Assembly: GCA_026770705.1 (NCBI GenBank)
Contig: JANJGN010000052.1
Location: 2,294,001-2,358,000 of the forward strand
DNA length: 64,000 bases
Reading direction: 5' to 3'
Source of the DNA: Isurus oxyrinchus
Lineage: Eukaryota
Of this stretch, positions 1-64,000 are shown one piece after another. The notes beneath the pieces are model-generated. The model was given only the letters and a program-made list of their open reading frames with translations, searched no databases and had not been told where the DNA came from. The position numbers and the translations under genes were made by a program. Within the stretch, counting starts at the first letter, position 1. Each line of letters starts with the position of its first letter.

Positions 1-220
1 GTGATATTGATGGACACTGTCAACACATTTAATCATTCATGTTAAAGTGAGTATTAGAGGTTGCTTTAGGACTGAATGGGAGCTATCACCAGGTTATTGA
101 GAATCAGACAGTGTGTTATAATAAGCTGTGTTTTGTGTTAATGTGTAAACATCACAGTTTGTGTTATTTCCCATTGAGTGTTGGATGTGAATTGTTGAGT
201 AATTATAACACAGCACTTAC

Positions 221-589
221 CAGAAACGTGAAGCTGGGTTACAGGGTAATAGTTATGGCTCGGACCATTGTCAAATTCTATTCTGAAAAAATAAGGTCCT
301 GCATCTTCCCGTCTGATGTTGTTTATAATCAGGGAACAGTCGCCATCTTTCAGGTCTCCAGACAGCCGGGTCCGATTGTGGAACCGTGATAACTCGTGAC
401 TGTGGTTCTTGGAGTGAAAGGCAATGGGAGCCCAGGGAATCTGTTTCTCATTATTAAACCAGACTCCACCTCGCGGTTGGTTTTCCAGACACGATGGATA
501 ACTGTAATGACATGGAATCTGTACACACGAACCTTCCTGCGCTGTCACCTCTCGTGGAGTGTCACCTTTCCACTCTTGTGAGGGTTCAG
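221..589 (-). CDS. Siglec-like gene A, V-set Ig exon V1 (AEPS type); gene continues beyond the left edge
   Basis: ctctccccAG acceptor and TCTG|GTAAGT donor; 369 bp, phase 1-1. Encodes AEPSQEWKGDTPREVTAQEGSCVQIPCHYSYPSC...GDLKDGDCSL...DAGPYFFRIE, with the Siglec V-set hallmarks (N-terminal W, GxCVxIPC, DCSL, YFFR). Confidence 0.85.
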
Positions 590-719
590 CTGGGGAGAGA
601 AATCTCAATATTTAACACTGGATGGTTTGTGGATGCTTTATCTATCCAATATTTACAGATGTTGCTGAATTGGGGGATGGTCAATACTGAGGAGAATGGC
701 AACAAATAACAGGAAGATA

Positions 720-860
720 TACATTCTGATGAAGAGTCATACAGACTCGAAATGTTTACTCTGTCTTCCTCTCCACAGATACTGTCAGACCTGCTGAGTG
801 TTTCCAGCAATTTTTGTTTTAGTTACAGATTTCCAGCATCTGGAGAATTTTGCTTTTACA
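720..860 (+). mobile_element. Penelope-like terminal-repeat fragment with degenerate hammerhead core
   Basis: ctgatgaagagtcatacagactcgaaa...cagacctgctgagt; same sequence as the end of the Penelope element at 12.1-12.96 kb. Confidence 0.6.
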
Positions 861-1520
861 TTACAGGAAGATATTAATAAACTTGCAGAATGGGCAGGTC
901 ATTGACAAAGGAATTTCTACGTTAATAAATTTGAGCCATTACATTTTGTTCAGGAGAATGGGGGGCTTGTATCTTACCTAGAAAATAAGAATCTAATTGG
1001 GAAAGAGGAACAACGTGATCTGGGGCAGAAATACAGGAATCAGTAAACGTGGGGACACAGGTTAACAAGGGGATTAAACATACAAACTAAACACTCGAGA
1101 TTATTTCTCCAGGGATTGAATTCAAAAGTAGAGAAGAGATGTGAAACTTGTCCTGAACCTTGGTCTGACTGCACCTGGAGTCACGTGTGCCGTTCTGGTC
1201 CCCATATTGTAAAAAGGATGTGGAGACACTGGAGAGGGTGGTAAAAAGCTTCACAAGGATGATCTCCGCAATGTGAGGCTTCACCTATCAGGAGAGGATG
1301 TAGAGGATGGGTCTCTGTTCTCTTGAACAGAGAAGGTTGAAGGGGTGACCTCATTTGACCTTTGAAGTAATGAAAGGTTTTGATCGAGTAGACATGGAGA
1401 GAGTGTTTCCACTCGTCACAATGAACAAAACCTGAGTCTGACAATATAACATCCTCACTAATAAATCCAATGGGGAATTCAGGAGAAACTTCTTTACCCA
1501 GAGAGTGGGGAGAATGTGTA
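861..1520 (+). mobile_element. CR1-like LINE 3' fragment (degenerate RT C-terminus)
   Basis: Motifs such as ttctggtccccatatt, ctggagagggtg, agaaggttgaaggggtgacct and ttctttacccagagagtg match the CR1-type copy at 19.4-20.0 kb. Confidence 0.6.
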
Positions 1521-2257
1521 CTTTAAGAATTACTTCATTGGTTGTGAATTGATTTAGGATCGTCCTGAGGTGGTGAAAGGCGCTATGGAAATGCGAGACT
1601 TGCTTTTGTGTTTTGAAAGCAGGTATCCAAGAATGAGATGGGAACTGAGAGGTAACAACAATCAGCAGCAATTTTCCTATTTTCAAACTTGGTGGGGAAT
1701 GTGTCACTGAGCTGAATACACTTTCACTCCCAGACCCTTGAATTGCCAACACTGGGGTGTGGGTGATGGAGCAGCCCACAGCTCATGGAACCCTGGCTCA
1801 TCATTCTCTCAGAGATCTGGGTCACTGATCCCATTGCTCTCTGTGGGAGCTTCCTGTGAACAAACTCACTGCCACGTTAGACAGTGACTATACTTCAAGA
1901 ATTTCTTCATTGTCTGTGAAGTGAATTGTCATGTGCTGAGGTGGTGAAACTTGCTACAGAAATGCAAGTCTTTACTATGTCGATTTGCCAGACTTTTAAA
2001 TGGGGATTAGAGAAATCGATGGGAGTGGATAACCTGATAACATTGATGGACACAGTCAACATATTTTATCATTCATGTTAAAGTGAATATTAGAGGTTGC
2101 TTTCGGACTGAGCTGGAAGCTACCACCAGGTTATTGAGAATCAGACAGTGTGTTATAATAAGCTGTGTTTTGTGTTAATATGTAAATGTCACAGTTTGTG
2201 TTATTTCCCATTGAGTGTTGAATGTGAATTGTTGAGTAATTATAACACAGCACTTAC

Positions 2258-2625
2258 CAGAAACGTGAAGCTGGGTTACAGGGTAATAGTTATGGCTCGG
2301 ACCATTGTCAAATTCTATTCTGAAAAAATAAGGTCCTTCATCGTCCCGTCTGATGTTGTTTATAGTCAGGGAACAGTCACCATCTTTCAGGTCTCCAGAC
2401 AGCCGGGTCCGATGGTGGAACCGTGGTAACTCGTGACTGTGATCCTTGGAGTGAAAGGCAATGGGAGCCCAGGGAATCTGTTCCTCATTATTAAACCAGA
2501 CTCCACTTCGCGGTTGGTTTTCCAGACACGATGGATAACTGTAGTGACATGGAATCTGTACACACGAACCTTCCTGCGCTGTCACCTCTCGTGGAGTGTC
2601 ACCTTTCCACTCTTGTGAGGTTCAG
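2258..2625 (-). pseudogene. Siglec-like gene A, V-set exon V2 (AEPS type) with a 1-bp deletion near its 5' end
   Basis: Near-copy of V1 at offset 2037. Length is 368 bp versus 369 because tgtgagggttcag became tgtgaggttcag, frameshifting it relative to the phase-1 acceptor. Confidence 0.75.
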
Positions 2626-2754
2626 CTGGGGAGAGAAATCTCAATATTTCCCTCTAGATGGTTTGTGGATCCACTGAACCCGATATTTACAGATGAGGCT
2701 GAATTGGGGGGATGGTCATTACTGAGGAGGACTGCAACAAATTACAGGAAGATA

Positions 2755-3303
2755 TACATTCTGATGAAGAGTCATACGGACTCGAAACATTAACTCTGTC
2801 TTCCTCTCCACAGATGCTGTCAGACCTGCTGTGTTTTTCCTGCAATTTTTCTTTTTGTTACAGATTTCCAGCATCTGGAGAATTTTGCCTTTATATTACA
2901 GGAAGGTATTAATAAACTTGCAGAATGGGCAGGTCATTGACAAATGAATTTCTACGTTAAATGGGAGGCATTACATTTTGTTCAGGAAAATGAGAAGCTT
3001 GTATCTTACCTCGAAAATAAGAATCTAATTGGGATAGAGGAACAACGTGATCTGGGGCAGAAACACAGGAATCACTAACCGTGGGGACACAGGTTAACAA
3101 GGGGATTAAACATACAAACTAAACACTCGAGATTATTTCTCCAGGGATTGAATTGAAAAGTAGAGAAGTGATGTGAAACTTGTCCTGATCCTCGGTCTGT
3201 CTGCACCTGGAGTCACGTGTGCAGTTCCGGTCCCCATATTATATAAAGAATATAGAGACACTGGAGAGGGTGGTAAAAAGCTTCACAAGGATGATCTCAG
3301 CAA
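2755..3303 (+). mobile_element. Penelope terminal fragment plus CR1-like fragment (duplicate of 720-1270)
   Basis: Direct repeat of the intron next to V1. Confidence 0.6.
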
Positions 3304-4349
3304 TGTGGTAGTGTACCCATTAGTAGGAAAACATAATAATTTTCATAGTGGTAATTTAATTTATTGTAAGCTAGGAATAGAGGGGTCTTGATANNNNNNN
3401 NNNNNNNNNNNNNNNNNNNNNNNNNNNNNNNNNNNNNNNNNNNNNNNNNNNNNNNNNNNNNNNNNNNNNNNNNNNNNNNNNNNNNNNNNNNNNNNNNNNN
3501 NNNNNNNNNNNNNNNNNNNNNNNNNNNNNNNNNNNNNNNNNNNNNNNNNNNNNNNNNNNNNNNNNNNNNNNNNNNAAATATGGCTGGGCTGAACGTTTTG
3601 AAGTCTCAGAAAAGAAGCTAAATTTGAAATGTTTAATAGGTAAACATAGCCAGAGTTTTAGAATGGGAGGTGCGAAAGGAGAATTTGCAATTTCTACATA
3701 GTCCTGAATTTCAATGAGGTGCTTAAATGTTACACCTAGTGAAGAGAGGCTAAGGCAAACAGCGTTTTTATTATTCACAATTTTACTGAGAAACTTGGTA
3801 CCATGAAAGATTTCTATTATTGGAAATGTAAAGTCCAATGACATATTGGAACAATGGGGTTTACATTCAGAAAGGGAGAAACATCTCTAAATGAGATTAG
3901 GTTATGTGTAAGGGAAGGCATTGAAAGATCTACAAGTGTGAAATGCCTCTGTGCCCCTAATTGCTGTCTGCAAGAACTGAAGGAAAGAAAATTCACTTTG
4001 AATTTAACTGTTCAGGGTATTGTGTTACTTCCTCTGAGGCTTTTTAAATCTGCTTGTTTTACTGTTGCTTTACCAGAGGAGTAACTGGGAGTCAGATTAA
4101 TTAGGGAAGCTAAGAATTAGCATAGCAGTAATTTGTAGAACTGTGTATGTGTTTAAAATTATTTCTTTTACTAATAAATGCTGAATTTAGTTTTGCCAAA
4201 ACCCTCTCGACCTGGTGGACTCATTACTACTGAATTCAAGGGAAACAACTCAACATAAAAATACAACTTGCAAAACAGTTGTGGCAGCTGTTCCAAGTTT
4301 ACTTTGGGATTTGAGCAGCTCAGCTTTTACCGTCTGCTGTGCCATAACA
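3304..4349. mobile_element. Probable solo LTR inserted in the CR1 fragment; spans the gap
   Basis: Starts TGTGG, ends ATAACA, contains AATAAA. The CR1 sequence resumes right after it (ctatcaggagagga), as in the uninterrupted copy near 1285. Confidence 0.45.
3394..3576. other. Assembly gap (183 N)
   Basis: Run of N. Confidence 0.99.
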
Positions 4350-5573
4350 CTATCAGGAGAGGAAGGACAGTCGGGGCCTGGTTTCTCGTGAACAGAATAG
4401 ATTGAAGAGGTGACCTTGGGGAGGTGGCTACGATTCTGAAATATGCTGACAGAGTCGACGCACAGAGAGAAAGTTTCCCCAGGTGGAGAGGAGGAAAAGC
4501 AGAGGCAGAAATTACCCCCCTCGGGGTGGGGGAGGTGGGGGGGGGGGTGTTGCCTGTGCAGGGTTGGCAGGGGTGGGCGTGAACCCGATTGGTGCCCCCG
4601 ATCGAAGCTGTGCCGCCATTTGACGTGGGCCGGACAGTTCGGGCCCGCCCAGCGTGACGGGTGCCCGGGAGCGTGGGCGGGGGAGGGGAGGGGAGGGGGA
4701 TTCCCTGAGGTGCCTCGGGGAGATGAGCTTCAGGTTTAAGACACGTCCCCTCATGTGACAGTGCCTCATGAGCTGGGACATGCTCATCAGTTTTGATGGA
4801 ACAATTTTGTGTAATGAAGGAAAACTTCAGGAAAGCTCCTCCGGCCTGCGGATGAGGCTCCATGAAAACTACAAAGGATGCCTGGAGGTTAGACGAGCAG
4901 CCCTGATCCTTGTTTAAATGACTATTTCAATGTCCTTCACGGGCCTTGGACAATTGGGCGTGCGGGCTGCGACCCCCGCTGAACTGACATTCGAAATGAT
5001 GCGCAGGGACGTTGGGACATCCGCCCGAATTCATTTCACTGTACGCGAGCAGACCCCACACACACTCACCGAGACAAGAATTCCACCCCCCCTCCCCCCA
5101 CCCCCCCCCCCTCCCCCCCCCCGCCACCCCAGCAGGGACCAGCAAGGTATGAAATCCCAGCGGGAATTCAGGAGGAATTCCTTTCCCCAGGGCTGGGGAG
5201 AATGTGCAATTCAGCAATTATCTCATTGTCTGTGAAGTGATTTGGTGCATGCTTGAGGTGGTGAAAGGCGCTATAGGAATGCAAGTCTTTCGTTTGTTGA
5301 TTTGTCGGACTTTTAAAAAGCATTAGGTAGACTGATGGGAGTGGATAACCTGATAACATTGATGGACACAGTCAATACATTTAATCATTGATATTAAAGT
5401 GAGTATTAGAGGTTGCTTTAGGACTGAACTGGAAGCTATCACCAGGTTATTGAGAATCAGACAGTGTGTTACAATAAGCTGTGTTTTGTGTTAATATGTA
5501 AACGTCACAGTTTGTGTTATTTCCCATTGAGAGTTGAATGTGAATTGTTGAGTAATTATAACACAGCACTTAC

Positions 5574-5939
5574 CAGAAACGTGAAGCCGGGTTACAGGGT
5601 AATAGTTATGGCTCGGACCATTGTCAAATTCTATTCTGAAAAAATAAGGTCCTGCATCTTCCTGTCTGATGCTGTTTATAATCAGGGAACAGTCGCCATC
5701 TTTCAGGTCTCCAGACAGCCGGGTCCGATGGCGGAACCGTGCTAACTCGTGACTGTGATCCTTGGAGTGAAAGGCTATAGACGATGTTCTCCATTCCTCA
5801 TTATTAAACCAGACTCCATCTCGTGGCTGAATTTTCAAATCTGTTGGGTAACTGTAATTAAATGGAATCTGTACACACGAACCTTCCTGCGCTGTCACCT
5901 CTCGTGGAGTGTCGCCTTTCCACTCTTGTGACAGTCCAA
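5574..5939 (-). CDS. Siglec-like gene A, first V-set exon V3 (VGLS type)
   Basis: AG/GTAAGT bounded, 366 bp, phase 1-1. Encodes VGLSQEW...CVQIPFNYSY...YFFRIE; the B-strand Cys is replaced by Phe. Confidence 0.85.
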
Positions 5940-7018
5940 CTGGGGAGAGAAATATCAATATTTAACTCTGGAAGGTTTGTAGATCCACTAGACTCGATAT
6001 CCACCCTCTCCATCACTGGGGCACAGTGGCTGCAGTGTGGACCATCTACAGGACACACAAGGAACTCCCCAAGGTTTCACAAAGGATGGAAGAGAATCCT
6101 GGACACAGGAGTGGACTAGTTCATTCTACATTGGCTCATGGTCCTCAGGACCCTGTTTAGTGAAGCCAGTCTTCCACCCAACACAGAGTCTACAAGATAC
6201 ACAGGGAAACTGTGTAAACATCTCATCTCTCTACACTGACTGGTTTGAGCTTCAGTTTAACTTTCAGTTATTTTACTTCCTTATTGTGGTTGCTATGGTG
6301 AAACTGTGCAGGAAGTGCGAGGGCTGGACTCTCTGTCTATTCTGACTGCAGCTGTGATGTGGGCGTGGTGATTCTCAGTAAAATGAAACCCTCTGAGCTC
6401 CTCCATCCCCGAGGTTTAGGGAGTGAATTCCAGAGCTCAGGCCCCAGGCAGCTGAAGGCCCAGCCGCCAATATTGGAGTGATGGGAATCGGGGGATGGTC
6501 AAGAGGCCGGAATTGGAGTAACACAGAGATCTGGGACGTTGGTTGGGAGAGTTGCAGGAGGTGACAGAGATAAAGAGTCAGTTTGTGGCAATGGAGGCAT
6601 TTCAACACAGTGCTCTGAATTTTATGTTTGTGATGTTGTAGGACCAGGAGTCAGAAAACACAGGTGTGAACGGAGAATGGGGCTTGGTGTGAGTTTGCAC
6701 ATTGGGTCACTGCTGAATCTGAACCCAAACAGAGCTCAGTAAGAATCTTAAGATTCTGCTTGAGCTACAACAAACTTGCCTATCTCTGTAACCTCCTCCA
6801 GCCCCTACAACCCTCTGAGATCTCTGCTCTCCCCCCGTTCTGCTGTCAGACAGGGAGTCAGTGTATATCAGTGAGCACAGGGGTGATGGGTGAATGGGAC
6901 TTGGTGTGAGTTTGTACACTGGCTCACTGCTGAATCAGTTCCCAGTCACAGCTCAATAAGAATGATCTTTTACAAAGACTATTAATCATAAATCTGTCCG
7001 AGATGACGATGATATTAC

Positions 7019-7058
7019 CTTGGAGAAGTGATAGGAGGAAGTAAGATTTCCCGATCAT
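7019..7058 (-). CDS. Gene A leader (signal peptide) exon MIGKSYFLLSLLQ
   Basis: ATG...CAAG|GTAAT, 40 bp, phase 1; joins V3 to give MIGKSYFLLSLLQVGLS-QEW. Confidence 0.8.
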
Positions 7059-7508
7059 TGTCCACTCCCAGATATTCCATCCACTTCTCACTCTCAAACT
7101 GTGAAAGAGAAAGGAGTTAATGAGACCTCACCTCTTGTCCGACAGCTCTCGAGAAATCAGAACTGCTTTTAGACAATGTCTTCACAGACTAATTTGATTC
7201 TCTGTGGGATGATAGGTGCTCTGCAGAGAGTTACAAGGCTTTAAGAAAGAAAAACAATGAAGGACTTGCATTTCTATAGCACCTTTCACCACCTCAAGAC
7301 ATCCCAAAGCTCATGTCTCTGCACTTCCCTCATCCCTTGAGCTAGAAAGATGTTCTGTACAACAGACTTGAGTCTCACACCCAGATCTCAATAACCAGTA
7401 GAAATCTTTCAAAGGCATCAATCATTGGAATCTGTCTTTATAAAGTCACAACATCAACAAAGGACGGTGTTGGTGGTGGAAGTGAATTCCAATCGTTCCG
7501 TTACTTAC

Positions 7509-7660
7509 CCAGGACCTGTCCGACTGCTCGCCTGGGGAGGAACTGCCCACACGCTCTGCTTGGGCTGAATGACCTCTTCCCGTGCTGCTCCCTCTGTGTG
7601 TTTAATTAGAAAGGGTGGATGTGTCACTGTGAGACAAAATGAGGAAGTGGGTAACCAGTG
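7509..7660 (-). promoter_or_regulatory. Conserved module: putative PU.1/Ets site plus 5' non-coding exon of gene A
   Basis: aaatGAGGAAGTg at about 7637-7649 and a TGG|GTAAGT donor; the same module lies upstream of every leader exon. Confidence 0.5.
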
Positions 7661-7874
7661 AGAAGATCGAGGATGTTTTGCGCTCTCAGCAAAACGTTTA
7701 CCATGTGATGATCTGTCAGCTCATATTTGGGCAGCTGTAGTCATGAAGCTTCTCCATTGGCTCCGTGGGATTAGACTCCTGCCCCTCACTTCGGAGGCTG
7801 AAACTCAGGCGATAAGAGTTCCCAATACAGGTCTCTGGCCTTATGATACATTTCAACGATCCCTGATCATTACG

Positions 7875-10220
7875 GAGGGAGTGCTGCACTGTCAGCGGCA
7901 CTGTACTGTGGGAGTGCTGCACTGTCAGAGAGTCAGTAATGTGGGAGGGCTGCACTGTCAGAGGGTCAGTAATGTGGGAGTGCTGCAACATCAGAGGGTC
8001 AGTAATGAGGGAGTGCTGCACTATCAGAGGGTAAATAATGTGGGAGTGCTGAACTGTCGGTGGGTCTGTACTGAGTGGGTTCCGCACAGTTGGAGGGTCA
8101 GTATTGAGGGGGTGCCGGACTGTGGGAGGGTTAGTACTGAGGTAGAGTGGAGTGTGAGGAGATATCCTTTTATGGCAGAGTTTAACTGGAATTTATTTAA
8201 ACACAATTCTTGTACTGTGTGTTATTGCAAAAGAAAGGATTTGAGGAACTAAGTCTTGTTCCCGTAAGCCTAAAAATAATTTTCACGGATTTCAATGATT
8301 TAGCATTGAAACCTCGCTCTTTGGGCACCAGTCTTGATTGAAACAACTCGCACAGCACAGTGGGAGGGTGAGTACTGAGGGTGTGCTGCACTGTGGGAGG
8401 GTGAGTACTGAGCGCGGGCTCACTGTGGGAGTGTGAGTACTGAGGGAGTGCTGCACTGTGGGAGACTGAGTACTGAGAGAGTGCTGCACTGTCAGAGGAT
8501 CAGTAATGAGGGAGTGCTGCACTGTCAGAGGGTCAGTAATGTGGGAGGGCTGCACTGTCAGAGGGTCAGTAGTGTGGGAGGTCTGCACTGTCAGAGGGTC
8601 ATTAATGTGGGAGGGCTGCACTGTCAGAGGGTCAGTAATGTGGGAGGTCTGCACTGTCAGATGGTCAGTAATGAGGGAGTGCTGCACTGTCAGAGGGTCA
8701 GTAATGTGGGAGGGCTGCACTGTCAGAGGGTCAGTAATGTGGGAGGTCTGCACTGTCAGGTGGTCAGTAATGAGGGAGTGCTGCACTATCAGAGGGTCAG
8801 TAATGTGGGAGGGCTGCACTGTCAGAGGGTCAGTAATGTGGGAGGGCTGCACTGTCAGAGGGTCAGTAATGTGGGAGGTCTGCACTGTCAGGTGGTCAGT
8901 AATGTGGGAGGGCTGCACTGTCAGAGGGTCAGTAATGTGGGAGTGCTGCACTGTCGGAGGGTCTGTACTGAGTGAGTTCCGCACAGTTGGAGGGTCAGTA
9001 TTGAGGGGGTGCCGGACTGTGGGAGGGTTAGTCCGGGGTTTGATTATTGATTCTGAACGGCGTTTGATTATTGATACTGAACGGGGTTTGATTATTGACA
9101 TTGAATGGGGTTTGATTATTGATTCTAAACGGTGTTTGATTATTGATTCTAAACGTTGTTTGATTATTGAACCTGAATGGAGTTTGATTATTGATTCTGA
9201 ACGGGGTTTGATTATTGATCCTGAAAGGGGTTTGATTATGGATTCTGAACGGGGTTTGATTATGGATTCTGAACGGGGTTTGATTATTGATTCTGAAAGG
9301 GGTTTGATTATTGATACTGAACGGGGTTTGATTATTTGTGTTATTGCAAAAGAAAGGATTTGAGGAACTAAGTCTTGTTCCCGTAAGCCTAAAAATAATT
9401 TTCACGGATTTCAATGATTAAGCAATGAAACCTCCCTCTTTGGGCACCAGTCTTGATTGAAACAACTCGCACAGCACTTCGGGAGAGTGAGTACTGAGGG
9501 AGTGCTGCACTGTGGGAGGGTGAGTCCTGAGGGAGTGCTGCACTGTGGGAGGGTGAGAATTGAGGGAGTGCTGCACTGTGGGAGAGTGAGTACTGAGGGA
9601 GTGCTGCACTGTGGGAGGGTGAGTCCTGAGGGAGTGCTGCACTGTGGGAGAGTGAGTACTGAGGGAGGGCTGCACTGTGGGAGGGTGAGTACTGAGGGAG
9701 TGCTGCACTGTGGGAGGGTGAGAATTGAGGGAGTGCTGCACAGTGGGAGGGGGAGTACTGAGGGAATGCTGCACTTCGGGAGAGTGAGTACTGAGGGAGG
9801 GCTGCACTGTGGGAGGGTGTGTACAGAGGGAGTGCTGCACTGTGGGAGCGTCAGTACTGAGGGAGTGCTGCACTGTGGGAGGGTGAGAATTGAGGGAGTG
9901 CTGCACTGTGGGAGCGTCAGTACTGAGGGAGTGCTGAACTGTCGGAAGGTCAGTAGTGAGGGAGGGATACAGTATCAGAGGATCAGTACTGATGGAATGC
10001 TGCACTGTGGGTGAGTGAGTACTGAGGGAGTGCTGCACTGCCAGATTGTCATCCATGAGGGAGTGCTGCACTGTCAGAAGGTCAGTGCTGACGGGGTGCT
10101 GCACTTGAAAAGGGTCAATAATGAGGTAGTGCAGCACTGTCACAGGGACAGTAATGAGGGAGCGCTGCACTGACGGAGGGTCAGCACTGAGGAAACGCTG
10201 CACTGTCAGTTCTGAGCGTG
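7875..10220. repeat. 33-bp minisatellite arrays (agtactgagggagtgctgcactgtgggagggtc type), interrupted
   Basis: Tandem units at about 7875-8140, 8355-9030 and 9475-10220; source of the periodic GVLHCQRVS/TDPLTVQHS ORFs. Confidence 0.9.
9036..9335. repeat. 24-bp minisatellite (ttgattattgattctgaacggggt)
   Basis: About 12 tandem units; reverse complement of the array at 43995-44352. Confidence 0.9.
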
Positions 10221-11089
10221 GTCTGCACTGTCCTAAGTGCATTCTAGGCACTGCCAAAGGTTCCGCCTGATGTCCGTGTAACAACAACATCATGTACACG
10301 TCGAGAATATTTCTCAGTTTGGTGCAGCAAGACAGTTTTGGAATGGCACCACCACTGGCAGGAGTGTGAAACTACAATGTGACATGTTTACATGGGAAAT
10401 TTCTATTATAAAGATGGGCACAGGAATTTGTATGATAGAACAAATGTGACAACATGAAGTAATGTCTTTGAGCCAAAAATATTTTGTTAAACAGCGAAAC
10501 GAACAACAATCTGGGAAACAGGGAAACAATTTGTTTGGAGATTTGAGAAATTCTCTGCAGCTTAGAGGATAACAGATGTGCTACAGTGCCAGCAATGATG
10601 GGAGTTCATCAGTACAACGTGACATGTTTACATTGATATAGCCAATGAACATAGGAAATTATGATGTGAAAAATTGGTTGCAGGTTTATCTTCTTCAATA
10701 TGTCATGGATGGATGAGACAGCTTTGATAACAGAATGAGATACAGCTGCAATAAACCTCAATTTTAGTCTTTCACACTTGGAGAGTACAATTAGCATCCA
10801 TCCTGATGGCTGAGTGGATGGGTGGACTGTGCGATGTGTTACAGATTACAGAAACCAACATCCTTGATCCTGGTTCCGCTCTGTGTTTGATGAGATGCTT
10901 GTATCAAAGATTGGGAAAATAAATAATCCTCCTGCATTGATCTGTATCTGGTCTCTCCCTCTATCAATGTCCTGAGGACAGAATTGGGTTCCATGTCCAA
11001 AATCAGACACATGCTTTGACTGCCCATTGAATCGGAACAGGAGGAGGCCATTCAGCCCCCTCGAGCCTGCTACACAGGAACAAGAGGGC

Positions 11090-11305
11090 ACCTGAAACAA
11101 AAACAGAAATGCTGGAGAAACTGAGTAGGTCTGGCAGAATCTGTGCAGAGATAAACAGAATTAACATTTCGAGTCCGTATGACCCTTCTTCAGAGTCTCA
11201 AAGCAAAAACTCTGTTTCTCTCTCCACAGCTGCTGCCAGACCTGCTGAGTTAATGCAGCATTTTCTGATTTTATTTAGATTTACAGCATCTGCAGTATTT
11301 ATTTT
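11090..11305. mobile_element. Inverted pair of Penelope terminal-repeat fragments
   Basis: ctgagtaggtctggcag... is followed by its reverse complement ...ctgccagacctgctgag; also present at about 45680-45890. Confidence 0.5.
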
Positions 11306-11309
11306 TAAT

Positions 11310-13380
11310 GAGAGGAGGACATTCAGCAGCTCAAGCCTGTTACACAGGAACAGGAGGAGGCCCCATTCAGCCCCCTCGAGCCTGTTACACAGGAACAGGA
11401 GGAGGCCCATTCAGCCCCTCAAGCCTGTTACACAGGAACAGGAGGAGGTCCATTCAGCCCCTCGAGCCTGTTACACAGGAACAGGAGGAGGCCCATTCAG
11501 GCCCTCGAGCTTGTTACACAGGAACAGGAGGAGGCCCATTCAGCCCCTCGAGCCTGTTGCACAGGAACAGGAGGAGGCCCATTCAGCCACTCAGTCCTGT
11601 TACATGAGGACAGGAGAAGGCCCATCAGCCTCATGAGCCTATTACACAGGAACGGGAAGAGGACATTCAGTCCCTCAACACCCTTCCACAGGAACAGGAG
11701 AGACTCTCAGCCCCTCGAGCCTGTTACACAGGAAAAGGAGGAGTCCTATTCAGCCCCATAGAGCCTGTAACACAGGAACAGGAGGAGGCCATTCAGTCAC
11801 CTGAGCCTGTTACCCAGGATCAGGAAGAGCACATTCAGTCTCTCAACCCTCTTACACAGGAATAGGAAACCTATTCAGTCCCTCGTGCCTGTTTTACAGG
11901 ATCAAGAGGAGGCCCATTCTGTCCCCTCGAGCCTGTTACACAGGAACAGGAGGAGGCCCATTCAGCCCCCTCGAGCCTGTTACACAGGAACAGGAGGAGG
12001 CCCATTCTGTCCCCTTGAGCCTGTTACACAGGAAGAGGAGGCCCATTCAGCCTCCACAAGCTTGTTACACAGGAACATTAGGGGCTTCATTCAGCCACTC
12101 AAGCCTGTTCCACATGAACGGGAACAAAAACAAAAATAGCTGGAAAAACTCAGCAGGTCTGACAGGATCTGCGGAGAGGAACACACTTGACGTTTTGGGT
12201 CTGTATGACTCTTCATCAGAACTAAAGGAATCGAGAAATGAGGTGACGTTTTAGCTGGTAGAGGGGGTGGGACAGGTAGAGCTGGATTGTGGGCCAGTGA
12301 TAGGTGGAGGTAAAGAAGAGGTTGCCAAAGATGTGATAGACAAAAGGACAAAGGGGTGTTGATGGTGGTGATATTATCTGAGGAATGTGCTAATGGGGAC
12401 ATTAAGGGTAGAAAGCAGGACGAGCAAGAGACAGATAGTCCTAGTGGGGGTGGGGTGGGGGGAAAGGATTGAAATAGGCTAAAAGGTAGAGATACAACAA
12501 CAGATGTAAAACATTTAAAAATAATGGAAATAGGTGGGAAAAGAAAAATATATGAATAAGAAAAATATTAAAAATGATAAATTATTGGAAAAAGGGAGAT
12601 TGGAAAGGGGGTGGGGATGGAGGAGAGAGTTCATGATCTGAAAGTGTTGAACTCAATATTCAGTCCGGAAGGCTGTAAAGTGCCTAGTCGGAAGATGAGG
12701 TGTTGTTCCTCCAGTTTGCGTTGGGCTTCACTGGAACAATGCAGCAGGCCAAGGACGGACATGTGGGCATGAGAGCAGGGTGGGGTGTTAAAATGGCAAG
12801 CGACAGGGAGGTCTGGGTCATGCTTGTGGACAGACCGAAGGTGTTCATGAGAGCGATCACCCAGTCTGTGTTTGGTCTGTCCCATGTAGAGGAGACCACA
12901 TTGGGAGCAGTGAAGGCAGTAGATTAAATTGAGGGAAGTGCAAGTGAAATGCTGCTTCCAATGATGCTCCTAATGTACTCGAGCCTGGTACACAGGAACT
13001 GGGGAAGGCCAATTCAGCCCCTTTAGCCTTTTACACAGGAACAGGAGGAGGCCCACTCAGCCCCTCGAGCCTATAACACAGGAACAGGAGGAGGCCCACT
13101 CAGCCCCTCGAGCCTATAACACAGGAACAGGAGGAGGCCCACTCAGCCCCATGAGCCTGGTACACACTGAGAGAAGGAGGCCATTCAGCCCACCTGAGCC
13201 TGTTGCACAGGAAAAGGAGACCCATTCAGTCCCTTGAGCCTATAACACAGGAACAGGAGGAGACCCATTCAGCCCTCTCAAGCCTGTTACACAGGAACAG
13301 GAGGAGGCCCGTTCAGCCCCTCGAGCCTGTTACTCAGGAACAGGAAGAGGCCCATTCAGTCCCTCGAGCTTGTTGCATGT
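11310..13380. repeat. About 43-45-bp minisatellite (cctcgagcctgttacacaggaacaggaggaggcccattcagcc), split by the Penelope insertion
   Basis: Tandem units at 11310-12120 and 12975-13380. Confidence 0.9.
12124..12960 (-). mobile_element. Penelope-like retroelement 3' end (GIY-YIG endonuclease C-terminus plus terminal repeat)
   Basis: ORF 12631-12885 reads GQTKHRLGDR..EHLRSV..PVACHFN..RKLEEQHLIFRLGTLQPSGLN. Absent from the duplicate block at 45.9-47.2 kb. Confidence 0.85.
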
Positions 13381-13479
13381 GAACAGTCGATGGCCCTTCA
13401 ACCACATTCTTGGCACGCAAAGGGTTAACTGTTTTCTAACTGTGCGAGGCAAAGAGCTGCTTTCTCACTTGGTACCAAG

Positions 13480-14278
13480 CACTTCCTCATTTTGACTCAC
13501 AGAGACACATCCACCTTTCTAATTAAATACACAGAGGGAGCAGCACAGGAAGAGGTCATTCAGGCCAAGCAGAGCGTGTAGGCAGTTCCTCCCCAGGCGA
13601 GCAGTCGGACAGGTCCTGGGTAAGTAACAGAACGATTGGAAATCACGGGGGGAGTTCTGAGGGCTCCTAATCCATTGTCCTGTCTTGTAAATCAGCACCT
13701 TAATACTGACCCTTCAACAGTGCGGCACTCCCTCAGTACTGATCCTCCAACATTGCAGCACTCCCTGATTAATGTCCCCCTGACAGTGCAGCACTCCCTC
13801 AGTACTGACCCTCAAACAGTGGAGATCTCCCTCAGTACTGACCTTACAATAGTGCAACACTCGCTCAGTAATGACCATCCGACAGTGCAGCACTTGCTCA
13901 GTACTGACACTGGGGAGTTTCAGTCTACTCTGTGGGGCAGATGTCCCCTGAATGGGGTCTTGAATCCCACAACATTCTGACCCCCTGAATTTGGCTGTGA
14001 AACCCACTGACCCACAGGAGAAACTCCTGGTCAATGACTGTCCACCTGTGAGCAGAAATATCACCACAGGGTCAGGACACAAAGGGTTAACAGTTCACCA
14101 ACATCTCAAAACATGAGCTGCTCTGTCACTTTGATCCAACTTCCTCATTTTGTCTCACAGAGACACATCAATCCTTTCTAATTAAACACACAGAGGGAGC
14201 AGCACAGGAAGAGGTCATTCAGCCCAAGCAGAGCGTGTGGGCAGTTCCTCCCCAGGCAAGCAGTCGGACAGGTCCTGG
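13480..14278 (+). promoter_or_regulatory. Two tandem copies of the PU.1-site/5' exon module upstream of gene B (13480-13619, 14139-14278)
   Basis: acttcctcatttt...gtcctgg|gtaagt occurs twice, separated by 33-bp minisatellite units. Confidence 0.5.
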
Positions 14279-14728
14279 GTAAGTAACGGAACGATTGGAA
14301 TTCACTTCCACCACCAACACCGTCCTTTGTTGATGTTGTGACTTTATAAAGACAGATTCCAATGATTGATGCCTTTGAAAGATTTCTACTGATTATTGAG
14401 ATCTGGGTGTGAGGCTCAAGTCTGTTGTACAGAACATCTTTCTAGCTCAAGGGATGAGGGAACTGCAGAGACATGAGCTTTGGGATGTCCTGAGATAGTG
14501 AAAGATGCTATAGAAATGCAAATCAATCATTGTTTGTCTTACTTAAAGCCTTGTAACTCTCTGCAGAGCACCTATCATCCCACAGAGAATCAAATTAGTC
14601 TGTCAAGACATTGTCTAAAAGCAGTTCTGATCTCTCGAGAGCTGTCGGACAAGAGGTGAGGTCTCATTAACTCCTTTCGCTTTCACAGCTTGAGAGTGAG
14701 AAGTGGATGGAATATCTGGGAGTGGACG

Positions 14729-14768
14729 ATGGTCGGGAAATCTTACTTCCTCCTGTCACTTCTCCAAG
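14729..14768 (+). CDS. Gene B leader exon MVGKSYFLLSLLQ
   Basis: ATG...CAAG|GTAAT, phase 1, intact. Confidence 0.75.
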
Positions 14769-15472
14769 GTAATATCATCATCAGCTCGGACAGATATATG
14801 TTTAACAGTCTTTGTAAAAGATCATTCTTATCTCTTTATCTCTGTAACCTCCTGCAACTCACCCAAACAACTTCCCAGATCTCTGTGTTACTCCAATTCC
14901 GGCCTCTTGACCATCCCCCGATTCCCATCACTCCAATACTGGCGGCCGGGCCTTCAGCTGCCTGGGGCCTGAGCTCTGGAATTCACTCCCTAAACCTCGG
15001 GGATGGAGGAGCTCAAGAGGGTTTCATTTTACTGAGAATCACCACGACCACATCACAGCTGCAGTCAGAATAGACAGAGGGTCCAGCCCTCGCACTTCCT
15101 GCACAGTTTCACCATAGCAACCACAATATGGAAATTTAAAAATACTGAAAGTTAAACTGAAGCTCAAACCAGTCAGTTTAGAGAGATGAGATGTTTACAC
15201 AGTTTCCCTGTGTATCTTGTAGACACTGTGTTGGGTGGAAGACTGGCTTCACTAAACAGGGTCCTGAGGACCATGAGCCAATGTAGAATGAACTTGTCCA
15301 CTCCTGTGTCCAGGATTCTCTTCCATCCATTGTGAAACCTTGGGGGGTTCTTTGTGTGTCCTGTAGATGGTCCACACTGCAGCCACTGTGCCCCAGTGAT
15401 GGAGAGGGTGGATATCGAGTCTAGTGGATCTACAAACCTTCCAGAGTTAAATATTGACATTTATCTCCATAG

Positions 15473-15846
15473 TTGGACTGTCACAAGATTGAAAAGGCGA
15501 CACTTCACGAGAGGTGACAGCGCAGGATGGTTGTGTGTACAGATTCCATGTCATTACAGTTACTTATCAAATTTCATAGGGAGATCACGTGTCGGAATCT
15601 GCTTGAAAGGAATAGATGGGAACCCACAGCCGAAATGGTCTATAGCCTTTCATTCCGAGGGTCACAGTCACAGGGATCAAAGATTCCACCATCGGACCCG
15701 GCTGTCTGGAGACCTGAAAGATGGCGACTGTTCCCTGATTATAAACAACATCAGACGGGAAGATGCAGGAACTTATTTTTTCAGAATAGAATTTGACAGC
15801 AGGAATAGATACAACTACTATCCTGTAACCCAGCTTCACGTTTCTG
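15473..15846 (+). pseudogene. Gene B V-set exon V4, disabled
   Basis: Reads VGLSQD-TGA (stop at the conserved Trp) and has a 1-bp deletion (ggttgtgtg versus ggttcgtgtg); the downstream part retains YFFR. Confidence 0.85.
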
Positions 15847-16315
15847 GTAAGTGCTGTGTTATGATTACTCAACAATTCACATTCAACACTCAATGGGAGA
15901 TAACACAAACTGTGACGTTTACATATTAACACAAAATGCAGCTTATTATAACTTGCTATCTGATTCTCAATAACCTGGTGATAGCTTCCAGTTCAGTCCT
16001 AAAGCAACCTCTAATACTCACTTTAATATCAATGATGAAAAGCATTAACTGTATTATCAGGTTACCACTCCCATCAATCTCTCCTGTCCTGTTTAAAAGT
16101 CTGACATATCGATAAAAGAAAGATGTGCATTTCTGTAGCGCAATTTACCACCTCAGGAGGATCCAAATCCCTTCACAGCCATTGAAATTATTCCTGAATT
16201 GTAGTCACAGATGTTAAACACAGCAGGCAGTTTGTGCACAGCAAGATCCAACAAACCACAATGTAATAAATCACCCAGATCACTGAGGAAATGAGAAGCC
16301 AGTGAACTCAAACCT

Positions 16316-16455
16316 CTGGTCTGATGAAGAGTCATACGGACTCGAAACGTTAACCCTGTCTTCCTCTCCACTGATACTGTCAGACCTGCTGAGTCTTTCC
16401 AGCAATTTTTGTTTTTGTTTCAGATTTCCAGCATCCACAGTATTCTGCTTTTAAC
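16316..16455 (+). ncRNA. Minimal hammerhead-ribozyme-like motif in a Penelope terminal-repeat fragment
   Basis: CTGATGA-A-GAGTC(atacg)GACTC-GAAAC-GTT: intact core and a perfect 5-bp stem II. Confidence 0.5.
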
Positions 16456-16704
16456 TCCAATCTCTGGTCTGAGCCTCTTCTCTCATCCAGTGTTCTCAAT
16501 TCACATGTCTCGGAGTGAACGTGTATTAAGCTGAGAGACAGAAACACTACTGCCAAAGAGCAAGAAAATCTTTCCTGATCATTGTAACCTCTCAGTTCTG
16601 ATATCATCCTTGTAAAAGTGCTTTCTCTTGTGGGACTGTGGTTTCTATTTGAACTGATGCTTCACGTTATATTTCTCTAAAAGGATCCATTCTCTGTCTG
16701 TTAG

Positions 16705-17001
16705 ATTTCACAGATAAACCCACGACATTCCCTGCTGAAATTATTGCAGGAAAGCATGTGGATGTAAGCTGCACCATCAACACAACGTGCAATGGAACAG
16801 CAGCGCCTGTCTTAACCTGGGAAACTCCCACTGACGTACCTGGATCAGTCTCAAACACTGTAACTCAGCATGGTGTCACTCTGACCTATACTTCTGTTCT
16901 GACCCTGATCCCATCACTCAAACACCACGGACACACACTCAGCTGCAGAGTGAGATATCCATCTGTTTCATCGGAGCGGACCCTCGTACTAACTGTGCAA
17001 G
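16705..17001 (+). CDS. Gene B C2-set Ig exon (Siglec domain-2 type), intact
   Basis: tgttAG acceptor and AAG|GTAAGT donor; 297 bp, phase 1-1. Encodes FTDKP...VSCTINTTCNGTAAPVLTW...HHGHTLSCRV. Confidence 0.8.
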
Positions 17002-17324
17002 GTAAGTACATACACCTTTCATTCTACATCAGCACTCCCTCAGCGCTGACCCTCTGACAGTGCAGCCCGTCCTCAGTGTCCACATTCTCAGACCTCTCAA
17101 AGTGCTTCACAGTCGACTGAAGTTAATTGATCTTTATTTGATTATTGCTGAATGAAGAGACAAGCTGTCTAAAGTTTACATCTCGCACACACCATTCTCC
17201 ATGGCAACACGTCCACCTATCAGAGACCACTTGCCAACCAATCAGCACTCTCTTCCCATTAAGTATAAATTGTGGTTCATTTTCTGTTGGTAATCCTGCG
17301 AACGGGCTTCTTGATTCCTGCCCT

Positions 17325-17477
17325 GACATCTTAATGTCCAAATGAACAGAACAAGTTCCAACAATGAGCTGTGGTTGGTGATTCCTCCCATTACATATCG
17401 GGACACTGGAGACTATCAGTGTGTGGCAGAGAATGAACATAGAGCAGTGGAGGGGTTCATAACCATCAGTGTGGAAC
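17325..17477 (+). pseudogene. 5'-truncated half of a C2/I-type Ig exon (gene B)
   Basis: Matches the 3' half of the 282-bp exons at 36.8-41.1 kb (NNELWLVIP..DTGDYQCVAEN) and keeps the donor; the 5' half and acceptor are replaced by repeat sequence. Confidence 0.8.
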
Positions 17478-19147
17478 GTGAGTTACACAGACTTCAACAT
17501 CTCTCTCAGATTCAAACATTGCACAAACACCCTCAAATATACAGAACTAAATAGACACGTGCAGACACACGTGTATGAGCAATTACAAAGACACACTCAC
17601 GAACAAACACACTAGCACACACTCCCCTGTGGCTTACCTGAGTACTGCACTGGAGAGTTGGCCTGGATTCTGGGATTTGTGTTCCCAATCATGTTTATGG
17701 AAGAATATGGAAATTACAAAGTCTATTACAGACACTCAGATGCATAGAGACACTCACAGATACTCTCTGCCTCTCCAACTCTCTCTCTCCCTTTAAGAAG
17801 CTTCCTGAAAGCTAACCCTTCGAACAATCACCGGCCCCAACACCTCCTTATCTGATTCTGTGTGATTTTGTTTGTGTATCTGAGAGTAAGAGAGAGGTGG
17901 AGAGGTTTAGTTAGAGAATTCCTGCTGGTGAAAATCTTACATCATTTACTCACCTTTCCAGTGCACATATTTCCCAGTATGTCCAATGCCCCTGTTTATA
18001 ATGATGACTGCCTATGTAAACGTCACACTGTAGTTACAGTCTCCCACCAGTGGTGGCATTGTAGCACTTAATCCTTGTGTTTCCCAGCTTTTCAAGCAAC
18101 TCCACTTCCCAGTTTGCTACACAAGCTGTGAGTTCATCAGAATTAAATTATTTCTCAAATGATAGATTTGATAATTCATTTTATTGAAAACTTCCTCAGT
18201 GCCTCCCTGAAGGGTTTACACTCTCTGGGAAGCAGGAATAGGCTGGATGTTGGGGAGTTCATCTTTTCCCAGAGAGTAGTGATCCTCGAGAATGTGCTGT
18301 CAGTGGGTGTGGTAGTTCCTGTTTCTCTGTCACCTTCAAGAGGGATCTGGAGTGGTTACTGACTGGGGGAGAGATCATGGAAGCGGAGAATGATACAGCA
18401 CAGGAGGAGGCCATTCAGCCCACTGTGCCTGTGCCAGGTCTTTCAATGTTCTATCCAATCAGATCCACTAACCAACACTCCACTTTACCCCATCTTCCTC
18501 CTTCAAGTGTTTATTCAATTTCCCTTTTGAAAGTTCCTATTGAATCTGCTTCCACCGCCCTTTCAGGCAGCACCTTCCAGATCACAACAACTCGCTCTGT
18601 CAAAACAAATTCTCCTCATCTCCCCCTCCAGTTGGTCAATCTGTGTCCCTCTGGTTACCGACCCTCCTGCCCCTTAAATACATCGATACTGTTCACCTCA
18701 ACCACTCCCTGTGGGAGTGAGTTCCACATTCTCCCCTCTCTCTGGGTAAAGATTGGAACTGTTTATTAAGCGGGGGGTGTAAGTCCGTGGGGGAGTCCAT
18801 CTCGATTCTGCCCGATTCGCACACGCGTCCGAGATGGATTTCCACCCTGCACTAAACGTTTCCAGAATTTTCTACAGCACAATCCTGTACACAGCGATGG
18901 AGAGAAACATTGGACAGGGAGTCCAACAGCACAATGATCCATTCTCACCAATGTTCCACGCTAAGGGGAAAGTTCCGATTGTCCACTCTTAGAGTGTTTA
19001 CAATGAAAACATTCATTCCACATTGAATCCCAGTGGATGGGTCAATATTACAGCAAATGTTGCAGTGATATGAAGCTTGATTGTTCAGCCAGAGTGAGAG
19101 ATTGAAAGCGGAGAGTCAGTGATGATTTCTTTCTGTGTGTTCTCTAG

Positions 19148-19287
19148 ACAGTGGAGGAGAGATTCTGCATGTGATCCTGATCCTGGGAATACGAGCTGTG
19201 ATATTCCTTGTGGCTGTGGTTATCACTATCACTGGAGTCTGTGTCTGGGAGAGACAAACAGTGAAAGGAAGTCGACAGACTGTTTGA
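19148..19287 (+). CDS. Gene B terminal TM exon with intramembrane Arg and short tail (activating type)
   Basis: ttctctAG acceptor, phase 1: SGGEILHVILILGIRAVIFLVAVVITITGVCVWERQTVKGSRQTV*. Confidence 0.8.
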
Positions 19288-19439
19288 AGCTTTGTACAGC
19301 AACAATCTGGTCAGTCAGTGCGGACAAATAACGTGTGATGTTGTGTTAAGTTGTAATGAAACTGGTCAGTGTCCTGGTTAGAATCACCTTCGTATCAGAG
19401 AGGCATTCCAGCACAGTAGGAGACCATTCAGCCCATTAA

Positions 19440-20010
19440 GTCTATGCTGTCTCTGTGTAGAGCAATCCACTCAGTCCCATTCCCCCGCTCTATCCCCGTA
19501 TCCCTGCATGTTTATTTCCAAGTGTCCATCCAATTTCCTTTTGAAATCGTTCATCGTCTCCACTTCCACCATCCTCGTAGGCAGCAAGTTCCAGCTCATT
19601 ACCACTCGCTGTGTAAAAAAGCTCCTCCTCACATCCCCCCACTGCCCACAACCTTCAATCTGTGTCCCCCAGTCCTTGTACCATCAGCTAATGGCAACAG
19701 CTTCTCTTTGTCTACCGTATCTAAACCCATCATCATCTTGTACACCTCGATCAGATCCCCCCTCAATCTCCTTTGCTCCAAGGAGAACAACCCCAGCTTC
19801 TCCAACCCAACCTTGTAGCTAAAATCCCTCATCCCTGGACCCATTCTGCTCAATCTCCTCCCCACCCTCTCAAGGACCCTCACTTCCTTCCCAAAGTGAG
19901 GAGACCAGAACTGGACACAATACTCTAGCTGTGACCTAACCAGAGCTTTATAAATGTTCAGCATAACCTCCCTGTGTTTGTACTCAATCCCTCGATTTAT
20001 GAAAAGCTTA
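19440..20010 (-). mobile_element. CR1-like LINE 3' end
   Basis: ORF 19629-20054 reads YKALVRSQLEYCVQFWSPH...LGLFSLEQRRLRGDLIEVYK. Confidence 0.85.
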
Positions 20011-20719
20011 TTCTTTCCATCAGCACAAACAGCAATTTCCAAGCGGACTCCCATCAGCAGACAGAGTGCAATGAAACATCGGCATGCCTGCTTCTTAATG
20101 TACGGAGAGAAACCTGCAACGAGAGATTCTCCTTCTTCTCCTCAGCAAGCTGAAACTTTTCCTTATACCTGGTGCTCCCCAGTCCTGCTGTGTGGACACA
20201 TCATAACCACGGCATTGTCTGGCTGTGTGCAGCCAACATGGTCGAATAGGAATGAACAGAAATGTGACATTGCTAAACTCTGTTCTCTGATTGGAATGTG
20301 CTTTCTGAATGCTGCACCTTTTTCATGCTGCGATAGATTGTAAGAAGCATTTGGGTTATGAATAAAATTACATTGATTAACACAAGTGATTAAAATGTTC
20401 AGCCTTTTCTGTAGATACTTATGGATTAAAATTCTTATTTTGCTGCCAGATTCTTGGCTCAAAGACATTATTTCATGTTGTCACTTTTTCCAGTCAGATG
20501 AATTCCTGTGGCCATCTTTATAATGGAAATTTTCAATGTAAACACGTCACATTGCAGCTGCACACTCCTGTCAGTGGTGGTGCCATTCCAAAACTGTCTT
20601 GCTGCACCAACACAGTGAGAATTATTCTCGACATGTACATGATGTTGTTGTTACACAGACATCAGGCGGAATCTTGGGCTGTGTCTAGAATGCACTTAGG
20701 ACATTGCAGACCACGCACA

Positions 20720-21270
20720 GAACTGACAGTGCAGCGTTTCCTCAATCCTGACCCTCGGTCAGTGCAGCGCTCCCTCATTACTGTCCCTCTGACAGTGCTG
20801 CACTACCTCATTATTGACCCTTTTCAAGTGCAGCACCCTGTCAGCACTGACCTTCTGACAGTGCAGCACACCCTCATGGCTGACAATCTGACAGTGCAGC
20901 AATCCCTCAGTACTCATCCACCCACAGTGCAGCACTCCCTCAGTACTGATCCTCTGACACTGTATCCCTCCCTCACTACTGACCTTCCGACAGTTCAGCA
21001 CTCCCACATTACTGACCCTCTGACAGTGCAGCACTCCCTCAGTACTGAACCTCTGACCGTGCAGCACTCCCTCATTACTGACCCTCTGACAGTGCAGCAC
21101 TCCCACATTACTGACCCTCTGACAGTGCAGCACTCCCTCATTACTGACCCTCTGACAGTGCAGCACTCTCCCATTACTGACCCTCTGATAGTGCAGCACT
21201 CCCACATTACTGACCCTCCGGTGCAGCACTCCCACAGTAGAGTCCCGCTGACAGTGTAGCACTCCCTCCG
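20720..21270. repeat. 33-bp minisatellite, inverted relative to 7.9-10.2 kb
   Basis: actgaccctctgacagtgcagcactccc units. Confidence 0.9.
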
Positions 21271-21493
21271 TAATGATAACAGGGGTCGTTGAAATGTATC
21301 ATACGGCCCGAGACCTGTGTTGGGGACTCTATCGCCTGAGTTTCAGCCTCTGTGGTGAGGGGGAGGAGTCTAATCCCACGGAGCCAATGGAGAAGCTTCA
21401 TGACTACAGCTGCCCAAATATGAGCTGACAGATCACACATGGTAAACGTTTTGCTGAGAGCACAAAACATCCTCGATCTTCTCACTGGTTACC

Positions 21494-21634
21494 CACTTCC
21501 TCATTTTGTCTCACAGTGACACATCCACCCTTTCTAATTAAACACACAGAGGGAGCAGCACAAGAAGAGGTCATTCAGCCCAAGCAGAGCGTGTGGGCAG
21601 TTCCTCCCCAGGCGAGCAGTCGGACAGGTCCTGG
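21494..21634 (+). promoter_or_regulatory. PU.1-site/5' non-coding exon module of gene C
   Basis: cacttcctcatttt...gtcctgg|gtaagt. Confidence 0.5.
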
Positions 21635-22084
21635 GTAAGTAACGGAACGATTGGAATTCACTTCCACCACCAACACCGTCCTTTGTTGATGTTGTGACTT
21701 TATAAAGACAGATTCCAATGATTGATGCCTTTGAAAGATTTCTACTGGTTATTGAGATCTGGGTGTGAGACTCAAGTCTGTTGTACAGAACATCTTTCTA
21801 GCTCAAGGGATGAGGGAAGTGCAGAGACATGAGCTTTGGGACGTCTTGAGGTGGTGAAAGGTGCTATAGAAATGCAAATCCTTTAATGTTTTTCTTTCTT
21901 AAAGCCTTGTAACTCTCTGCAGAGCACCTATCATCCCACAGAGAATCAAATTACTCTGTAAAGACATTGTCCAAAAACAGTTCTGATCTCTTGAGAGCTG
22001 TCGGACAAGAGGTGAGGTCTCATTAACTCCTTTCTCTTTCAGAGTTTGAGAGTCAGAAGCTTATGAAATATCTGGGAGTGGACA

Positions 22085-22124
22085 ATGATCGGGAAATCCT
22101 ACTTCCTCCTGTCACTTCTCGAAG
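22085..22124 (+). CDS. Gene C leader exon MIGKSYFLLSLLE
   Basis: ATG...GAAG|GTAAT, 40 bp, phase 1. Confidence 0.8.
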
Positions 22125-23479
22125 GTAATAACGTCGTCAGCTCGGACAGTTTTATGGCTAATAGTCTTTGTAAAAGATCATTCTTATTGAGTGTGATTGG
22201 GAACCGATTCAGCAGTGAGCCAGTGTACAAACTCACACCAAGTCCCATTCACCCATCACCCCTGTGCTCACTGATATACACTGACTCCCTGTCTGACAGT
22301 AGAATTGGAGGAGAGCAGAGATCTCAGAGGGATTTAGGGTTGGAGCAGGTTACAGGGATCGGGAGTGTAGAGGGAGGATGGTGGGGTAAGAACTCGATGA
22401 TGAGAATTTGAAATTTGAGTCATTGCTGGACTGGGAGTCAGTGTAGTTCAGCCAGTGACAGGGAAGCGATCGGCTGAATAGAGAATCAGGAATACCAACT
22501 GGGGGATGAGGTCTATCCTGATGCTGGGACTCGGATAACAATGCCCTGAAATTTTGTGTCTTTTGCTGATTTTGTCAGAATTTCCCATGAAGACAGCACA
22601 GCAGCTCCTAGAATAGACAGGCTGTTCAGTGTCACACTTCCTGTCCATTCTCACCATGCTAGAAACTTCAATAAGGGAGCAAGATAACTGAAAGAGAGAA
22701 GGAAGGTAAAGCTGTCCGTGTGTAAAACTGTCAAATATTCTGAGTTATCATGAGTGTCTCTGACCTGCTGCAGAGTTTAAATTTCACAGAATCTGAGCAC
22801 TTTGCAGCTCAGAGAGAGACCATTGACTCACTGCCTGAAAGGGCGGTGGAAGCAGATTCAACAGGAACTTTCAGAAGGGGAACTGGATAAGTACTTGAAG
22901 GGGACATTTTGCAGGGCTGTGGAGGAGAGAGCAGAGGTGAGAGTGGGACTAATTGGACAGATCTTTCAAAAGCCCAGCACAGGCTCGATGGACCAAATGG
23001 CATCCTTCATTTCCGGATCATTCTACAATCTGATAAATTAAGCCCCACATCAGTAACTCTTCAGGCTCCTGCTGCAGGGATGGATCTTTGAGAAGGACAG
23101 GGAACAAGAGGTTCCTGGTATCATTTTCATATTTCTTGACAATTATATAAGTGTATAGATCTGTTGAATATTTGAGTCTCTAAAGCGTAGAGGTAATCTG
23201 CTGTTATATCGAGATCTTGTGGTGGCAAAATTGTCTGGAGGTTTCTTTAATTGCTCACATTGATTTGTGGGATTGTCATTCTTCGATGTTGTCCCTGGTT
23301 TCAATTGACATTACACCCTTGATGCAACTGAGGAGGCTTTAAACTAAAATGGCAGGGGATCGGATCCCGAGAGGAGGTTCAATAGAGAGAGATGCATGGC
23401 CAAAATTAGAAGAGAGAGCAAATGAAACTGGAAGGCATAGAAATTATTGGCCATTTAAGGCTCAAGATAGTGTGGCAAA

Positions 23480-25490
23480 GTTGGATTGTATTAATTTTAA
23501 TGCAAGGAGTCTGACAGACTTGCATTCTCCTGCAGGTGTAATGTTGCAGCTCCCTTGAACCTGCAAATATTGTTGAATCTGTCTGCATATTTCAATGTTA
23601 TGTCATGAACTGAGCTGATGGGATAGTTTCTGAGACTGGGACAGACATAAATCCATTGGCTTTCGGCCGGACTGGACAATCATGGAAGTGGGTGGGGCCA
23701 GAAAATCCCACCCCTATGGGAACATTTTCAGTTAATTTGATGTGCCCAGAGAGATCAATAAAGACCACAATCCACAATTTATTGGCAAGCCACGTCAGGA
23801 TATGTGTGAGAGGTGGAATATCGATCACCGCTCCTAGTCTCGTCGTGTACATCATCGCCATTTCCTGGTTTGTCAGTCACCACATGTATATGTTCCTGAT
23901 GGGATAGCGGATGGTCATTCTTATTGCTTGAAGGTTCCCTGTTGTGCAGGGTTTGATTGGATCAGCGCACGGCTCTTTGTAGCTGCATCAGCCTTTGCTC
24001 TCGTGCCCTGCCGCTGTCAATGGCCCTTTCTGCCACAAGCCTTGCAGGATTGGTGGAAAGCTGGGCATTTCCTTGGTGCCTGCAGAAGGCCACACCTTCC
24101 ACACGTCTCACTAGGTTTGGATGTTCTAGTGAGTGTGTCAACAATTGATGTTGTACTGAGGACCTGTAAGCTTCGTTGACCTGCGAGGATCACTTCGTAT
24201 TTATGTCCATCCTTGAGTAGCTCTTCAATGCTATAGGTTTTGGTCTTATCTAGCAGATCTTTCTGGAAGGCTTCCATGGGAGTGGATGTAATCACCAACT
24301 CAACAACTCTGTCTGCAGGCTCTGTGTTTGAAATCACAGTGCGTACCCTTTTCTCTACATCGGCTGATGAAGTGGTCTATGGATTGTGTAGGCTGATGAA
24401 ATGACATAAACTCTAGTTGATGAATATGGAGTTTCACCTGATTCTGAACCTGTCTTCCAATATTGTCCGTATCTATTGGGGATCCTTTCGCTCTTCTGCT
24501 GTTAATGCTGACGTGCTCAGCCTGTGTAGACCTTCATTCCCAATCGCGAGGTGAATTTTTATGGCTTGCTCGTCTGGTTCAGTCACACCTGAATCAGGAA
24601 ACCAGAGCTCTGTACGCTGTTTAAACATTCTGAATTCAGATAGTCGGTCAGCTACATCCCAGTTCAAACTGGGGAATTTCGTGGACATTCTGACAATATT
24701 CCTTTGACCTTCCTTCTCCTACAGGATCTGGGATGTGTCGCTTTAGCCCCTTTCGTGTGCTTTTCCGAAGCTCCGCCCACGAAGACGGGTTGTGGCAGGA
24801 ACACACCACGGAGTAATGGAGTCTTTGTTTTTTATTCAATTTGCTGTTCAGCAATCTCGAAGCCGCCCGTTATAATCACTAACTTCTCTGGGCTGATTTT
24901 TATAATGGTTTTTGTGTGTTTGACTCTCCCTCGCTCACTATCGATCCAGCCCACACCCTGGTCACTCGCCTTCCCTGACTGAGCTAACCCGCTGCTGGTC
25001 CTGGCGATACACACTGTCCCACTCACTGACCTACAGGCCGTGTGCTGTAATCTCACCACGAGGGATCCGTCTGCTCCCCAGCTCTTTACTTGAGCTCTTT
25101 CCCGTCACTGTGTCTTCAAAGGTTTCCTGAGCAGTCAGTACACTGCGATTTCAACCCTCTCTGATGCTGTGTCTCTGTTGTGGTCTGACCAAAGCGTCGA
25201 GGGTCGTCTCATGTCATGTAGCTCGATCTAAGGCTGTTCACCACGTCATACCTGTACTGAATCTTGCTGCCAGAATGTTTGGCCACCACTGATCACCATG
25301 TTGTGTTTTTATAATGATATAAAGGCACCAGCCACTGATACGGCATTGGGTAAATACATTGTGGGTTCAGTTATTTAGAACAGGGACATGAGAACAGATA
25401 TACAAGGATAGAAAGCTGGGAGACACCTGCAGCCAAACTGTGTGAGCTGTGTTCTGCTCACAGGCCAAAGTGAAACTTGGACTGGATGGT
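23480..25490 (-). mobile_element. Degenerate Gypsy-type LTR retrotransposon (gag-protease, PBS, 5' LTR)
   Basis: Gag-like FPSLNWD..SEFRMFKQRTELWF and zinc-knuckle region CGRCG..KCPA..CKACGRKGH. On the minus strand the LTR ends CA at 25299, followed by a TGG-starting PBS. Confidence 0.75.
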
Positions 25491-27185
25491 GTTACCATCC
25501 CAGCTGATGTTACTACTGGGCAAGTCAGATCCCAGGGTGGAACTCAGCTTGATAGGTCCTAACTTTTATTTTTTATTTAGGAACGTGGAGTGCGGCTACT
25601 GAACAGAGTCACAGGAGTCATCTGATGAACGTCTAACAAAAGAATAAAACATTTATTAAACTAGGAAAGACAAACTATATGACATTACTCCTTCACCCAG
25701 ACCTATACCTTTACAGATACATAAGTAGAACACAAATTACGATAACTATCTTATATTCTCATGTTCACACTAAGTACACAGTCCGTGTAAACCAATAGAC
25801 GACCTGTGGTCAGGGACACAACATTCTGAAAGCAAGTGGCAGAGCCCACTTGAAACAAATTCTATGTCTCATCTGTCCCCAGACGCTTGTTACACTGTGA
25901 GCCAACCAGTCTCACTGAAAAGCTTCTTTCATATGAGAGTTTCCAATCTCCACTCTCCAAGAACTCGCTTTGGAATCTCCTCCAACATGACACTTTCACT
26001 CAGACACCTTCCACAAGGGTCCACTTTCACTATTTCAAACTCTCCTTCCCATGTTCCTGCCCCCTGGATCGCCACGTGCATTCAGCCTTCCTTCCACGCC
26101 CTGTCTCTCCAATGCTCAGCCGTGTCAATGGAACACCATGGCTTCACATGGCCGTAGTAATGAGTCACCAACCTGTGGTGTCTCCTAGGATCTTCTGGCT
26201 TCTCACAAGCCTATTTTGCTTTAGGTCTGTGTCCTGCTGCTTTCTCCCTTTATGCTTGAAGCCTTCTTCTGCTCCTCACTCTTAAATTCATTTTACAGGG
26301 CCTTTTCCAGATTTGACTAGAAGGTTTTCTTGGGCCCTTTCTCCTGTCAAACTCGATAGATTTGGCTTCTTCTTTACTTTGGGACTGACTATCTGTCCCG
26401 CTCCTTTGCTGCTTCTCCTGGCAACTCCTTTCAACAGAACTGAAAGTACTTCTCTGTTTTTCTCTGTCTCTGTGGGTCTTTCCCTCTGCATCACTGTTGC
26501 TAGGCAACAGCACAGTTTCTTACACCTTGTATTTGTTTTGACTTCCCTTCAACAGTCATAAAACCTCAATGGAATGCTGGCTTCTTTTTAACTCAAGTTC
26601 ACCCTTTTCTAAACACCCAAATACAGAAATACAAACTAAACTTGAACTTAAAGATAGACCTTTTGCCTAACACACACAAATACACATAGAACTTACTTAA
26701 GCGAACACCAGTTCCTAAAAATCACATGACACACTTCCCCTCGAGTGATGTCATGCTGCTGTCCCTGAAAGGCATATTACAACCGTGTTATCACTTGGCA
26801 GGTGATGTGTGCCAGGCAGACCAAGTCCCTGAGAGAAACCTGGTCACACTATCATAATGATTTTGCAATTTGCATTTATTATGAGATGTGTGCACTTAAT
26901 TCAGAAGCACTAACTCCACCAATACCTTCAGAGATTTAAAACAATAAATTAACATATTTGTCATCAAAATAAAGGATTTCAAGCACATACATAACTACAA
27001 GACTGCTATCATAACTCCTAAAATTCCTAATTAACCTGACTCCCAGTTACAGTCCCTTTAAGGCAACAGACCAAAAATAGATGTTAGATTTAAAACAAAA
27101 TCAGCAAGTTAACCCAATGCCCCGGACAGTGGAATTCCAAATGCATTGTCCCCAACTTCAGTTCTGTTGGAGAACAGGCTTCTGT
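25490..27185. mobile_element. Nested LTR-like insertions (about 25490-26718 and 26786-27185)
   Basis: TGTTA starts and poly(A)-signal-like motifs; they interrupt the Gypsy LTR and are absent from the paralogous introns of A, B and D. Boundaries approximate. Confidence 0.4.
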
Positions 27186-27406
27186 ACAAACAGGGTCCTG
27201 AGGACCATGAACCAATGTAGAATGAACTTTTCCGCTTTTGTGTCCAGGATTCTCTTCCATCCGGTGTGATACCTTGTGGAGTTCATTGTGTGTCCTGTAG
27301 ATGGTCCACACTGCAGCCACTGTGCCCGAGTGATGGAGGGGGTGGATATCGAGTCTAGTGGATCAACAAAACATCCAGAGTTAAATATTGATATTTCTCT
27401 CCCCAG

Positions 27407-27784
27407 TTGGACTGTCACAAGAGTGGAAAGGTGACACTCCACGAGAGGTGACAGCGCAGGAAGGTTCGTGTGTACAGATTCCATGTCATTACAGTTATCC
27501 ATCAGATTTGGTAAAGAAACCACATGTCGGAATCTGGAAAATGAGAAGATACATACGGAACAAATGGTCTAAATGGTCTATAGCCTTTCACTCCAAGGGT
27601 CACAGTCACGAGTTATCACAGTTCCACCATCGGACCCGGCTGTCTGGAGACCTGAAAGATGGCGACTGTTCCCTGATTATAAACAACATCAGACGGGAAG
27701 ATGCAGGACCTTATTTTTTCACGATAAAATTTGGCAATGGTCCGAGACATAACGTTTCCCCTGAAACCCAGCTTCAGGTTTCTG
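27407..27784 (+). CDS. Gene C first V-set exon V5 (VGLS type): open frame, donor mutated GT>CT, YFFR>YFFT
   Basis: 378 bp, phase-1 acceptor; ends TCTG|CTAAGT where all paralogues have TCTG|GTAAGT. Confidence 0.7.
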
Positions 27785-28039
27785 CTAAGTGCTGCGTTAT
27801 AATTACTCACCAATTCACATCCAACACTCAATGGGAAATAATAGTGTTTGATTTGCTTGTTTTTTAGCCGTGTTAACCAGCGTCACTATTTTTAATGATT
27901 TGTCTATTTCTGCTCCCAGATCCATGAGCTTATTGTGTGTGATTGAATCCACATCATAGCTGTAACGTAAACCGAGCTGAGGGGTGATGACACCTCCCCC
28001 CTGAGTGAAGTGTCTCCTCCCCACTACACCTTCCACCCC

Positions 28040-29010
28040 TCACACTGTCCGTGTAAACCCCCGTCCCATCTCCAGCCTCTCTTTCCCCTCCAAAGTCCTT
28101 GAACGTGTTTCCATCTCCCGAATCCGGTTACATCTTTCCCAGAACTCCATGTTTGAATCCCTCCAATCAGGTTCCCACCCCAGCCACTGTGCTGAAACAG
28201 CTCTTATCAAGGTCACAAATGGCATCCTGTGTGACTGTGACAAAGGTCAACTTTCCCTCCTCGTCCTTCTCGATCTGTCTGCAGCCTTTGACATGCTCGA
28301 CCACACCATCCTCCTCTAACTCCCCTCCACTGTCGTCCAGCTGGGTGGGACTGCTCTCCCCTGGCTCCATTCTTATCCATCTCATCGTAGCCAGAGAATC
28401 ACTTGCAATGGCTTTGCAGCATCATCTGAACAGTGTTAGTTTTCACATGTCCACTGAGGATCCCCAGCTCTACCTCACCACCACCTCTCTCGACTCCTCC
28501 ACTGCTGCTAAATTATCAGGCTGCTTATCCGACATCCAGTACTGGATGGGCAGAAATTCCCTCCAATTAAATATTGGAAAGACTGAAGCCATTGGCTTCA
28601 TTCCCCGCTCCAAACTCTGTTCCCTTGCTACCAACTCCATTCCTCTCCCTGGCAGCTCTCTGAGATTGAAGCCAATCTGTTCACAGCTTTGTTGTCCCAT
28701 TTGATCCTGAGATGAGCTTCCGGCCTCATATCTGCGCCCTCACTAACACCGTCTATTTCCACCTCCATAACGTCGTACGACTTCACCCTGTCTCAGCTCA
28801 TCTGCTGCTGAAACCCTCATCCACGCCTTCATTACCTCCAGACTCGACTGTTCCAACACATGCTCTACACTCCATAAACTTGAGGCCATCCAAAACTGCT
28901 GACCACGTCCTTACTCACACCAAGTCCCGTTCCCTTATCACCCGCTCTGCTCGATGACCGAGACTGGCTCCTGGTCAAGCAAAGTCTCAATGTCCAAATT
29001 TTTGAATATT
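28040..29010 (+). mobile_element. L2-like LINE RT fragment, degenerate
   Basis: RPISSLSFPSKVLER..QSG..HCAETALIKVTN..LLVLLDLSAAFD..DHTILL. Confidence 0.8.
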
Positions 29011-29059
29011 TTTCCTCCCTATTACAGTAATCTCCTCCTTTATCTTCATCCACGGCAAC

Positions 29060-30015
29060 ATTCCCTATCTCAGGAGCCTCTTCCAGTCCCTACAACCCTC
29101 TCTATCTCAGGAGCCTCCTCCAGTCCCTACAACCCTCCCTATCTCAGGAGCCTCCTCCAGTCCCTACAACCCTCGCTATCTCAGGAGACTCCTCCAGTTC
29201 CTACAACCCTCCTATCTCAGTACTCTCTTCCAATCCCGAAAACCATTCCTATCACTGCAAACTCCTCCGGACCCAACACCCCTCCCTATCTCTTTAACCT
29301 CCTCAAGCCCCGATAACCCTCGCGATATTCGTAGCCTCCTCCAGTCCTAACAACCTCCCCTATCTCTGCAACCTCCTCCAGACCGAATACCTCTCCCTAT
29401 CTCTGTAAGCTGGTCCATCTCTTACAACCCTTCATATTTCTGTAACCTCCTCCAGCCCACTACAACCCTCCCTATCTCTGTAACCTCCTCCAGTCCCTAA
29501 GAGTTTCCTTTATCTCTGTAACCTCCTCCAGCCATTATAACCCTCCCTATCTCTGTAGCCTCCCTCAGCCCCAGCCACACTCCATATCTATGTAACCTCG
29601 TCCTGCCCTTACAACCCTCCCTATCTCTGTAACCCCATCCTGCCCCAAAAACTCCCCCATCTCTGTAAACTCCTCCAGTCCCTGCAACCTTCCCTACCTC
29701 TGAAACCTCCACCAGCCTTTCCAACCCTCCCTACCTCTGCAATCCGTCCAGCCCCTACAACTCTTCCTATCCCTGTAAACTCCTCCTGCCCCTAAAACCC
29801 TCTCTGCCCTTGCAGCCTCCTCCAGTCCCTACACGCTCCCCATCTCCATAAACTCCTCAAATCCCTACAGCCCTCCCTATCTCTGCAACCTCCTCCAGGT
29901 CCTACCACCCTCCCTATCTGCGTAACCTCCTCCAGTATCTACAGCCCTCCCTATCTCTGTTACCTCCTACAGCCCCCACAAACCTCTCTATCTGTGTAAC
30001 CTCCTCCAGCCCCTG
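29060..30015. repeat. About 37-bp minisatellite (tacaaccctccctatctctgtaacctcctccagcccc)
   Basis: Degenerate tandem units. Confidence 0.85.
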
Positions 30016-30094
30016 ATGGAAGGTGGGTCGAGTGGGTCAGTCACTTGCATGTTTATTCTGCAGCTTTAATATTTTAAGATGGTAAGAATGTAGG

Positions 30095-30870
30095 AACATA
30101 AGAAATAGGGACAGGAGCAGGCCATTCGGCCCCTCGAGCCTGCTCTCACTGATCTGGTTGTGGCCTTAACTCCATTTTCCTGCCTGTCCCCCAAACCCTT
30201 GACTCCCTTGTCGATCAAAAACCTGCCTCACTCAGCCTTGAGTCTATTCAATGCCCCAGCCTCCACTGCTCTCTGGGGAAGAGAATTCCACAGGCTAGCG
30301 CCTCTCTGAGAGAGGAAATTCCTCCTCATCTCAGTCTTAAATGGGAGAGCCCTCATTCCGAAACTGTGCTCCCTGGTTCTAGATTCCCCCACGAGGGGGA
30401 AACATCCTCCCAGCATCCACCCTGTCAAGCCCCCTCGGAATCGGATATGTTTCAATAAGGTCACTCCTCATTCTTCTAAACTCCAATGGATACAGGCCCA
30501 ACCTGCTCAACATTTCCTCACAGGACAAACCCTTTAATCCCAGGAATCAGCCCAGTGATCCTCCTCTGAACTGCGTTCAATGCAACTCTATCCCTCCATA
30601 AGTAAGGAGTCCAGAACTGTACACACTGCTCCTGATACAATCTCACCCTGTGCAGCTGTTGCAAGACTTCCCTCCTTTTATACTCCATCCCTTTGCAATA
30701 AAGGCCAACATTCCACTTGCCTTCCTCATTCCGTGGTGTTCCTGAATGCTGACTTTCTGTGATTCATGTACAAGGACACCCAGATCCCTCTGTACTGCAT
30801 TCTGCATCCTGTCTCCATTTAAATAATATCCTGTTTTTCTATTCTTCCTGCCAAAATAATTTGTTGCCAT
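30095..30870 (-). mobile_element. CR1-like LINE 3' end
   Basis: QRDLGVLVHESQKVS..KASGMLAFIAKG; FKTEMRRNFLSQR..WNSLPQRAVEA. Confidence 0.8.
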
Positions 30871-30975
30871 TTTCCTCAGTATTGATCATCCCCCCAATTC
30901 AGCCTCATCAGTAAATTTTGAATCTAGTGGATCCACAAACCATCCAGAGTTAAATATTGATATTTCTCTCCCCAG

Positions 30976-31344
30976 CTGAACCCTCACAAGAGTGGAAAGG
31001 TGACACTCCACGAGAGGTGACAGCGCAGGAAGGTTCGTGTGTACAGATTCCATGTCATTACAGTTATCCATCGTGTCTGGAAAACCAACCGCGAGGTGGA
31101 GTCTGGTTTAATAATGAGGAACAGATTCCCTGGGCTCCCATTGCCTTTCACTCCAAGGAACACAGTCACGAGTTACCACGGTTCCGCCATCGGACCCGGC
31201 TGTCTGGAGACCTGAAAGATGGTGACTGTTCTCTGATTATAAACAACATCAGACGGGAAGATGCAGGACCTTATTTTTTCAGAATAGAATTTGACAATGG
31301 TCCGAGCCATAACTATTACCATGTAACCCAGCTTCACGTTTCTG
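30976..31344 (+). CDS. Gene C second V-set exon V6 (AEPS type), intact
   Basis: 369 bp, AG/GTAAGT, phase 1-1; YFFR retained; nearly identical to V1. Confidence 0.88.
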
Positions 31345-32157
31345 GTAAGTGCTGTGTTATAATTACTCAACAATTCACATTCAACACTCAATGGGAAATA
31401 ACACAAACTGTGACGTTTACACATTAACACAAAACACAGCTTATTATAACACACTGTCTGATTCTCAATAACCTGCTAATAGCTTCCAGTTCAGTCCTAA
31501 AACAACCTCTAATACTCACTTTAATATCAATGATTAAATGTATTGACTGTGTCCATCAATGTTATCAGGTTATCCACTTACATCAATCTCCCTAATCCTG
31601 TTTAAAATTCTTACATATCAACAAAAGAAAGATTTGCATTTCTATAGCGCCTTTCACCACCTCTGGACGTCGCAAATGGATTCACAACGATTGAAATAAT
31701 TCTTGAAATGTAGCCCTTGTTGTAATATAGGAAACACAGCAGCCAATTTGTGCACAGGAAGCTCCCAGAAACAGCAATGTGATCAATAACCTGATCATCT
31801 GTTTTAAATGCCGGTTCAGTGATTGGTTCAAATGGATTCTCTCCTGGTGGCGACAGGATAGAATTGAAATCTGGCAGATTTCAGAGAAAGTAACAAGCCA
31901 GTGTGTCAGGAACTGTGAGCTGCTCCCCCGCCCTCACCTGGGATTGTCAATTCAATTATCTCAAAGTGGAAGTGAATTCATCTGAGTGACAGAAATTCCA
32001 CTAAGTCTGAAAATAGGAAATTCTCTCCTGATCATTGTAACCTCTCAGATCTGATATCATCCTTGTAAAATTGCTTTCTCTTGTGGGACTGTGATTTCTA
32101 TTTGAACTGATGCTTCACGTTATATTTCTCTAAAAGGATCCATTCTCTGTCTGTTAG

Positions 32158-32454
32158 ATTTCACAGATAAACCCACGATATTCCCTGCTGAAATTATTGC
32201 AGGAAAGCGTGTGGATGTAAGCTGCACCTTCAACACGACGTGCAATGGTACAGCAGCACCTGTCTTAACCTGGGACACTCCCACTGACGTACCTGGATCA
32301 GTCTCAAACACTGTAACTCAGCATGGTGTCACTCTGACCTATACTTCTGTTCTGACCCTGATCCCATCACTCAAACACCACGGACACACTCTCAGCTGCA
32401 GAGTGAGATATCCATCTGTTTCATCGGAGCGGACCCTTATGCTAACTGTAAAAT
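32158..32454 (+). CDS. Gene C C2-set exon
   Basis: 297 bp, AG/GTAAGT, phase 1-1; SCTFNTTCNGTAAPVLTW. Confidence 0.88.
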
Positions 32455-32824
32455 GTAAGTATGGATTCCCTTCATTCTATATTAGCTGTAATAGGATACA
32501 ATGTGCAGAGCAAGATCCCACAAACATCACTTGAAGACAAAACAGGTCCTTTTTTATTAGTGATATTGACCAGGGAGAGCTCTTCCTGTATTGAGCCTTG
32601 GGATTGTTTATGCCTACCTGATAGGGCAGAGGGGGCCAAGGTTGAACTTAAAAGACAATATAGGATAATATAAATATTGTCTTCATTGATGTCAAAGATT
32701 TTGGGGGAGATGTAGTATAAAAGTTTAATATTAGCAATGAAAATAGATAGTATTTATCATCAGTTACTCAAGGTCACATGAGAATAGAACACGGAGAGAG
32801 ATAGTTCTATAGATACCTATGTAC

Positions 32825-34870
32825 ATAGAAACTAGGAGCAGGATTAGGACATTCAGCCCTTCAAGCCTTCTCCGCCATTCAATATGATCAAGGCTGACCC
32901 TCTATCTCAAAGCCTTATTCCCGCTTTCTCTCCGTACCCTTTGATGCCCCTAATATCAAAATATTTATCAGTTTCTTTCTTGAATACACTCAGTGACCCG
33001 GCCTCCACAGCCTCTGTGATGGAGAATTCCACAGATTGACCACCCTCTGAGTGAAGAAATGTTTCCCTATCTCAGTCCAAAATGGCCTGCCCTGTATCCT
33101 GAGATTGTCGCCCTTGGTTTTAGACTCCCCAACCAAGGGATGCATCCTCCCTCCATCCAGTCTGTCTATCTCTGTTAGAATTTCTTACGTTTATTCAGGT
33201 CTCCTCTCATTCTTCTAAACTCTATTGAATACAGACCCAGTCGTACCAATTCTCCTCATACGACAGTCCTGCCGCCCCTGGTATCAGCCTAGAGAACCTT
33301 CCCCGCGCTCTCTCGACGGCAAGTCTATCCTTTTTTAGGGAGGGAGACCAAAACGGCACGTAGTACCCCATGTGCAGTCTCACCAAGACCTTGTATAACT
33401 GCAGTAAGACATCCCTACTCCTGAACACAAACCCTCTTGCAATGAAGGCCAACATACCATTTGCCTTCCGAATTACTTGCTGCACCTGCCTGTTTACTTT
33501 CATTGGCTAGTGCACAAGGACACCCAGATCCCTTTGTACATCCACATTTCGCAATATATCACCATTTAAGTAATACTCTGCCTTTCTGTTTTTCACACCA
33601 AAGCCTACAATGTCACATTCATCCACATCATCTGCCATGTGTTCGCCCACACGCACAACTTGTCTAAATCGCCTTGAAGCCTCTTTGCATCCTTCTCACA
33701 GCTCACACCCTTACCCAGCGTTGTGTCATCAGAAAACCTGGAAATATTGCACTTGGCTCCCTCACCCAAGTCATTTATATATATCGTGAATAGTTAGGTC
33801 CCAAGCACGGATCCCTGTGGTATACCACTAGTCACCGCCTGCCACTCAGATAAAGACTAATTTATTCTGACCCTCTGTTTCCTGTCTGTCGACCAATTCT
33901 CAATCCATGTCAGTAAATTACCCCCAATCCCATGGGCTTTAATGTTGCCCACTAGCCTCTTATGTGGGACCTTATCAAAAGCCTTCTTGAAATCTAAAAA
34001 CACCACATCCACTGGTTATCCCTTATCTATTCCACAAGTTACATCCTCAAAATCTCCAGTAGATTAGTTAAGCATGATTTTCCTTTCATTAACCCATGCT
34101 GACTTTGTCTAATCCCATTAATGCTTTCCAAGCGTTCCGTTAGCACACCTTATATAATAGGCTCTAGCGTTTTCCCCATGTTAGACTAACTGGTCTGTAA
34201 TTCCCAGTTTTTTTCTCTCCCTTCTATTTTAAATAGTGGAATTACAATTGCCACCCTCCAATCTATAGGAACTGCTCCAGAGCCTATAGAATTTTGGAGG
34301 ATGACCACCAGTGCTTCCAATATTTCCAGGGTCACTTCCGTTAGTCTCTGGGATGTAGATTTTCAGGCCCTGGGGACTGTTCAACCTTTAACCCATTAAT
34401 CTCTCCAGCTCCATTTTTTAAAACTAATCCTGATTATCTTCAATTCCTCCCTCTCACTAGACACTTGGTTCCCTAACATTCCTGGGAAATTATTTGTGTC
34501 CTCTTTTGTGAAGACAGAACTAAAATATATGTTCAGTTCTTCTGCCATTTCTTTGTTTCTCATTAGAATTTCCCCCATTTCTGACTGCAAGGAACCTACA
34601 TCGGTCACTGCTAATCTTTCTCTCTTCACATATTTATAGAAGCTTTTACAGTCGGTTTTTACGTTCCCTGCAAGTTTACTCCCATGTTCCATTTTCCCCT
34701 TCTTGATCAATCTTTTTGTCCACTTTTGCTGAATTCTAAACTGCTCCCAATCCTCAGCATTGCTGCTTTCCCTGGCAATTTTATGTCTCCTCTCTGGATC
34801 TAATACTATCCCTAATTTCTTTTGTAAGCCCTGGTTGAGCACCATTTCCTGACTTATTTTTACGCCAGAC
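32825..34870 (-). mobile_element. CR1-like LINE, degenerate ORF2
   Basis: KLAGNVKTDCKSFYKYVKR..MAEELNIYFSSVFTKED; KANGMLAFIARG. Confidence 0.85.
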
Positions 34871-34989
34871 AGAAATGGATAATTGTTGTAGCAAATGCTT
34901 CAGCCTTATCTTTTGCCCTGATGTGCTGGGCTCCCCCTTCATTGAGGATGGGGATATTTGTGGATTCCCCTCCTCCAGTGAGCTAATTG

Positions 34990-35870
34990 TCCGTTACCAT
35001 TGGATACGAGCATTAGTGGACTGTATTAGACCATTATCGAAAATGAAAGCCGGACTCCAGTATGGCCTCACTATGATGGATATGACAACTCGATTTCCAG
35101 AGACCATCCCTTTAGGAACAATTACAGCTAAAGTAGTATTAGGGAAGTTAACCCAATTTTTTACCCATTATGGATTACCGCTGGAGATCCAGTCAGATCA
35201 AGGTTCCATCTCTATGTCTTAAAATTTTCCGAACATAATGAGTAATTTGGGTATAAAACAGTTAAAGTCCACAGCATATCATCCATAGACACAGGGATCT
35301 TTAGAGAGGGACCAACAAACCCTCAAAACAATGATTGAAGCTATTGTCATGATCTCCCCATGACTGGGACAAAGGACTGGATTTTCTTGTATTTCCCACA
35401 CGAGATTCACCAACTGAATCGGCAGGTTTTAGTCTTTTTGGAATAACTTATGGACACGAGATAAGAGGCAGTCTGAAATACATCAAAGAAAGATATTCCG
35501 GACAGAGGGATTTCAGATGATGTGTCCACGTTTCAGGAACGGCTCATGGGAGCCTCCAAAGTGGCACAAGAACATCTTATAGTTTCTCAAACAGAGATGA
35601 AGGAATGGGGCAGACAGGCAAGCTGTGACCCGAACATCACAACCAGGGGGATGACGTGTTAGTATCATTGCCTTGGCAGGGGGAGCCTCTGAAAGCGCGG
35701 TTCAGTGGTCCCCACAAGGTAATTAGGAGGGTTGGTCAAGTAAATTATTTGATAGACACCCCAGATTGTAGAATAAAGAATCGGCTGTGACACATCAATA
35801 TGTTAAAACGATACCATCGTAGGGAGGGAGGTAAAAAGGAGCAGGTATTTCATTTCTAACCAGATTCTGC
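34990..35870 (+). mobile_element. Gypsy integrase fragment
   Basis: YGLTMMDMTTRFPETIPL..TAKVV..FFTHYGLPLEIQSDQGS (rve-like), followed by stops and frameshifts. Confidence 0.8.
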
Positions 35871-36039
35871 ATAGATTACAGAAAGGTTAATGCAGCACTA
35901 AAACCAGATTCCTACCCAATCCCCCGTTTAGAAGATGGTATTGACGAGGTTGGCAGTGCCATGTTCCTTACTGAGATAAATTTGTTGGTAGTGGGGGGTG
36001 TTCGTGACCATCAGTGTGGAAGGGTTAGGTTTACAGGTT

Positions 36040-36390
36040 ACACAGACCAGACACACACCAACAGACACACACACACATGTAAGCACGCACATTCACACGC
36101 ACACGTGCACACACACAACACACACACGCACACACACACACGCACATACGCACACACACGTAAGCACGCACATTCACACGCACACCCACACACACACAAC
36201 ACACACGCACACACAACACACACACACCTGCACACACGCACATGCACACGCATGCACACACACACACACACACACACATACGCAAAAGCACAATAACTTG
36301 TGCAGAAACACAAACACACACATACACACACACAAACACACTCACTTGTACAGAAACACAAACACACACACACACACATACACACATGTG
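36040..36390. repeat. CA-rich microsatellite (shorter copies after each of the first three 282-bp exons)
   Basis: (CA)n-rich tracts here and at about 37130, 38535 and 39810. Confidence 0.9.
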
Positions 36391-36817
36391 AGGTCCCTCT
36401 CCTCTCTCAGTGCTGCACTGGAGTCTCGGTGTCAGCTCCGATTCTGTGTTGAAGGAAGGTAAACTCCAGATCAACAAGACACTGAATTGGATGAGCAACC
36501 TCCTGAACAGAGAATTGTAGATTTACCCCTCAGTGCTCCATCAATCAAATACAATTCATTGCCTGTCAAGCCCTTGGGGACATCCTGAGGATGTGAAAGG
36601 CAGTTTCTTTAAATCTGGATGGGCAGGGTCTCTGGTGGGAGAATGCTCCTGCAGTGTGACAGTTTACATAGGCAGTGCCCATTGTAAATGTGACATAGGA
36701 ACTTATCTTGAGAGAAGGTGCCTAGAAATGCACACAGGCATCAGTTACAGTGAGATGATACAGGAAGTTTTGCTGTGCACTGTGTTTGCTCACATTAAAA
36801 TCTTTATATATTTTTAG

Positions 36818-37099
36818 ATGGACCACAGAATCTCTCAATTACTTCTCTTGATGTGATTAACGCTTCATCGGTCAATATAATTGAGGAGAATTCTGCAGTG
36901 ATAATCTGCTCTGTCGAGAGCTTCCCAGCTTCTAATCTGACGTGGCGACATCTTAATGTCCCATTGAACAGAACAAGATCCAACAATGAGCTGTGGTTGG
37001 TGATTCCTCACGTTACATCCAGGGACACTGGAGACTATCAGTGTGTGGCAGAGAATGAACATGGAGCAGTGGAGGGGTTCATAACCATCACTGTGGAAC
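36818..37099 (+). CDS. Gene C C2/I-type Ig repeat exon 1
   Basis: 282 bp, phase 1-1; GPQNLSI..SAVIICSVESFPASNLTW..DTGDYQCVAENEHG. Confidence 0.88.
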
Positions 37100-38226
37100 G
37101 TGAGTTAAAGCAAACTTCAACATCACTCTCACATATTCACACACACACACATACACATACACACATGCATACAAACAAGAATTCATGTGCTCCCACATGT
37201 GCACAGGTGTGCACGCCTGTATGCTTACACACAGAAGCATACATACAGAATCACACGTGTGCTTGCTCACACACACCGACATGTGTGTGTTGTCTGTTCT
37301 CCCTGTGCTGCACTGGAGTGTTGCTCCAGATTCTGCTCTGAAACACTGACGACATCAGCTGAACAAGACCCTGTATTGGACGAGCAGTCACCTGCACAGA
37401 GAATTGTAGGTTTATCACTCAATACCCCATTATTCTAAAGCAATTCCTCCACTGTCAAATCCCTGTTAACATCCTGAAGATGTGAAAGACATTTTCTTTT
37501 CTTCTAGCCCGTCAGTGTCTCCTCTGGTGGAAGGCTGTAATTACAGCGTGACAGTTTACATATCCACATGCAGCAAGAGCTGAACAACACTCAGCTTGGG
37601 CTGAGAAATGACAAGTAATGTTCATGCCACACAAGTACCAGGCAGTGATCATCTCCAACAAGAGAGAATCTAACCATCTTCCCTTGATATTCATTGAATT
37701 TACCATCGCTGAATCTCCCACGATCAACATCCTGGGGGATGTTAACCAAACACCTAACTGGACCGGCCATAAATACTGTGGCTACAGGGGCAGGTCAGAG
37801 GCTGGGGAGTCTGTGGGGGGGAATAACTCACCACCACCTTCTATAAGACCATAAGACATAGGAGGAGAAATTAGGCCATTCAGCCTATCGAGTCTGCTCC
37901 ACCATTCAATCATGGTTGATAAGTTTCTCAACCCCATTCTCCAGCTTCTCCCCATAACCTTTGATCCCCTTACCTATCAAGAATCTATCTATCTCGGTCG
38001 TAAATACACTTCACAAGGGCAATTAGGGATGGGTAATAAATGCTGGCCTAACCAGCGACACCCACTTCCTTTGAATGTACAAATAGAAAAATACATGCAG
38101 TGACCATCATTAATGTTGACATAGGAACTTATAATGGGGATGATACTTTGGAATGCACATGGACACCAGAAAGAGAGAGACGAAGCATTGAGTCTTCCTC
38201 ACAATGAAATCTTTATTTGTTTTTAG

Positions 38227-38508
38227 ATGCACCACGGAATCTCTCAATTACTTCTCTTGATATGATTAACGTTTCATCGATCAATATAATTGAGAGGAAA
38301 TCTGCAGTGATAATCTGCTCTGTCGAGAGCTTCCCAGCTTCTAACCTGATGTGGCGACATCTTAATGTCCCAATGAACAGAACAAGTTCCAACAATGAGC
38401 TGTGGTTGGTGATTCCTCACGTTACATCCAGGGACACTGGAGATTATCAGTGTGTGGCAGAGAATGAACAAGGGGCAGTGGAGGGGTTCATAACTATCAC
38501 TGTGGAAC
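38227..38508 (+). CDS. Gene C Ig repeat exon 2
   Basis: 282 bp, AG/GTGAGT, open frame. Confidence 0.88.
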
Positions 38509-38550
38509 GTGAGTTACTGTAAACTTCAACATCACTCACACACACACACA

Positions 38551-38597
<47 letters not shown>

Positions 38598-39500
38598 ATA
38601 AACAGGTGCACGCAAACATGCGTTCATATTCAATCCCATGTCTGCACAGGTGTGCACGCCTGTATGCTCACACACACAAGCATACATACAGAATCACACG
38701 TGTGCTTACTCACACACACACAGACATGTGTGAGTTGTCTGTTCTCCCTGTGCTGCACTGGAGTGTTGCTCCAGATTCTGCTCTGAAACACTGACGACAT
38801 CAGCTGAACAAGACCCTGTATTGGACGAGCAGCCCCCTGCACAGAGAATTGTAGGTTTATCACTCAATACCCCATTATTCTAAAGCAATTCCTCCACTGT
38901 CAAATCCCTGTGAACATCCTGATGATGTGAAAGACATTTTCTTTTCTTCTAGCACAACAGTGTCTCATCTGGTGGAAGGCTGTAATTACAGCGTGACAGT
39001 TTACATATCCACATGCAGCAAGAGCTGAGCAACTTTCAGCTTGGGCTGAGAAATGACAAGTAATGTTCATGCCACACAAGTACCAGGCAGTGAACATCTC
39101 CAACAAGAGGCAATCTAACCATCTCCCCTTGATATTCAATCACTTTACCATTGCTGAATCCCCTACCATCAACATCCTGGAGGATGTTAACAAAACAACT
39201 AACTGGACCGGCCATAATAACTGTGGCTTTAGGAGCAGGTCAGAAGCTGGGAAATCTGTTGGGGTGAAAAACTCACCACCAGCTTCTCAAGGACAATTAG
39301 GGATGGGTAATACATGTTGGCCTAACCAGTGACACCCACTTCCCATGAATGTCCCTAAAGAAACACACCAGCCGTGACCATTATAGATGTTGACATAGTA
39401 ACTTATAATGGGTAAGATACCTTGAAATGAAAGCAGATACCAGATAGAGAGAAATGAAGCGTGGAGCCTTGTTCACAATGAAATCTTTATATGTTTTCAG

Positions 39501-39782
39501 ATGCACCACGGAATCTCTCAATTACTTTTCTTGATATGATTAACACTTCATCGATCAATATAATTGAGGGGAATTCTGCAGTGATAATCTGCTCTGTCGA
39601 GAGCTTCCCAGCTTCTAACCTGACGTGGCGACATCTTAATGTCCCAATGAACAGAACCAGTTCCAACAATGAGCTGTGGTTGGTGATTCCTCACGTGACA
39701 TCCAGGGACACTGGAGACTATCAGTGTGTGGCAGAGAATGAACATGGAGCAGTGGAGGGGTTCATAACCATCACTGTGGAAT
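39501..39782 (+). CDS. Gene C Ig repeat exon 3
   Basis: 282 bp, AG/GTGAGT, open frame. Confidence 0.88.
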
Positions 39783-40769
39783 GTGAGTTAAAGCAAACTT
39801 CAACATCACTCACATACACACACATATACACACACACACACACATACACACACACACAGACACATGCACACAAACAAGCATTCATGTGCAATCCCACATG
39901 TGCACAGGTGTGCACGCCTGCATGCTCACACACAGAAGCATACATACAGAATCACACATGTGCTTGCTCACACACACACAGACATGTGTGAGTTGTCTGT
40001 TCTCCCTGTGCTGCACTGGAGTGTTGCTCCAGATTCTGCTCTGAAACACTGACAATATCAGCTGAACAAGACCCTGTATTGGACGAGCAGTCACCTGCAC
40101 AGAGAATTGTAGGTTTATCACTCAATACCCCATTATTCTAAAGCAATTCCTCCACTGTCAAATCCCTGTGAACCTCCTGATGATGTGAAAGACATTTTGT
40201 TTTCTTCTAGCCTGACAGTGTCTCCTCTGGTGGAAGGCTGTAATTACAGCGTGACAGTTTACATATCCACATGCAGCAAGAGCTGAATAACACTCAGCTT
40301 GGGCTGAGAAATGAGAATTAATGCATCACAAGCACCAGGCAGTGATCATGTCCAACAAGAGAGAATCTAACCATCTCCCCTTGATGTTCAGTGAGTTTAC
40401 TATCACTGAATCCCCCACAATCAACATCCTGGGGGATGTTAACCAAACACCGAACTGGACCGGCCATAAATACTGTGGCTACATGAGCCTGTCAGAGGCT
40501 GGGAATCCTCTGGAGGTGAAAAACTCACCACCACCTCCTCAAGGGCAATTAGGGATGGGTAATAAATGCTGGTCTAGATAGATACATCCACTTCCCATGA
40601 ATATGCAAAAAGGAACACACTGGCAGTGTCTGTTACAAATGGTGACATAGAAACTTATAATGGAGAAAGAAGCCTTGACATGCACATAGACACCAGATGG
40701 AGAGAGACGATACCTGGAGTCTTGCTGTGCACTGTGTTTGCTCACAATGAAACCTTTATTTGTTTTTAG

Positions 40770-41051
40770 ATGCACCACGGAATCTCTCAATTACTTCTCT
40801 TGATTTGATTAACGCTTCATCGATCAATATAATTGAGGGGAATTCTGCAGTGATAATCTGCTCTGTCGAGAGCTTCCCACCTTCTAACCTGATGTGGCGA
40901 CATCTTAATGTCCCAATGAACAGAACAAGTTCCAACAATGAGCTGTGGTTGGTGATTCCTCATGTTACATCCAGGGACACTGGAGACTATCAGTGTGTGG
41001 CAGAGAATGAACATGGAGCAGTGCAGGGGTTCATAACCATCACTGTGGAAT
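40770..41051 (+). CDS. Gene C Ig repeat exon 4
   Basis: 282 bp, AG/GTGAGT, open frame. Confidence 0.88.
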
Positions 41052-41089
41052 GTGAGTTACACAGAGTTGAACGTTCTCTTGTTATTAGC

Positions 41090-42120
41090 TCATGGGATGT
41101 GGGCATTGTTGACAAGGCCAGAAATTATTGCCCATCTGTAACTGCCCCTTGAGAAGGTGGTGGTGAGCTGCCTTCTTTAACCACTGCAGTCCATGTGGTG
41201 TAGGCACACCCACAGTGCTGTTAGGGAGGGAGTTCCAGGATTTTGACCCAGCAACGGTGAAGGAACGGCCGATATAGTTCCAAGTCTCATAGAAGATCAA
41301 CACCTCAAGTTCACCTCCAAGTCACACACCACACTGACTTGGAACTGTCTTGGTGGAAGAGGTTAAGGGTTTGGAAGGTGCTGTCGAAGGAGCCTTGGTG
41401 TGTTGCTGCAGTGCATCTTGTAGATGGTGCACACTGCTGCCATTGTGTGCCAATGGTGGAGGGTATGAATGTTTATGCTGGTGGATGGGCTGTCGATCAA
41501 ACAAGCTGCTCCTGGATGGTGTCGAGCTTCTTGAGTGTTGTTGGAGCTGCACTTATTCAGGAAACTGGAGATTATTCCATCACACTCCTGACTTGTGCCT
41601 TGTCGATGGTGGAAAGGCTTTGGGGAGTCAGGAGGTGAGTTACTCACCGCAGAGTTCCCAGCCTCTTACCCGCTCTTGTAGCCACATTATTTCCTGTTGC
41701 CGGGTTGTTGCCAGGGCCAATAGCATTTGCTGTATCCAGTATCATCAGCTGATTCCTGATGTCACGTGGAGTCAATCGAATTGTCTGAAAGCTGACATCT
41801 GTGATGCTCGGACCCTCTGGAGGAGGCCGAGATGGATCATCCACTCAGCACTTCTGGCTGAACATGGTTTCCAATGCTTCAGCCTTGTCGTTTGCACTGA
41901 TGTGCTGAGCTCCCCCATCATTAAGGATGGGGATATTTGTGGAACATCCTCCTCCTGTTAGATCTTTAGTTGTCCATCACCATTCATGACTGGATGTGGC
42001 AGGACTGCAGAGCTTAGATCTGACCCGTTGGGATCGCTTTGCTCTGTCTATAGCATGATGTTTCCGCTGTTTGGTGTGTATGTAGTCCTGTGTGTCACCT
42101 CAGCAGCTTGGCACCTCTGT
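41090..42120 (-). mobile_element. Non-LTR retrotransposon fragments
   Basis: KSWNSLPNSTVGVPTPHGLQ..KKAAHHHLLKG; same family as 53.1-55.1 kb. Confidence 0.7.
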
Positions 42121-42309
42121 TATATGTGAATCCTCCTTATAGAAACCTGCATGTACATGGATATTATCAATAAATATTACATAGATAAATGTTATTTGTA
42201 TAGACCTTTCATGCATAGACAATATCACTTCACAAGTTCAGAATTACTACATGTACATAGGGAACCATTCTCAAACTGTACCGGAGTCATTCATTGGCTG
42301 ATTTTACAG

Positions 42310-42406
42310 GGCGAGATTCCAATGAATGGAAAGCAGGATTGCTTGGAGCTGGAATCTGTTTGAGTGTTGGACTGAGTGGATTCTTCATCTTCAAGTGTGT
42401 GAGAAA
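42310..42406 (+). CDS. Gene C transmembrane exon (uncharged TM)
   Basis: ttttacAG acceptor and AA|GTAAGT donor; phase 1 in, phase 2 out: RDSNEWKAGLLGAGICLSVGLSGFFIFKCVRK. Confidence 0.75.
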
Positions 42407-43164
42407 GTAAGTGTGAAGGTTTAATTGGTTGTTTTCGAAAATGTTTTCTTCAACCTTCTCTCCTTATAGAAAGAACTTGCATTTCTATAGCACCTTTCAC
42501 AACCCAAAACCCTCCACAACCCCTGAAGAGCTTTGATGTTCACTCACTGTTTCACATCTCATGCAACACTCAATGTTTCACAACTCAGTCCTGTAACTGG
42601 CAGTGTTGACCTGGACCATAAAATACCTTGTGACTTCCTGAGGATGTGAAAGGGAACATATAACTGAAGACATTTCTTTTGTTAGTGAATGCAATCTCTT
42701 TCCATTTTCACTGTCTAATTCACTCTCTCTCTTATCTCCACTAATACTCTCCTTCTCATTCTCTCTCTCTCATTCACTCTCTCTTACCTCCACTAATGCT
42801 CTCCTTCTCATTCTCTCTCTCATTCACTCTCTCTCCAAACTCCACTAATGCTCTCCTTCTCATTCTTTCTCTCGTTCTCTTACACATTGTTCAGTCTCAC
42901 ACATTTTAAACGAGCGCTGAGCAACATCTGTTCCTTCAGAAGATCCACCTCAACACCTGGAGTGAGCAGTGAATTGAAACTCGCTCAACGACTGCTCAGC
43001 TTTACACAGGAATCACGTCACAGAGTCAGGACACAAAGGGTTAACAGTTTGCTTACAACACAACACTAAGGCCCTACGTTTCAGTGAAAGGGTTTTCACA
43101 ATTGTTCCCCAATTCCTGATTTGACTCACAGTGACACATCAACCCTTTCTCATTAAACACACAG

Positions 43165-43249
43165 AGGGAGCAGCACAGGAAGAGGTCATTCAGCCCAAGC
43201 AGAGCGGGAGGGCAGTTCCTCCCCAGGCGAGCAGTCGGACAGGTACTGG
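43165..43249 (+). CDS. Candidate gene C cytoplasmic exon 1 (a copy of the 5' exon module); alternative is a 22-bp exon at 42940-42961
   Basis: 85 bp, phase 2 to 0, TGG|GTAAGT donor, open frame (GSSTGRGHSAQAEREGSSSPGEQSDRYW). The acceptor is weak. Confidence 0.4.
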
Positions 43250-43760
43250 GTAAGTAACGGAACGATTGGAATTCACTTCCATGACCAACACCGTCCTTTG
43301 TTGATGTTGTGACTTTATAAAGACAGATACCAATGATTGATGCCTTTGAAAGATTTCTACTGATTATTGAGATCTGGGTGTGAGGCTCAGGTCAGTTGCA
43401 CGGAACATCTTTCTGGTTAAATTGTGCAGACAGGTTACACACAGTCTACGATTATATTCCCTCGGGTCTAGAAGATTAAGGAGTGATCTAACTGAGGGGT
43501 TCAAACTGATTAAACACTCGATAGGGTCGATAGAGAGAAGCTATTCCCTCGGGTGGGGGTGGGTGGTGGGGGTCGGGTGGAGTCCAGAACAAGGGGGCTG
43601 GAACTTCAGATTGGAGCCAGGCCGTTCAGGGGTGATGTCAGGAAGCACTTCTTCACACAAAGGGGAGTGGAAATCTGGAACTCTCTCCCCAATAATCAAA
43701 CCCAACACCGAATACACATCATGTTGATTGTCACTCTGTCCATTTCCATCTCTATTACAG

Positions 43761-43865
43761 AAGAGAGGCGAGGGGAAAGCAGGAATCAAATCGAACCATC
43801 ACGCTGATGAATATCGAGGTCCTGTTTATGAAAACTGTGAGCTTGGTTGGGCTTTGAGGAATCAG
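43761..43865 (+). CDS. Gene C cytoplasmic exon with YEN motif
   Basis: tattacAG acceptor and CAG|GTGAGT donor; 105 bp, phase 0-0: KRGEGKAGIKSNHHADEYRGPVYENCELGWALRNQ. Confidence 0.7.
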
Positions 43866-43994
43866 GTGAGTCACACACCACAGGATCCCCAGCCTCTCAG
43901 CTGCTCCAGTAGCCTGGTTATTGATATGGCTGCTCCAGTCCTGTATCTGCAATGTTTTATACAGTCACTCCCAAACCCAACCAAACTCACACCC

Positions 43995-44352
43995 AACACC
44001 GTTCAGAATCAATAATCAAACCCCGTTCAGAATCAATAATCAAACCTCGTTCAGAATCAATAATCAAACCCTGTTCAGTATCAATAATCAAACCTCGTTC
44101 AGTATCAATAATCAAACCCCATTCAGAATCAATAATCAATCCCCATTCAGTTTCAATAATCAAACGCCGTTCAGAATCAATAATCAAACCCCATTCAGAA
44201 TCAATAATCAAACCCCGTTCAGATTCAATAATCAAACTCCGTTCAGTATCAATAATCAAACCCCGTTCATTATCAATAATCAAACTCCGTTCATTATCAA
44301 TAATCAAACACCGTTCAGTATCAATAATCAAACCCCGTTCAGTATCAATAAT
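43995..44352. repeat. 24-bp minisatellite (aatcaataatcaaaccccgttcag), intronic
   Basis: About 15 tandem units. Confidence 0.9.
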
Positions 44353-44450
44353 TAATGTATCTATTGTGGGTGGAATTTTCGATTTGGTTCAATAATTCTA
44401 AACACTGATCACTCTGATTGTCACTCTGATCATTTCAGTTTCTATTACAG

Positions 44451-44567
44451 AAGAAAGATGAGAAGGATCTGGAAATGAAATCTAACCGCGGAGTCAATCC
44501 TGATACAGATGATGATCTTTACGCAAACTGTGATTTTGCTGAGGATTCTGTTTATGGGAATTTATAA
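44451..44567 (+). CDS. Gene C terminal cytoplasmic exon with ITIM-like SVYGNL
   Basis: Phase 0: KKDEKDLEMKSNRGVNPDTDDDLYANCDFAEDSVYGNL*; candidate AATAAA at 45341. Confidence 0.75.
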   Translation, partial: KKDEKDLEMKSNRGVNPDTDDDLYANCDFAEDSVYGNL

Positions 44568-45899
44568 ACTGAGCAAGAATGAGACACACACAGTGTGGGG
44601 AGAATACAGAACGGGAGAATCATTCAAAACTCTAACTTACCTTCCTAATATCCACAGGAACTCACTCCCAGGAAATAGATTTAAACCTCTTGTTACAATC
44701 TGATGGAATTTCTTCGGAATGATCTATCCAGGATGATTGTCTGTGGGTTTCAATTCGAACATCCTCCTTCAGATTTGTCCCTCACTGTTGGAAACATACT
44801 TCTCTCCAATCTGATTGTAAATGTCTTTAGATATCGTTCGATGATGTTCCAGGACAGAACGGACAAATTCAATCCCGTGTCCTTGATTATGAGTTAATTT
44901 TCATTCTGTTATTCACCTTCCTGTCTGTCAGTGTTTACAGAATATTCATCAGCCAGTGTAGACTTCAGGAAATGCAGGATCGGTGGATAATTGGAGCAGA
45001 GGAGATTGGTAAAATTTACTCAGCATTTTGTAGTCAAATGTATTTTCAGATATATATTTGGATTTTACACTTCATCGTTAAAGAGCAAAACTAACAGCAA
45101 TCCCGGAAACAGGGAAACAATTTGATTGGAGATTTGAGAAATTCTCTGCAGCTCAGAGGATAACAGATGTGATACAGTGCCACCACTGGTGGCAGGACAT
45201 CATTTCAGCGTGACATGTTTACATTGATGTTGCCAATGAACATAGGAAATTATGATGTGAAAAATTGGTTGCAGGTTTACCTTCTTCAATATGTCATGGA
45301 TGGATGAGACAGCTTTGATAACAGAATGAGACAGAGCTGCAATAAACCACCATGTTAGTCTTTCACACTTGGAGAGTACAATGAGCATCCATCCTGAAGG
45401 CTGAGTGGATGGGTGGACTGTGCGATGTGTTACAGATCACAGAGACCAACATCCTTGATCCTGGTTCTGCTCTGTGTTTGATGAGATGCTTGGATAAAAG
45501 ATTGGGAAAATAAATAATCCTCCTGCATTAACCTGTAACTGGTCTCTCCTTCTGTCAATGTCGTGAGGAGACAATTGGGTTTGAGGTCCAAAATCAGACA
45601 TTCTTTGACTGCCCATTGAATAGGAACAGGAGGAGGCCATTCAGCCCCCTCGAGCCTGCTACACGGGAACAAGAGGGCACCTGATACAAAAACAGAAAAT
45701 GCTGGAGAAACTGAGTAGGTCTGGCAGCATCTGTGCAGAGATAAACGGAATTAACATTTCGAGTCCGTATGACCCTTCTTGAGTGTCTCAAAGCAAAAAC
45801 TCTGTTTCTCTCTCCACAGCTGCTGCCAGACCTGCTGAGTTAATGCAGCATTTTCTGTGTTTATTTCAGATTTACAGCATCTGCAGTATTTATTTTTAA

Positions 45900-47160
45900 T
45901 GACAGGAGGACATTCAGCCTCTTGATCCTGTTACACAGGAACAGCAGGAGGCCATTCAGCCCCCTCGAGCCTGTTACACAGGAACAGGAGGAGGCACATT
46001 CAGCCCCCTCGAGCCTGTTACACAGGAACAGGAGGAGGCCCATTCAGCCCCCTCGAGCCTGTTACACAGGAACAGGAGGAGGCACATTCAGCCTCCTCGA
46101 GCCTGTTACACAGGAACAGGAGGAGGCCCATTCAGCCCCCTCGAGCTTGTTACACAGGAACAGGTGGAGGTCGAATCAGCCCCCTCGAGCTTGTTACACA
46201 GGAACAGGAGGAGGCCCATTCAGCCCCCTCGAGCTTGTTACACAGGAACAGGAGGAGGCCCATTCAGCCCCCTCGAGCTTGTTACACAGCAAGAGGAGGA
46301 GGTCCATTCAGCACAGGAACAGGATTAGGACAATACAGCCCCTCGAGCCTGTTACACAGGAACAGGAGGAGGCCTATTCAGCCACTCAAGCCTCTTACAT
46401 GAGGACAGGAGAAAGCCCATCAGCCTCTTGAGCCTATTATACAGGAACAGGAAAAGGACATTCAGTCCCTCAACACCCTTCCACAGGAACAGGAGAGAGT
46501 CTCAGCCCCTCGAGCCTGTTACCCAGGAACAGGAAGAGGACATTCAGTCTCTCAACCCTCTTACACAGGAATAGGAAATCCATTCAGCCCCCTCGAGCCT
46601 GTTACACAGGAACAGGAGGAGGCCCATTCAGCCCCCTCGAGCCTGTTACACAGGAACAGGAGGAGGTCCATTCTGTCCCCTTGAGCCTGTTACACAGGTA
46701 CAGGAGACCCATTCAGCCTCCACAAGCTTGTTACACAGGAACATTAGGGGCTCCATTCAGCCCCATCAAGCCTGTTACACAGGAACAGGAGGAGGCCATT
46801 CAGCCCCTCGAGCCTGTTACACAGGAACAGGAGGAGGCCCATTCAGCCCCTCAAGCCTGTTACACAGGAACAGGAGGAGGCCCATTCAGCCACTCAAGCC
46901 TGTTATTACAGGAACAGGTGGAGGCCCATTCAGACCCTCTAACCTGTAACACAGGAACACAAGGAGATCCATTCAGCCCCTCGAGCCTGTTACACAGGAA
47001 CAGGAGGAGGCCTATTCGGACACTCGAGCCTGTTACACAAGGACAGGGGGAGGGCATTCAGCACCTGGAGCCTGTTACACAGGAACAGGAGGAGGTCCAT
47101 TCAGCTACTCACACCTGTTACACAGGAACAGGAAGAGGCCCAGTCAACCCCTCGAGCTTG
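45900..47160. repeat. About 43-45-bp minisatellite (duplicate of 11.3-13.4 kb)
   Basis: Same unit as 11.3-13.4 kb. Confidence 0.9.
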
Positions 47161-47267
47161 TTGCATGTGAACAGTCGATGGCCCTTCAACCACATTCTTG
47201 GCACGCAAAGGGCTAACAGTTTTCTAACAGTGCGAGGCAAAGAGCTGCTTTCACACTTGGTACCAAG

Positions 47268-47407
47268 CACTTCCAATTTTGTCTCACAGAGACACATCCA
47301 CCCCTTCTAATTAAACACAAATAGGGAGCAGCACAGGAAGAGGTCATTCAGCCCAAGCAGAGCGTGTGGGCAGTTCCTCCCCAGGCGAGCAGTCGGACAG
47401 GTCCTGG
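47268..47407 (+). promoter_or_regulatory. 5' exon module of gene D; PU.1 core altered (cttccaatttt)
   Basis: Homologous to 13480-13619 and 14139-14278. Confidence 0.45.
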
Positions 47408-47857
47408 GTAAGTAACGGAACGACTGGAATTCACTTCCACCACCAACACCGTCCTTTGTTGATGTTGTGACTTTATAAAGACAGATTCCAATGATTGATG
47501 CCTTTGAAAGATTTCTACTGATTATTGAGATCTGGGTGTGAGGCTCAAGTCTGTTGTACAGAACATCTTTCTAGCTCAAGGGATGAGGGAACTGCAGAGA
47601 CATGAGCTTTGGGGTGTCCTGAGGTGGTGAAAGGTGCTATAGAAATGCAAATCCTTCATTGTTTGTCTTACTTAAAGACTTGTAACTCTCTGCAGAGCAC
47701 CTATCATCCCACAGAGAATCAAATTAGTCTGTGAAGACATTGTCTAAAAGCAGTTCTGATCTCTCGAGAGCTGTCGGACAAGAGGTGAGGTCTCATTAAC
47801 TCCTTTCTCTTTCACAGCTTGAGAGTGAGAAGTGGATGGAATATCTGGGAGTGGACG

Positions 47858-47896
47858 ATGGTCGGGAAATCTACTTCCTCCTGTCACTTCTCCAAG
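47858..47896 (+). pseudogene. Gene D leader exon with a 1-bp deletion (upstream ATG at 47836 restores frame)
   Basis: aaatctacttc versus aaatcttacttc; 39 bp. Confidence 0.7.
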
Positions 47897-48586
47897 GTAA
47901 TATCATCATCAGCTTGAACAGATTTATGTTTAACAGTCTTTGTAAAAGATCATTCTTATCTCTTTATCTCTGTAACCTCCTGCAACTCACCCAAACAACT
48001 TCCCAGATCTCTGTGTTACTCCAATTCCGGCCTCTTGACCATCCCCCGATTCCCATCACTCCAATACTGGCGGCCGGGCCTTCAGCTGCCTGGGGCCTGA
48101 GCTCTGGAATTCACTCCCTAAACCTCGGGGATGGAGGAGATGAGACGGTTTCATTTTACTGACAATCACCACGACAACATCACAGCTGCAGTCAGAATAG
48201 ACAGAGAGTCCAGCCCTCACACTTCCTGCACAGTTTCACCATAGCAACCACAATAAAGAAGTAAAATAACTGAAAGTTAAACCGAAGCCAAACCAGTCGG
48301 TGTAGAGAGATGAGATGTTTACACAGTTTCCCTGTGTATCTTGTAGACACTGTGTTGGGTGGAAGACTGGCTTCACTAAACATGGTCCTGAGGACCATGA
48401 GCCAATGTAGAATGAACTTGTCCACTCCTGTGACCAGGATTCTCTTCCATCCATTGTGAAACCTTGGGGAGTTCCTTGTGAGTCCTGTAGATGGTCCACA
48501 CAGCAGCCACTGTGCCCCAGTGATGGAGGGAGTGGATATCAAGTCTAGTGGATTGACAAACCATCCAGAGTTAAATATTGACATTT

Positions 48587-48618
48587 CTATTACCCTGTAA
48601 CCCGGCTTCATGTTTCTG
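48587..48618 (+). pseudogene. Gene D V-set exon remnant (acceptor and most of the exon deleted)
   Basis: Upstream intron gacatttct is fused directly to the V-exon end attaccctgtaacccggcttcatgtttctg|gtaagt. Confidence 0.85.
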
Positions 48619-49477
48619 GTAAGTGCTGTGTTATAATTACTCAACAATTCACATTCAACACTCAATGGGAAATAACACTAACTGTGACGTTTACATATTA
48701 ACACAAAACACAGCTTAATATAACACACTGTCTGATTCTCAATAACCTGGTGATAGCTTCCAGTTCAGTCCTAAAGCAACCTCTAATACTCACTTTAATA
48801 TCAATGATGAAAAGCATTAACTGTATTATCAGGTTATCCACTCCCATCAATCTCTCCTGTCCTGTTTAAAAGTCTCACGTATCGATAAAAGAAAGATGTG
48901 CATTTCTGCAGCGCAATTTACCACCTCAGGAGGATCCAAATCCCTTCACAGCCAATGAAATTATTCCTGAATTGTAGTCACAGATGTTAAACACAGCAGG
49001 CAGTTTGTGCACAGCAAGATCCAACAAACCACAAGGTGATAAATCACCCAGATCACTGAGGAAATGAGAGGCCAGTGAACCCTAACCTCTGGTCTGATGA
49101 AGAGTCATACGAACTCGAAACCTTAACCCTGGCTTCCTCTCCACTGATACTGTCAGACCTGCTGAGCCTTTCCAGCAATTTTTGTTTTTGTTTCAGATTT
49201 CCAGCATCTGCAGTATTCTGCTTTTAACTCCAATCTCTGGTCTGAGCCTCTTCTCTCATCCAGTATTCTCAATTCACATGTCTCGGAGTGAACGTGTATT
49301 AAGCTGAGAGACAGAAACACTACTGCCAAAGAGCAAGAAAATCTCTCCTGATCATTGTAACCTCTCAGTTCTGATATCATCCTTGTAAAAGTGCTTTCTC
49401 TTGTGGGACTGTGGTTTCTATTTGAACTGATGCTTCACGTTATATTTCTCTAAAAGGATCCATTCTCTGTCTGTTAG

Positions 49478-49774
49478 ATTTCACAGATAAACCCACGATA
49501 TTCCCTGCTGAAATTATTGCAGGAAAGCGTATGGATGTAAGCTGCACCTTCAACACAACGTGCAATGGAACAGCAGCGCCTGTCTTAACCTGGGACACTC
49601 CCACTGACGTCCCTGGATCAGTCTCAAACACTGTAACTCAGCATGGTGTCACTCTGACCTATACTTCTGTTCTGACCCTGACCCCATCACTCAAACACCA
49701 CGGACACACACTCAGCTGCAGAGTGAGATATCCATCTGTTTCATCGGAGCGGACCCTCGTACTAACTGTGCAAG
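49478..49774 (+). CDS. Gene D C2-set exon, intact
   Basis: 297 bp, AG/GTAAGT, phase 1-1. Confidence 0.75.
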
Positions 49775-50097
49775 GTAAGTACAGACACCCTTCATTCTAC
49801 ATCAGCACTCCCTCAGCGCTGACCCTCTGACAGTGCAGCCCGTTCTCAGTGTCCACATTCTCATGCCTCTCAAAGTGCTTCACAGTCGATAGAAGTTAAT
49901 TGATCTTTATTTGATTATTGCTGAATGAAGAGACAAGCTGTCTAAACTTTACATCTCGCACACACCATTCTCCATGGCAACACCTCCACCTATCAGAGAC
50001 CACTTGCCAACCAATCAGCACTCTCTTCCCATTAAGTATAAATTGTTGTTCACTTTCTGTTGGTAATCCTGTGAACGGGCTTCTTGATTCCTGCCCT

Positions 50098-50250
50098 GAC
50101 ATCTTAATGTCCCAATGAACAGAACAAGTTCCAACAATGAGCTGTGGTTGGTGATTCCTCACGTTACATCCAGGGACACTGGAGACTATCAGTGTGTGGC
50201 AGAGAATGAACATGGAGCAGTGGAGGGATTCATAACCATCACTGTGGAAC
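50098..50250 (+). pseudogene. 5'-truncated Ig repeat exon (gene D)
   Basis: Same truncation point as 17325-17477. Confidence 0.8.
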
Positions 50251-51928
50251 GTGAGTGTACACAGACTTCAACATCTCTCGCAGATTCGAACACGACACAA
50301 ACACCCTCAAACATACACATCTAAGTAGACACATGCAGACACACATATATGACCACACAGAAAGACACACTCACACACAAACACACTAACACACACTCCC
50401 CTGTGGGCTACCTGACCTCCCTCAGTACTGCCCTGGAGAGTTGGCCTGAATTCTGGGATTTGTGTTCCCATTCATATTTATGCAAGAATATGGAAATTAC
50501 AAAGTCTATTACAGACAGTCAGATGCATAGAGACACTCACAGATACTCTCTGCCTCTCCAACTCTCTCTCTCCCTTTAAGAAGCTTCCTGAAAGCTCACC
50601 CTTCGAACAATCACCGGTCCCAAATCCTCCTTATCTGATTTGTGTGATTTTCTTTGTGTATTTGAGAGTAAGAGAGAGGTGGAGAGGTTTAGGAGGAGAA
50701 TTCCTGTTGGTGAAAAGCTTACATCATGTTCTCACCTTTCCTGTGCCCATATTTCACATGATGTCCAATGTCCTTGTTCATAATGGGAATTGCCTATGTA
50801 AACATCACGCTGTAGTTACATTCTCCTACCAGTGGTGGCATTGTAGCACTTAATCCTTGTGTTTCCCAGCTTTTCAAGCAACTCCACTTCCCAGTTTGCT
50901 CCACAAGCTGTGAGTTCATTGGAATTCAATTATTTCTCAAACGGTAGATTTGATGTCATTTTATTGAAAACTTCCTCAGTGCCTCCCTGAAGGGTTTACA
51001 CTCTCTGGGAAGCAGGAATAGGCTGGATGTTGGGGAGTTCATCTTTTCCCAAAGAGTAGTGATCCTCAGGAATGTGCTGTCAGTGGGTGTGGTGGTTGCT
51101 GATTCTCTGTCGCCTTCAAGAGGGATCTGGAGTCGTTACTGACTGGGGGAGAGATCATGGAAACGGAGAATGATACAGCACAGGAGGAGGCCATTCAGTC
51201 CATTGTGCCTGTGCCAGGTCTTTCAATGTTCTATCCAATCAGATCCAATAACCACCATTCCAATTTGCCACCATCTTCCTCCTTTAAGTATTTATCCAAT
51301 TTCCCTTTTGAAAGTTCCTATTGAATCTGCTTCCACCGCCCTTTCAGGCAGCACCTTCCAGATCACAACAACTCGCTCTGTCAAAACAAATTCTCCTCAT
51401 CTCCCCCTCCGGTTCGTCAATCTGTGTCCCTCTGGTTACCGAGCCTCCTGCCCCTTAAGTACATTGATACTGTTCACCTCAACCACTCCCTGTGGGAGCG
51501 AGTTCCACATTCTCCCCTCTCTCTGGGTAAAGATTGGAACTGTTTATTAAGTGAGGCCTGTAAGTCCGTGGGGGAGTCCATCTCGATCCTGCCCGATTCG
51601 TACACGCGTCCGAGATGGATTTCCACCCTGCACTAAACGTTTCCAGAATTTTCTACAGCACAATCCTGTACACAACGATTGGGAGAAACATTGGACAGGG
51701 AGTCCAACAGCACAATGATCCATTCTCACCAATGTTCCACGCTAAGGGGAAAGTTCCGATTGTCCACTCTTAGAGTGTTTACAATGAAAACATTCATTCC
51801 ACATTGAATCCCAGTGGATGGGTCAATATTACAGCAAATGTTGCAGTGATATGAAGCTTGATTGTTCAGCCAGAGTGAGAGATTGAAAGCGGAGAGTCAG
51901 TGATGATTTCTTTCTGTGTGTTCTCTAG

Positions 51929-52068
51929 ACAGTGGAGGAGAGATTCTGCACGTGATCCTGATCCTGGGAATACGAGCTGTGATATTCCTTGTGGCTGTGG
52001 TTATCACTATCGCTGGAGTCTGTGTCTGGGAGAGACAAACAGTGAAAGGAAGTCGACAGCCTGTTTGA
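51929..52068 (+). CDS. Gene D terminal TM exon with intramembrane Arg and short tail
   Basis: SGGEILHVILILGIRAVIFLVAVVITIAGVCVWERQTVKGSRQPV*. Confidence 0.78.
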
Positions 52069-52754
52069 AGCTTTGTACAGCAACAATCTGGTCAGTCAGT
52101 GCGGACAAATAATGTGTGATGTTGGGTTAAGTTGTAATGAAACTGGTCAGTGTCCTGGTTAGAATCACCTTCGTATCAGAGAGGCATTCCAGCACAGTGG
52201 GAGCCCATTCAGCCCATTGAGTCCATGCACATTATGCTCCTCCAGCACGATGGGAGGGACTGTGATGGTTACGGGGGTGGGGGGGGGGTGAAGTGGGAGG
52301 GGATAGAAGCTTACCTGGTGGTATTGCCTCAGACCCACCCTTTTTCAAGCTGATCCAATGTCGCAGTTGAAGAATAAGCTACAAAACAAATTGGCAGGGG
52401 AGGTCTCCCAGGGCCTGTGGGAGACATCACCCACTGCATCTTCGGCCTGTTTGAAGGGGCACCCGAACAATTCCGGCTTTTCCAAATGATGAGGAAGACA
52501 CAGCTGCACCCCGAGTCCCCTACTGGGGATCCAGAAGGTTGCAATAGCGCTGCGAGGGACTCATGGGCTCCACAGTGACTCCCTAATTAGCGACTGGAAG
52601 GTTTATGTTCATTTATCTTTATTATCCGTTCATGTTGAGCCATGGAGCTCCTGATCTGACACCTTTCTGTACCTCGTCCAATGCTTCTGTTATCAGGACT
52701 TCCACATCGATGTGAAAGAGCCATGATGATAGCAGACAGTCGCACAATGGGAAT

Positions 52755-55290
52755 GGCACTAGGCCAGTGATCCAGAGGCCCAGGTGAATGCTTTGGAGGT
52801 ACGGGTTCAAATCCCACCACGGCAGCTGGAGGAATTTAGATTCGATTAATCAATAAATTTAATTGATTGATACATTTTTTTCTTATTCATTTCAGGGATG
52901 TTGGTGTCGCTGACTAGGCCAGTATTTGTTGCCCATCCCCATTTGCCATTGAGAAAATATGGATATCTGAGTTAGGATCAGGAGTAGGTCACTCAGTCCC
53001 TCGAACCTGCTCCGCCATTCAGTAAGATCATGGCTGATCTGATTGTCACCTCAACCTCACATTCCTGCCTACCCCCAATGACCTTTCACCCCATTGTTAA
53101 TCAAGAATCTATCTAGCTCTGTGGAAGGGGAGCCAATCAATCGGGCTGCTTTGTCCTGGATGGTGTCAAGCTTCTTGAGTGTTGTTGGAGCTGCACTCAT
53201 CCAGGCATGTGGAGAGTATTCCATCACACTCCTGACTTGTGCGTTGTAGATGGTGGACAGGCTTTGGGGAGTCAGGAGGTGAGTTACTGTCTGCAGGGTT
53301 CCCAGCCTCTGACCTGCTCTTACAGCCACAGTGTTTAAATGGCTGGTCCAGTTCAGTTTCTGCTCAATGGTAACTCCCAGCATGTTGATATTGGGGGATT
53401 CAGTGATGGTAATGCCATTGAATGCCAAGGGGCGATGGTTATGAATGGTCTGTGGGATATTCTGGTACAAAATGTCAACACTCGGACTCCAGATGCAATA
53501 TTCAAGTGGTTCCTTTATTACGCATGTGGGGAGCAAACGCTGGGCAGTCCAGGCGCTTCTCCACCGAGGTTCAAATGAGCACAGTTTATATATTTTTTAC
53601 TCTCAGTTACAAGGTAATGGTATTAGTTAGACAAAGGCCACAGCACAATGACCCTCCAGTGGGCTGATAATTGTGTTCTTGTACAGTAATTACAGGGCAG
53701 AGACTGGCTATTGTCCTTTTGAGACAGCAAAGAATCTATGTTTGTTCAATACAAAAGGTTTCCGGGGGCTGACTGGATGTGGTTCAAGGCCATCGGACGG
53801 TGTGAAATAACCTTCCCCATTTCTTGATTGAGTCACCCAGTGTCCTTGTGTGTGTGTCTCCCATTTCCTCATTGCAAATTTACAGCTGAGCCCTTTGTAC
53901 AGGTTTTTAGCTTTCACGTAAGGATGTGTATGCTTTGGCGCCCTAGCTGCTGGTCCTGGCTGGCTCTTTAAAATAAATCCAAATTTTCAGCGCCTTCAGT
54001 TAGATTCTCTCTTGTTGGAGCTGGTCATTGCCTGGTACTTGTGTGGCATGAATGTTACTTGTCACCTGTCAGCCCAAGCCTGGATGTTGTCCAGGTCTTG
54101 CTGCATTTGGACATAACTTGCTTCAGTATCTGAGGAGCCGTGAATGGTGCTGAACATTGTGCAAACATCAGCAAACATCCCCACTTCTGACCTTATGATG
54201 GAAGGAAGGACATTGATGAAGCAGTTGAAGATGTTTGAGCCTAGGACACTACCCTGAGTAACTCCTGCAGTGATGTCCTGGAACTGAGATGATTGACCCC
54301 CAACAATCACAACCATCGTCCTTTGTGCTGGGTATGACTCCAAGCAGCGGAGAGTTTTCCCCCGATTCCCATTGACTCCAGTTTTGCTCGGGCTCCTTGT
54401 TTTGCCACACTCAGTCAAATGCTGCCTTGATGTCAAGGGCAGTCACTCTCACCTCACCTCTGGAGTTCAGCTCATTTATGCATGTTTGAACCAAGGCTGT
54501 AATGAGGCCAGGAGCTGAATGATCCTGGTGGAACACAAACTGAGCGTCAGTGAGCAGATTCTTGCTAAGCAGGTGCTGCTTGCAAGCACTGTTGATGACC
54601 CCTTCCATCACTTTAGTAATGATCAAGAATAGACTGCTGGGGAATTGGCTGGGTTGGATTTGCCCTGCTTTTTGTGTACAGGACGTACCCCATAGCCAGG
54701 TAGTTGCCAGTGTTGCAGCTGTACTAGAAAATTCCAGAAAAGCTTGGCTAGGGGCGCAGCAAGTTCTGGAGCACAAGTCTTCAGTACTATTGCCGGAATA
54801 ATGTCAGGGTCTGGAGCATTTGCAATATCCAGTGCCTTCAGCCCTTCCTTGATATCACGTGGAATTAATCGAATTGGCTAAAGATTGGCATCTGTGATGC
54901 TGGGGACCTCAGGAGGAGGCCGAGATGGATCACCCACTCAGCACTTCTGGCTGAAGATTGTTGTGCATGCTTCAGTCTTGTCTTTTGCACCGATGTGCTG
55001 GGCTCCTCCATCATTGAGGATGGGGATATTTGTGGAGCCTCCTCCTCCAGTGAGTTGTTTAATTGTCCACGACTGGATGTGACATCTGGAATGCGAAGCT
55101 AGTCTCAGTAATGGTGACCATGAAACTAAGGCCAATTGTTGCAAAAACCCATCTGGGTCACTAATGCCCTTTGGGGAAGGAAACCTGCCGTCCTTACCCA
55201 TTCTGGCCTACGTGTGACTCCTGACCCACAGCAATGTGGTTGACTCTTAACTGGCCCCTGAAATGGCCGAGCAAGCCACTGAGTTATATC
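52755..55290. mobile_element. HE1-like tRNA-derived SINE (52755-52860 and 55085-55290) split by a minus-strand LINE (about 52890-55080), itself interrupted at about 53450-54000
   Basis: B-box gggttcaaatccc; the SINE body resumes at aatggtgaccatgaaac. RT motifs ALDIKAAFD, AGVTQGSVLG, MFAD and TESPNINMLGVTIEQKLNW. Confidence 0.65.
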
Positions 55291-56924
55291 AAAACCCGCC
55301 ACAGACCAGTCAAACCAGGTGAACTGCAGCACTTCGAAAAGGCAGCTCAGCACCCCCTTCTCAAGGGGTCAGTCAGGAACAGGTAACAAACGCTGTCCAC
55401 ATCCCGTGAAAGAATTTTGGTAAAAAGGTAGCCGTGTATCACCACCCACGGCCAGCGCCAACCCCCCCACCCCTACCTGATTGCACCAGTTTCAGATTAC
55501 ACCAGGTCAATGAACGGATAGAAACTCAAACCAATGAGATGAGCACAGAGAAGGATCAAGCCAGAGAGAGTTGGTGGGAAGAATTGGGAAAGCAACAAAA
55601 AAGGCAGAGCGGACACTAACACTATAACAAAGTAAAGACCAGAGGAGGAAGGAAGCAAGTGCGAAGAGGAATTGAGAGTAGAGCTGGTAGGCTGCTTGTC
55701 AAAGCCATGAAACATCCATAGGTCACACGCACAGTGCGTTTGGGGAGGGAGTTACATGATTTTGACCCAGGATCATCAAGTTTTGCACTGGCAGAGCCGT
55801 TAAAGAAAAGGGAGCTTCACTACCCGTGTCCCCCGCCCAACAAAGCTGTTGACATGCCGAGTCCACCTGTACAGGCAACCTCCAGACAGTTGACTACAAA
55901 GGCCATTGCAGCTGCTGAATATGACTTCCAGTTTCAAAACCTTCATGAATACAAGGATGGGGGATTCAGCAGGAATATTCCTGCACATCCTGTGGCAGAT
56001 CCTGTAAATAAAAGGGACCTTCACTCACTCCTCAAAGCTGCTGACCTGCTGATTCACATCTACAGGCAACCTCCAAACAGTCGACTAGAGAAGACAATGC
56101 AGCTGCTGAATGTGACTCCTAGCATCAAACCCTTCACTCTGGAAAGAAGGAATCCAGAGCAATGGGCCTCATTATGATACTTGACAGAAACTGATTTTAA
56201 ATCTCATCTCTAAGTATTATTTTTCCTTTGCTTACATTTTAATCCCTGCACCTGATGGCTTTATCGCTTCAACATAAATAACTTGCGGCAGGAGCCAGGT
56301 TCAAATGGAATGGACAAGCAGGCTCGGGGGGCCAAAAGGCCTACTCCTGCTTCTGTTTATTTATGTTGGTGTTGTTATGTAGTGGAACTAGAGAGGTTAT
56401 AGCAGTTATGAGAACATTAAGCAAACAGCAGCAAGAATTGAACACCTACGTTGTGGTTTATGAAAAGGTTTTCAACCTGGTCAACTGGTAAAATCTGTTG
56501 AAAGTGGGCTATCATGGCGTGTGCCCTTTGTGAGATATTTGTAACAACGTTCTCGATGTCGGAACAGTTTGCATTGAACAAAGCTGATCTTTACCCAGAA
56601 CTTCAGAGGAAGGGGGGACAATTGTTCCCTGGTGTGGGGGCATGGTGGGGGGGGAGGGTGAGGGGGAGACAAGTAGCCTGAAATACCAAGCCAGACACTT
56701 TGTGAAGACAAAAGTTGTTTTTTCATTTTTTTTTTTACAAAGCACAATATTTGCAATTAAAGTCCCGACAAGATGATGGTGAATCATGAACACATTGTCG
56801 GGGTGAATCTGTGCCCGGGAGCATAAAGCAGCAAAATCAGGAGCCCGCTTTACATCTCTCTGAATTTTAACTATCATTAACCCCAGTAACATCCATTCAA
56901 ATGACTTAGTCATAAGATTCCTCA

Positions 56925-57540
56925 CACATTCACTTGCACACTCACACACCCACACCCACACAGACACACTGACACACTCACTCATTCACATTGACACACA
57001 CTGACACAGTCACACACACCCACACAGACACACTGACACACTCACTCATTCACATTGACACACACTGACACAGTCACACACACCCACACAGACACACTGA
57101 CACACTCACTCATTCACATTGACACACACTGACACAGTCACACACACCCACACAGACACACTGACACACTCACTCATTCACATTGACACGCACTGACAGT
57201 CACACACACCCACACAGACACACTGACACACTCACTCATTCACATTGACACACACTGACAGTCACACACACCCACACAGACACACTGACACACTCACTCA
57301 TTCACATTGACATACACTGACACAGTCACACATACACACACACACACACGCTGACACAATCACACACATTCACATTGACACACACATATTGACAGTCACA
57401 CATACACACACACACTCACTCATAAAGACAGACACAAACACAGCCACGCACACACTAACACATACTCACACACACTCACTCACGCACACACACATTGATA
57501 CACTCAAACACTCACAGACACACTCACATACTCACACATA
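56925..57540. repeat. CA-rich minisatellite (about 58-bp unit)
   Basis: cacagacacactgacacactcactcattcacattgacacacactgacacagtcacacacacc repeated. Confidence 0.9.
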
Positions 57541-57614
57541 AACAAAGAAGTTTACATTATAAACACTATAAACACAGGTTAGATTAAAAGTGCAGTATAT
57601 TGGTACAAAGATAG

Positions 57615-57900
57615 GTCATAATGAAAACTTCAATATGAGATCGTCACTAATAAATCCAATGGGGAATTCAGGAGAAATATCTTTACCCAGACAGTGGGGA
57701 GAATGTGGAACTCGCTCCCACAGAGAGTGGTCGAGGTGAATAGTGTCGATGTATTTAAGGGGAAGCTGGATAAACACACGAGGGAGAAATGAATAGAAGG
57801 ATATGGTGATGGGGTGAGATGGAGAAGGGGTGGGCGGAGACTCGTGTGGAGCAGAAACTCCAGCATGGAACAGATGGGCCAAATGGCTTCTTTCCCTGCT
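57615..57900 (+). mobile_element. CR1-like LINE 3' tail
   Basis: ttcaggagaaatatctttacccagacagtggggagaatgtggaactc...gatgggccaaatggc. Confidence 0.65.
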
Positions 57901-58031
57901 GTAAAACGCAGGTAAAGTTTCAGTTGGAATTAATGAACAGGGCCTGTGTGAAATAGATTGCTAAGCAGTAGATAAGGAGGGGAGAGGCTGTGGCATGGTG
58001 CAGGATGACCTTGCGTGAATGAGGCCAGGGT

Positions 58032-58148
58032 CTAATATCTACAGCAGATACCACAAGTCTCATTTGGTTCTCTCCAATTACAGCAGTTACAGCAGAATCT
58101 GCAGTGCCGCTGTCTGCTCATTCTCTTCTGGCGCTGCAGCAAGGAGCC
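58032..58148 (-). CDS. hamp: Hepcidin-like gene exon 3 (furin site plus mature 8-Cys peptide)
   Basis: cttttccAG acceptor, phase 0, 117 bp: GSLLQRQKR-MSRQRHCRFCCNCCNWREPNETCGICCRY*. The C-x2-CC-x-CC-xn-C-x2-CC pattern is the hepcidin signature. Confidence 0.9.
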   Translation of the reverse strand, partial: GSLLQRQKRMSRQRHCRFCCNCCNWREPNETCGICCRY

Positions 58149-58609
58149 CTGGAAAAGCAGGAGGACAATAGGTGAGAACATTCCGGAAAGAAAGAAGGCA
58201 TCATTTCAATCAGGCGCGTCATTGGAAGGAGGATGGCGCATTTCTATAGCGCCTTTCCCCTCCTCAGGATGGCCCAAAATGTTCAACAGCTGAAGGAAGG
58301 ACGTTTTCTGAAGTGAGCACACCGCTGTAATGTAGGAAACGCAGCAGGCAATTCACGCACAGCAAGATCCCACAAACAGAAATGTGATAATGGCCCCGAT
58401 TTTCAGTTTTTTACCAATGTCAGTTGAGGGATAAATGTTTGCCCCAGGAAAGCGGACATAACTCCACCCCATCCACCCCCCATCACCCCCTCCACACATA
58501 CCCCCAACTCCTGACGCACTTCATTTAAATTGTGGCCATGGAATCCTCTACATCCATCTGAGAGGGCAGATGTTGTCTCAGTTTAACATCTCATCTGAAA
58601 GACAGCGCC

Positions 58610-58915
58610 TTCAACAGTGCAGCACCCCCTCAGTACTGACCCTCCGACTGTGCAGCACTCCCTCAGTACTGACCGTCTGACAATGCAGCACCCCCTCAGT
58701 ACTGACCCTCCAACAGTGCAGCACTCCCTCAGTACTGACCGTCTGACAATGCAGCACCCCCTCAGTACTGACCCTCCGACTGTGCAGTCCCCCGCCGGTA
58801 CTGACCCTCTGACAGTGCAGCACTCCAAGACTGACCGTCTGACAATGCAGCACCCCCTCAGTACTGACCCTCCGACTGTCCTGCCCCCCCGCCGGTACTG
58901 ACCCTCCGACAGCTC
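58610..58915. repeat. 33-bp minisatellite in hepcidin intron 2 (another at 60920-61130)
   Basis: agtactgaccctccgactgtgcagcactccctc units. Confidence 0.85.
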
Positions 58916-59759
58916 GGTAATTTCTCAATTATGCCTGGTGGTCCTTTTAACTCAGAGCTGAGAGTTGCAGAGAATCGAGCACACATCCTGAACTGACACT
59001 TGCAGTGCAAGTACTGGGAGCGCGCTGGTCATTATCATGCTGCTGTCTGTGGGATCTTACTGTGCGCCAATGGCTGATTCTTTTCCCACATTACATCAGT
59101 GACCTCACATGAAAGAAAAAAAGCACTTGATTGTCTGCGAAACACTTTGGGATGTCCTGATGTGTTGGAAGGCGCTAGAGAAATGCAAGTCCTCTTTGTC
59201 TTTCACTCGATCCTCTAAGGTGTCTGTTGATTAACCAGCCTCTCGGTGTATGATGTAGGCCTAGTTATAAACAGTTAGAAGGATCAAATATCAAAAATGC
59301 TTTGGCTGACAGTCAAACCGATTGTGCATTCGGAGAGATGAGATACGGTCTGCACACAATGACTCCAGTCTCTGGCACTGACTGCCGCCTGGGGTCTCCC
59401 TTCCACATAACACTCACAACTTGCATTTACACAGCGCCTCTGACATTGCAAAATGTCCCAGCCCACATTACCGGAGCGTAAATCAGAGAGAAGTCTAACA
59501 CTGAGTCACATATGGAGATATTAGGGTTAGGTGACCAAAAGCTTGGTCAAAGATGTCAGTTTTTAAGGAGCGTCTTAAAGGAGAGAGAGAGAGAGAGGCA
59601 GAGAGGTTAAGGGAGGGTATTCCGGAGCTCAGGGCCCCAGGCAGCTGAAGGCACGGCCGCCAATGGTGGAGCGATGGGAATCAGGGGGACCCGGGAGATG
59701 CAGTAATGTCAGAGATTTTGGAGGAACATCGGGACCGGAGGAGGTGTTCTCCTGCTCCA

Positions 59760-60220
59760 TATATCTCTCTCTCTTCCTCTCATCCACTCCTCCTCTCCCT
59801 GTCTCTCTCTCTCCTACTCTTCCGCTCAATTGCCCTCTCTCCCAATCTTTCTCTCCTCTCTCCCTTTTCCTGTCTCTCTCCCTCTCTCTCTCCCTGTCTC
59901 CTTCTCCCACTCTGTATCTCTCCCTCTCTCTCACACTATTTTTGTACCTTTCGCTCACTCTGTAACTCTCCCTTCCCTGTTAATTTCTCTCTCTTGGACA
60001 ATCTCTCTTCTCTTTTCACTTTCCCTCACTCTGCATCTCTTCTTTAATTTCTCCCTCTGTCACTCTCTCCCACCTATGTTCTTTCCCTTTCACCCCTCCC
60101 CGTCCCACTCTCTGTCTCTCTCTTCCAATCCCTCCCTCCCCCATTCCATCCCTCTCTCCGACTCTCGACTCCCAGCCTCTCTTTAACCCACTCCCAGGCT
60201 GGATCAGTCTCCCTCTCACT
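59760..60220. repeat. CT-rich low-complexity tract
   Basis: (TC)n-like composition. Confidence 0.85.
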
Positions 60221-60449
60221 ATTCCCGGCGTGGGTTACATTTAAAATTCCTGTGGGGATATGTTCACTTCCTTGGAATTGCCTCTTCCCAGCTTTGCAAA
60301 AAAAGGGGGCGGGGGGGGTTCGATTTCAAACATGCCTCCTGAGTATAACCGAGACAGACTGCCACTGAAATCAGCTTGAAATCAGAAAACTTTCTGTGGA
60401 AGAAACGAGCAGGGAGAAACCTTAAAATAAGGAATGAATTTCCACCTAC

Positions 60450-60506
60450 CGTGTCCGGGGAATCCACAGATTTCTCAATCGTCGAAGAACCTAAAGCAGT
60501 GTCAAC
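60450..60506 (-). CDS. hamp: Hepcidin-like exon 2 (prodomain) VDTALGSSTIEKSVDSPDT
   Basis: ttctttttgcAG acceptor and ACG|GTAGGT donor; 57 bp, phase 0-0, matching the short phase-0 middle exon of HAMP genes. Confidence 0.72.
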
Positions 60507-61204
60507 CTGCAAAAAGAAAGAATTTATCAGGGAGAAAGTGAGAGGAGGATTGAGGGAGAGGGAGAGAGAGAGAGAGAGGTACAGGAGAGAGAGGGGGAGG
60601 AGGACAGACTTGCATTTCTCTAACGCCTTTCACCACATCCCAAAGCATTTCACAGCCACTGAAGGATGTTTTTGAAGTGCACTCACACTGTAGGAAATGT
60701 GGCAGCTGATTTGTGCACAGCAAGATCCCACAAGTAGCAATGTGATCATGGCCTAGATCATCTGTTTTTGGTGATGTTGGTTGAGGGATAAATATTGGTC
60801 CCAGGACACTGGGGAGAACACCCCCTGCTCTTCCTCCAAATAGTGGCTGTGGGATCTTTCACACCCGCCCGAGAGGGCAGACGGGGGACTCGGTTTAATG
60901 TCTCATTCAACATTGTTGTGCTCCCTCAGTACTAACCCTTTGACACTGCAGCACTCCCTCAGTACTGACCCTCCGACAGTGCAACACTTCCACAGTACTG
61001 ACCCTGTAACAATGCAGCACTTCCTCAGTACTGACCTCCGACAGTATAGCACTCACTCAGTACTGTCCCTCCAATAGTGCAACACTTCCACACTACTGAC
61101 CCTCTGACAGTGCAGCACTCCCTCAGCACGGAGTGTTGACCGACGTTATGGGACTGAATTCCGTGGAGTGAGACTCAGACCAGAGATTTAGGTAGGGTTG
61201 TTCC

Positions 61205-62230
61205 GGCTGGAGGAGGTTACAGAGATAGGGAGGGTTGTAGAGGCTGTAGAAGGTTACAGAGATAGGGAGGGTTCTAGAGGCTGTAGGAGGTTACAGAGAT
61301 AGGGAGGGTTGTAGGGGCTGTAGGAGGTTACAGAGATAGGGAGGTGAGTAGGGGCTGTAGGAGGTTAAAGAGATGGGGGGGTTGTGGGGCTGGAGGAGGT
61401 TACAGAGGTAGGGAGGGTTGTAGAGGCTGGAGGAGGTTACCAAAATAGATACTGTTGTAGGGGCCACAGTAGGTTACAGAGATAGGGAGAGTTATAGTGT
61501 GGAGAGGACGTTATAGAGTTCATGAGCATTGTAGGGGCTGGAGGAGGTGACAGTGATTCTGAGGGTCGTGGGGCCTGGAGGAGGTTACAGAGATAGGGAG
61601 GGTTGTAGGGTCTGGAGGAGGTTACAGAGATAGGGAGGGTTGTAGGGTCTGGAGCAGGTTACAGAGATAGGGAGGGTTGTAGCGTCTAGAGGAGGTTACA
61701 GTGATCATGAGGGTTGTGGGGCCTGGGGGAGGTTACAGAGATAGGTAGGGTTGTAGGGGCTGGAGGAGGTTACAGAGATAGGGAGGTTTATAGGGGCTGG
61801 AGGAGGTTACAGAGATAGGGAGGGTTGTAGGGGCTGGAGGAGGTTACGGAGATAGGGAGTGTTGTAGGGTCTGGAGGAGGTAACAGAGATAGGGACAGTT
61901 GTAGGGGCTGGAGGAAGTTACAGAGATAGGGACGGTTGTAGGGGCTGGAGGAGGTTACAGATATAGGGAGGGTTGTAGCGGCTGGAGGAGGTTACAGAGA
62001 TAGGGAGGGGTGTAGGGGCTGGAGGAGGTTACAGAGATAGGGAGGGTTGTAAGGCCTGGTGGAGGTTACAGAGATAGGGAGTGTTGTAGGGGCTGGAGGA
62101 GTTTACAGAGATAGGGAGGGTTGTACGGGCTGGAGGAGGTTACAGAGATAGGGAGGGCTGTAGGGGCTGGAGGATTTTACAGAGATAGGGAGGGTTGTAC
62201 GGGCTGGAGGAGGTTACAGAGATAGGGAGT
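61205..62230. repeat. 37-bp minisatellite in hepcidin intron 1
   Basis: ggaggaggttacagagatagggagggttgtaggggct repeated about 27 times. Confidence 0.92.
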
Positions 62231-62406
62231 CGCTGAGGAGGGATTGAAAACAAGAATGAGAATTTCAGGGGAAACGACAGAAGGAAATGATGTTAAATTC
62301 ATAGAGGGCGACAATATTAAAGGCACGAACATAATAATATCAAACTGCGGAAGAGACCAGTCTATCTGGGTGGTAGACGTAGAGTCATGTGCAAGAAACA
62401 CCTCAC

Positions 62407-62523
62407 CCAGAGGGACATCTCTTAGCTTAACCTCGACAAGGAGAAGAAGTGACTCAGCTGCAGGGAGAGCAGCAAAGTCAGAGTGAACAAGACAAGTCGC
62501 CATTTCATCTGGGAGCTTCCCAT
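62407..62523 (-). CDS. hamp: Hepcidin-like exon 1 (signal peptide), apparently disrupted
   Basis: (MGSSQ)MKWRLVLFTLTLLLSLQLSHFFSLSRLS*EMSLW|GTGAGG: hydrophobic signal, phase-0 donor, in-frame TAA at 62422-62424. Confidence 0.6.
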
Positions 62524-62594
62524 CTCTGCCTGTCTCTTCTGATCTTCTGGCTCTGCTTTGATGCTTTGGTTTGTAACTAGAGGAGCTTCCTGCT

Positions 62595-62742
62595 CTTATA
62601 CCTGAAACACTTGAAGGGGACAGCCGCGGGTGGGTAGCTGTGTGGTATCACACCCATTTCTGGATATTGCAGTGTCGATGTTCCCTGTCCCACTGGCCTG
62701 GGACCAGCAGTAAGGTCACTGGGACATTGACTGTCTGGCGCC
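62595..62742 (-). promoter_or_regulatory. Hepcidin promoter: TATA-like TATAAG (62595-62600) and GGCGCC BMP-response-like element (62737-62742) with adjacent GTCT/AGAC
   Basis: Motifs read directly from the sequence, at suitable distances upstream of the ATG. Confidence 0.5.
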
Positions 62743-63469
62743 GAGAACTATCAGTCCCTCCGCAACGCCCTTCACCTTGTGCAAATATGTGTTCATATTG
62801 ACGCAACACAACATAGCAAAAACATAGGGGCTGGTTCTTATGTCGGCAAATCAGGTGAACCGCATGCCCCCTAACCCATTACTCCTCTCATTGCTACACT
62901 TACTATTTTACAAATTGTGTGCGTTGCTTTTATTTTGGACAAGGGGCCTCGAGGGGGAACTGATTTACAATTTGTAACCTCCTCCAGCCCCTACAACACT
63001 CCTTATCTCTGTAACCTCCTCCAGCACCTACAACACTCCTTATCTCTGTAACCTCCTCCAGCCCCTGTAACCCTCCCCATCTCTTGAAGGGTTCTCAAAA
63101 TTTCCAACTGTCAAGGAACCCTGGGTTGGTGAGCGTGACCCCTGACCTCTCCTAGTGCAATTTAGTTAGGGTTTGGGGGTGGGACAAGGGTAAGGGCATT
63201 AGTAGCGTGATTCTCCCTCGTTATGCCGTGTGTTCCCCATTCTTAACTCAGTGTACTTTGTAAGTCTGTATAATCTCAGTGTCATCCTAATGTTAGAAGT
63301 TCATTTGTGACTTCAGTAAACTCAGTTTTTGTCTTGCACCAAAACCAGTTGTCTGCTGCACTTTGTGACAAGCCCCGAATAAGTCCAAGGTCTAGAACCC
63401 AGGGAGTGGGAGCGATTCAGACGGCTCAGAAGTCGCAGGTGAAGCTGACACACACCACCACACCCTACA

Positions 63470-63702
63470 AGGGGCTGAATGGCCTCCTCCTGTTCCTGTG
63501 TAATGGGCTTCAGTGGCTGAATGACCTCCTCCTGTTCCTGTATAACGGACATAAGTGGCAGAATGGCCTCCTCCTGTTTCTGTGTAACAGTCTTGAGGGG
63601 GCTGAATGGCCTCCTCCTGTTCCTGTGTAACAGTCTCGAGGGGGCTGAATGGCCTCCTCCTGTTCCTGTGTAACAGGCTCAAGGGGCTGAATGGCCTCCT
63701 TC
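63470..63702. repeat. About 43-bp minisatellite (reverse orientation)
   Basis: ggctgaatggcctcctcctgttcctgtgtaacag units. Confidence 0.85.
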
Positions 63703-64000
63703 TGCACTGTAAACTTGTTGTGATACTGTAACTGCCTCTTTGGTTTCATTCAGCTGAATCTTCAGCTCTTCAGTCTCTTCCTTGTATCTCTTGCCTTCCT
63801 CCTGGAACATTGGACATGGTTGGGTCTTCCCTGCCAACTGTTTCTTCAGTTTGCTCAGAGCGGCACAGAATTCGCTTTCTTTCTCTTCAGGATTTTCCAG
63901 TGGAACCAACTCTGACCTGAGGGACACTTGCAGCCTGTGAGGATGCTTCAATTCTTCAAACTCATTCCGAGATACACTCTCATATTCCCCCAGCAACTCA
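63703..64000 (-). other. Open coiled-coil-like coding fragment at the window edge; origin unclear
   Basis: About 95 stop-free E/K/L-rich codons (EKESEFCAALSKLKKQL..YKEETEELKIQLNETKEA) ending abruptly at the minisatellite with no clear donor. Confidence 0.35.

Follow-up and report, generated by a model that had tools for sequence, protein, structure and literature searches.

Paired Siglecs have been described for mammals (PMC13358205, PMC4042635), and bony-fish genomes are reported to be without CD33-related Siglecs (PMC7226832). Literature searches on Siglecs in sharks and cartilaginous fish, and on DAP12 or FcRgamma in sharks, returned no relevant description. In the primate pairs Siglec-5/Siglec-14 and Siglec-11/Siglec-16, as at the locus described here, linked genes whose V and C2 domains are related end either in a tail with tyrosine motifs or in a membrane span with a basic residue followed by a short tail; in both settings some members have become pseudogenes and the first domains show signs of homogenisation. 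LILRA/LILRB, KIR, OSCAR and the teleost LITR likewise have a basic span residue, a very short tail and linkage to relatives with tyrosine motifs. Human CD22 and MAG are conserved Siglecs that lie beside HAMP.

The window, by which we mean the whole 64,000-nucleotide stretch of Isurus oxyrinchus DNA, holds part of a Siglec-like cluster. Genes B, C and D are linked in that order on the forward strand, as the first-pass annotation had proposed for an array in a cartilaginous fish, between the start codon of gene B at 14729 and the final base of the gene D stop codon at 52068. One intact Siglec-type gene (C) stands between two broken relatives (B and D) that end in an arginine-bearing transmembrane (Arg-TM) exon. 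The on/off layout of primate Siglecs is therefore visible, with the "on" members being pseudogenes within the window. Three further features set the locus apart from the primate pairs: the V exon of gene B is just 78% identical to its neighbour's; the tail of gene C is a tandem YxN rather than an ITIM plus an ITIM-like motif; and the arginine cassette is common to CD22-like, SLAM-like and pIgR-like models. The probable explanation of these data taken jointly is a lamniform Siglec cluster with an intact gene C, in which B and D are dead descendants of a two-domain Siglec with an Arg-TM end, and in which the cassette is adaptor-coupled in intact relatives.

Gene C and its Siglec identity

Gene C (22085-44567) is intact and has 11 exons, namely a leader, V, C2a, four C2b, a transmembrane exon and three cytoplasmic exons (Table 1). 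It was searched exon by exon and the phases were verified arithmetically. Shark models P0038, P0075, P0132 and P0134 begin with the same leader, and its use by gene C, over an 8.85-kb intron that skips a pseudo-V exon, is probable. The membrane span was missed by a strict hydrophobicity scan and recovered by a relaxed scan together with homologues; it has no charge in its hydrophobic core, and the uncharged span and long tyrosine tail originally ascribed to gene C are both present. Compared with proteins of great white and basking shark, the exons show 90-97% identity. The basking shark model 'Siglec-13 isoform X1' (P0038), an automatic RefSeq prediction, is intact and laid out like gene C, sharing its leader, its span and its three tail exons, but has two C2b domains against the four of gene C.

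Table 1. Exons and exon remnants of genes B, C and D, numbered from the first letter of the window.
Feature	Position	Strand	Evidence
Gene B leader exon (MVGKSYFLLSLLQ plus one base of the codon that follows)	14729-14768	+	ATG, GT donor; leader-V joint 14768/15473 in contigs of three runs
Gene B V-set exon, broken: in-frame TGA 15490-15492, 1-bp deletion after 15532	15473-15846	+	Pfam V-set 1.3e-8
Gene B C2-set exon (C2a), open frame	16705-17001	+	Pfam C2-set_2 5.8e-9; joints 15846/16705, 17001/19148
Gene B second C2 type (C2b), remnant of 3' half, TGA just upstream	17327-17477	+	Alignment with the four gene C C2b exons; tblastn covers residues 51-107 only
Gene B terminal exon: arginine membrane span, 12-residue tail, stop	19148-19287	+	Match to shark RefSeq C-termini; GT..AG joints from C2a and C2b
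Probable gene C leader (MIGKSYFLLSLLE)	22085-22124	+	Only forward-strand leader between B and D; intact ATG, GT donor
Pseudo-V exon in gene C intron 1: donor GT to CT, essential Arg to Thr	27407-27784	+	Sequence
Gene C V-set exon, Siglec cysteine pattern, YFFR arginine	30976-31344	+	Pfam V-set 3.8e-12, Ig_CD22 7.9e-9; PDB Siglec-5 8.8e-16
Gene C C2a exon	32158-32454	+	Pfam, sequence
Gene C four tandem C2b (Ig_3) exons: 36818-37099, 38227-38508, 39501-39782, 40770-41051	36818-41051	+	AG/GT, phase 1-1, stop-free
Gene C transmembrane exon, uncharged core	42310-42406	+	97% identity to great white models P0096, P0115
Gene C cytoplasmic exon 1	43165-43249	+	Homologue match
Gene C cytoplasmic exon 2, with YENC	43761-43865	+	Homologue match
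Gene C last exon: YANC, seven residues, YGNL, stop	44451-44567	+	Homologue match
Gene D leader exon, 39 nt, 1-bp deletion giving a frameshift	47858-47896	+	Sequence
Gene D V exon remnant: last 30 bases, ~350 bp deleted	48589-48618	+	Sequence
Gene D C2a exon, open frame	49478-49774	+	Sequence
Gene D C2b remnant, 3' half	50100-50250	+	Sequence
Gene D terminal Arg-TM exon	51929-52068	+	Near-identical to gene B terminal exon

The assignment to Siglecs rests on several concordant features. Pfam families found on separate exons (V-set, Ig_CD22, C2-set_2 and Ig_3) give the Siglec order of a V domain followed by C2 domains. Among solved structures the V exon comes closest to human Siglec-5, -7 and -8, and MAG, Siglec-10 and CD33 also belong to the best hits. 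The arginine of YFFR in the gene C V domain, which is also present in the V exon of gene B, aligns with that of YFFR in Siglec-5 and Siglec-7, the position of the F-strand arginine that binds the carboxylate of sialic acid, and the two cysteines of SCVQIPC and the cysteine of GDCSL align with the Siglec-5 cysteines, in keeping with the Siglec V pattern of a B-strand/E-strand pair and an extra Cys for the inter-domain bond. Gene C would, on these residues, be predicted to bind sialic acid. Likeness to CD22 and MAG extends to the surroundings, with a hepcidin gene, the one synteny marker seen, 6 kb from gene D and next to the cluster, and Ig_CD22 matches to the V exons; gene C also has a YENx motif of the kind present in the CD22 tail. 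However, the V exon is much nearer to Siglec-5, -7 and -8 (~1e-15) than to CD22 (1e-5), and domain number and tail also differ.

The tyrosine tail of gene C

The cytoplasmic tail of gene C is 106 residues long, contains five tyrosines and ends in SVYGNL (44547-44564), the position at which this peptide had already been placed. Its motifs are YENC, YANC and SVYGNL, of which the last alone fits the ITIM consensus; the membrane-proximal ITIM and distal ITIM-like motif of CD33-related Siglecs were not found in this tail. The first-pass annotation had cast gene C as an inhibitory ITIM partner, a description that goes further than the tail warrants: it is a tandem YxN with ITAM-like spacing and has no classical ITIM pair.

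The same ending recurs in 24 shark and ray proteins, which finish in Y-[A/E]-N-[C/W/F], 6-7 residues, and Y-[A/G/E]-N-x at the C-terminus, with Asn at +2 invariant and acidic residues upstream. The ITIM consensus at position -2 is satisfied in just half of them (12/24), and paralogues in other sharks bear a distinct, classical tail (LLYANI plus TEYAQI). Because the YxN is invariant and the fit to the ITIM is partial, we infer an inhibitory polarity for gene C only provisionally.

The Grb2 SH2 consensus is pYxN, and an ITAM consists of YxxL/I, 6-8 residues and a second YxxL/I. It is accordingly a serious, if on balance doubtful, possibility that the tail is not inhibitory at all, that the tandem YxN recruits Grb2-family or Syk-family SH2 proteins, and that the cluster is a set of shuffled signalling modules with no on/off pair: the invariant +2 Asn, the frequent misfit to the ITIM and the existence of a separate classical tail speak for this alternative. 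Against it, the last motif fits the ITIM consensus in Isurus, great white and basking shark alike (SVYGNL or SVYGNV), the Grb2 sites of CD22 and Siglec-10 sit within inhibitory tails, and the first half-motif has Cys at +3, neither Leu nor Ile.

The arginine cassette and the decay of genes B and D

The terminal exon of genes B and D has a phase-1 AG acceptor and 45 codons to its stop. The span (ILILGIRAVIFLVAVV, 19174-19221 and 51955-52002, where it had been quoted from) contains a single arginine, and the 12-residue tail, ERQTVKGSRQTV, is free of tyrosine, in agreement with what had been claimed for both genes. The exon matched no Pfam family and no solved structure even at E 10; the latter sets it apart from the FcRgamma/DAP12-coupled Ig receptors. 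The cassette is nonetheless a genuine exon spliced to Ig exons: phmmer matches are confined to the C-terminal ends of proteins of the Ig superfamily, which are shark RefSeq models by name; the core ILGIRAxIF..GxCV does not vary among 16 sequences drawn from Siglec-like, CD22-like, SLAM-like and pIgR-like models; intact shark models exist; and spliced contigs contain it. It terminates RefSeq models of at least eight shark species.

The intact models show what B and D may once have been. Great white 'CD33-like' (P0133) and 'Siglec-12' (P0130) and small-spotted catshark 'Siglec-14 isoform X2' (P0132), all automatic RefSeq predictions, are laid out like B and D, C2a being spliced straight to the Arg-TM exon, and have no lesion; V + C2a + Arg-TM models of 270-273 residues occur in these two species. 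The Arg-TM exon of P0133 and P0130 is 89-93% identical to that of the window, and P0130 has two V domains. The original product of the duplicated B/D segment would have been a Siglec of two domains (leader, V, C2a) with the arginine cassette at its end. In intact relatives the span arginine would most likely pair with an acidic residue that an ITAM-bearing adaptor carries in its own span, and ligand binding by such a receptor would activate the cell.

That the Arg-TM forms are instead not adaptor-coupled activators, the arginine serving for retention, in a decoy receptor or with a non-ITAM partner, is improbable. The absence of a match among solved structures and Pfam families leaves room for it, but one basic residue placed within the outer third to half of the span, combined with a very short tail, is the standard signature of FcRgamma/DAP12 coupling, and the invariance of the arginine and its neighbours across 16 sequences of four kinds of model argues for a conserved membrane partner.

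Far from never being spliced to Ig exons, the outcome that the first-pass annotation had held to be fatal to its reading, the Arg-TM exon is joined to them in RNA-type contigs. These come from four runs labelled only as guessed RNA, and an origin in B, in D or in a paralogue elsewhere is not separable. A GT..AG joint from C2a to Arg-TM (17001/19148) occurs in three runs from three studies, and a fourth run has a 674-letter contig with one from C2b to Arg-TM (17477/19148). Contigs of all four runs carry the C that is missing from the gene B V exon; part of the depth of run X1 at 15532 is without it, like gene B, which supports the 1-bp deletion. At 14732 nearly all depth has A and not gene B's G, so the expressed leaders are not those of gene B, and at the B-specific positions 14732, 16756, 16776 and 16937 contigs show the bases of other paralogues. 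One X1 contig matches B exactly over the intron/Arg-exon boundary (18847-19156), from which B may still be transcribed, or run X1 may contain DNA.

The decay of both genes, as first suggested, is borne out by the nonsense codon and 1-bp deletion in the V exon of B and by the leader frameshift and loss of most of the V exon in D; these calls are made on a single assembly. B and D, ~95% identical, are two copies of one duplicated segment, and of the second C2 exon type both keep just the 3' half. Their coding differences (eight non-synonymous, two synonymous), with exons no more identical than introns, argue for neutral evolution. Continued function of B or D, with lesions that are assembly errors or are bypassed (by a V-less isoform, or by transcripts of C that end alternatively in the terminal exons of D), is very improbable: open C2a and Arg-TM exons with AG/GT kept in both genes, the exact X1 contig, and basking shark models P0086 and P0125 that read through from a cytoplasmic exon of one gene into the leader of the next speak for it, but a nonsense codon, a ~350 bp deletion and two of 1 bp, four independent lesions in all, together with the X1 depth at 15532, the 8:2 ratio and the A at 14732 of the expressed leaders speak against it.

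Pairing, possible homogenisation and the shark family

Leader, V and C2 exons of B, C and D had been described as nearly identical. This is so for C2a, at 95% between B/D and C; it does not extend to the V exon (78% between B and C in DNA, about 72% in protein), to the leader (4/40 bases differ between that of gene B and that at 22085), to gene D, which is without a V domain, or to C2b, of which B and D hold half. As judged from sequence, B and C are not matched to each other in the domain that binds the ligand. Paired receptors are linked, have near-identical ligand-binding domains and are functional in both members; here the genes are linked, the V exon of B is divergent and that of D is lost, and B and D are broken where C is intact. 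The gene C V exon shows 97.6% identity to V exons that belong to gene A, on the opposite strand (in the gene A V exon at 5939-5574 the extra Cys is replaced by Phe). A matched activating form is found in great white, where the V domains of P0133 and gene C share 92.7% identity.

The C2a tree groups sequences by shark order and not by tail type, a pattern that fits homogenisation or repeated tail swapping. Gene conversion, proposed at first pass, is compatible with this tree; the local profile between B/D and C (95% in the exon, 87% in the 212 nt upstream, nothing alignable further out) would by itself be equally well explained by an old duplication with selection. We put forward only tentatively, as unlikely overall, that elasmobranch Siglec-like receptors comprise one homogenised ectodomain set with at least three interchangeable modules: an ITIM/ITIM-like tail, an Arg-TM cassette common to CD22-like and SLAM-like genes, and an undescribed, non-inhibitory tandem YxN C-terminus with ITAM-like spacing. 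If true, the cluster would be a three-way module system instead of an on/off pair.

Such genes are already predicted automatically by RefSeq, which limits what a further locus adds. What the window contributes is the loss of activating copies by pseudogenisation beside an intact neighbour with a tyrosine tail, as in primate Siglecs, the position of the cluster beside hepcidin, and the tandem YxN nature of the tail. In sharks and rays, Siglec-5/7-like genes with two kinds of end, Arg-TM and tyrosine-motif, make up a large family: the family either pushes the design back to early jawed vertebrates, or the design arose again independently.

Siglec-like exons and the structure of gene C

In Pfam comparisons, V-set and Ig_CD22 matches fall on the open exons at 15336-15926, 27385-27864 and 30954-31424 of the forward strand and on three further exons of the reverse strand; among long open exons there are C2-set_2 matches near 16.7, 32.1 and 49.4 kb, and four tandem Ig_3/I-set copies extend from 36.8 to 41.1 kb. 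The top solved relatives of the V exon of gene C, the intact gene of the window, are human Siglec-5 (8.8e-16), Siglec-7, Siglec-8, MAG, Siglec-10 and CD33, the match to CD22 reaching only 1e-5. Its YFFR Arg and its three Cys all have aligned counterparts in Siglec-5 and Siglec-7. Judged by their sequence, the genes are Siglec genes with a V domain of the CD33-related type. Shark Siglec-like genes of this kind are already among RefSeq predictions. A literature search returned no paper on shark Siglec pairs; CD33-related Siglecs have been stated to be absent from fish genomes (PMC7226832), and in a recent review the paired Siglecs covered are mammalian only (PMC13358205).

Gene C has eleven exons, all with AG/GT boundaries and compatible phases, and zero stops in 745 codons. 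Boundaries were set from the sequence, from homologues (searched exon by exon) and from RNA joints; the leader, presumably used by gene C, is the sole forward-strand leader between genes B and D. The core of the membrane span is without a charged residue. The basking shark model P0038 has the entire layout, leader MIGKSYFLLSLL included, but carries two domains of the second C2 kind (C2b) as against four in gene C. These four lie one each in tandem units of ~1.3-1.4 kb (36671-41059); the units are 88-92% identical and the introns are part of the repeat, which points to recent lengthening of the stalk by unit duplication. In P0075, a great white model, both V types, that of gene C and that of the V-like exon preceding it, are still in use in tandem. 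A duplication seems to connect cytoplasmic exon 2 with the last exon: their upstream introns have similar ends, each exon opens with KR or KK, and Y-x-N-C occurs in both; the great white isoform P0096 is without cytoplasmic exon 2.

Features of the Siglec-like genes and their surroundings
Locus	Feature	Position	Strand	Remark
Gene A	leader	7058-7019	-	
Gene A	V	5939-5574	-	Phe replaces inter-domain Cys
Gene A	V	2625-2258	-	368 nt, frameshifted
Gene A	V	589-221	-	intact, 97.6% to gene C V
Gene B	leader	14729-14768	+	
Gene B	V	15473-15846	+	in-frame TGA 15490-15492; 1-bp deletion after 15532
Gene B	C2a	16705-17001	+	open
Gene B	C2b	17327-17477	+	3' half only
Gene B	Arg exon	19148-19287	+	open
Gene C	leader	22085-22124	+	
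Gene C	V-like exon	27407-27784	+	between leader and V; donor GT to CT, essential Arg gone
Gene C	V	30976-31344	+	
Gene C	C2a	32158-32454	+	
Gene C	C2b1	36818-37099	+	
Gene C	C2b2	38227-38508	+	
Gene C	C2b3	39501-39782	+	
Gene C	C2b4	40770-41051	+	
Gene C	membrane span	42310-42406	+	
Gene C	cytoplasmic 1	43165-43249	+	
Gene C	cytoplasmic 2	43761-43865	+	
Gene C	last exon	44451-44567	+	
Gene D	leader	47858-47896	+	39 nt, 1-bp deletion
Gene D	V remnant	48589-48618	+	last 30 bases only
Gene D	Arg exon	51929-52068	+	open
Other	copies of cytoplasmic exon 1	7509-7595	-	
		14192-14278, 21548-21634, 47324-47407	+	
		13527-13619		extra copy
Flank	hepcidin last exon	58035-58163	-	8-Cys mature peptide

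Decay of genes B and D and splicing of the Arg exon

Genes B and D, which flank gene C, end in an exon (the Arg exon) encoding a membrane span with an Arg and a 12-residue tail without Tyr. Both peptides quoted in the first-pass annotation were found where it had placed them. Self-comparison aligns 14139-15462 with 47269-48586 (96%) and 15815-19447 with 48587-52228 (95%), so that B and D are copies of one duplicated segment; the counterpart of 15463-15814 is missing from D. The exon of the first C2 kind (C2a) and the Arg exon remain open in both. Exon identity between B and D (97.6%) is no higher than that of the flanks (96-99.5%), and the coding differences are eight non-synonymous to two synonymous, as relaxed constraint produces. 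Together with the stop and frameshift in the V exon of B, and the leader deletion and V loss in D, this pattern bears out the earlier proposal that the activating-type copies are decaying.

In a full HMMER search the 45-residue Arg exon peptide matched nine proteins; in all eight of these that were retrieved the match forms the C-terminus of an Ig-superfamily protein. They are RefSeq/GenBank models from cloudy catshark, bamboo shark, epaulette shark, whale shark and starry smooth-hound, named CD33-like, Siglec-12, Siglec-13, CD22-like, sialoadhesin-like or SLAM family member 9-like, and the cassette is accordingly shared by several receptor families. A second search returned intact models from great white (P0133, of 270 residues, P0129 and P0130) and small-spotted catshark (P0132, named Siglec-14 isoform X2, and P0134), in which, as in B and D, C2a is joined straight to the Arg exon. 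The core ILGIRAxIF..GxCV is invariant across 16 aligned sequences (14 database proteins plus B and D).

Contigs of four public runs, presumed to be RNA, were placed on 14600-19400 at 90% likeness. They contain GT..AG joints from leader to V (14768/15473), from V to C2a (15846/16705) and into the Arg exon, both from C2a (17001/19148; three runs from three studies) and from C2b (17477/19148; a single 674-letter contig of the fourth run). Given the latter two joints, the refuting condition set in the first-pass annotation, an absence of any splicing between this exon and Ig exons, fails. Where B has letters of its own (14732, 16756, 16776, 16937 and the C missing at 15532), the contigs agree mostly with the other paralogues instead, and intact paralogues rather than B or D are the probable source of the spliced molecules. 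The 674-letter contig, from a run with another species label, joins 17219-17477 to 19148-19400 and thus includes 108 bases upstream of the C2b remnant. In B these bases lack homology to C2b and contain a TGA; in a paralogue they may belong to a retained intron or an alternative exon.

Gene A and the genomic neighbourhood

Gene A (7058-221, reverse strand) lies head to head with B and has three consecutive V exons, its remainder falling beyond the window start. Copies of cytoplasmic exon 1 of the gene C type recur in the window: the four regular ones each lie exactly 451 bp upstream of one of the four leader exons and match the great white P0115 protein at 83-89%, the extra one at 77%. Two basking shark models (P0086 and P0125) have a true cytoplasmic exon, then such a copy, then the leader of the next gene. 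They may represent an untranslated exon at the 5' end or be left over from the duplication unit.

Minisatellite arrays are many (7865-10209, 11031-13380, 20723-21276, 29046-30014, 43995-44352, 45902-47162 and 61181-62229). The same repeat stands upstream of B (11.0-13.4 kb) and of D (45.9-47.2 kb), and the array in the last intron of gene C (43995-44352) is found again, inverted, at 9034-9336. Retroelement-like open frames, recognized by eye between and inside the Siglec genes, occur at 19632-20141, 24020-24718 and 53072-54803 (reverse strand) and at 28005-28701 (forward strand), with reverse-transcriptase-like stretches and a zinc-knuckle gag-like stretch. The hepcidin exon (Pfam PF06446, 32.2 bits, cut-off 27) is 6 kb from gene D. 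Since human HAMP adjoins MAG and CD22, the shark cluster may be situated in this ancient neighbourhood.

Tails, ectodomains and the proposed pairing of receptors

The tail of gene C has five Tyr, three of them within YxN motifs (YENC, YANC and YGNL). Its bipartite C-terminal motif, Y-[A/E]-N-[C/W/F] followed after 6-7 residues by a C-terminal Y-[A/G/E]-N-x, is found in 24 shark and ray proteins, of which only 12 fit the ITIM consensus; the tail of other paralogues is of another, classical kind and contains LLYANI and TEYAQI. Phosphorylated YxN corresponds to the consensus for Grb2 SH2 binding, and the tandem spacing is ITAM-like. The tail proposed for gene C is thus established as a Tyr-motif tail, but not as an inhibitory one. 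The great white models P0115 and P0096 carry membrane span and tail exons like those of gene C (90-97% identity) on a different V and first C2, which are ~30% identical to those of the window and lack the YFFR Arg; the tail module has therefore been shuffled between ectodomains too.

The near identity claimed for the ectodomain exons holds for C2a, at 95% between B/D and C, and not for V, at 78% between B and C. Likeness continues at 87% over the 212 nt upstream of C2a, farther out nothing being alignable. On the opposite strand, two V exons of gene A share 97.6% identity with that of gene C. An activating-type great white model, P0133, bears a C-type V (92.7% to that of gene C), so matched pairs exist in the lineage.

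A maximum-likelihood tree of C2a (55 rows, 98 columns; short, and poorly resolved within clades) sorts the sequences by shark order. The three copies of the window fall among lamniform rows, outside a starred carcharhiniform clade (95/92), and Arg, ITIM and YxN tails are intermixed on either side of the carcharhiniform split. Because the Arg cassette is common to several orders, this pattern fits either homogenisation of ectodomain exons or repeated swapping of tails.

On the most likely reading, gene C would encode a receptor for sialic acid; once phosphorylated, the tail of this receptor would bind SH2 proteins, namely SHP-type phosphatases at the final motif or Grb2-type adaptors, if not the two together. 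On the same reading, receptors of the B/D type, where intact, would pair through their Arg with an ITAM adaptor.

Follow-up and report, generated by a model that had tools for sequence, protein, structure and literature searches.

Three described groups of hepcidins come closest to the gene considered in this work: the iron-regulatory peptide (human hepcidin-25 and fish Hamp1), the teleost Hamp2 (that of sea bass and that of hybrid striped bass, PDB 1S6W), and the expanded hepcidin sets of perciforms. In sea bass, only Hamp1 regulates ferroportin, while Hamp2 does not (PMC5665920). In the perciform expansions (e.g., that of the large yellow croaker), hepcidin genes have multiplied in tandem or segmentally and their mature peptides have diversified (PMC6240063); the present case resembles them in this respect, differing in that the gene analysed here comes from a cartilaginous-fish-like genome. 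As for sharks, hepcidin is merely mentioned in a work on nurse-shark plasma proteins (PMC9207270), and a search of the literature on shark/cartilaginous-fish hepcidin and on three peptide motifs, in a coverage that mostly leaves out subscription journals, did not retrieve any long-loop shark hepcidin.

The DNA analysed here is a stretch of 64 kb (hereafter, the window), for which a first-pass annotation had proposed a hidden hepcidin-like gene made up of three minus-strand exons, with a signal peptide, a prodomain, an RQKR site, and a peptide of 29 residues. Both the sequence and its reading frames bear out this arrangement (Table 1). We consider it rather probable that the stretch represents a single copy, damaged at a donor or mis-assembled, of an expanded and highly expressed family of long-loop hepcidins.

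Gene structure and genomic neighbourhood

The exon join supported by the RNA-like contigs, rebuilt from the window coordinates, is an open frame of 88 codons without a stop, whose N-terminus, judged by eye, is signal-peptide-like (a basic n-region followed by a Leu-rich core). The coding sequence of the window copy has no defect besides the first donor; an intact remaining coding sequence is unexpected for an old pseudogene. No AATAAA was seen in the 3' UTR region, and no second copy of the hepcidin-like gene was found within the 64 kb window, which includes a run of N at positions 3394-3575.

The locus adjoins CD22/Siglec-like receptor exons, which match the V-set and Ig_CD22 (PF24518) profiles above threshold. 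The iron-regulatory hepcidin has a comparable position, with MAG/CD22-type Siglec genes as its neighbours (in human, the order is USF2-HAMP-MAG-CD22). The cartilaginous-fish origin proposed at first pass is weakly backed by a LINE fragment in the window, whose best named relative is from a bamboo shark (60% identity).

Table 1. Features of the hepcidin-like gene, listed from the promoter to the 3' end; positions are those of the window.
Feature	Position	Strand	Remarks
BMP-response-like element GGCGCCAGACAGTCA	62728..62742	(-)	proximal promoter, with the TATA box about 130 nt downstream
TATA box TATAAGA	62594..62600	(-)	read directly
Exon 1, coding part	62431..62523	(-)	ATG at 62523; 31 codons; RNA-like contigs end exon 1 at 62431
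Defective donor of intron 1	62429..62430	(-)	TT where GT is required; context TCGAGG/TTAAGC
Intron 1	60507..62430	(-)	37-bp minisatellite, 28 copies (61189-62229); 33-bp array (60921-61126)
Exon 2	60450..60506	(-)	57 nt, 19 propeptide codons; acceptor ttgcag/, donor ACG/gtaggt; joints in RNA-like contigs
Intron 2	58149..60449	(-)	GT..AG; minor alternative acceptor at 59260
Exon 3, coding part	58032..58148	(-)	end of the propeptide, RQKR, mature 29-mer, stop
RQKR site	58133-58122	(-)	directly before the mature 29-mer; exon 3 starts GSLLQRQKR
Mature 29-residue peptide	58121-58035	(-)	followed by the stop codon 58034-58032
Hairpin loop NWREPNET between Cys5 and Cys6	58056..58079	(-)	8 residues; N-E-T sequon 58064-58056
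3' UTR	57570..58031	(-)	reaches at least ~57570 and crosses a repeat element; an RNA-like contig extends beyond 57600

Family membership and structure of the mature peptide

The Pfam Hepcidin profile (PF06446), proposed as a check by the first-pass annotation, matched exon 3 with a score of 31.9 bits, above its threshold of 27 (E 1.6e-7), the match spanning positions 24-52 of the 53 in the profile. Moreover, the gene has the layout of a hepcidin, with three exons and a mature peptide located in exon 3 behind a signal-like start, a propeptide, and an RX(K/R)R site, all of them shared with human hepcidin-25 and fish Hamp1. According to the Pfam match, the exon layout, the signal-like start, the RX(K/R)R site, and the Siglec-like neighbours, the gene belongs to the hepcidin family.

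The other searches added little. Probing 1.84 billion representatives with the 38 residues of exon 3 (HMMER) did not retrieve anything at E <= 0.001, as expected for a query so short in a library so large, and a word-indexed protein search with exon 3 embedded in a 57-residue stop-free stretch gave no candidate, an uninformative outcome in that even the shared CRFCCNCC words were missed. In the ESM Atlas, a hepcidin cluster came second with 0.75, a value too low to count; AlphaFold2, run on exon 3 alone without an alignment, returned helices at a confidence too low to be of use (pLDDT 67, pTM 0.35).

The mature peptide has its cysteines at positions 7, 10, 11, 13, 14, 23, 26, and 27, and this eight-cysteine pattern occurs only once when the 64 kb window is translated in all six frames. 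All the spacings match C-x2-CC-x-CC-x(4-5)-C-x2-CC save the loop of eight residues; the pattern of hepcidin-25 and Hamp1 is identical up to Cys5 and again after Cys6, with the loop doubled in the shark peptide. HMMER spans the loop by a gap of four residues, and its alignment to the bass hepcidin 1S6W (CRFCCNCC----PNmSGCGVCCRF) places the insertion, NWRE, before PN. The expanded loop with its N-E-T sequon, reported by the first-pass annotation, is thus present in the sequence; the usual length, given there as about four residues, is four in the human peptide and five in teleosts (1S6W alignment; PMC5665920).

The comparison with the teleost Hamp2 revealed a core CRFCCNCC that is identical and a tail PN..CG(V/I)CCR(F/Y) that is near identical (PMC5665920); a count by eye gave about 16 matches to Hamp2 over 25 aligned positions, versus about 12 of 25 for Hamp1. 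Neither the shark peptide nor Hamp2 has a QSH-type N-terminus, and both belong to multi-copy families. As a sequence motif, the sequon is not a new feature, given that Hamp2 carries NMS at the homologous place of the same loop (PMC5665920). The two peptides differ in the loop (eight residues versus five, the four extra ones being NWRE) and in the N-terminus, which is Arg-rich in the shark peptide (MSRQRH) and HSSPGG in Hamp2. In addition, unlike Hamp2, the present gene lies in a shark-like genome beside Siglec-like genes, and its likeness to Hamp2 therefore probably represents retained ancestry or a parallel change, without orthology with the teleost-specific hamp2, from which it is likely to have arisen independently.

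With the iron-regulatory peptides, MSRQRH shares its length (six residues before Cys1) and the Phe at position 9 that follows, but neither the DTHFPI nor the QSHLSL motif (the latter from Hamp1; PMC5665920), in agreement with what had been read at first pass. The equivalents of His3, Phe4, and Ile6 are Arg, Gln, and His, respectively, and the X-X-His copper/nickel site is gone. Copy number differs as well, with many copies in the shark family versus one.

For an intact member of the family, the following scenario can be depicted. The TATA promoter would drive a short three-exon transcript, in which exon 1 would code for the signal peptide and exons 2 and 3 for a propeptide with RQKR at its end. 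Cleavage by a furin-type convertase would free the 29-residue peptide, whose eight cysteines would form a four-disulfide hairpin with an 8-residue loop through the NWRE insertion; its N-terminus, MSRQRH, lacks the hydrophobic, His-containing motif of the iron-hormone hepcidins. The predicted 29-mer is therefore closer to the defence-type teleost Hamp2 than to the ferroportin ligand. The exons, the family membership, the RNA joints, the TT at the first donor, and the neighbouring genes are established by the data, the processing, the fold, and the defence role being inferences.

RNA-like contigs and the first splice donor

The contigs used to examine transcription derive from runs of the same organism (X1 and X2) that were only guessed to be RNA, a guess favoured by the exon-exon joints that they contain. 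Their depth ranges from 7e4 to 8e5 in the exon bins versus 1e1 to 1e3 in the introns and from 1.8e5 to 8e5 in the 3' UTR bins 57600-57987. Such contigs are unable to assign RNA to individual gene copies. The depth begins inside the bin 62450-62643 and is 0 in X1 for the bin 62644-62837, which is consistent with a transcription start near 62565.

The exons are joined in these contigs at 62431/60506 and 60450/58148. The second joint (58147->60449, cut +1) has the ends CT..AC, that is GT..AG, and is the junction that the first-pass annotation had named; the joint 59259->60449 is minor. The first one (60506->62431) skips 1924 nt and has the ends CT..AA on the plus strand, corresponding to TT..AG on the gene strand. 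Hence, the phase 0/0 structure proposed at first holds for the RNA, where the in-frame join 62431/60506 was seen, but not for the window sequence, where intron 1 starts with TT; with this first donor, the gene is not cleanly intact in the window as assembled. The sole nearby GT (62431-62430) lies one base upstream and leads to a phase-2 join, with a frameshift and a stop at codon 36. Given the TT at the start of intron 1 and the frame-shifting effect of the sole GT, the in-frame join is impossible from the window sequence by canonical splicing. The TT donor could have arisen by a G>T substitution at +1 or by the deletion of a single G.

The canonical ways of rescuing exon 1 (other GT, GC, or alternative acceptors) were also checked, and none preserves the signal-peptide frame. 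In the unspliced RNA of the window copy, a stop is reached after 33 codons. Judged from its sequence as assembled, the window copy can only yield unspliced or frame-shifted RNA, and it is presumably silent. Were a single base of the assembly wrong at the donor, a perfect gene would be restored.

Concerning the origin of the abundant RNA, the dominant form has A at position 60451 of the plus strand where the window has G (Thr>Met in exon 2), and the window allele accounts for 0 of the RNA in X1 and for about 15% in X2. This difference speaks against the lone hidden gene assumed by the first-pass annotation. Furthermore, most of the intron contigs are 1-3% divergent from the window, and that of the promoter contains an insertion of 15 nt, which implies that these contigs derive from other copies. 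One intron contig (X1 record 6, 60495-60731) is instead identical to the window copy, suggesting low-level transcription of this copy or of a twin with the same sequence. Sister copies with a functional donor are the most likely source of the abundant and correctly joined RNA.

A different reading, which we regard as possible but rather unlikely, is that the T at 62430 represents an assembly error or a rare allele, in which case the window copy itself would be a fully working, highly expressed long-loop hepcidin gene. The coding exons, promoter, TATA box, acceptors, and second donor are all intact, the pre-mRNA-like contig X1 record 6 matches the window copy exactly, and RNA with the window ACG allele at the exon 2/3 joint occurs in X2 (9 contigs, depth 2475); however, substitutions or paired length changes at a GT outside any homopolymer are atypical of assembly errors, and the dominant RNA carries the other allele.

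Iron regulation or defence

Turning back to the expanded family of which the window stretch is probably a damaged or mis-assembled copy, the first-pass annotation had regarded the peptide as probably antimicrobial rather than iron-regulatory. This assignment is plausible on the basis of the N-terminus and of the Hamp2-like core: as in Hamp2, the QSH motif is missing and the CRFCCNCC core is kept (1S6W alignment; Hamp2 in PMC5665920).

The promoter points in another direction. The composite pattern GGCGCCANNNNGNCV, which we take to be a form of the BMP activating element, is matched only once in the 64 kb window (0.05 expected), by the element GGCGCCAGACAGTCA, and GGCGCC has two occurrences in the same window. 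Both BMP-REs of human HAMP have this hexamer as their motif (PMC3879105), a further feature in common with the iron-regulatory gene. BMP control may act through the GGCGCC-containing element, and a BMP-response-like promoter element would fit an iron-type regulation better than a pure defence function. The STAT motif TTCNNNGAA is absent from the promoter.

In principle, then, the long-loop peptide might be an iron hormone under BMP/SMAD control that acts on ferroportin, perhaps on a second cartilaginous-fish paralogue without the equivalent of Cys326, but we consider this unlikely. Besides the promoter element, the extremely high expression is as for liver hepcidin, and the spacing before Cys1 and Phe9 are those of hepcidin-25. 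The variable loop of hepcidin sits outside ferroportin (PMC8235187), so that a long loop alone does not exclude binding, and a second ferroportin, in which a different residue occupies the C326 position, is present in some cartilaginous fish (PMC8235187). On the other side stand the replacement of the His3, Phe4, and Ile6 equivalents together with the loss of the copper/nickel site, the fact that sea bass Hamp2, with a similar core and the same kind of N-terminus, does not regulate ferroportin (PMC5665920), and the nature of the promoter motif, a single match to an assumed pattern.

An extension of this idea, highly improbable in our view, is that sharks might have a second, massively amplified and extremely highly expressed hepcidin class, with a new N-terminus and a loop that is doubled and possibly N-glycosylated; this class would be BMP-regulated and would be the matched ligand of the second ferroportin paralogue without the Cys326 equivalent; if true, this would represent a second hormone-receptor pair for iron export.

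Finally, the least credible alternative, almost certainly wrong, is that the window copy is spliced at the cryptic GT (62431-62430) and that translation starts in the other frame, at the second ATG (62503), to give a pro-hepcidin of 81 residues that lacks a signal peptide: the ORF from 62503 (MATCLVHS...LLLVE) does end exactly at GAG/GT, in phase 0 with exon 2, but the first ATG (62523), with G at -3 and +4, is expected to be used first, the N-terminus, with its Asp and Glu, does not qualify as a signal peptide, so that the product would be kept in the reducing cytosol without disulfides, the cryptic donor GAG/GTTAAG is weak, and the joint skipping 1925 nt is absent among the best supported ones.

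Significance

Under the reading that we prefer, a donor-damaged or mis-assembled copy of a long-loop family, the locus is best annotated as hepcidin-like with a defect in its first donor; its annotation as a working gene should await verification of base 62430, and the RNA depth over the window copy should not be read as its own expression.

Hepcidin first appears in jawed fish, and shark hepcidins therefore show the possible roles of the ancestral gene. A highly expressed family with a doubled loop and without the ferroportin-type N-terminus would show that the split between 'iron' and 'other' hepcidins is not specific to teleosts, and the long-loop family would also represent a natural test of the loop length tolerated by the four-disulfide hairpin.

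Structure of the gene and family assignment

The window harbors, on its minus strand, a three-exon gene of the hepcidin family (coordinates in the table below); the gene model was searched one exon at a time, and the exons were joined by script solely for codon and stop counts. The 29-residue peptide described in the first-pass annotation is encoded by exon 3 exactly as quoted, directly after RQKR, and it possesses eight Cys (positions 7, 10, 11, 13, 14, 23, 26, and 27) and five basic versus two acidic residues. With the entire window translated in six frames, a pattern search retrieved this Cys arrangement only once, and BLAST against the window did not reveal any second copy of the promoter or of the exons.

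The Pfam Hepcidin profile (PF06446), whose use the same annotation had proposed, matched exon 3 alone with 31.9 bits (curated cut-off 27; E 1.6e-7). The best Protein Data Bank match was the 21-residue bass hepcidin 1S6W (E 0.1), statistically weak and clear residue by residue; since the alignment (CRFCCNCC----PNmSGCGVCCRF against CRFCCNCCNWREPN.ETCGICCRY) places the gap before PN, the long loop is best described as a putative four-residue insertion, NWRE, ahead of the conserved PN. Large protein searches with the 38-residue query, too short for statistical power, did not retrieve any match. Furthermore, a DNA-like contig from the related organism B (run X5, record 18) aligns gap-free to 57968-58192, with 12 changes; the exon length, and hence the eight-residue loop, is conserved beyond this genome.

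Features of the hepcidin copy and of the surrounding window
Feature	Position	Strand	Remarks
TATA box	62600-62594	minus	TATAAGA; sequence reading
Start ATG	62523	minus	G at both -3 and +4
Exon 1, coding	62523-62431	minus	reads as classical signal peptide: basic start, then Leu-rich core
Exon 2	60506-60450	minus	19 propeptide residues
Exon 3, coding	58148-58032	minus	GSLLQRQKR, 29-residue peptide, stop
BMP-response-like match	62728-62742	minus	GGCGCCAGACAGTCA; about 130 nt upstream of TATA box
37-bp minisatellite	61189-62229		28 copies, 84% identity; half of intron 1
37-bp minisatellite	62973-63084		three further copies, upstream of gene
33-bp arrays	60921-61126; 58614-58912
V-set exons	138-608; 2175-2585; 5491-5958	minus	CD22/Siglec-type, near-identical
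V-set exons	15354-15929; 27388-27867; 30957-31427	plus	same type
Ig C2/I-set exons	36853-37341; 39491-39991; 40760-41152	plus	near-identical; several N-x-S/T sequons; each followed by (CA)n-rich stretch
42-bp tandem repeat	63469-63704; 45922-47310; 11109-11636		...PVTQEQEEA(H/I)SAP... in one frame
Candidate Glu/Lys-rich coding stretch	63700-64000	minus	by eye; just upstream of hepcidin promoter
CR1-like LINE reverse transcriptase fragments	19632-20054; 53069-54776	minus
N run	3394-3575

Transcription and the donor site of intron 1

RNA evidence comes from two runs (X1 and X2) of one sample of organism A, listed only as guessed RNA and evaluated as contigs, from which transcript starts, ends, strand, and copy of origin cannot be fixed. 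Both runs behave as RNA, because their contigs run exon-to-exon. For the contigs on 57600-63400, the mean word depth was 7e4 to 8e5 in the bins with exon 1, exon 2, exon 3, and the 3' UTR, and 1e1 to 1e3 in the intron bins; the exon 3 stretch is contained almost completely, and transcripts of this gene type rank with the most abundant ones in the sample. The 60450|58148 junction, on which the first-pass annotation had made its gene model depend, was found in the contigs with GT..AG ends. A minor joint, linking 60450 with an alternative acceptor at 59260 (minus strand, intron 2), accounts for about 1-5% of the depth, meets a stop after nine codons, and looks like noise.

Exons 1 and 2 are joined in the contigs at 62431|60506, in frame, and the resulting message has 88 codons without any internal stop. 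The phase 0/0 previously assigned to the exons is thus that of the RNA join and not that of the window, where the donor is TT (context TCGAGG|TTAAGC after 62431). According to the contig joints, the skipped intron 1 has the ends CT..AA on the plus strand, that is, TT..AG on the gene strand; its acceptor side is the same as in the window, with zero differences in an RNA-derived contig (X1 record 6, 60495-60731). The sole GT straddles the exon boundary, combining the final G of exon 1 with the T that follows, and its use drops one message base, leading to a stop at codon 36; retention of intron 1 leads to a stop after 33 codons, and no other GT, GC, or acceptor preserving the signal-peptide frame was found. 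With a G at intron +1, AGG|GTAAGC would be a near-perfect donor. Compared with the RNA source, this copy has undergone either a G to T change at that position or the loss of one G, with the same consequence: the copy as assembled cannot give the peptide.

At 60451, the dominant organism A RNA has A where the window has G (plus strand), which makes the final codon of exon 2 Met instead of Thr and serves as a marker to distinguish the copy or allele in the window from the one chiefly expressed. The window allele at this joint is absent from the X1 contigs and represents about 15% of the X2 depth. Divergence from the window is 1-3% in most intron contigs, and the sole contig across the promoter (X2, depth 667, 62637-62960) carries three changes, together with a 15-nt insertion at 62895; these contigs come from other copies. 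The 60451 allele, the intron differences, and the promoter insertion therefore point to other copies as the RNA source. Moreover, since the X2 contig covers promoter sequence belonging to a sister copy, some copies are transcribed from farther upstream or read through. One intron contig (depth 29) matches the window exactly, which suggests low-level transcription of this copy or of an identical twin. We consider it probable that the donor lesion is real and that the RNA derives from sister copies. A base error or an allele at the donor, leaving the gene intact, has a minor though appreciable chance, and a bypass through the second ATG, yielding a product without the signal peptide, is highly improbable.

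Genomic neighborhood

In mammals, HAMP sits beside MAG and CD22. Similarly, several window exons around this copy encode V-set domains, also matching the CD22-type first Ig domain, and others encode C2/I-set domains. At least six near-identical V-set exons occur on both strands, so that the Siglec-like genes, too, have been amplified and lie in both orientations around the hepcidin copy. The minus-strand translation of 63401-64000 contains seven stops. The best named relative of the LINE fragment at 19632-20054 is from the bamboo shark Chiloscyllium punctatum (60% identity; bird elements, 44-52%), a match that would weakly back a cartilaginous-fish origin; the CpG observed/expected ratio of the window is 0.32, which is vertebrate-like.

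Comparison with known hepcidins and possible function

In sea bass, only Hamp1 (QSHLSLCRWCCNCCRGNKGCGFCCKF), and not Hamp2 (HSSPGGCRFCCNCCPNMSGCGVCCRF), regulates ferroportin (PMC5665920). The peptide analyzed here has its core and tail in common with Hamp2, with about 16/25 aligned positions matching by eye compared to about 12/25 for Hamp1; like the latter and the iron hepcidin, it also has six residues before Cys1, and Phe9. His3, position 4, and position 6 of the iron hepcidin are replaced by Arg, Gln, and His, so that neither the ferroportin motif nor the X-X-His metal site is left at the N-terminus. The N-E-T sequon pointed out in the loop is indeed present, but, since Hamp2 carries N-M-S in the same place, it is no novelty and does not count as evidence of glycosylation. 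Natural bass hepcidin was reportedly found unglycosylated. Structural work places the hepcidin loop outside ferroportin, with both termini buried (PMC8235187); therefore, it is the N-terminus, not the loop, that argues against ferroportin binding.

No STAT motif was found in the promoter. Within the 64 kb, only the promoter sequence GGCGCCAGACAGTCA matches the composite BMP-response pattern GGCGCCANNNNGNCV of the BMP activating element (0.05 matches expected). GGCGCC, which binds Smad1/5 and is the motif shared by the two BMP-responsive elements in the human hepcidin promoter (PMC3879105; PMC3203580), occurs only twice in the whole window. This BMP-response-like match, a sequence match, is the sole observation that would favor iron-type regulation, and an iron-hormone role of the family seems unlikely.

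Neither a long-loop shark hepcidin nor the three short peptide motifs were found in the searchable literature, outside which most subscription journals lie; hepcidin is named, with no detail given, in a plasma proteome of the nurse shark (PMC9207270), and labels for such genes may already exist in automatic genome annotation. The long-loop family is a variant of known hepcidins, to which this copy adds little beyond its donor lesion. In an intact family gene, the TATA promoter would drive transcription, probably in the liver, and the product would be secreted and cleaved by a convertase after RQKR, the peptide then folding into a predicted hairpin of four disulfides whose solvent-exposed loop is enlarged. 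As for the role of the family, a defence-type or otherwise non-ferroportin function is slightly more likely than not.
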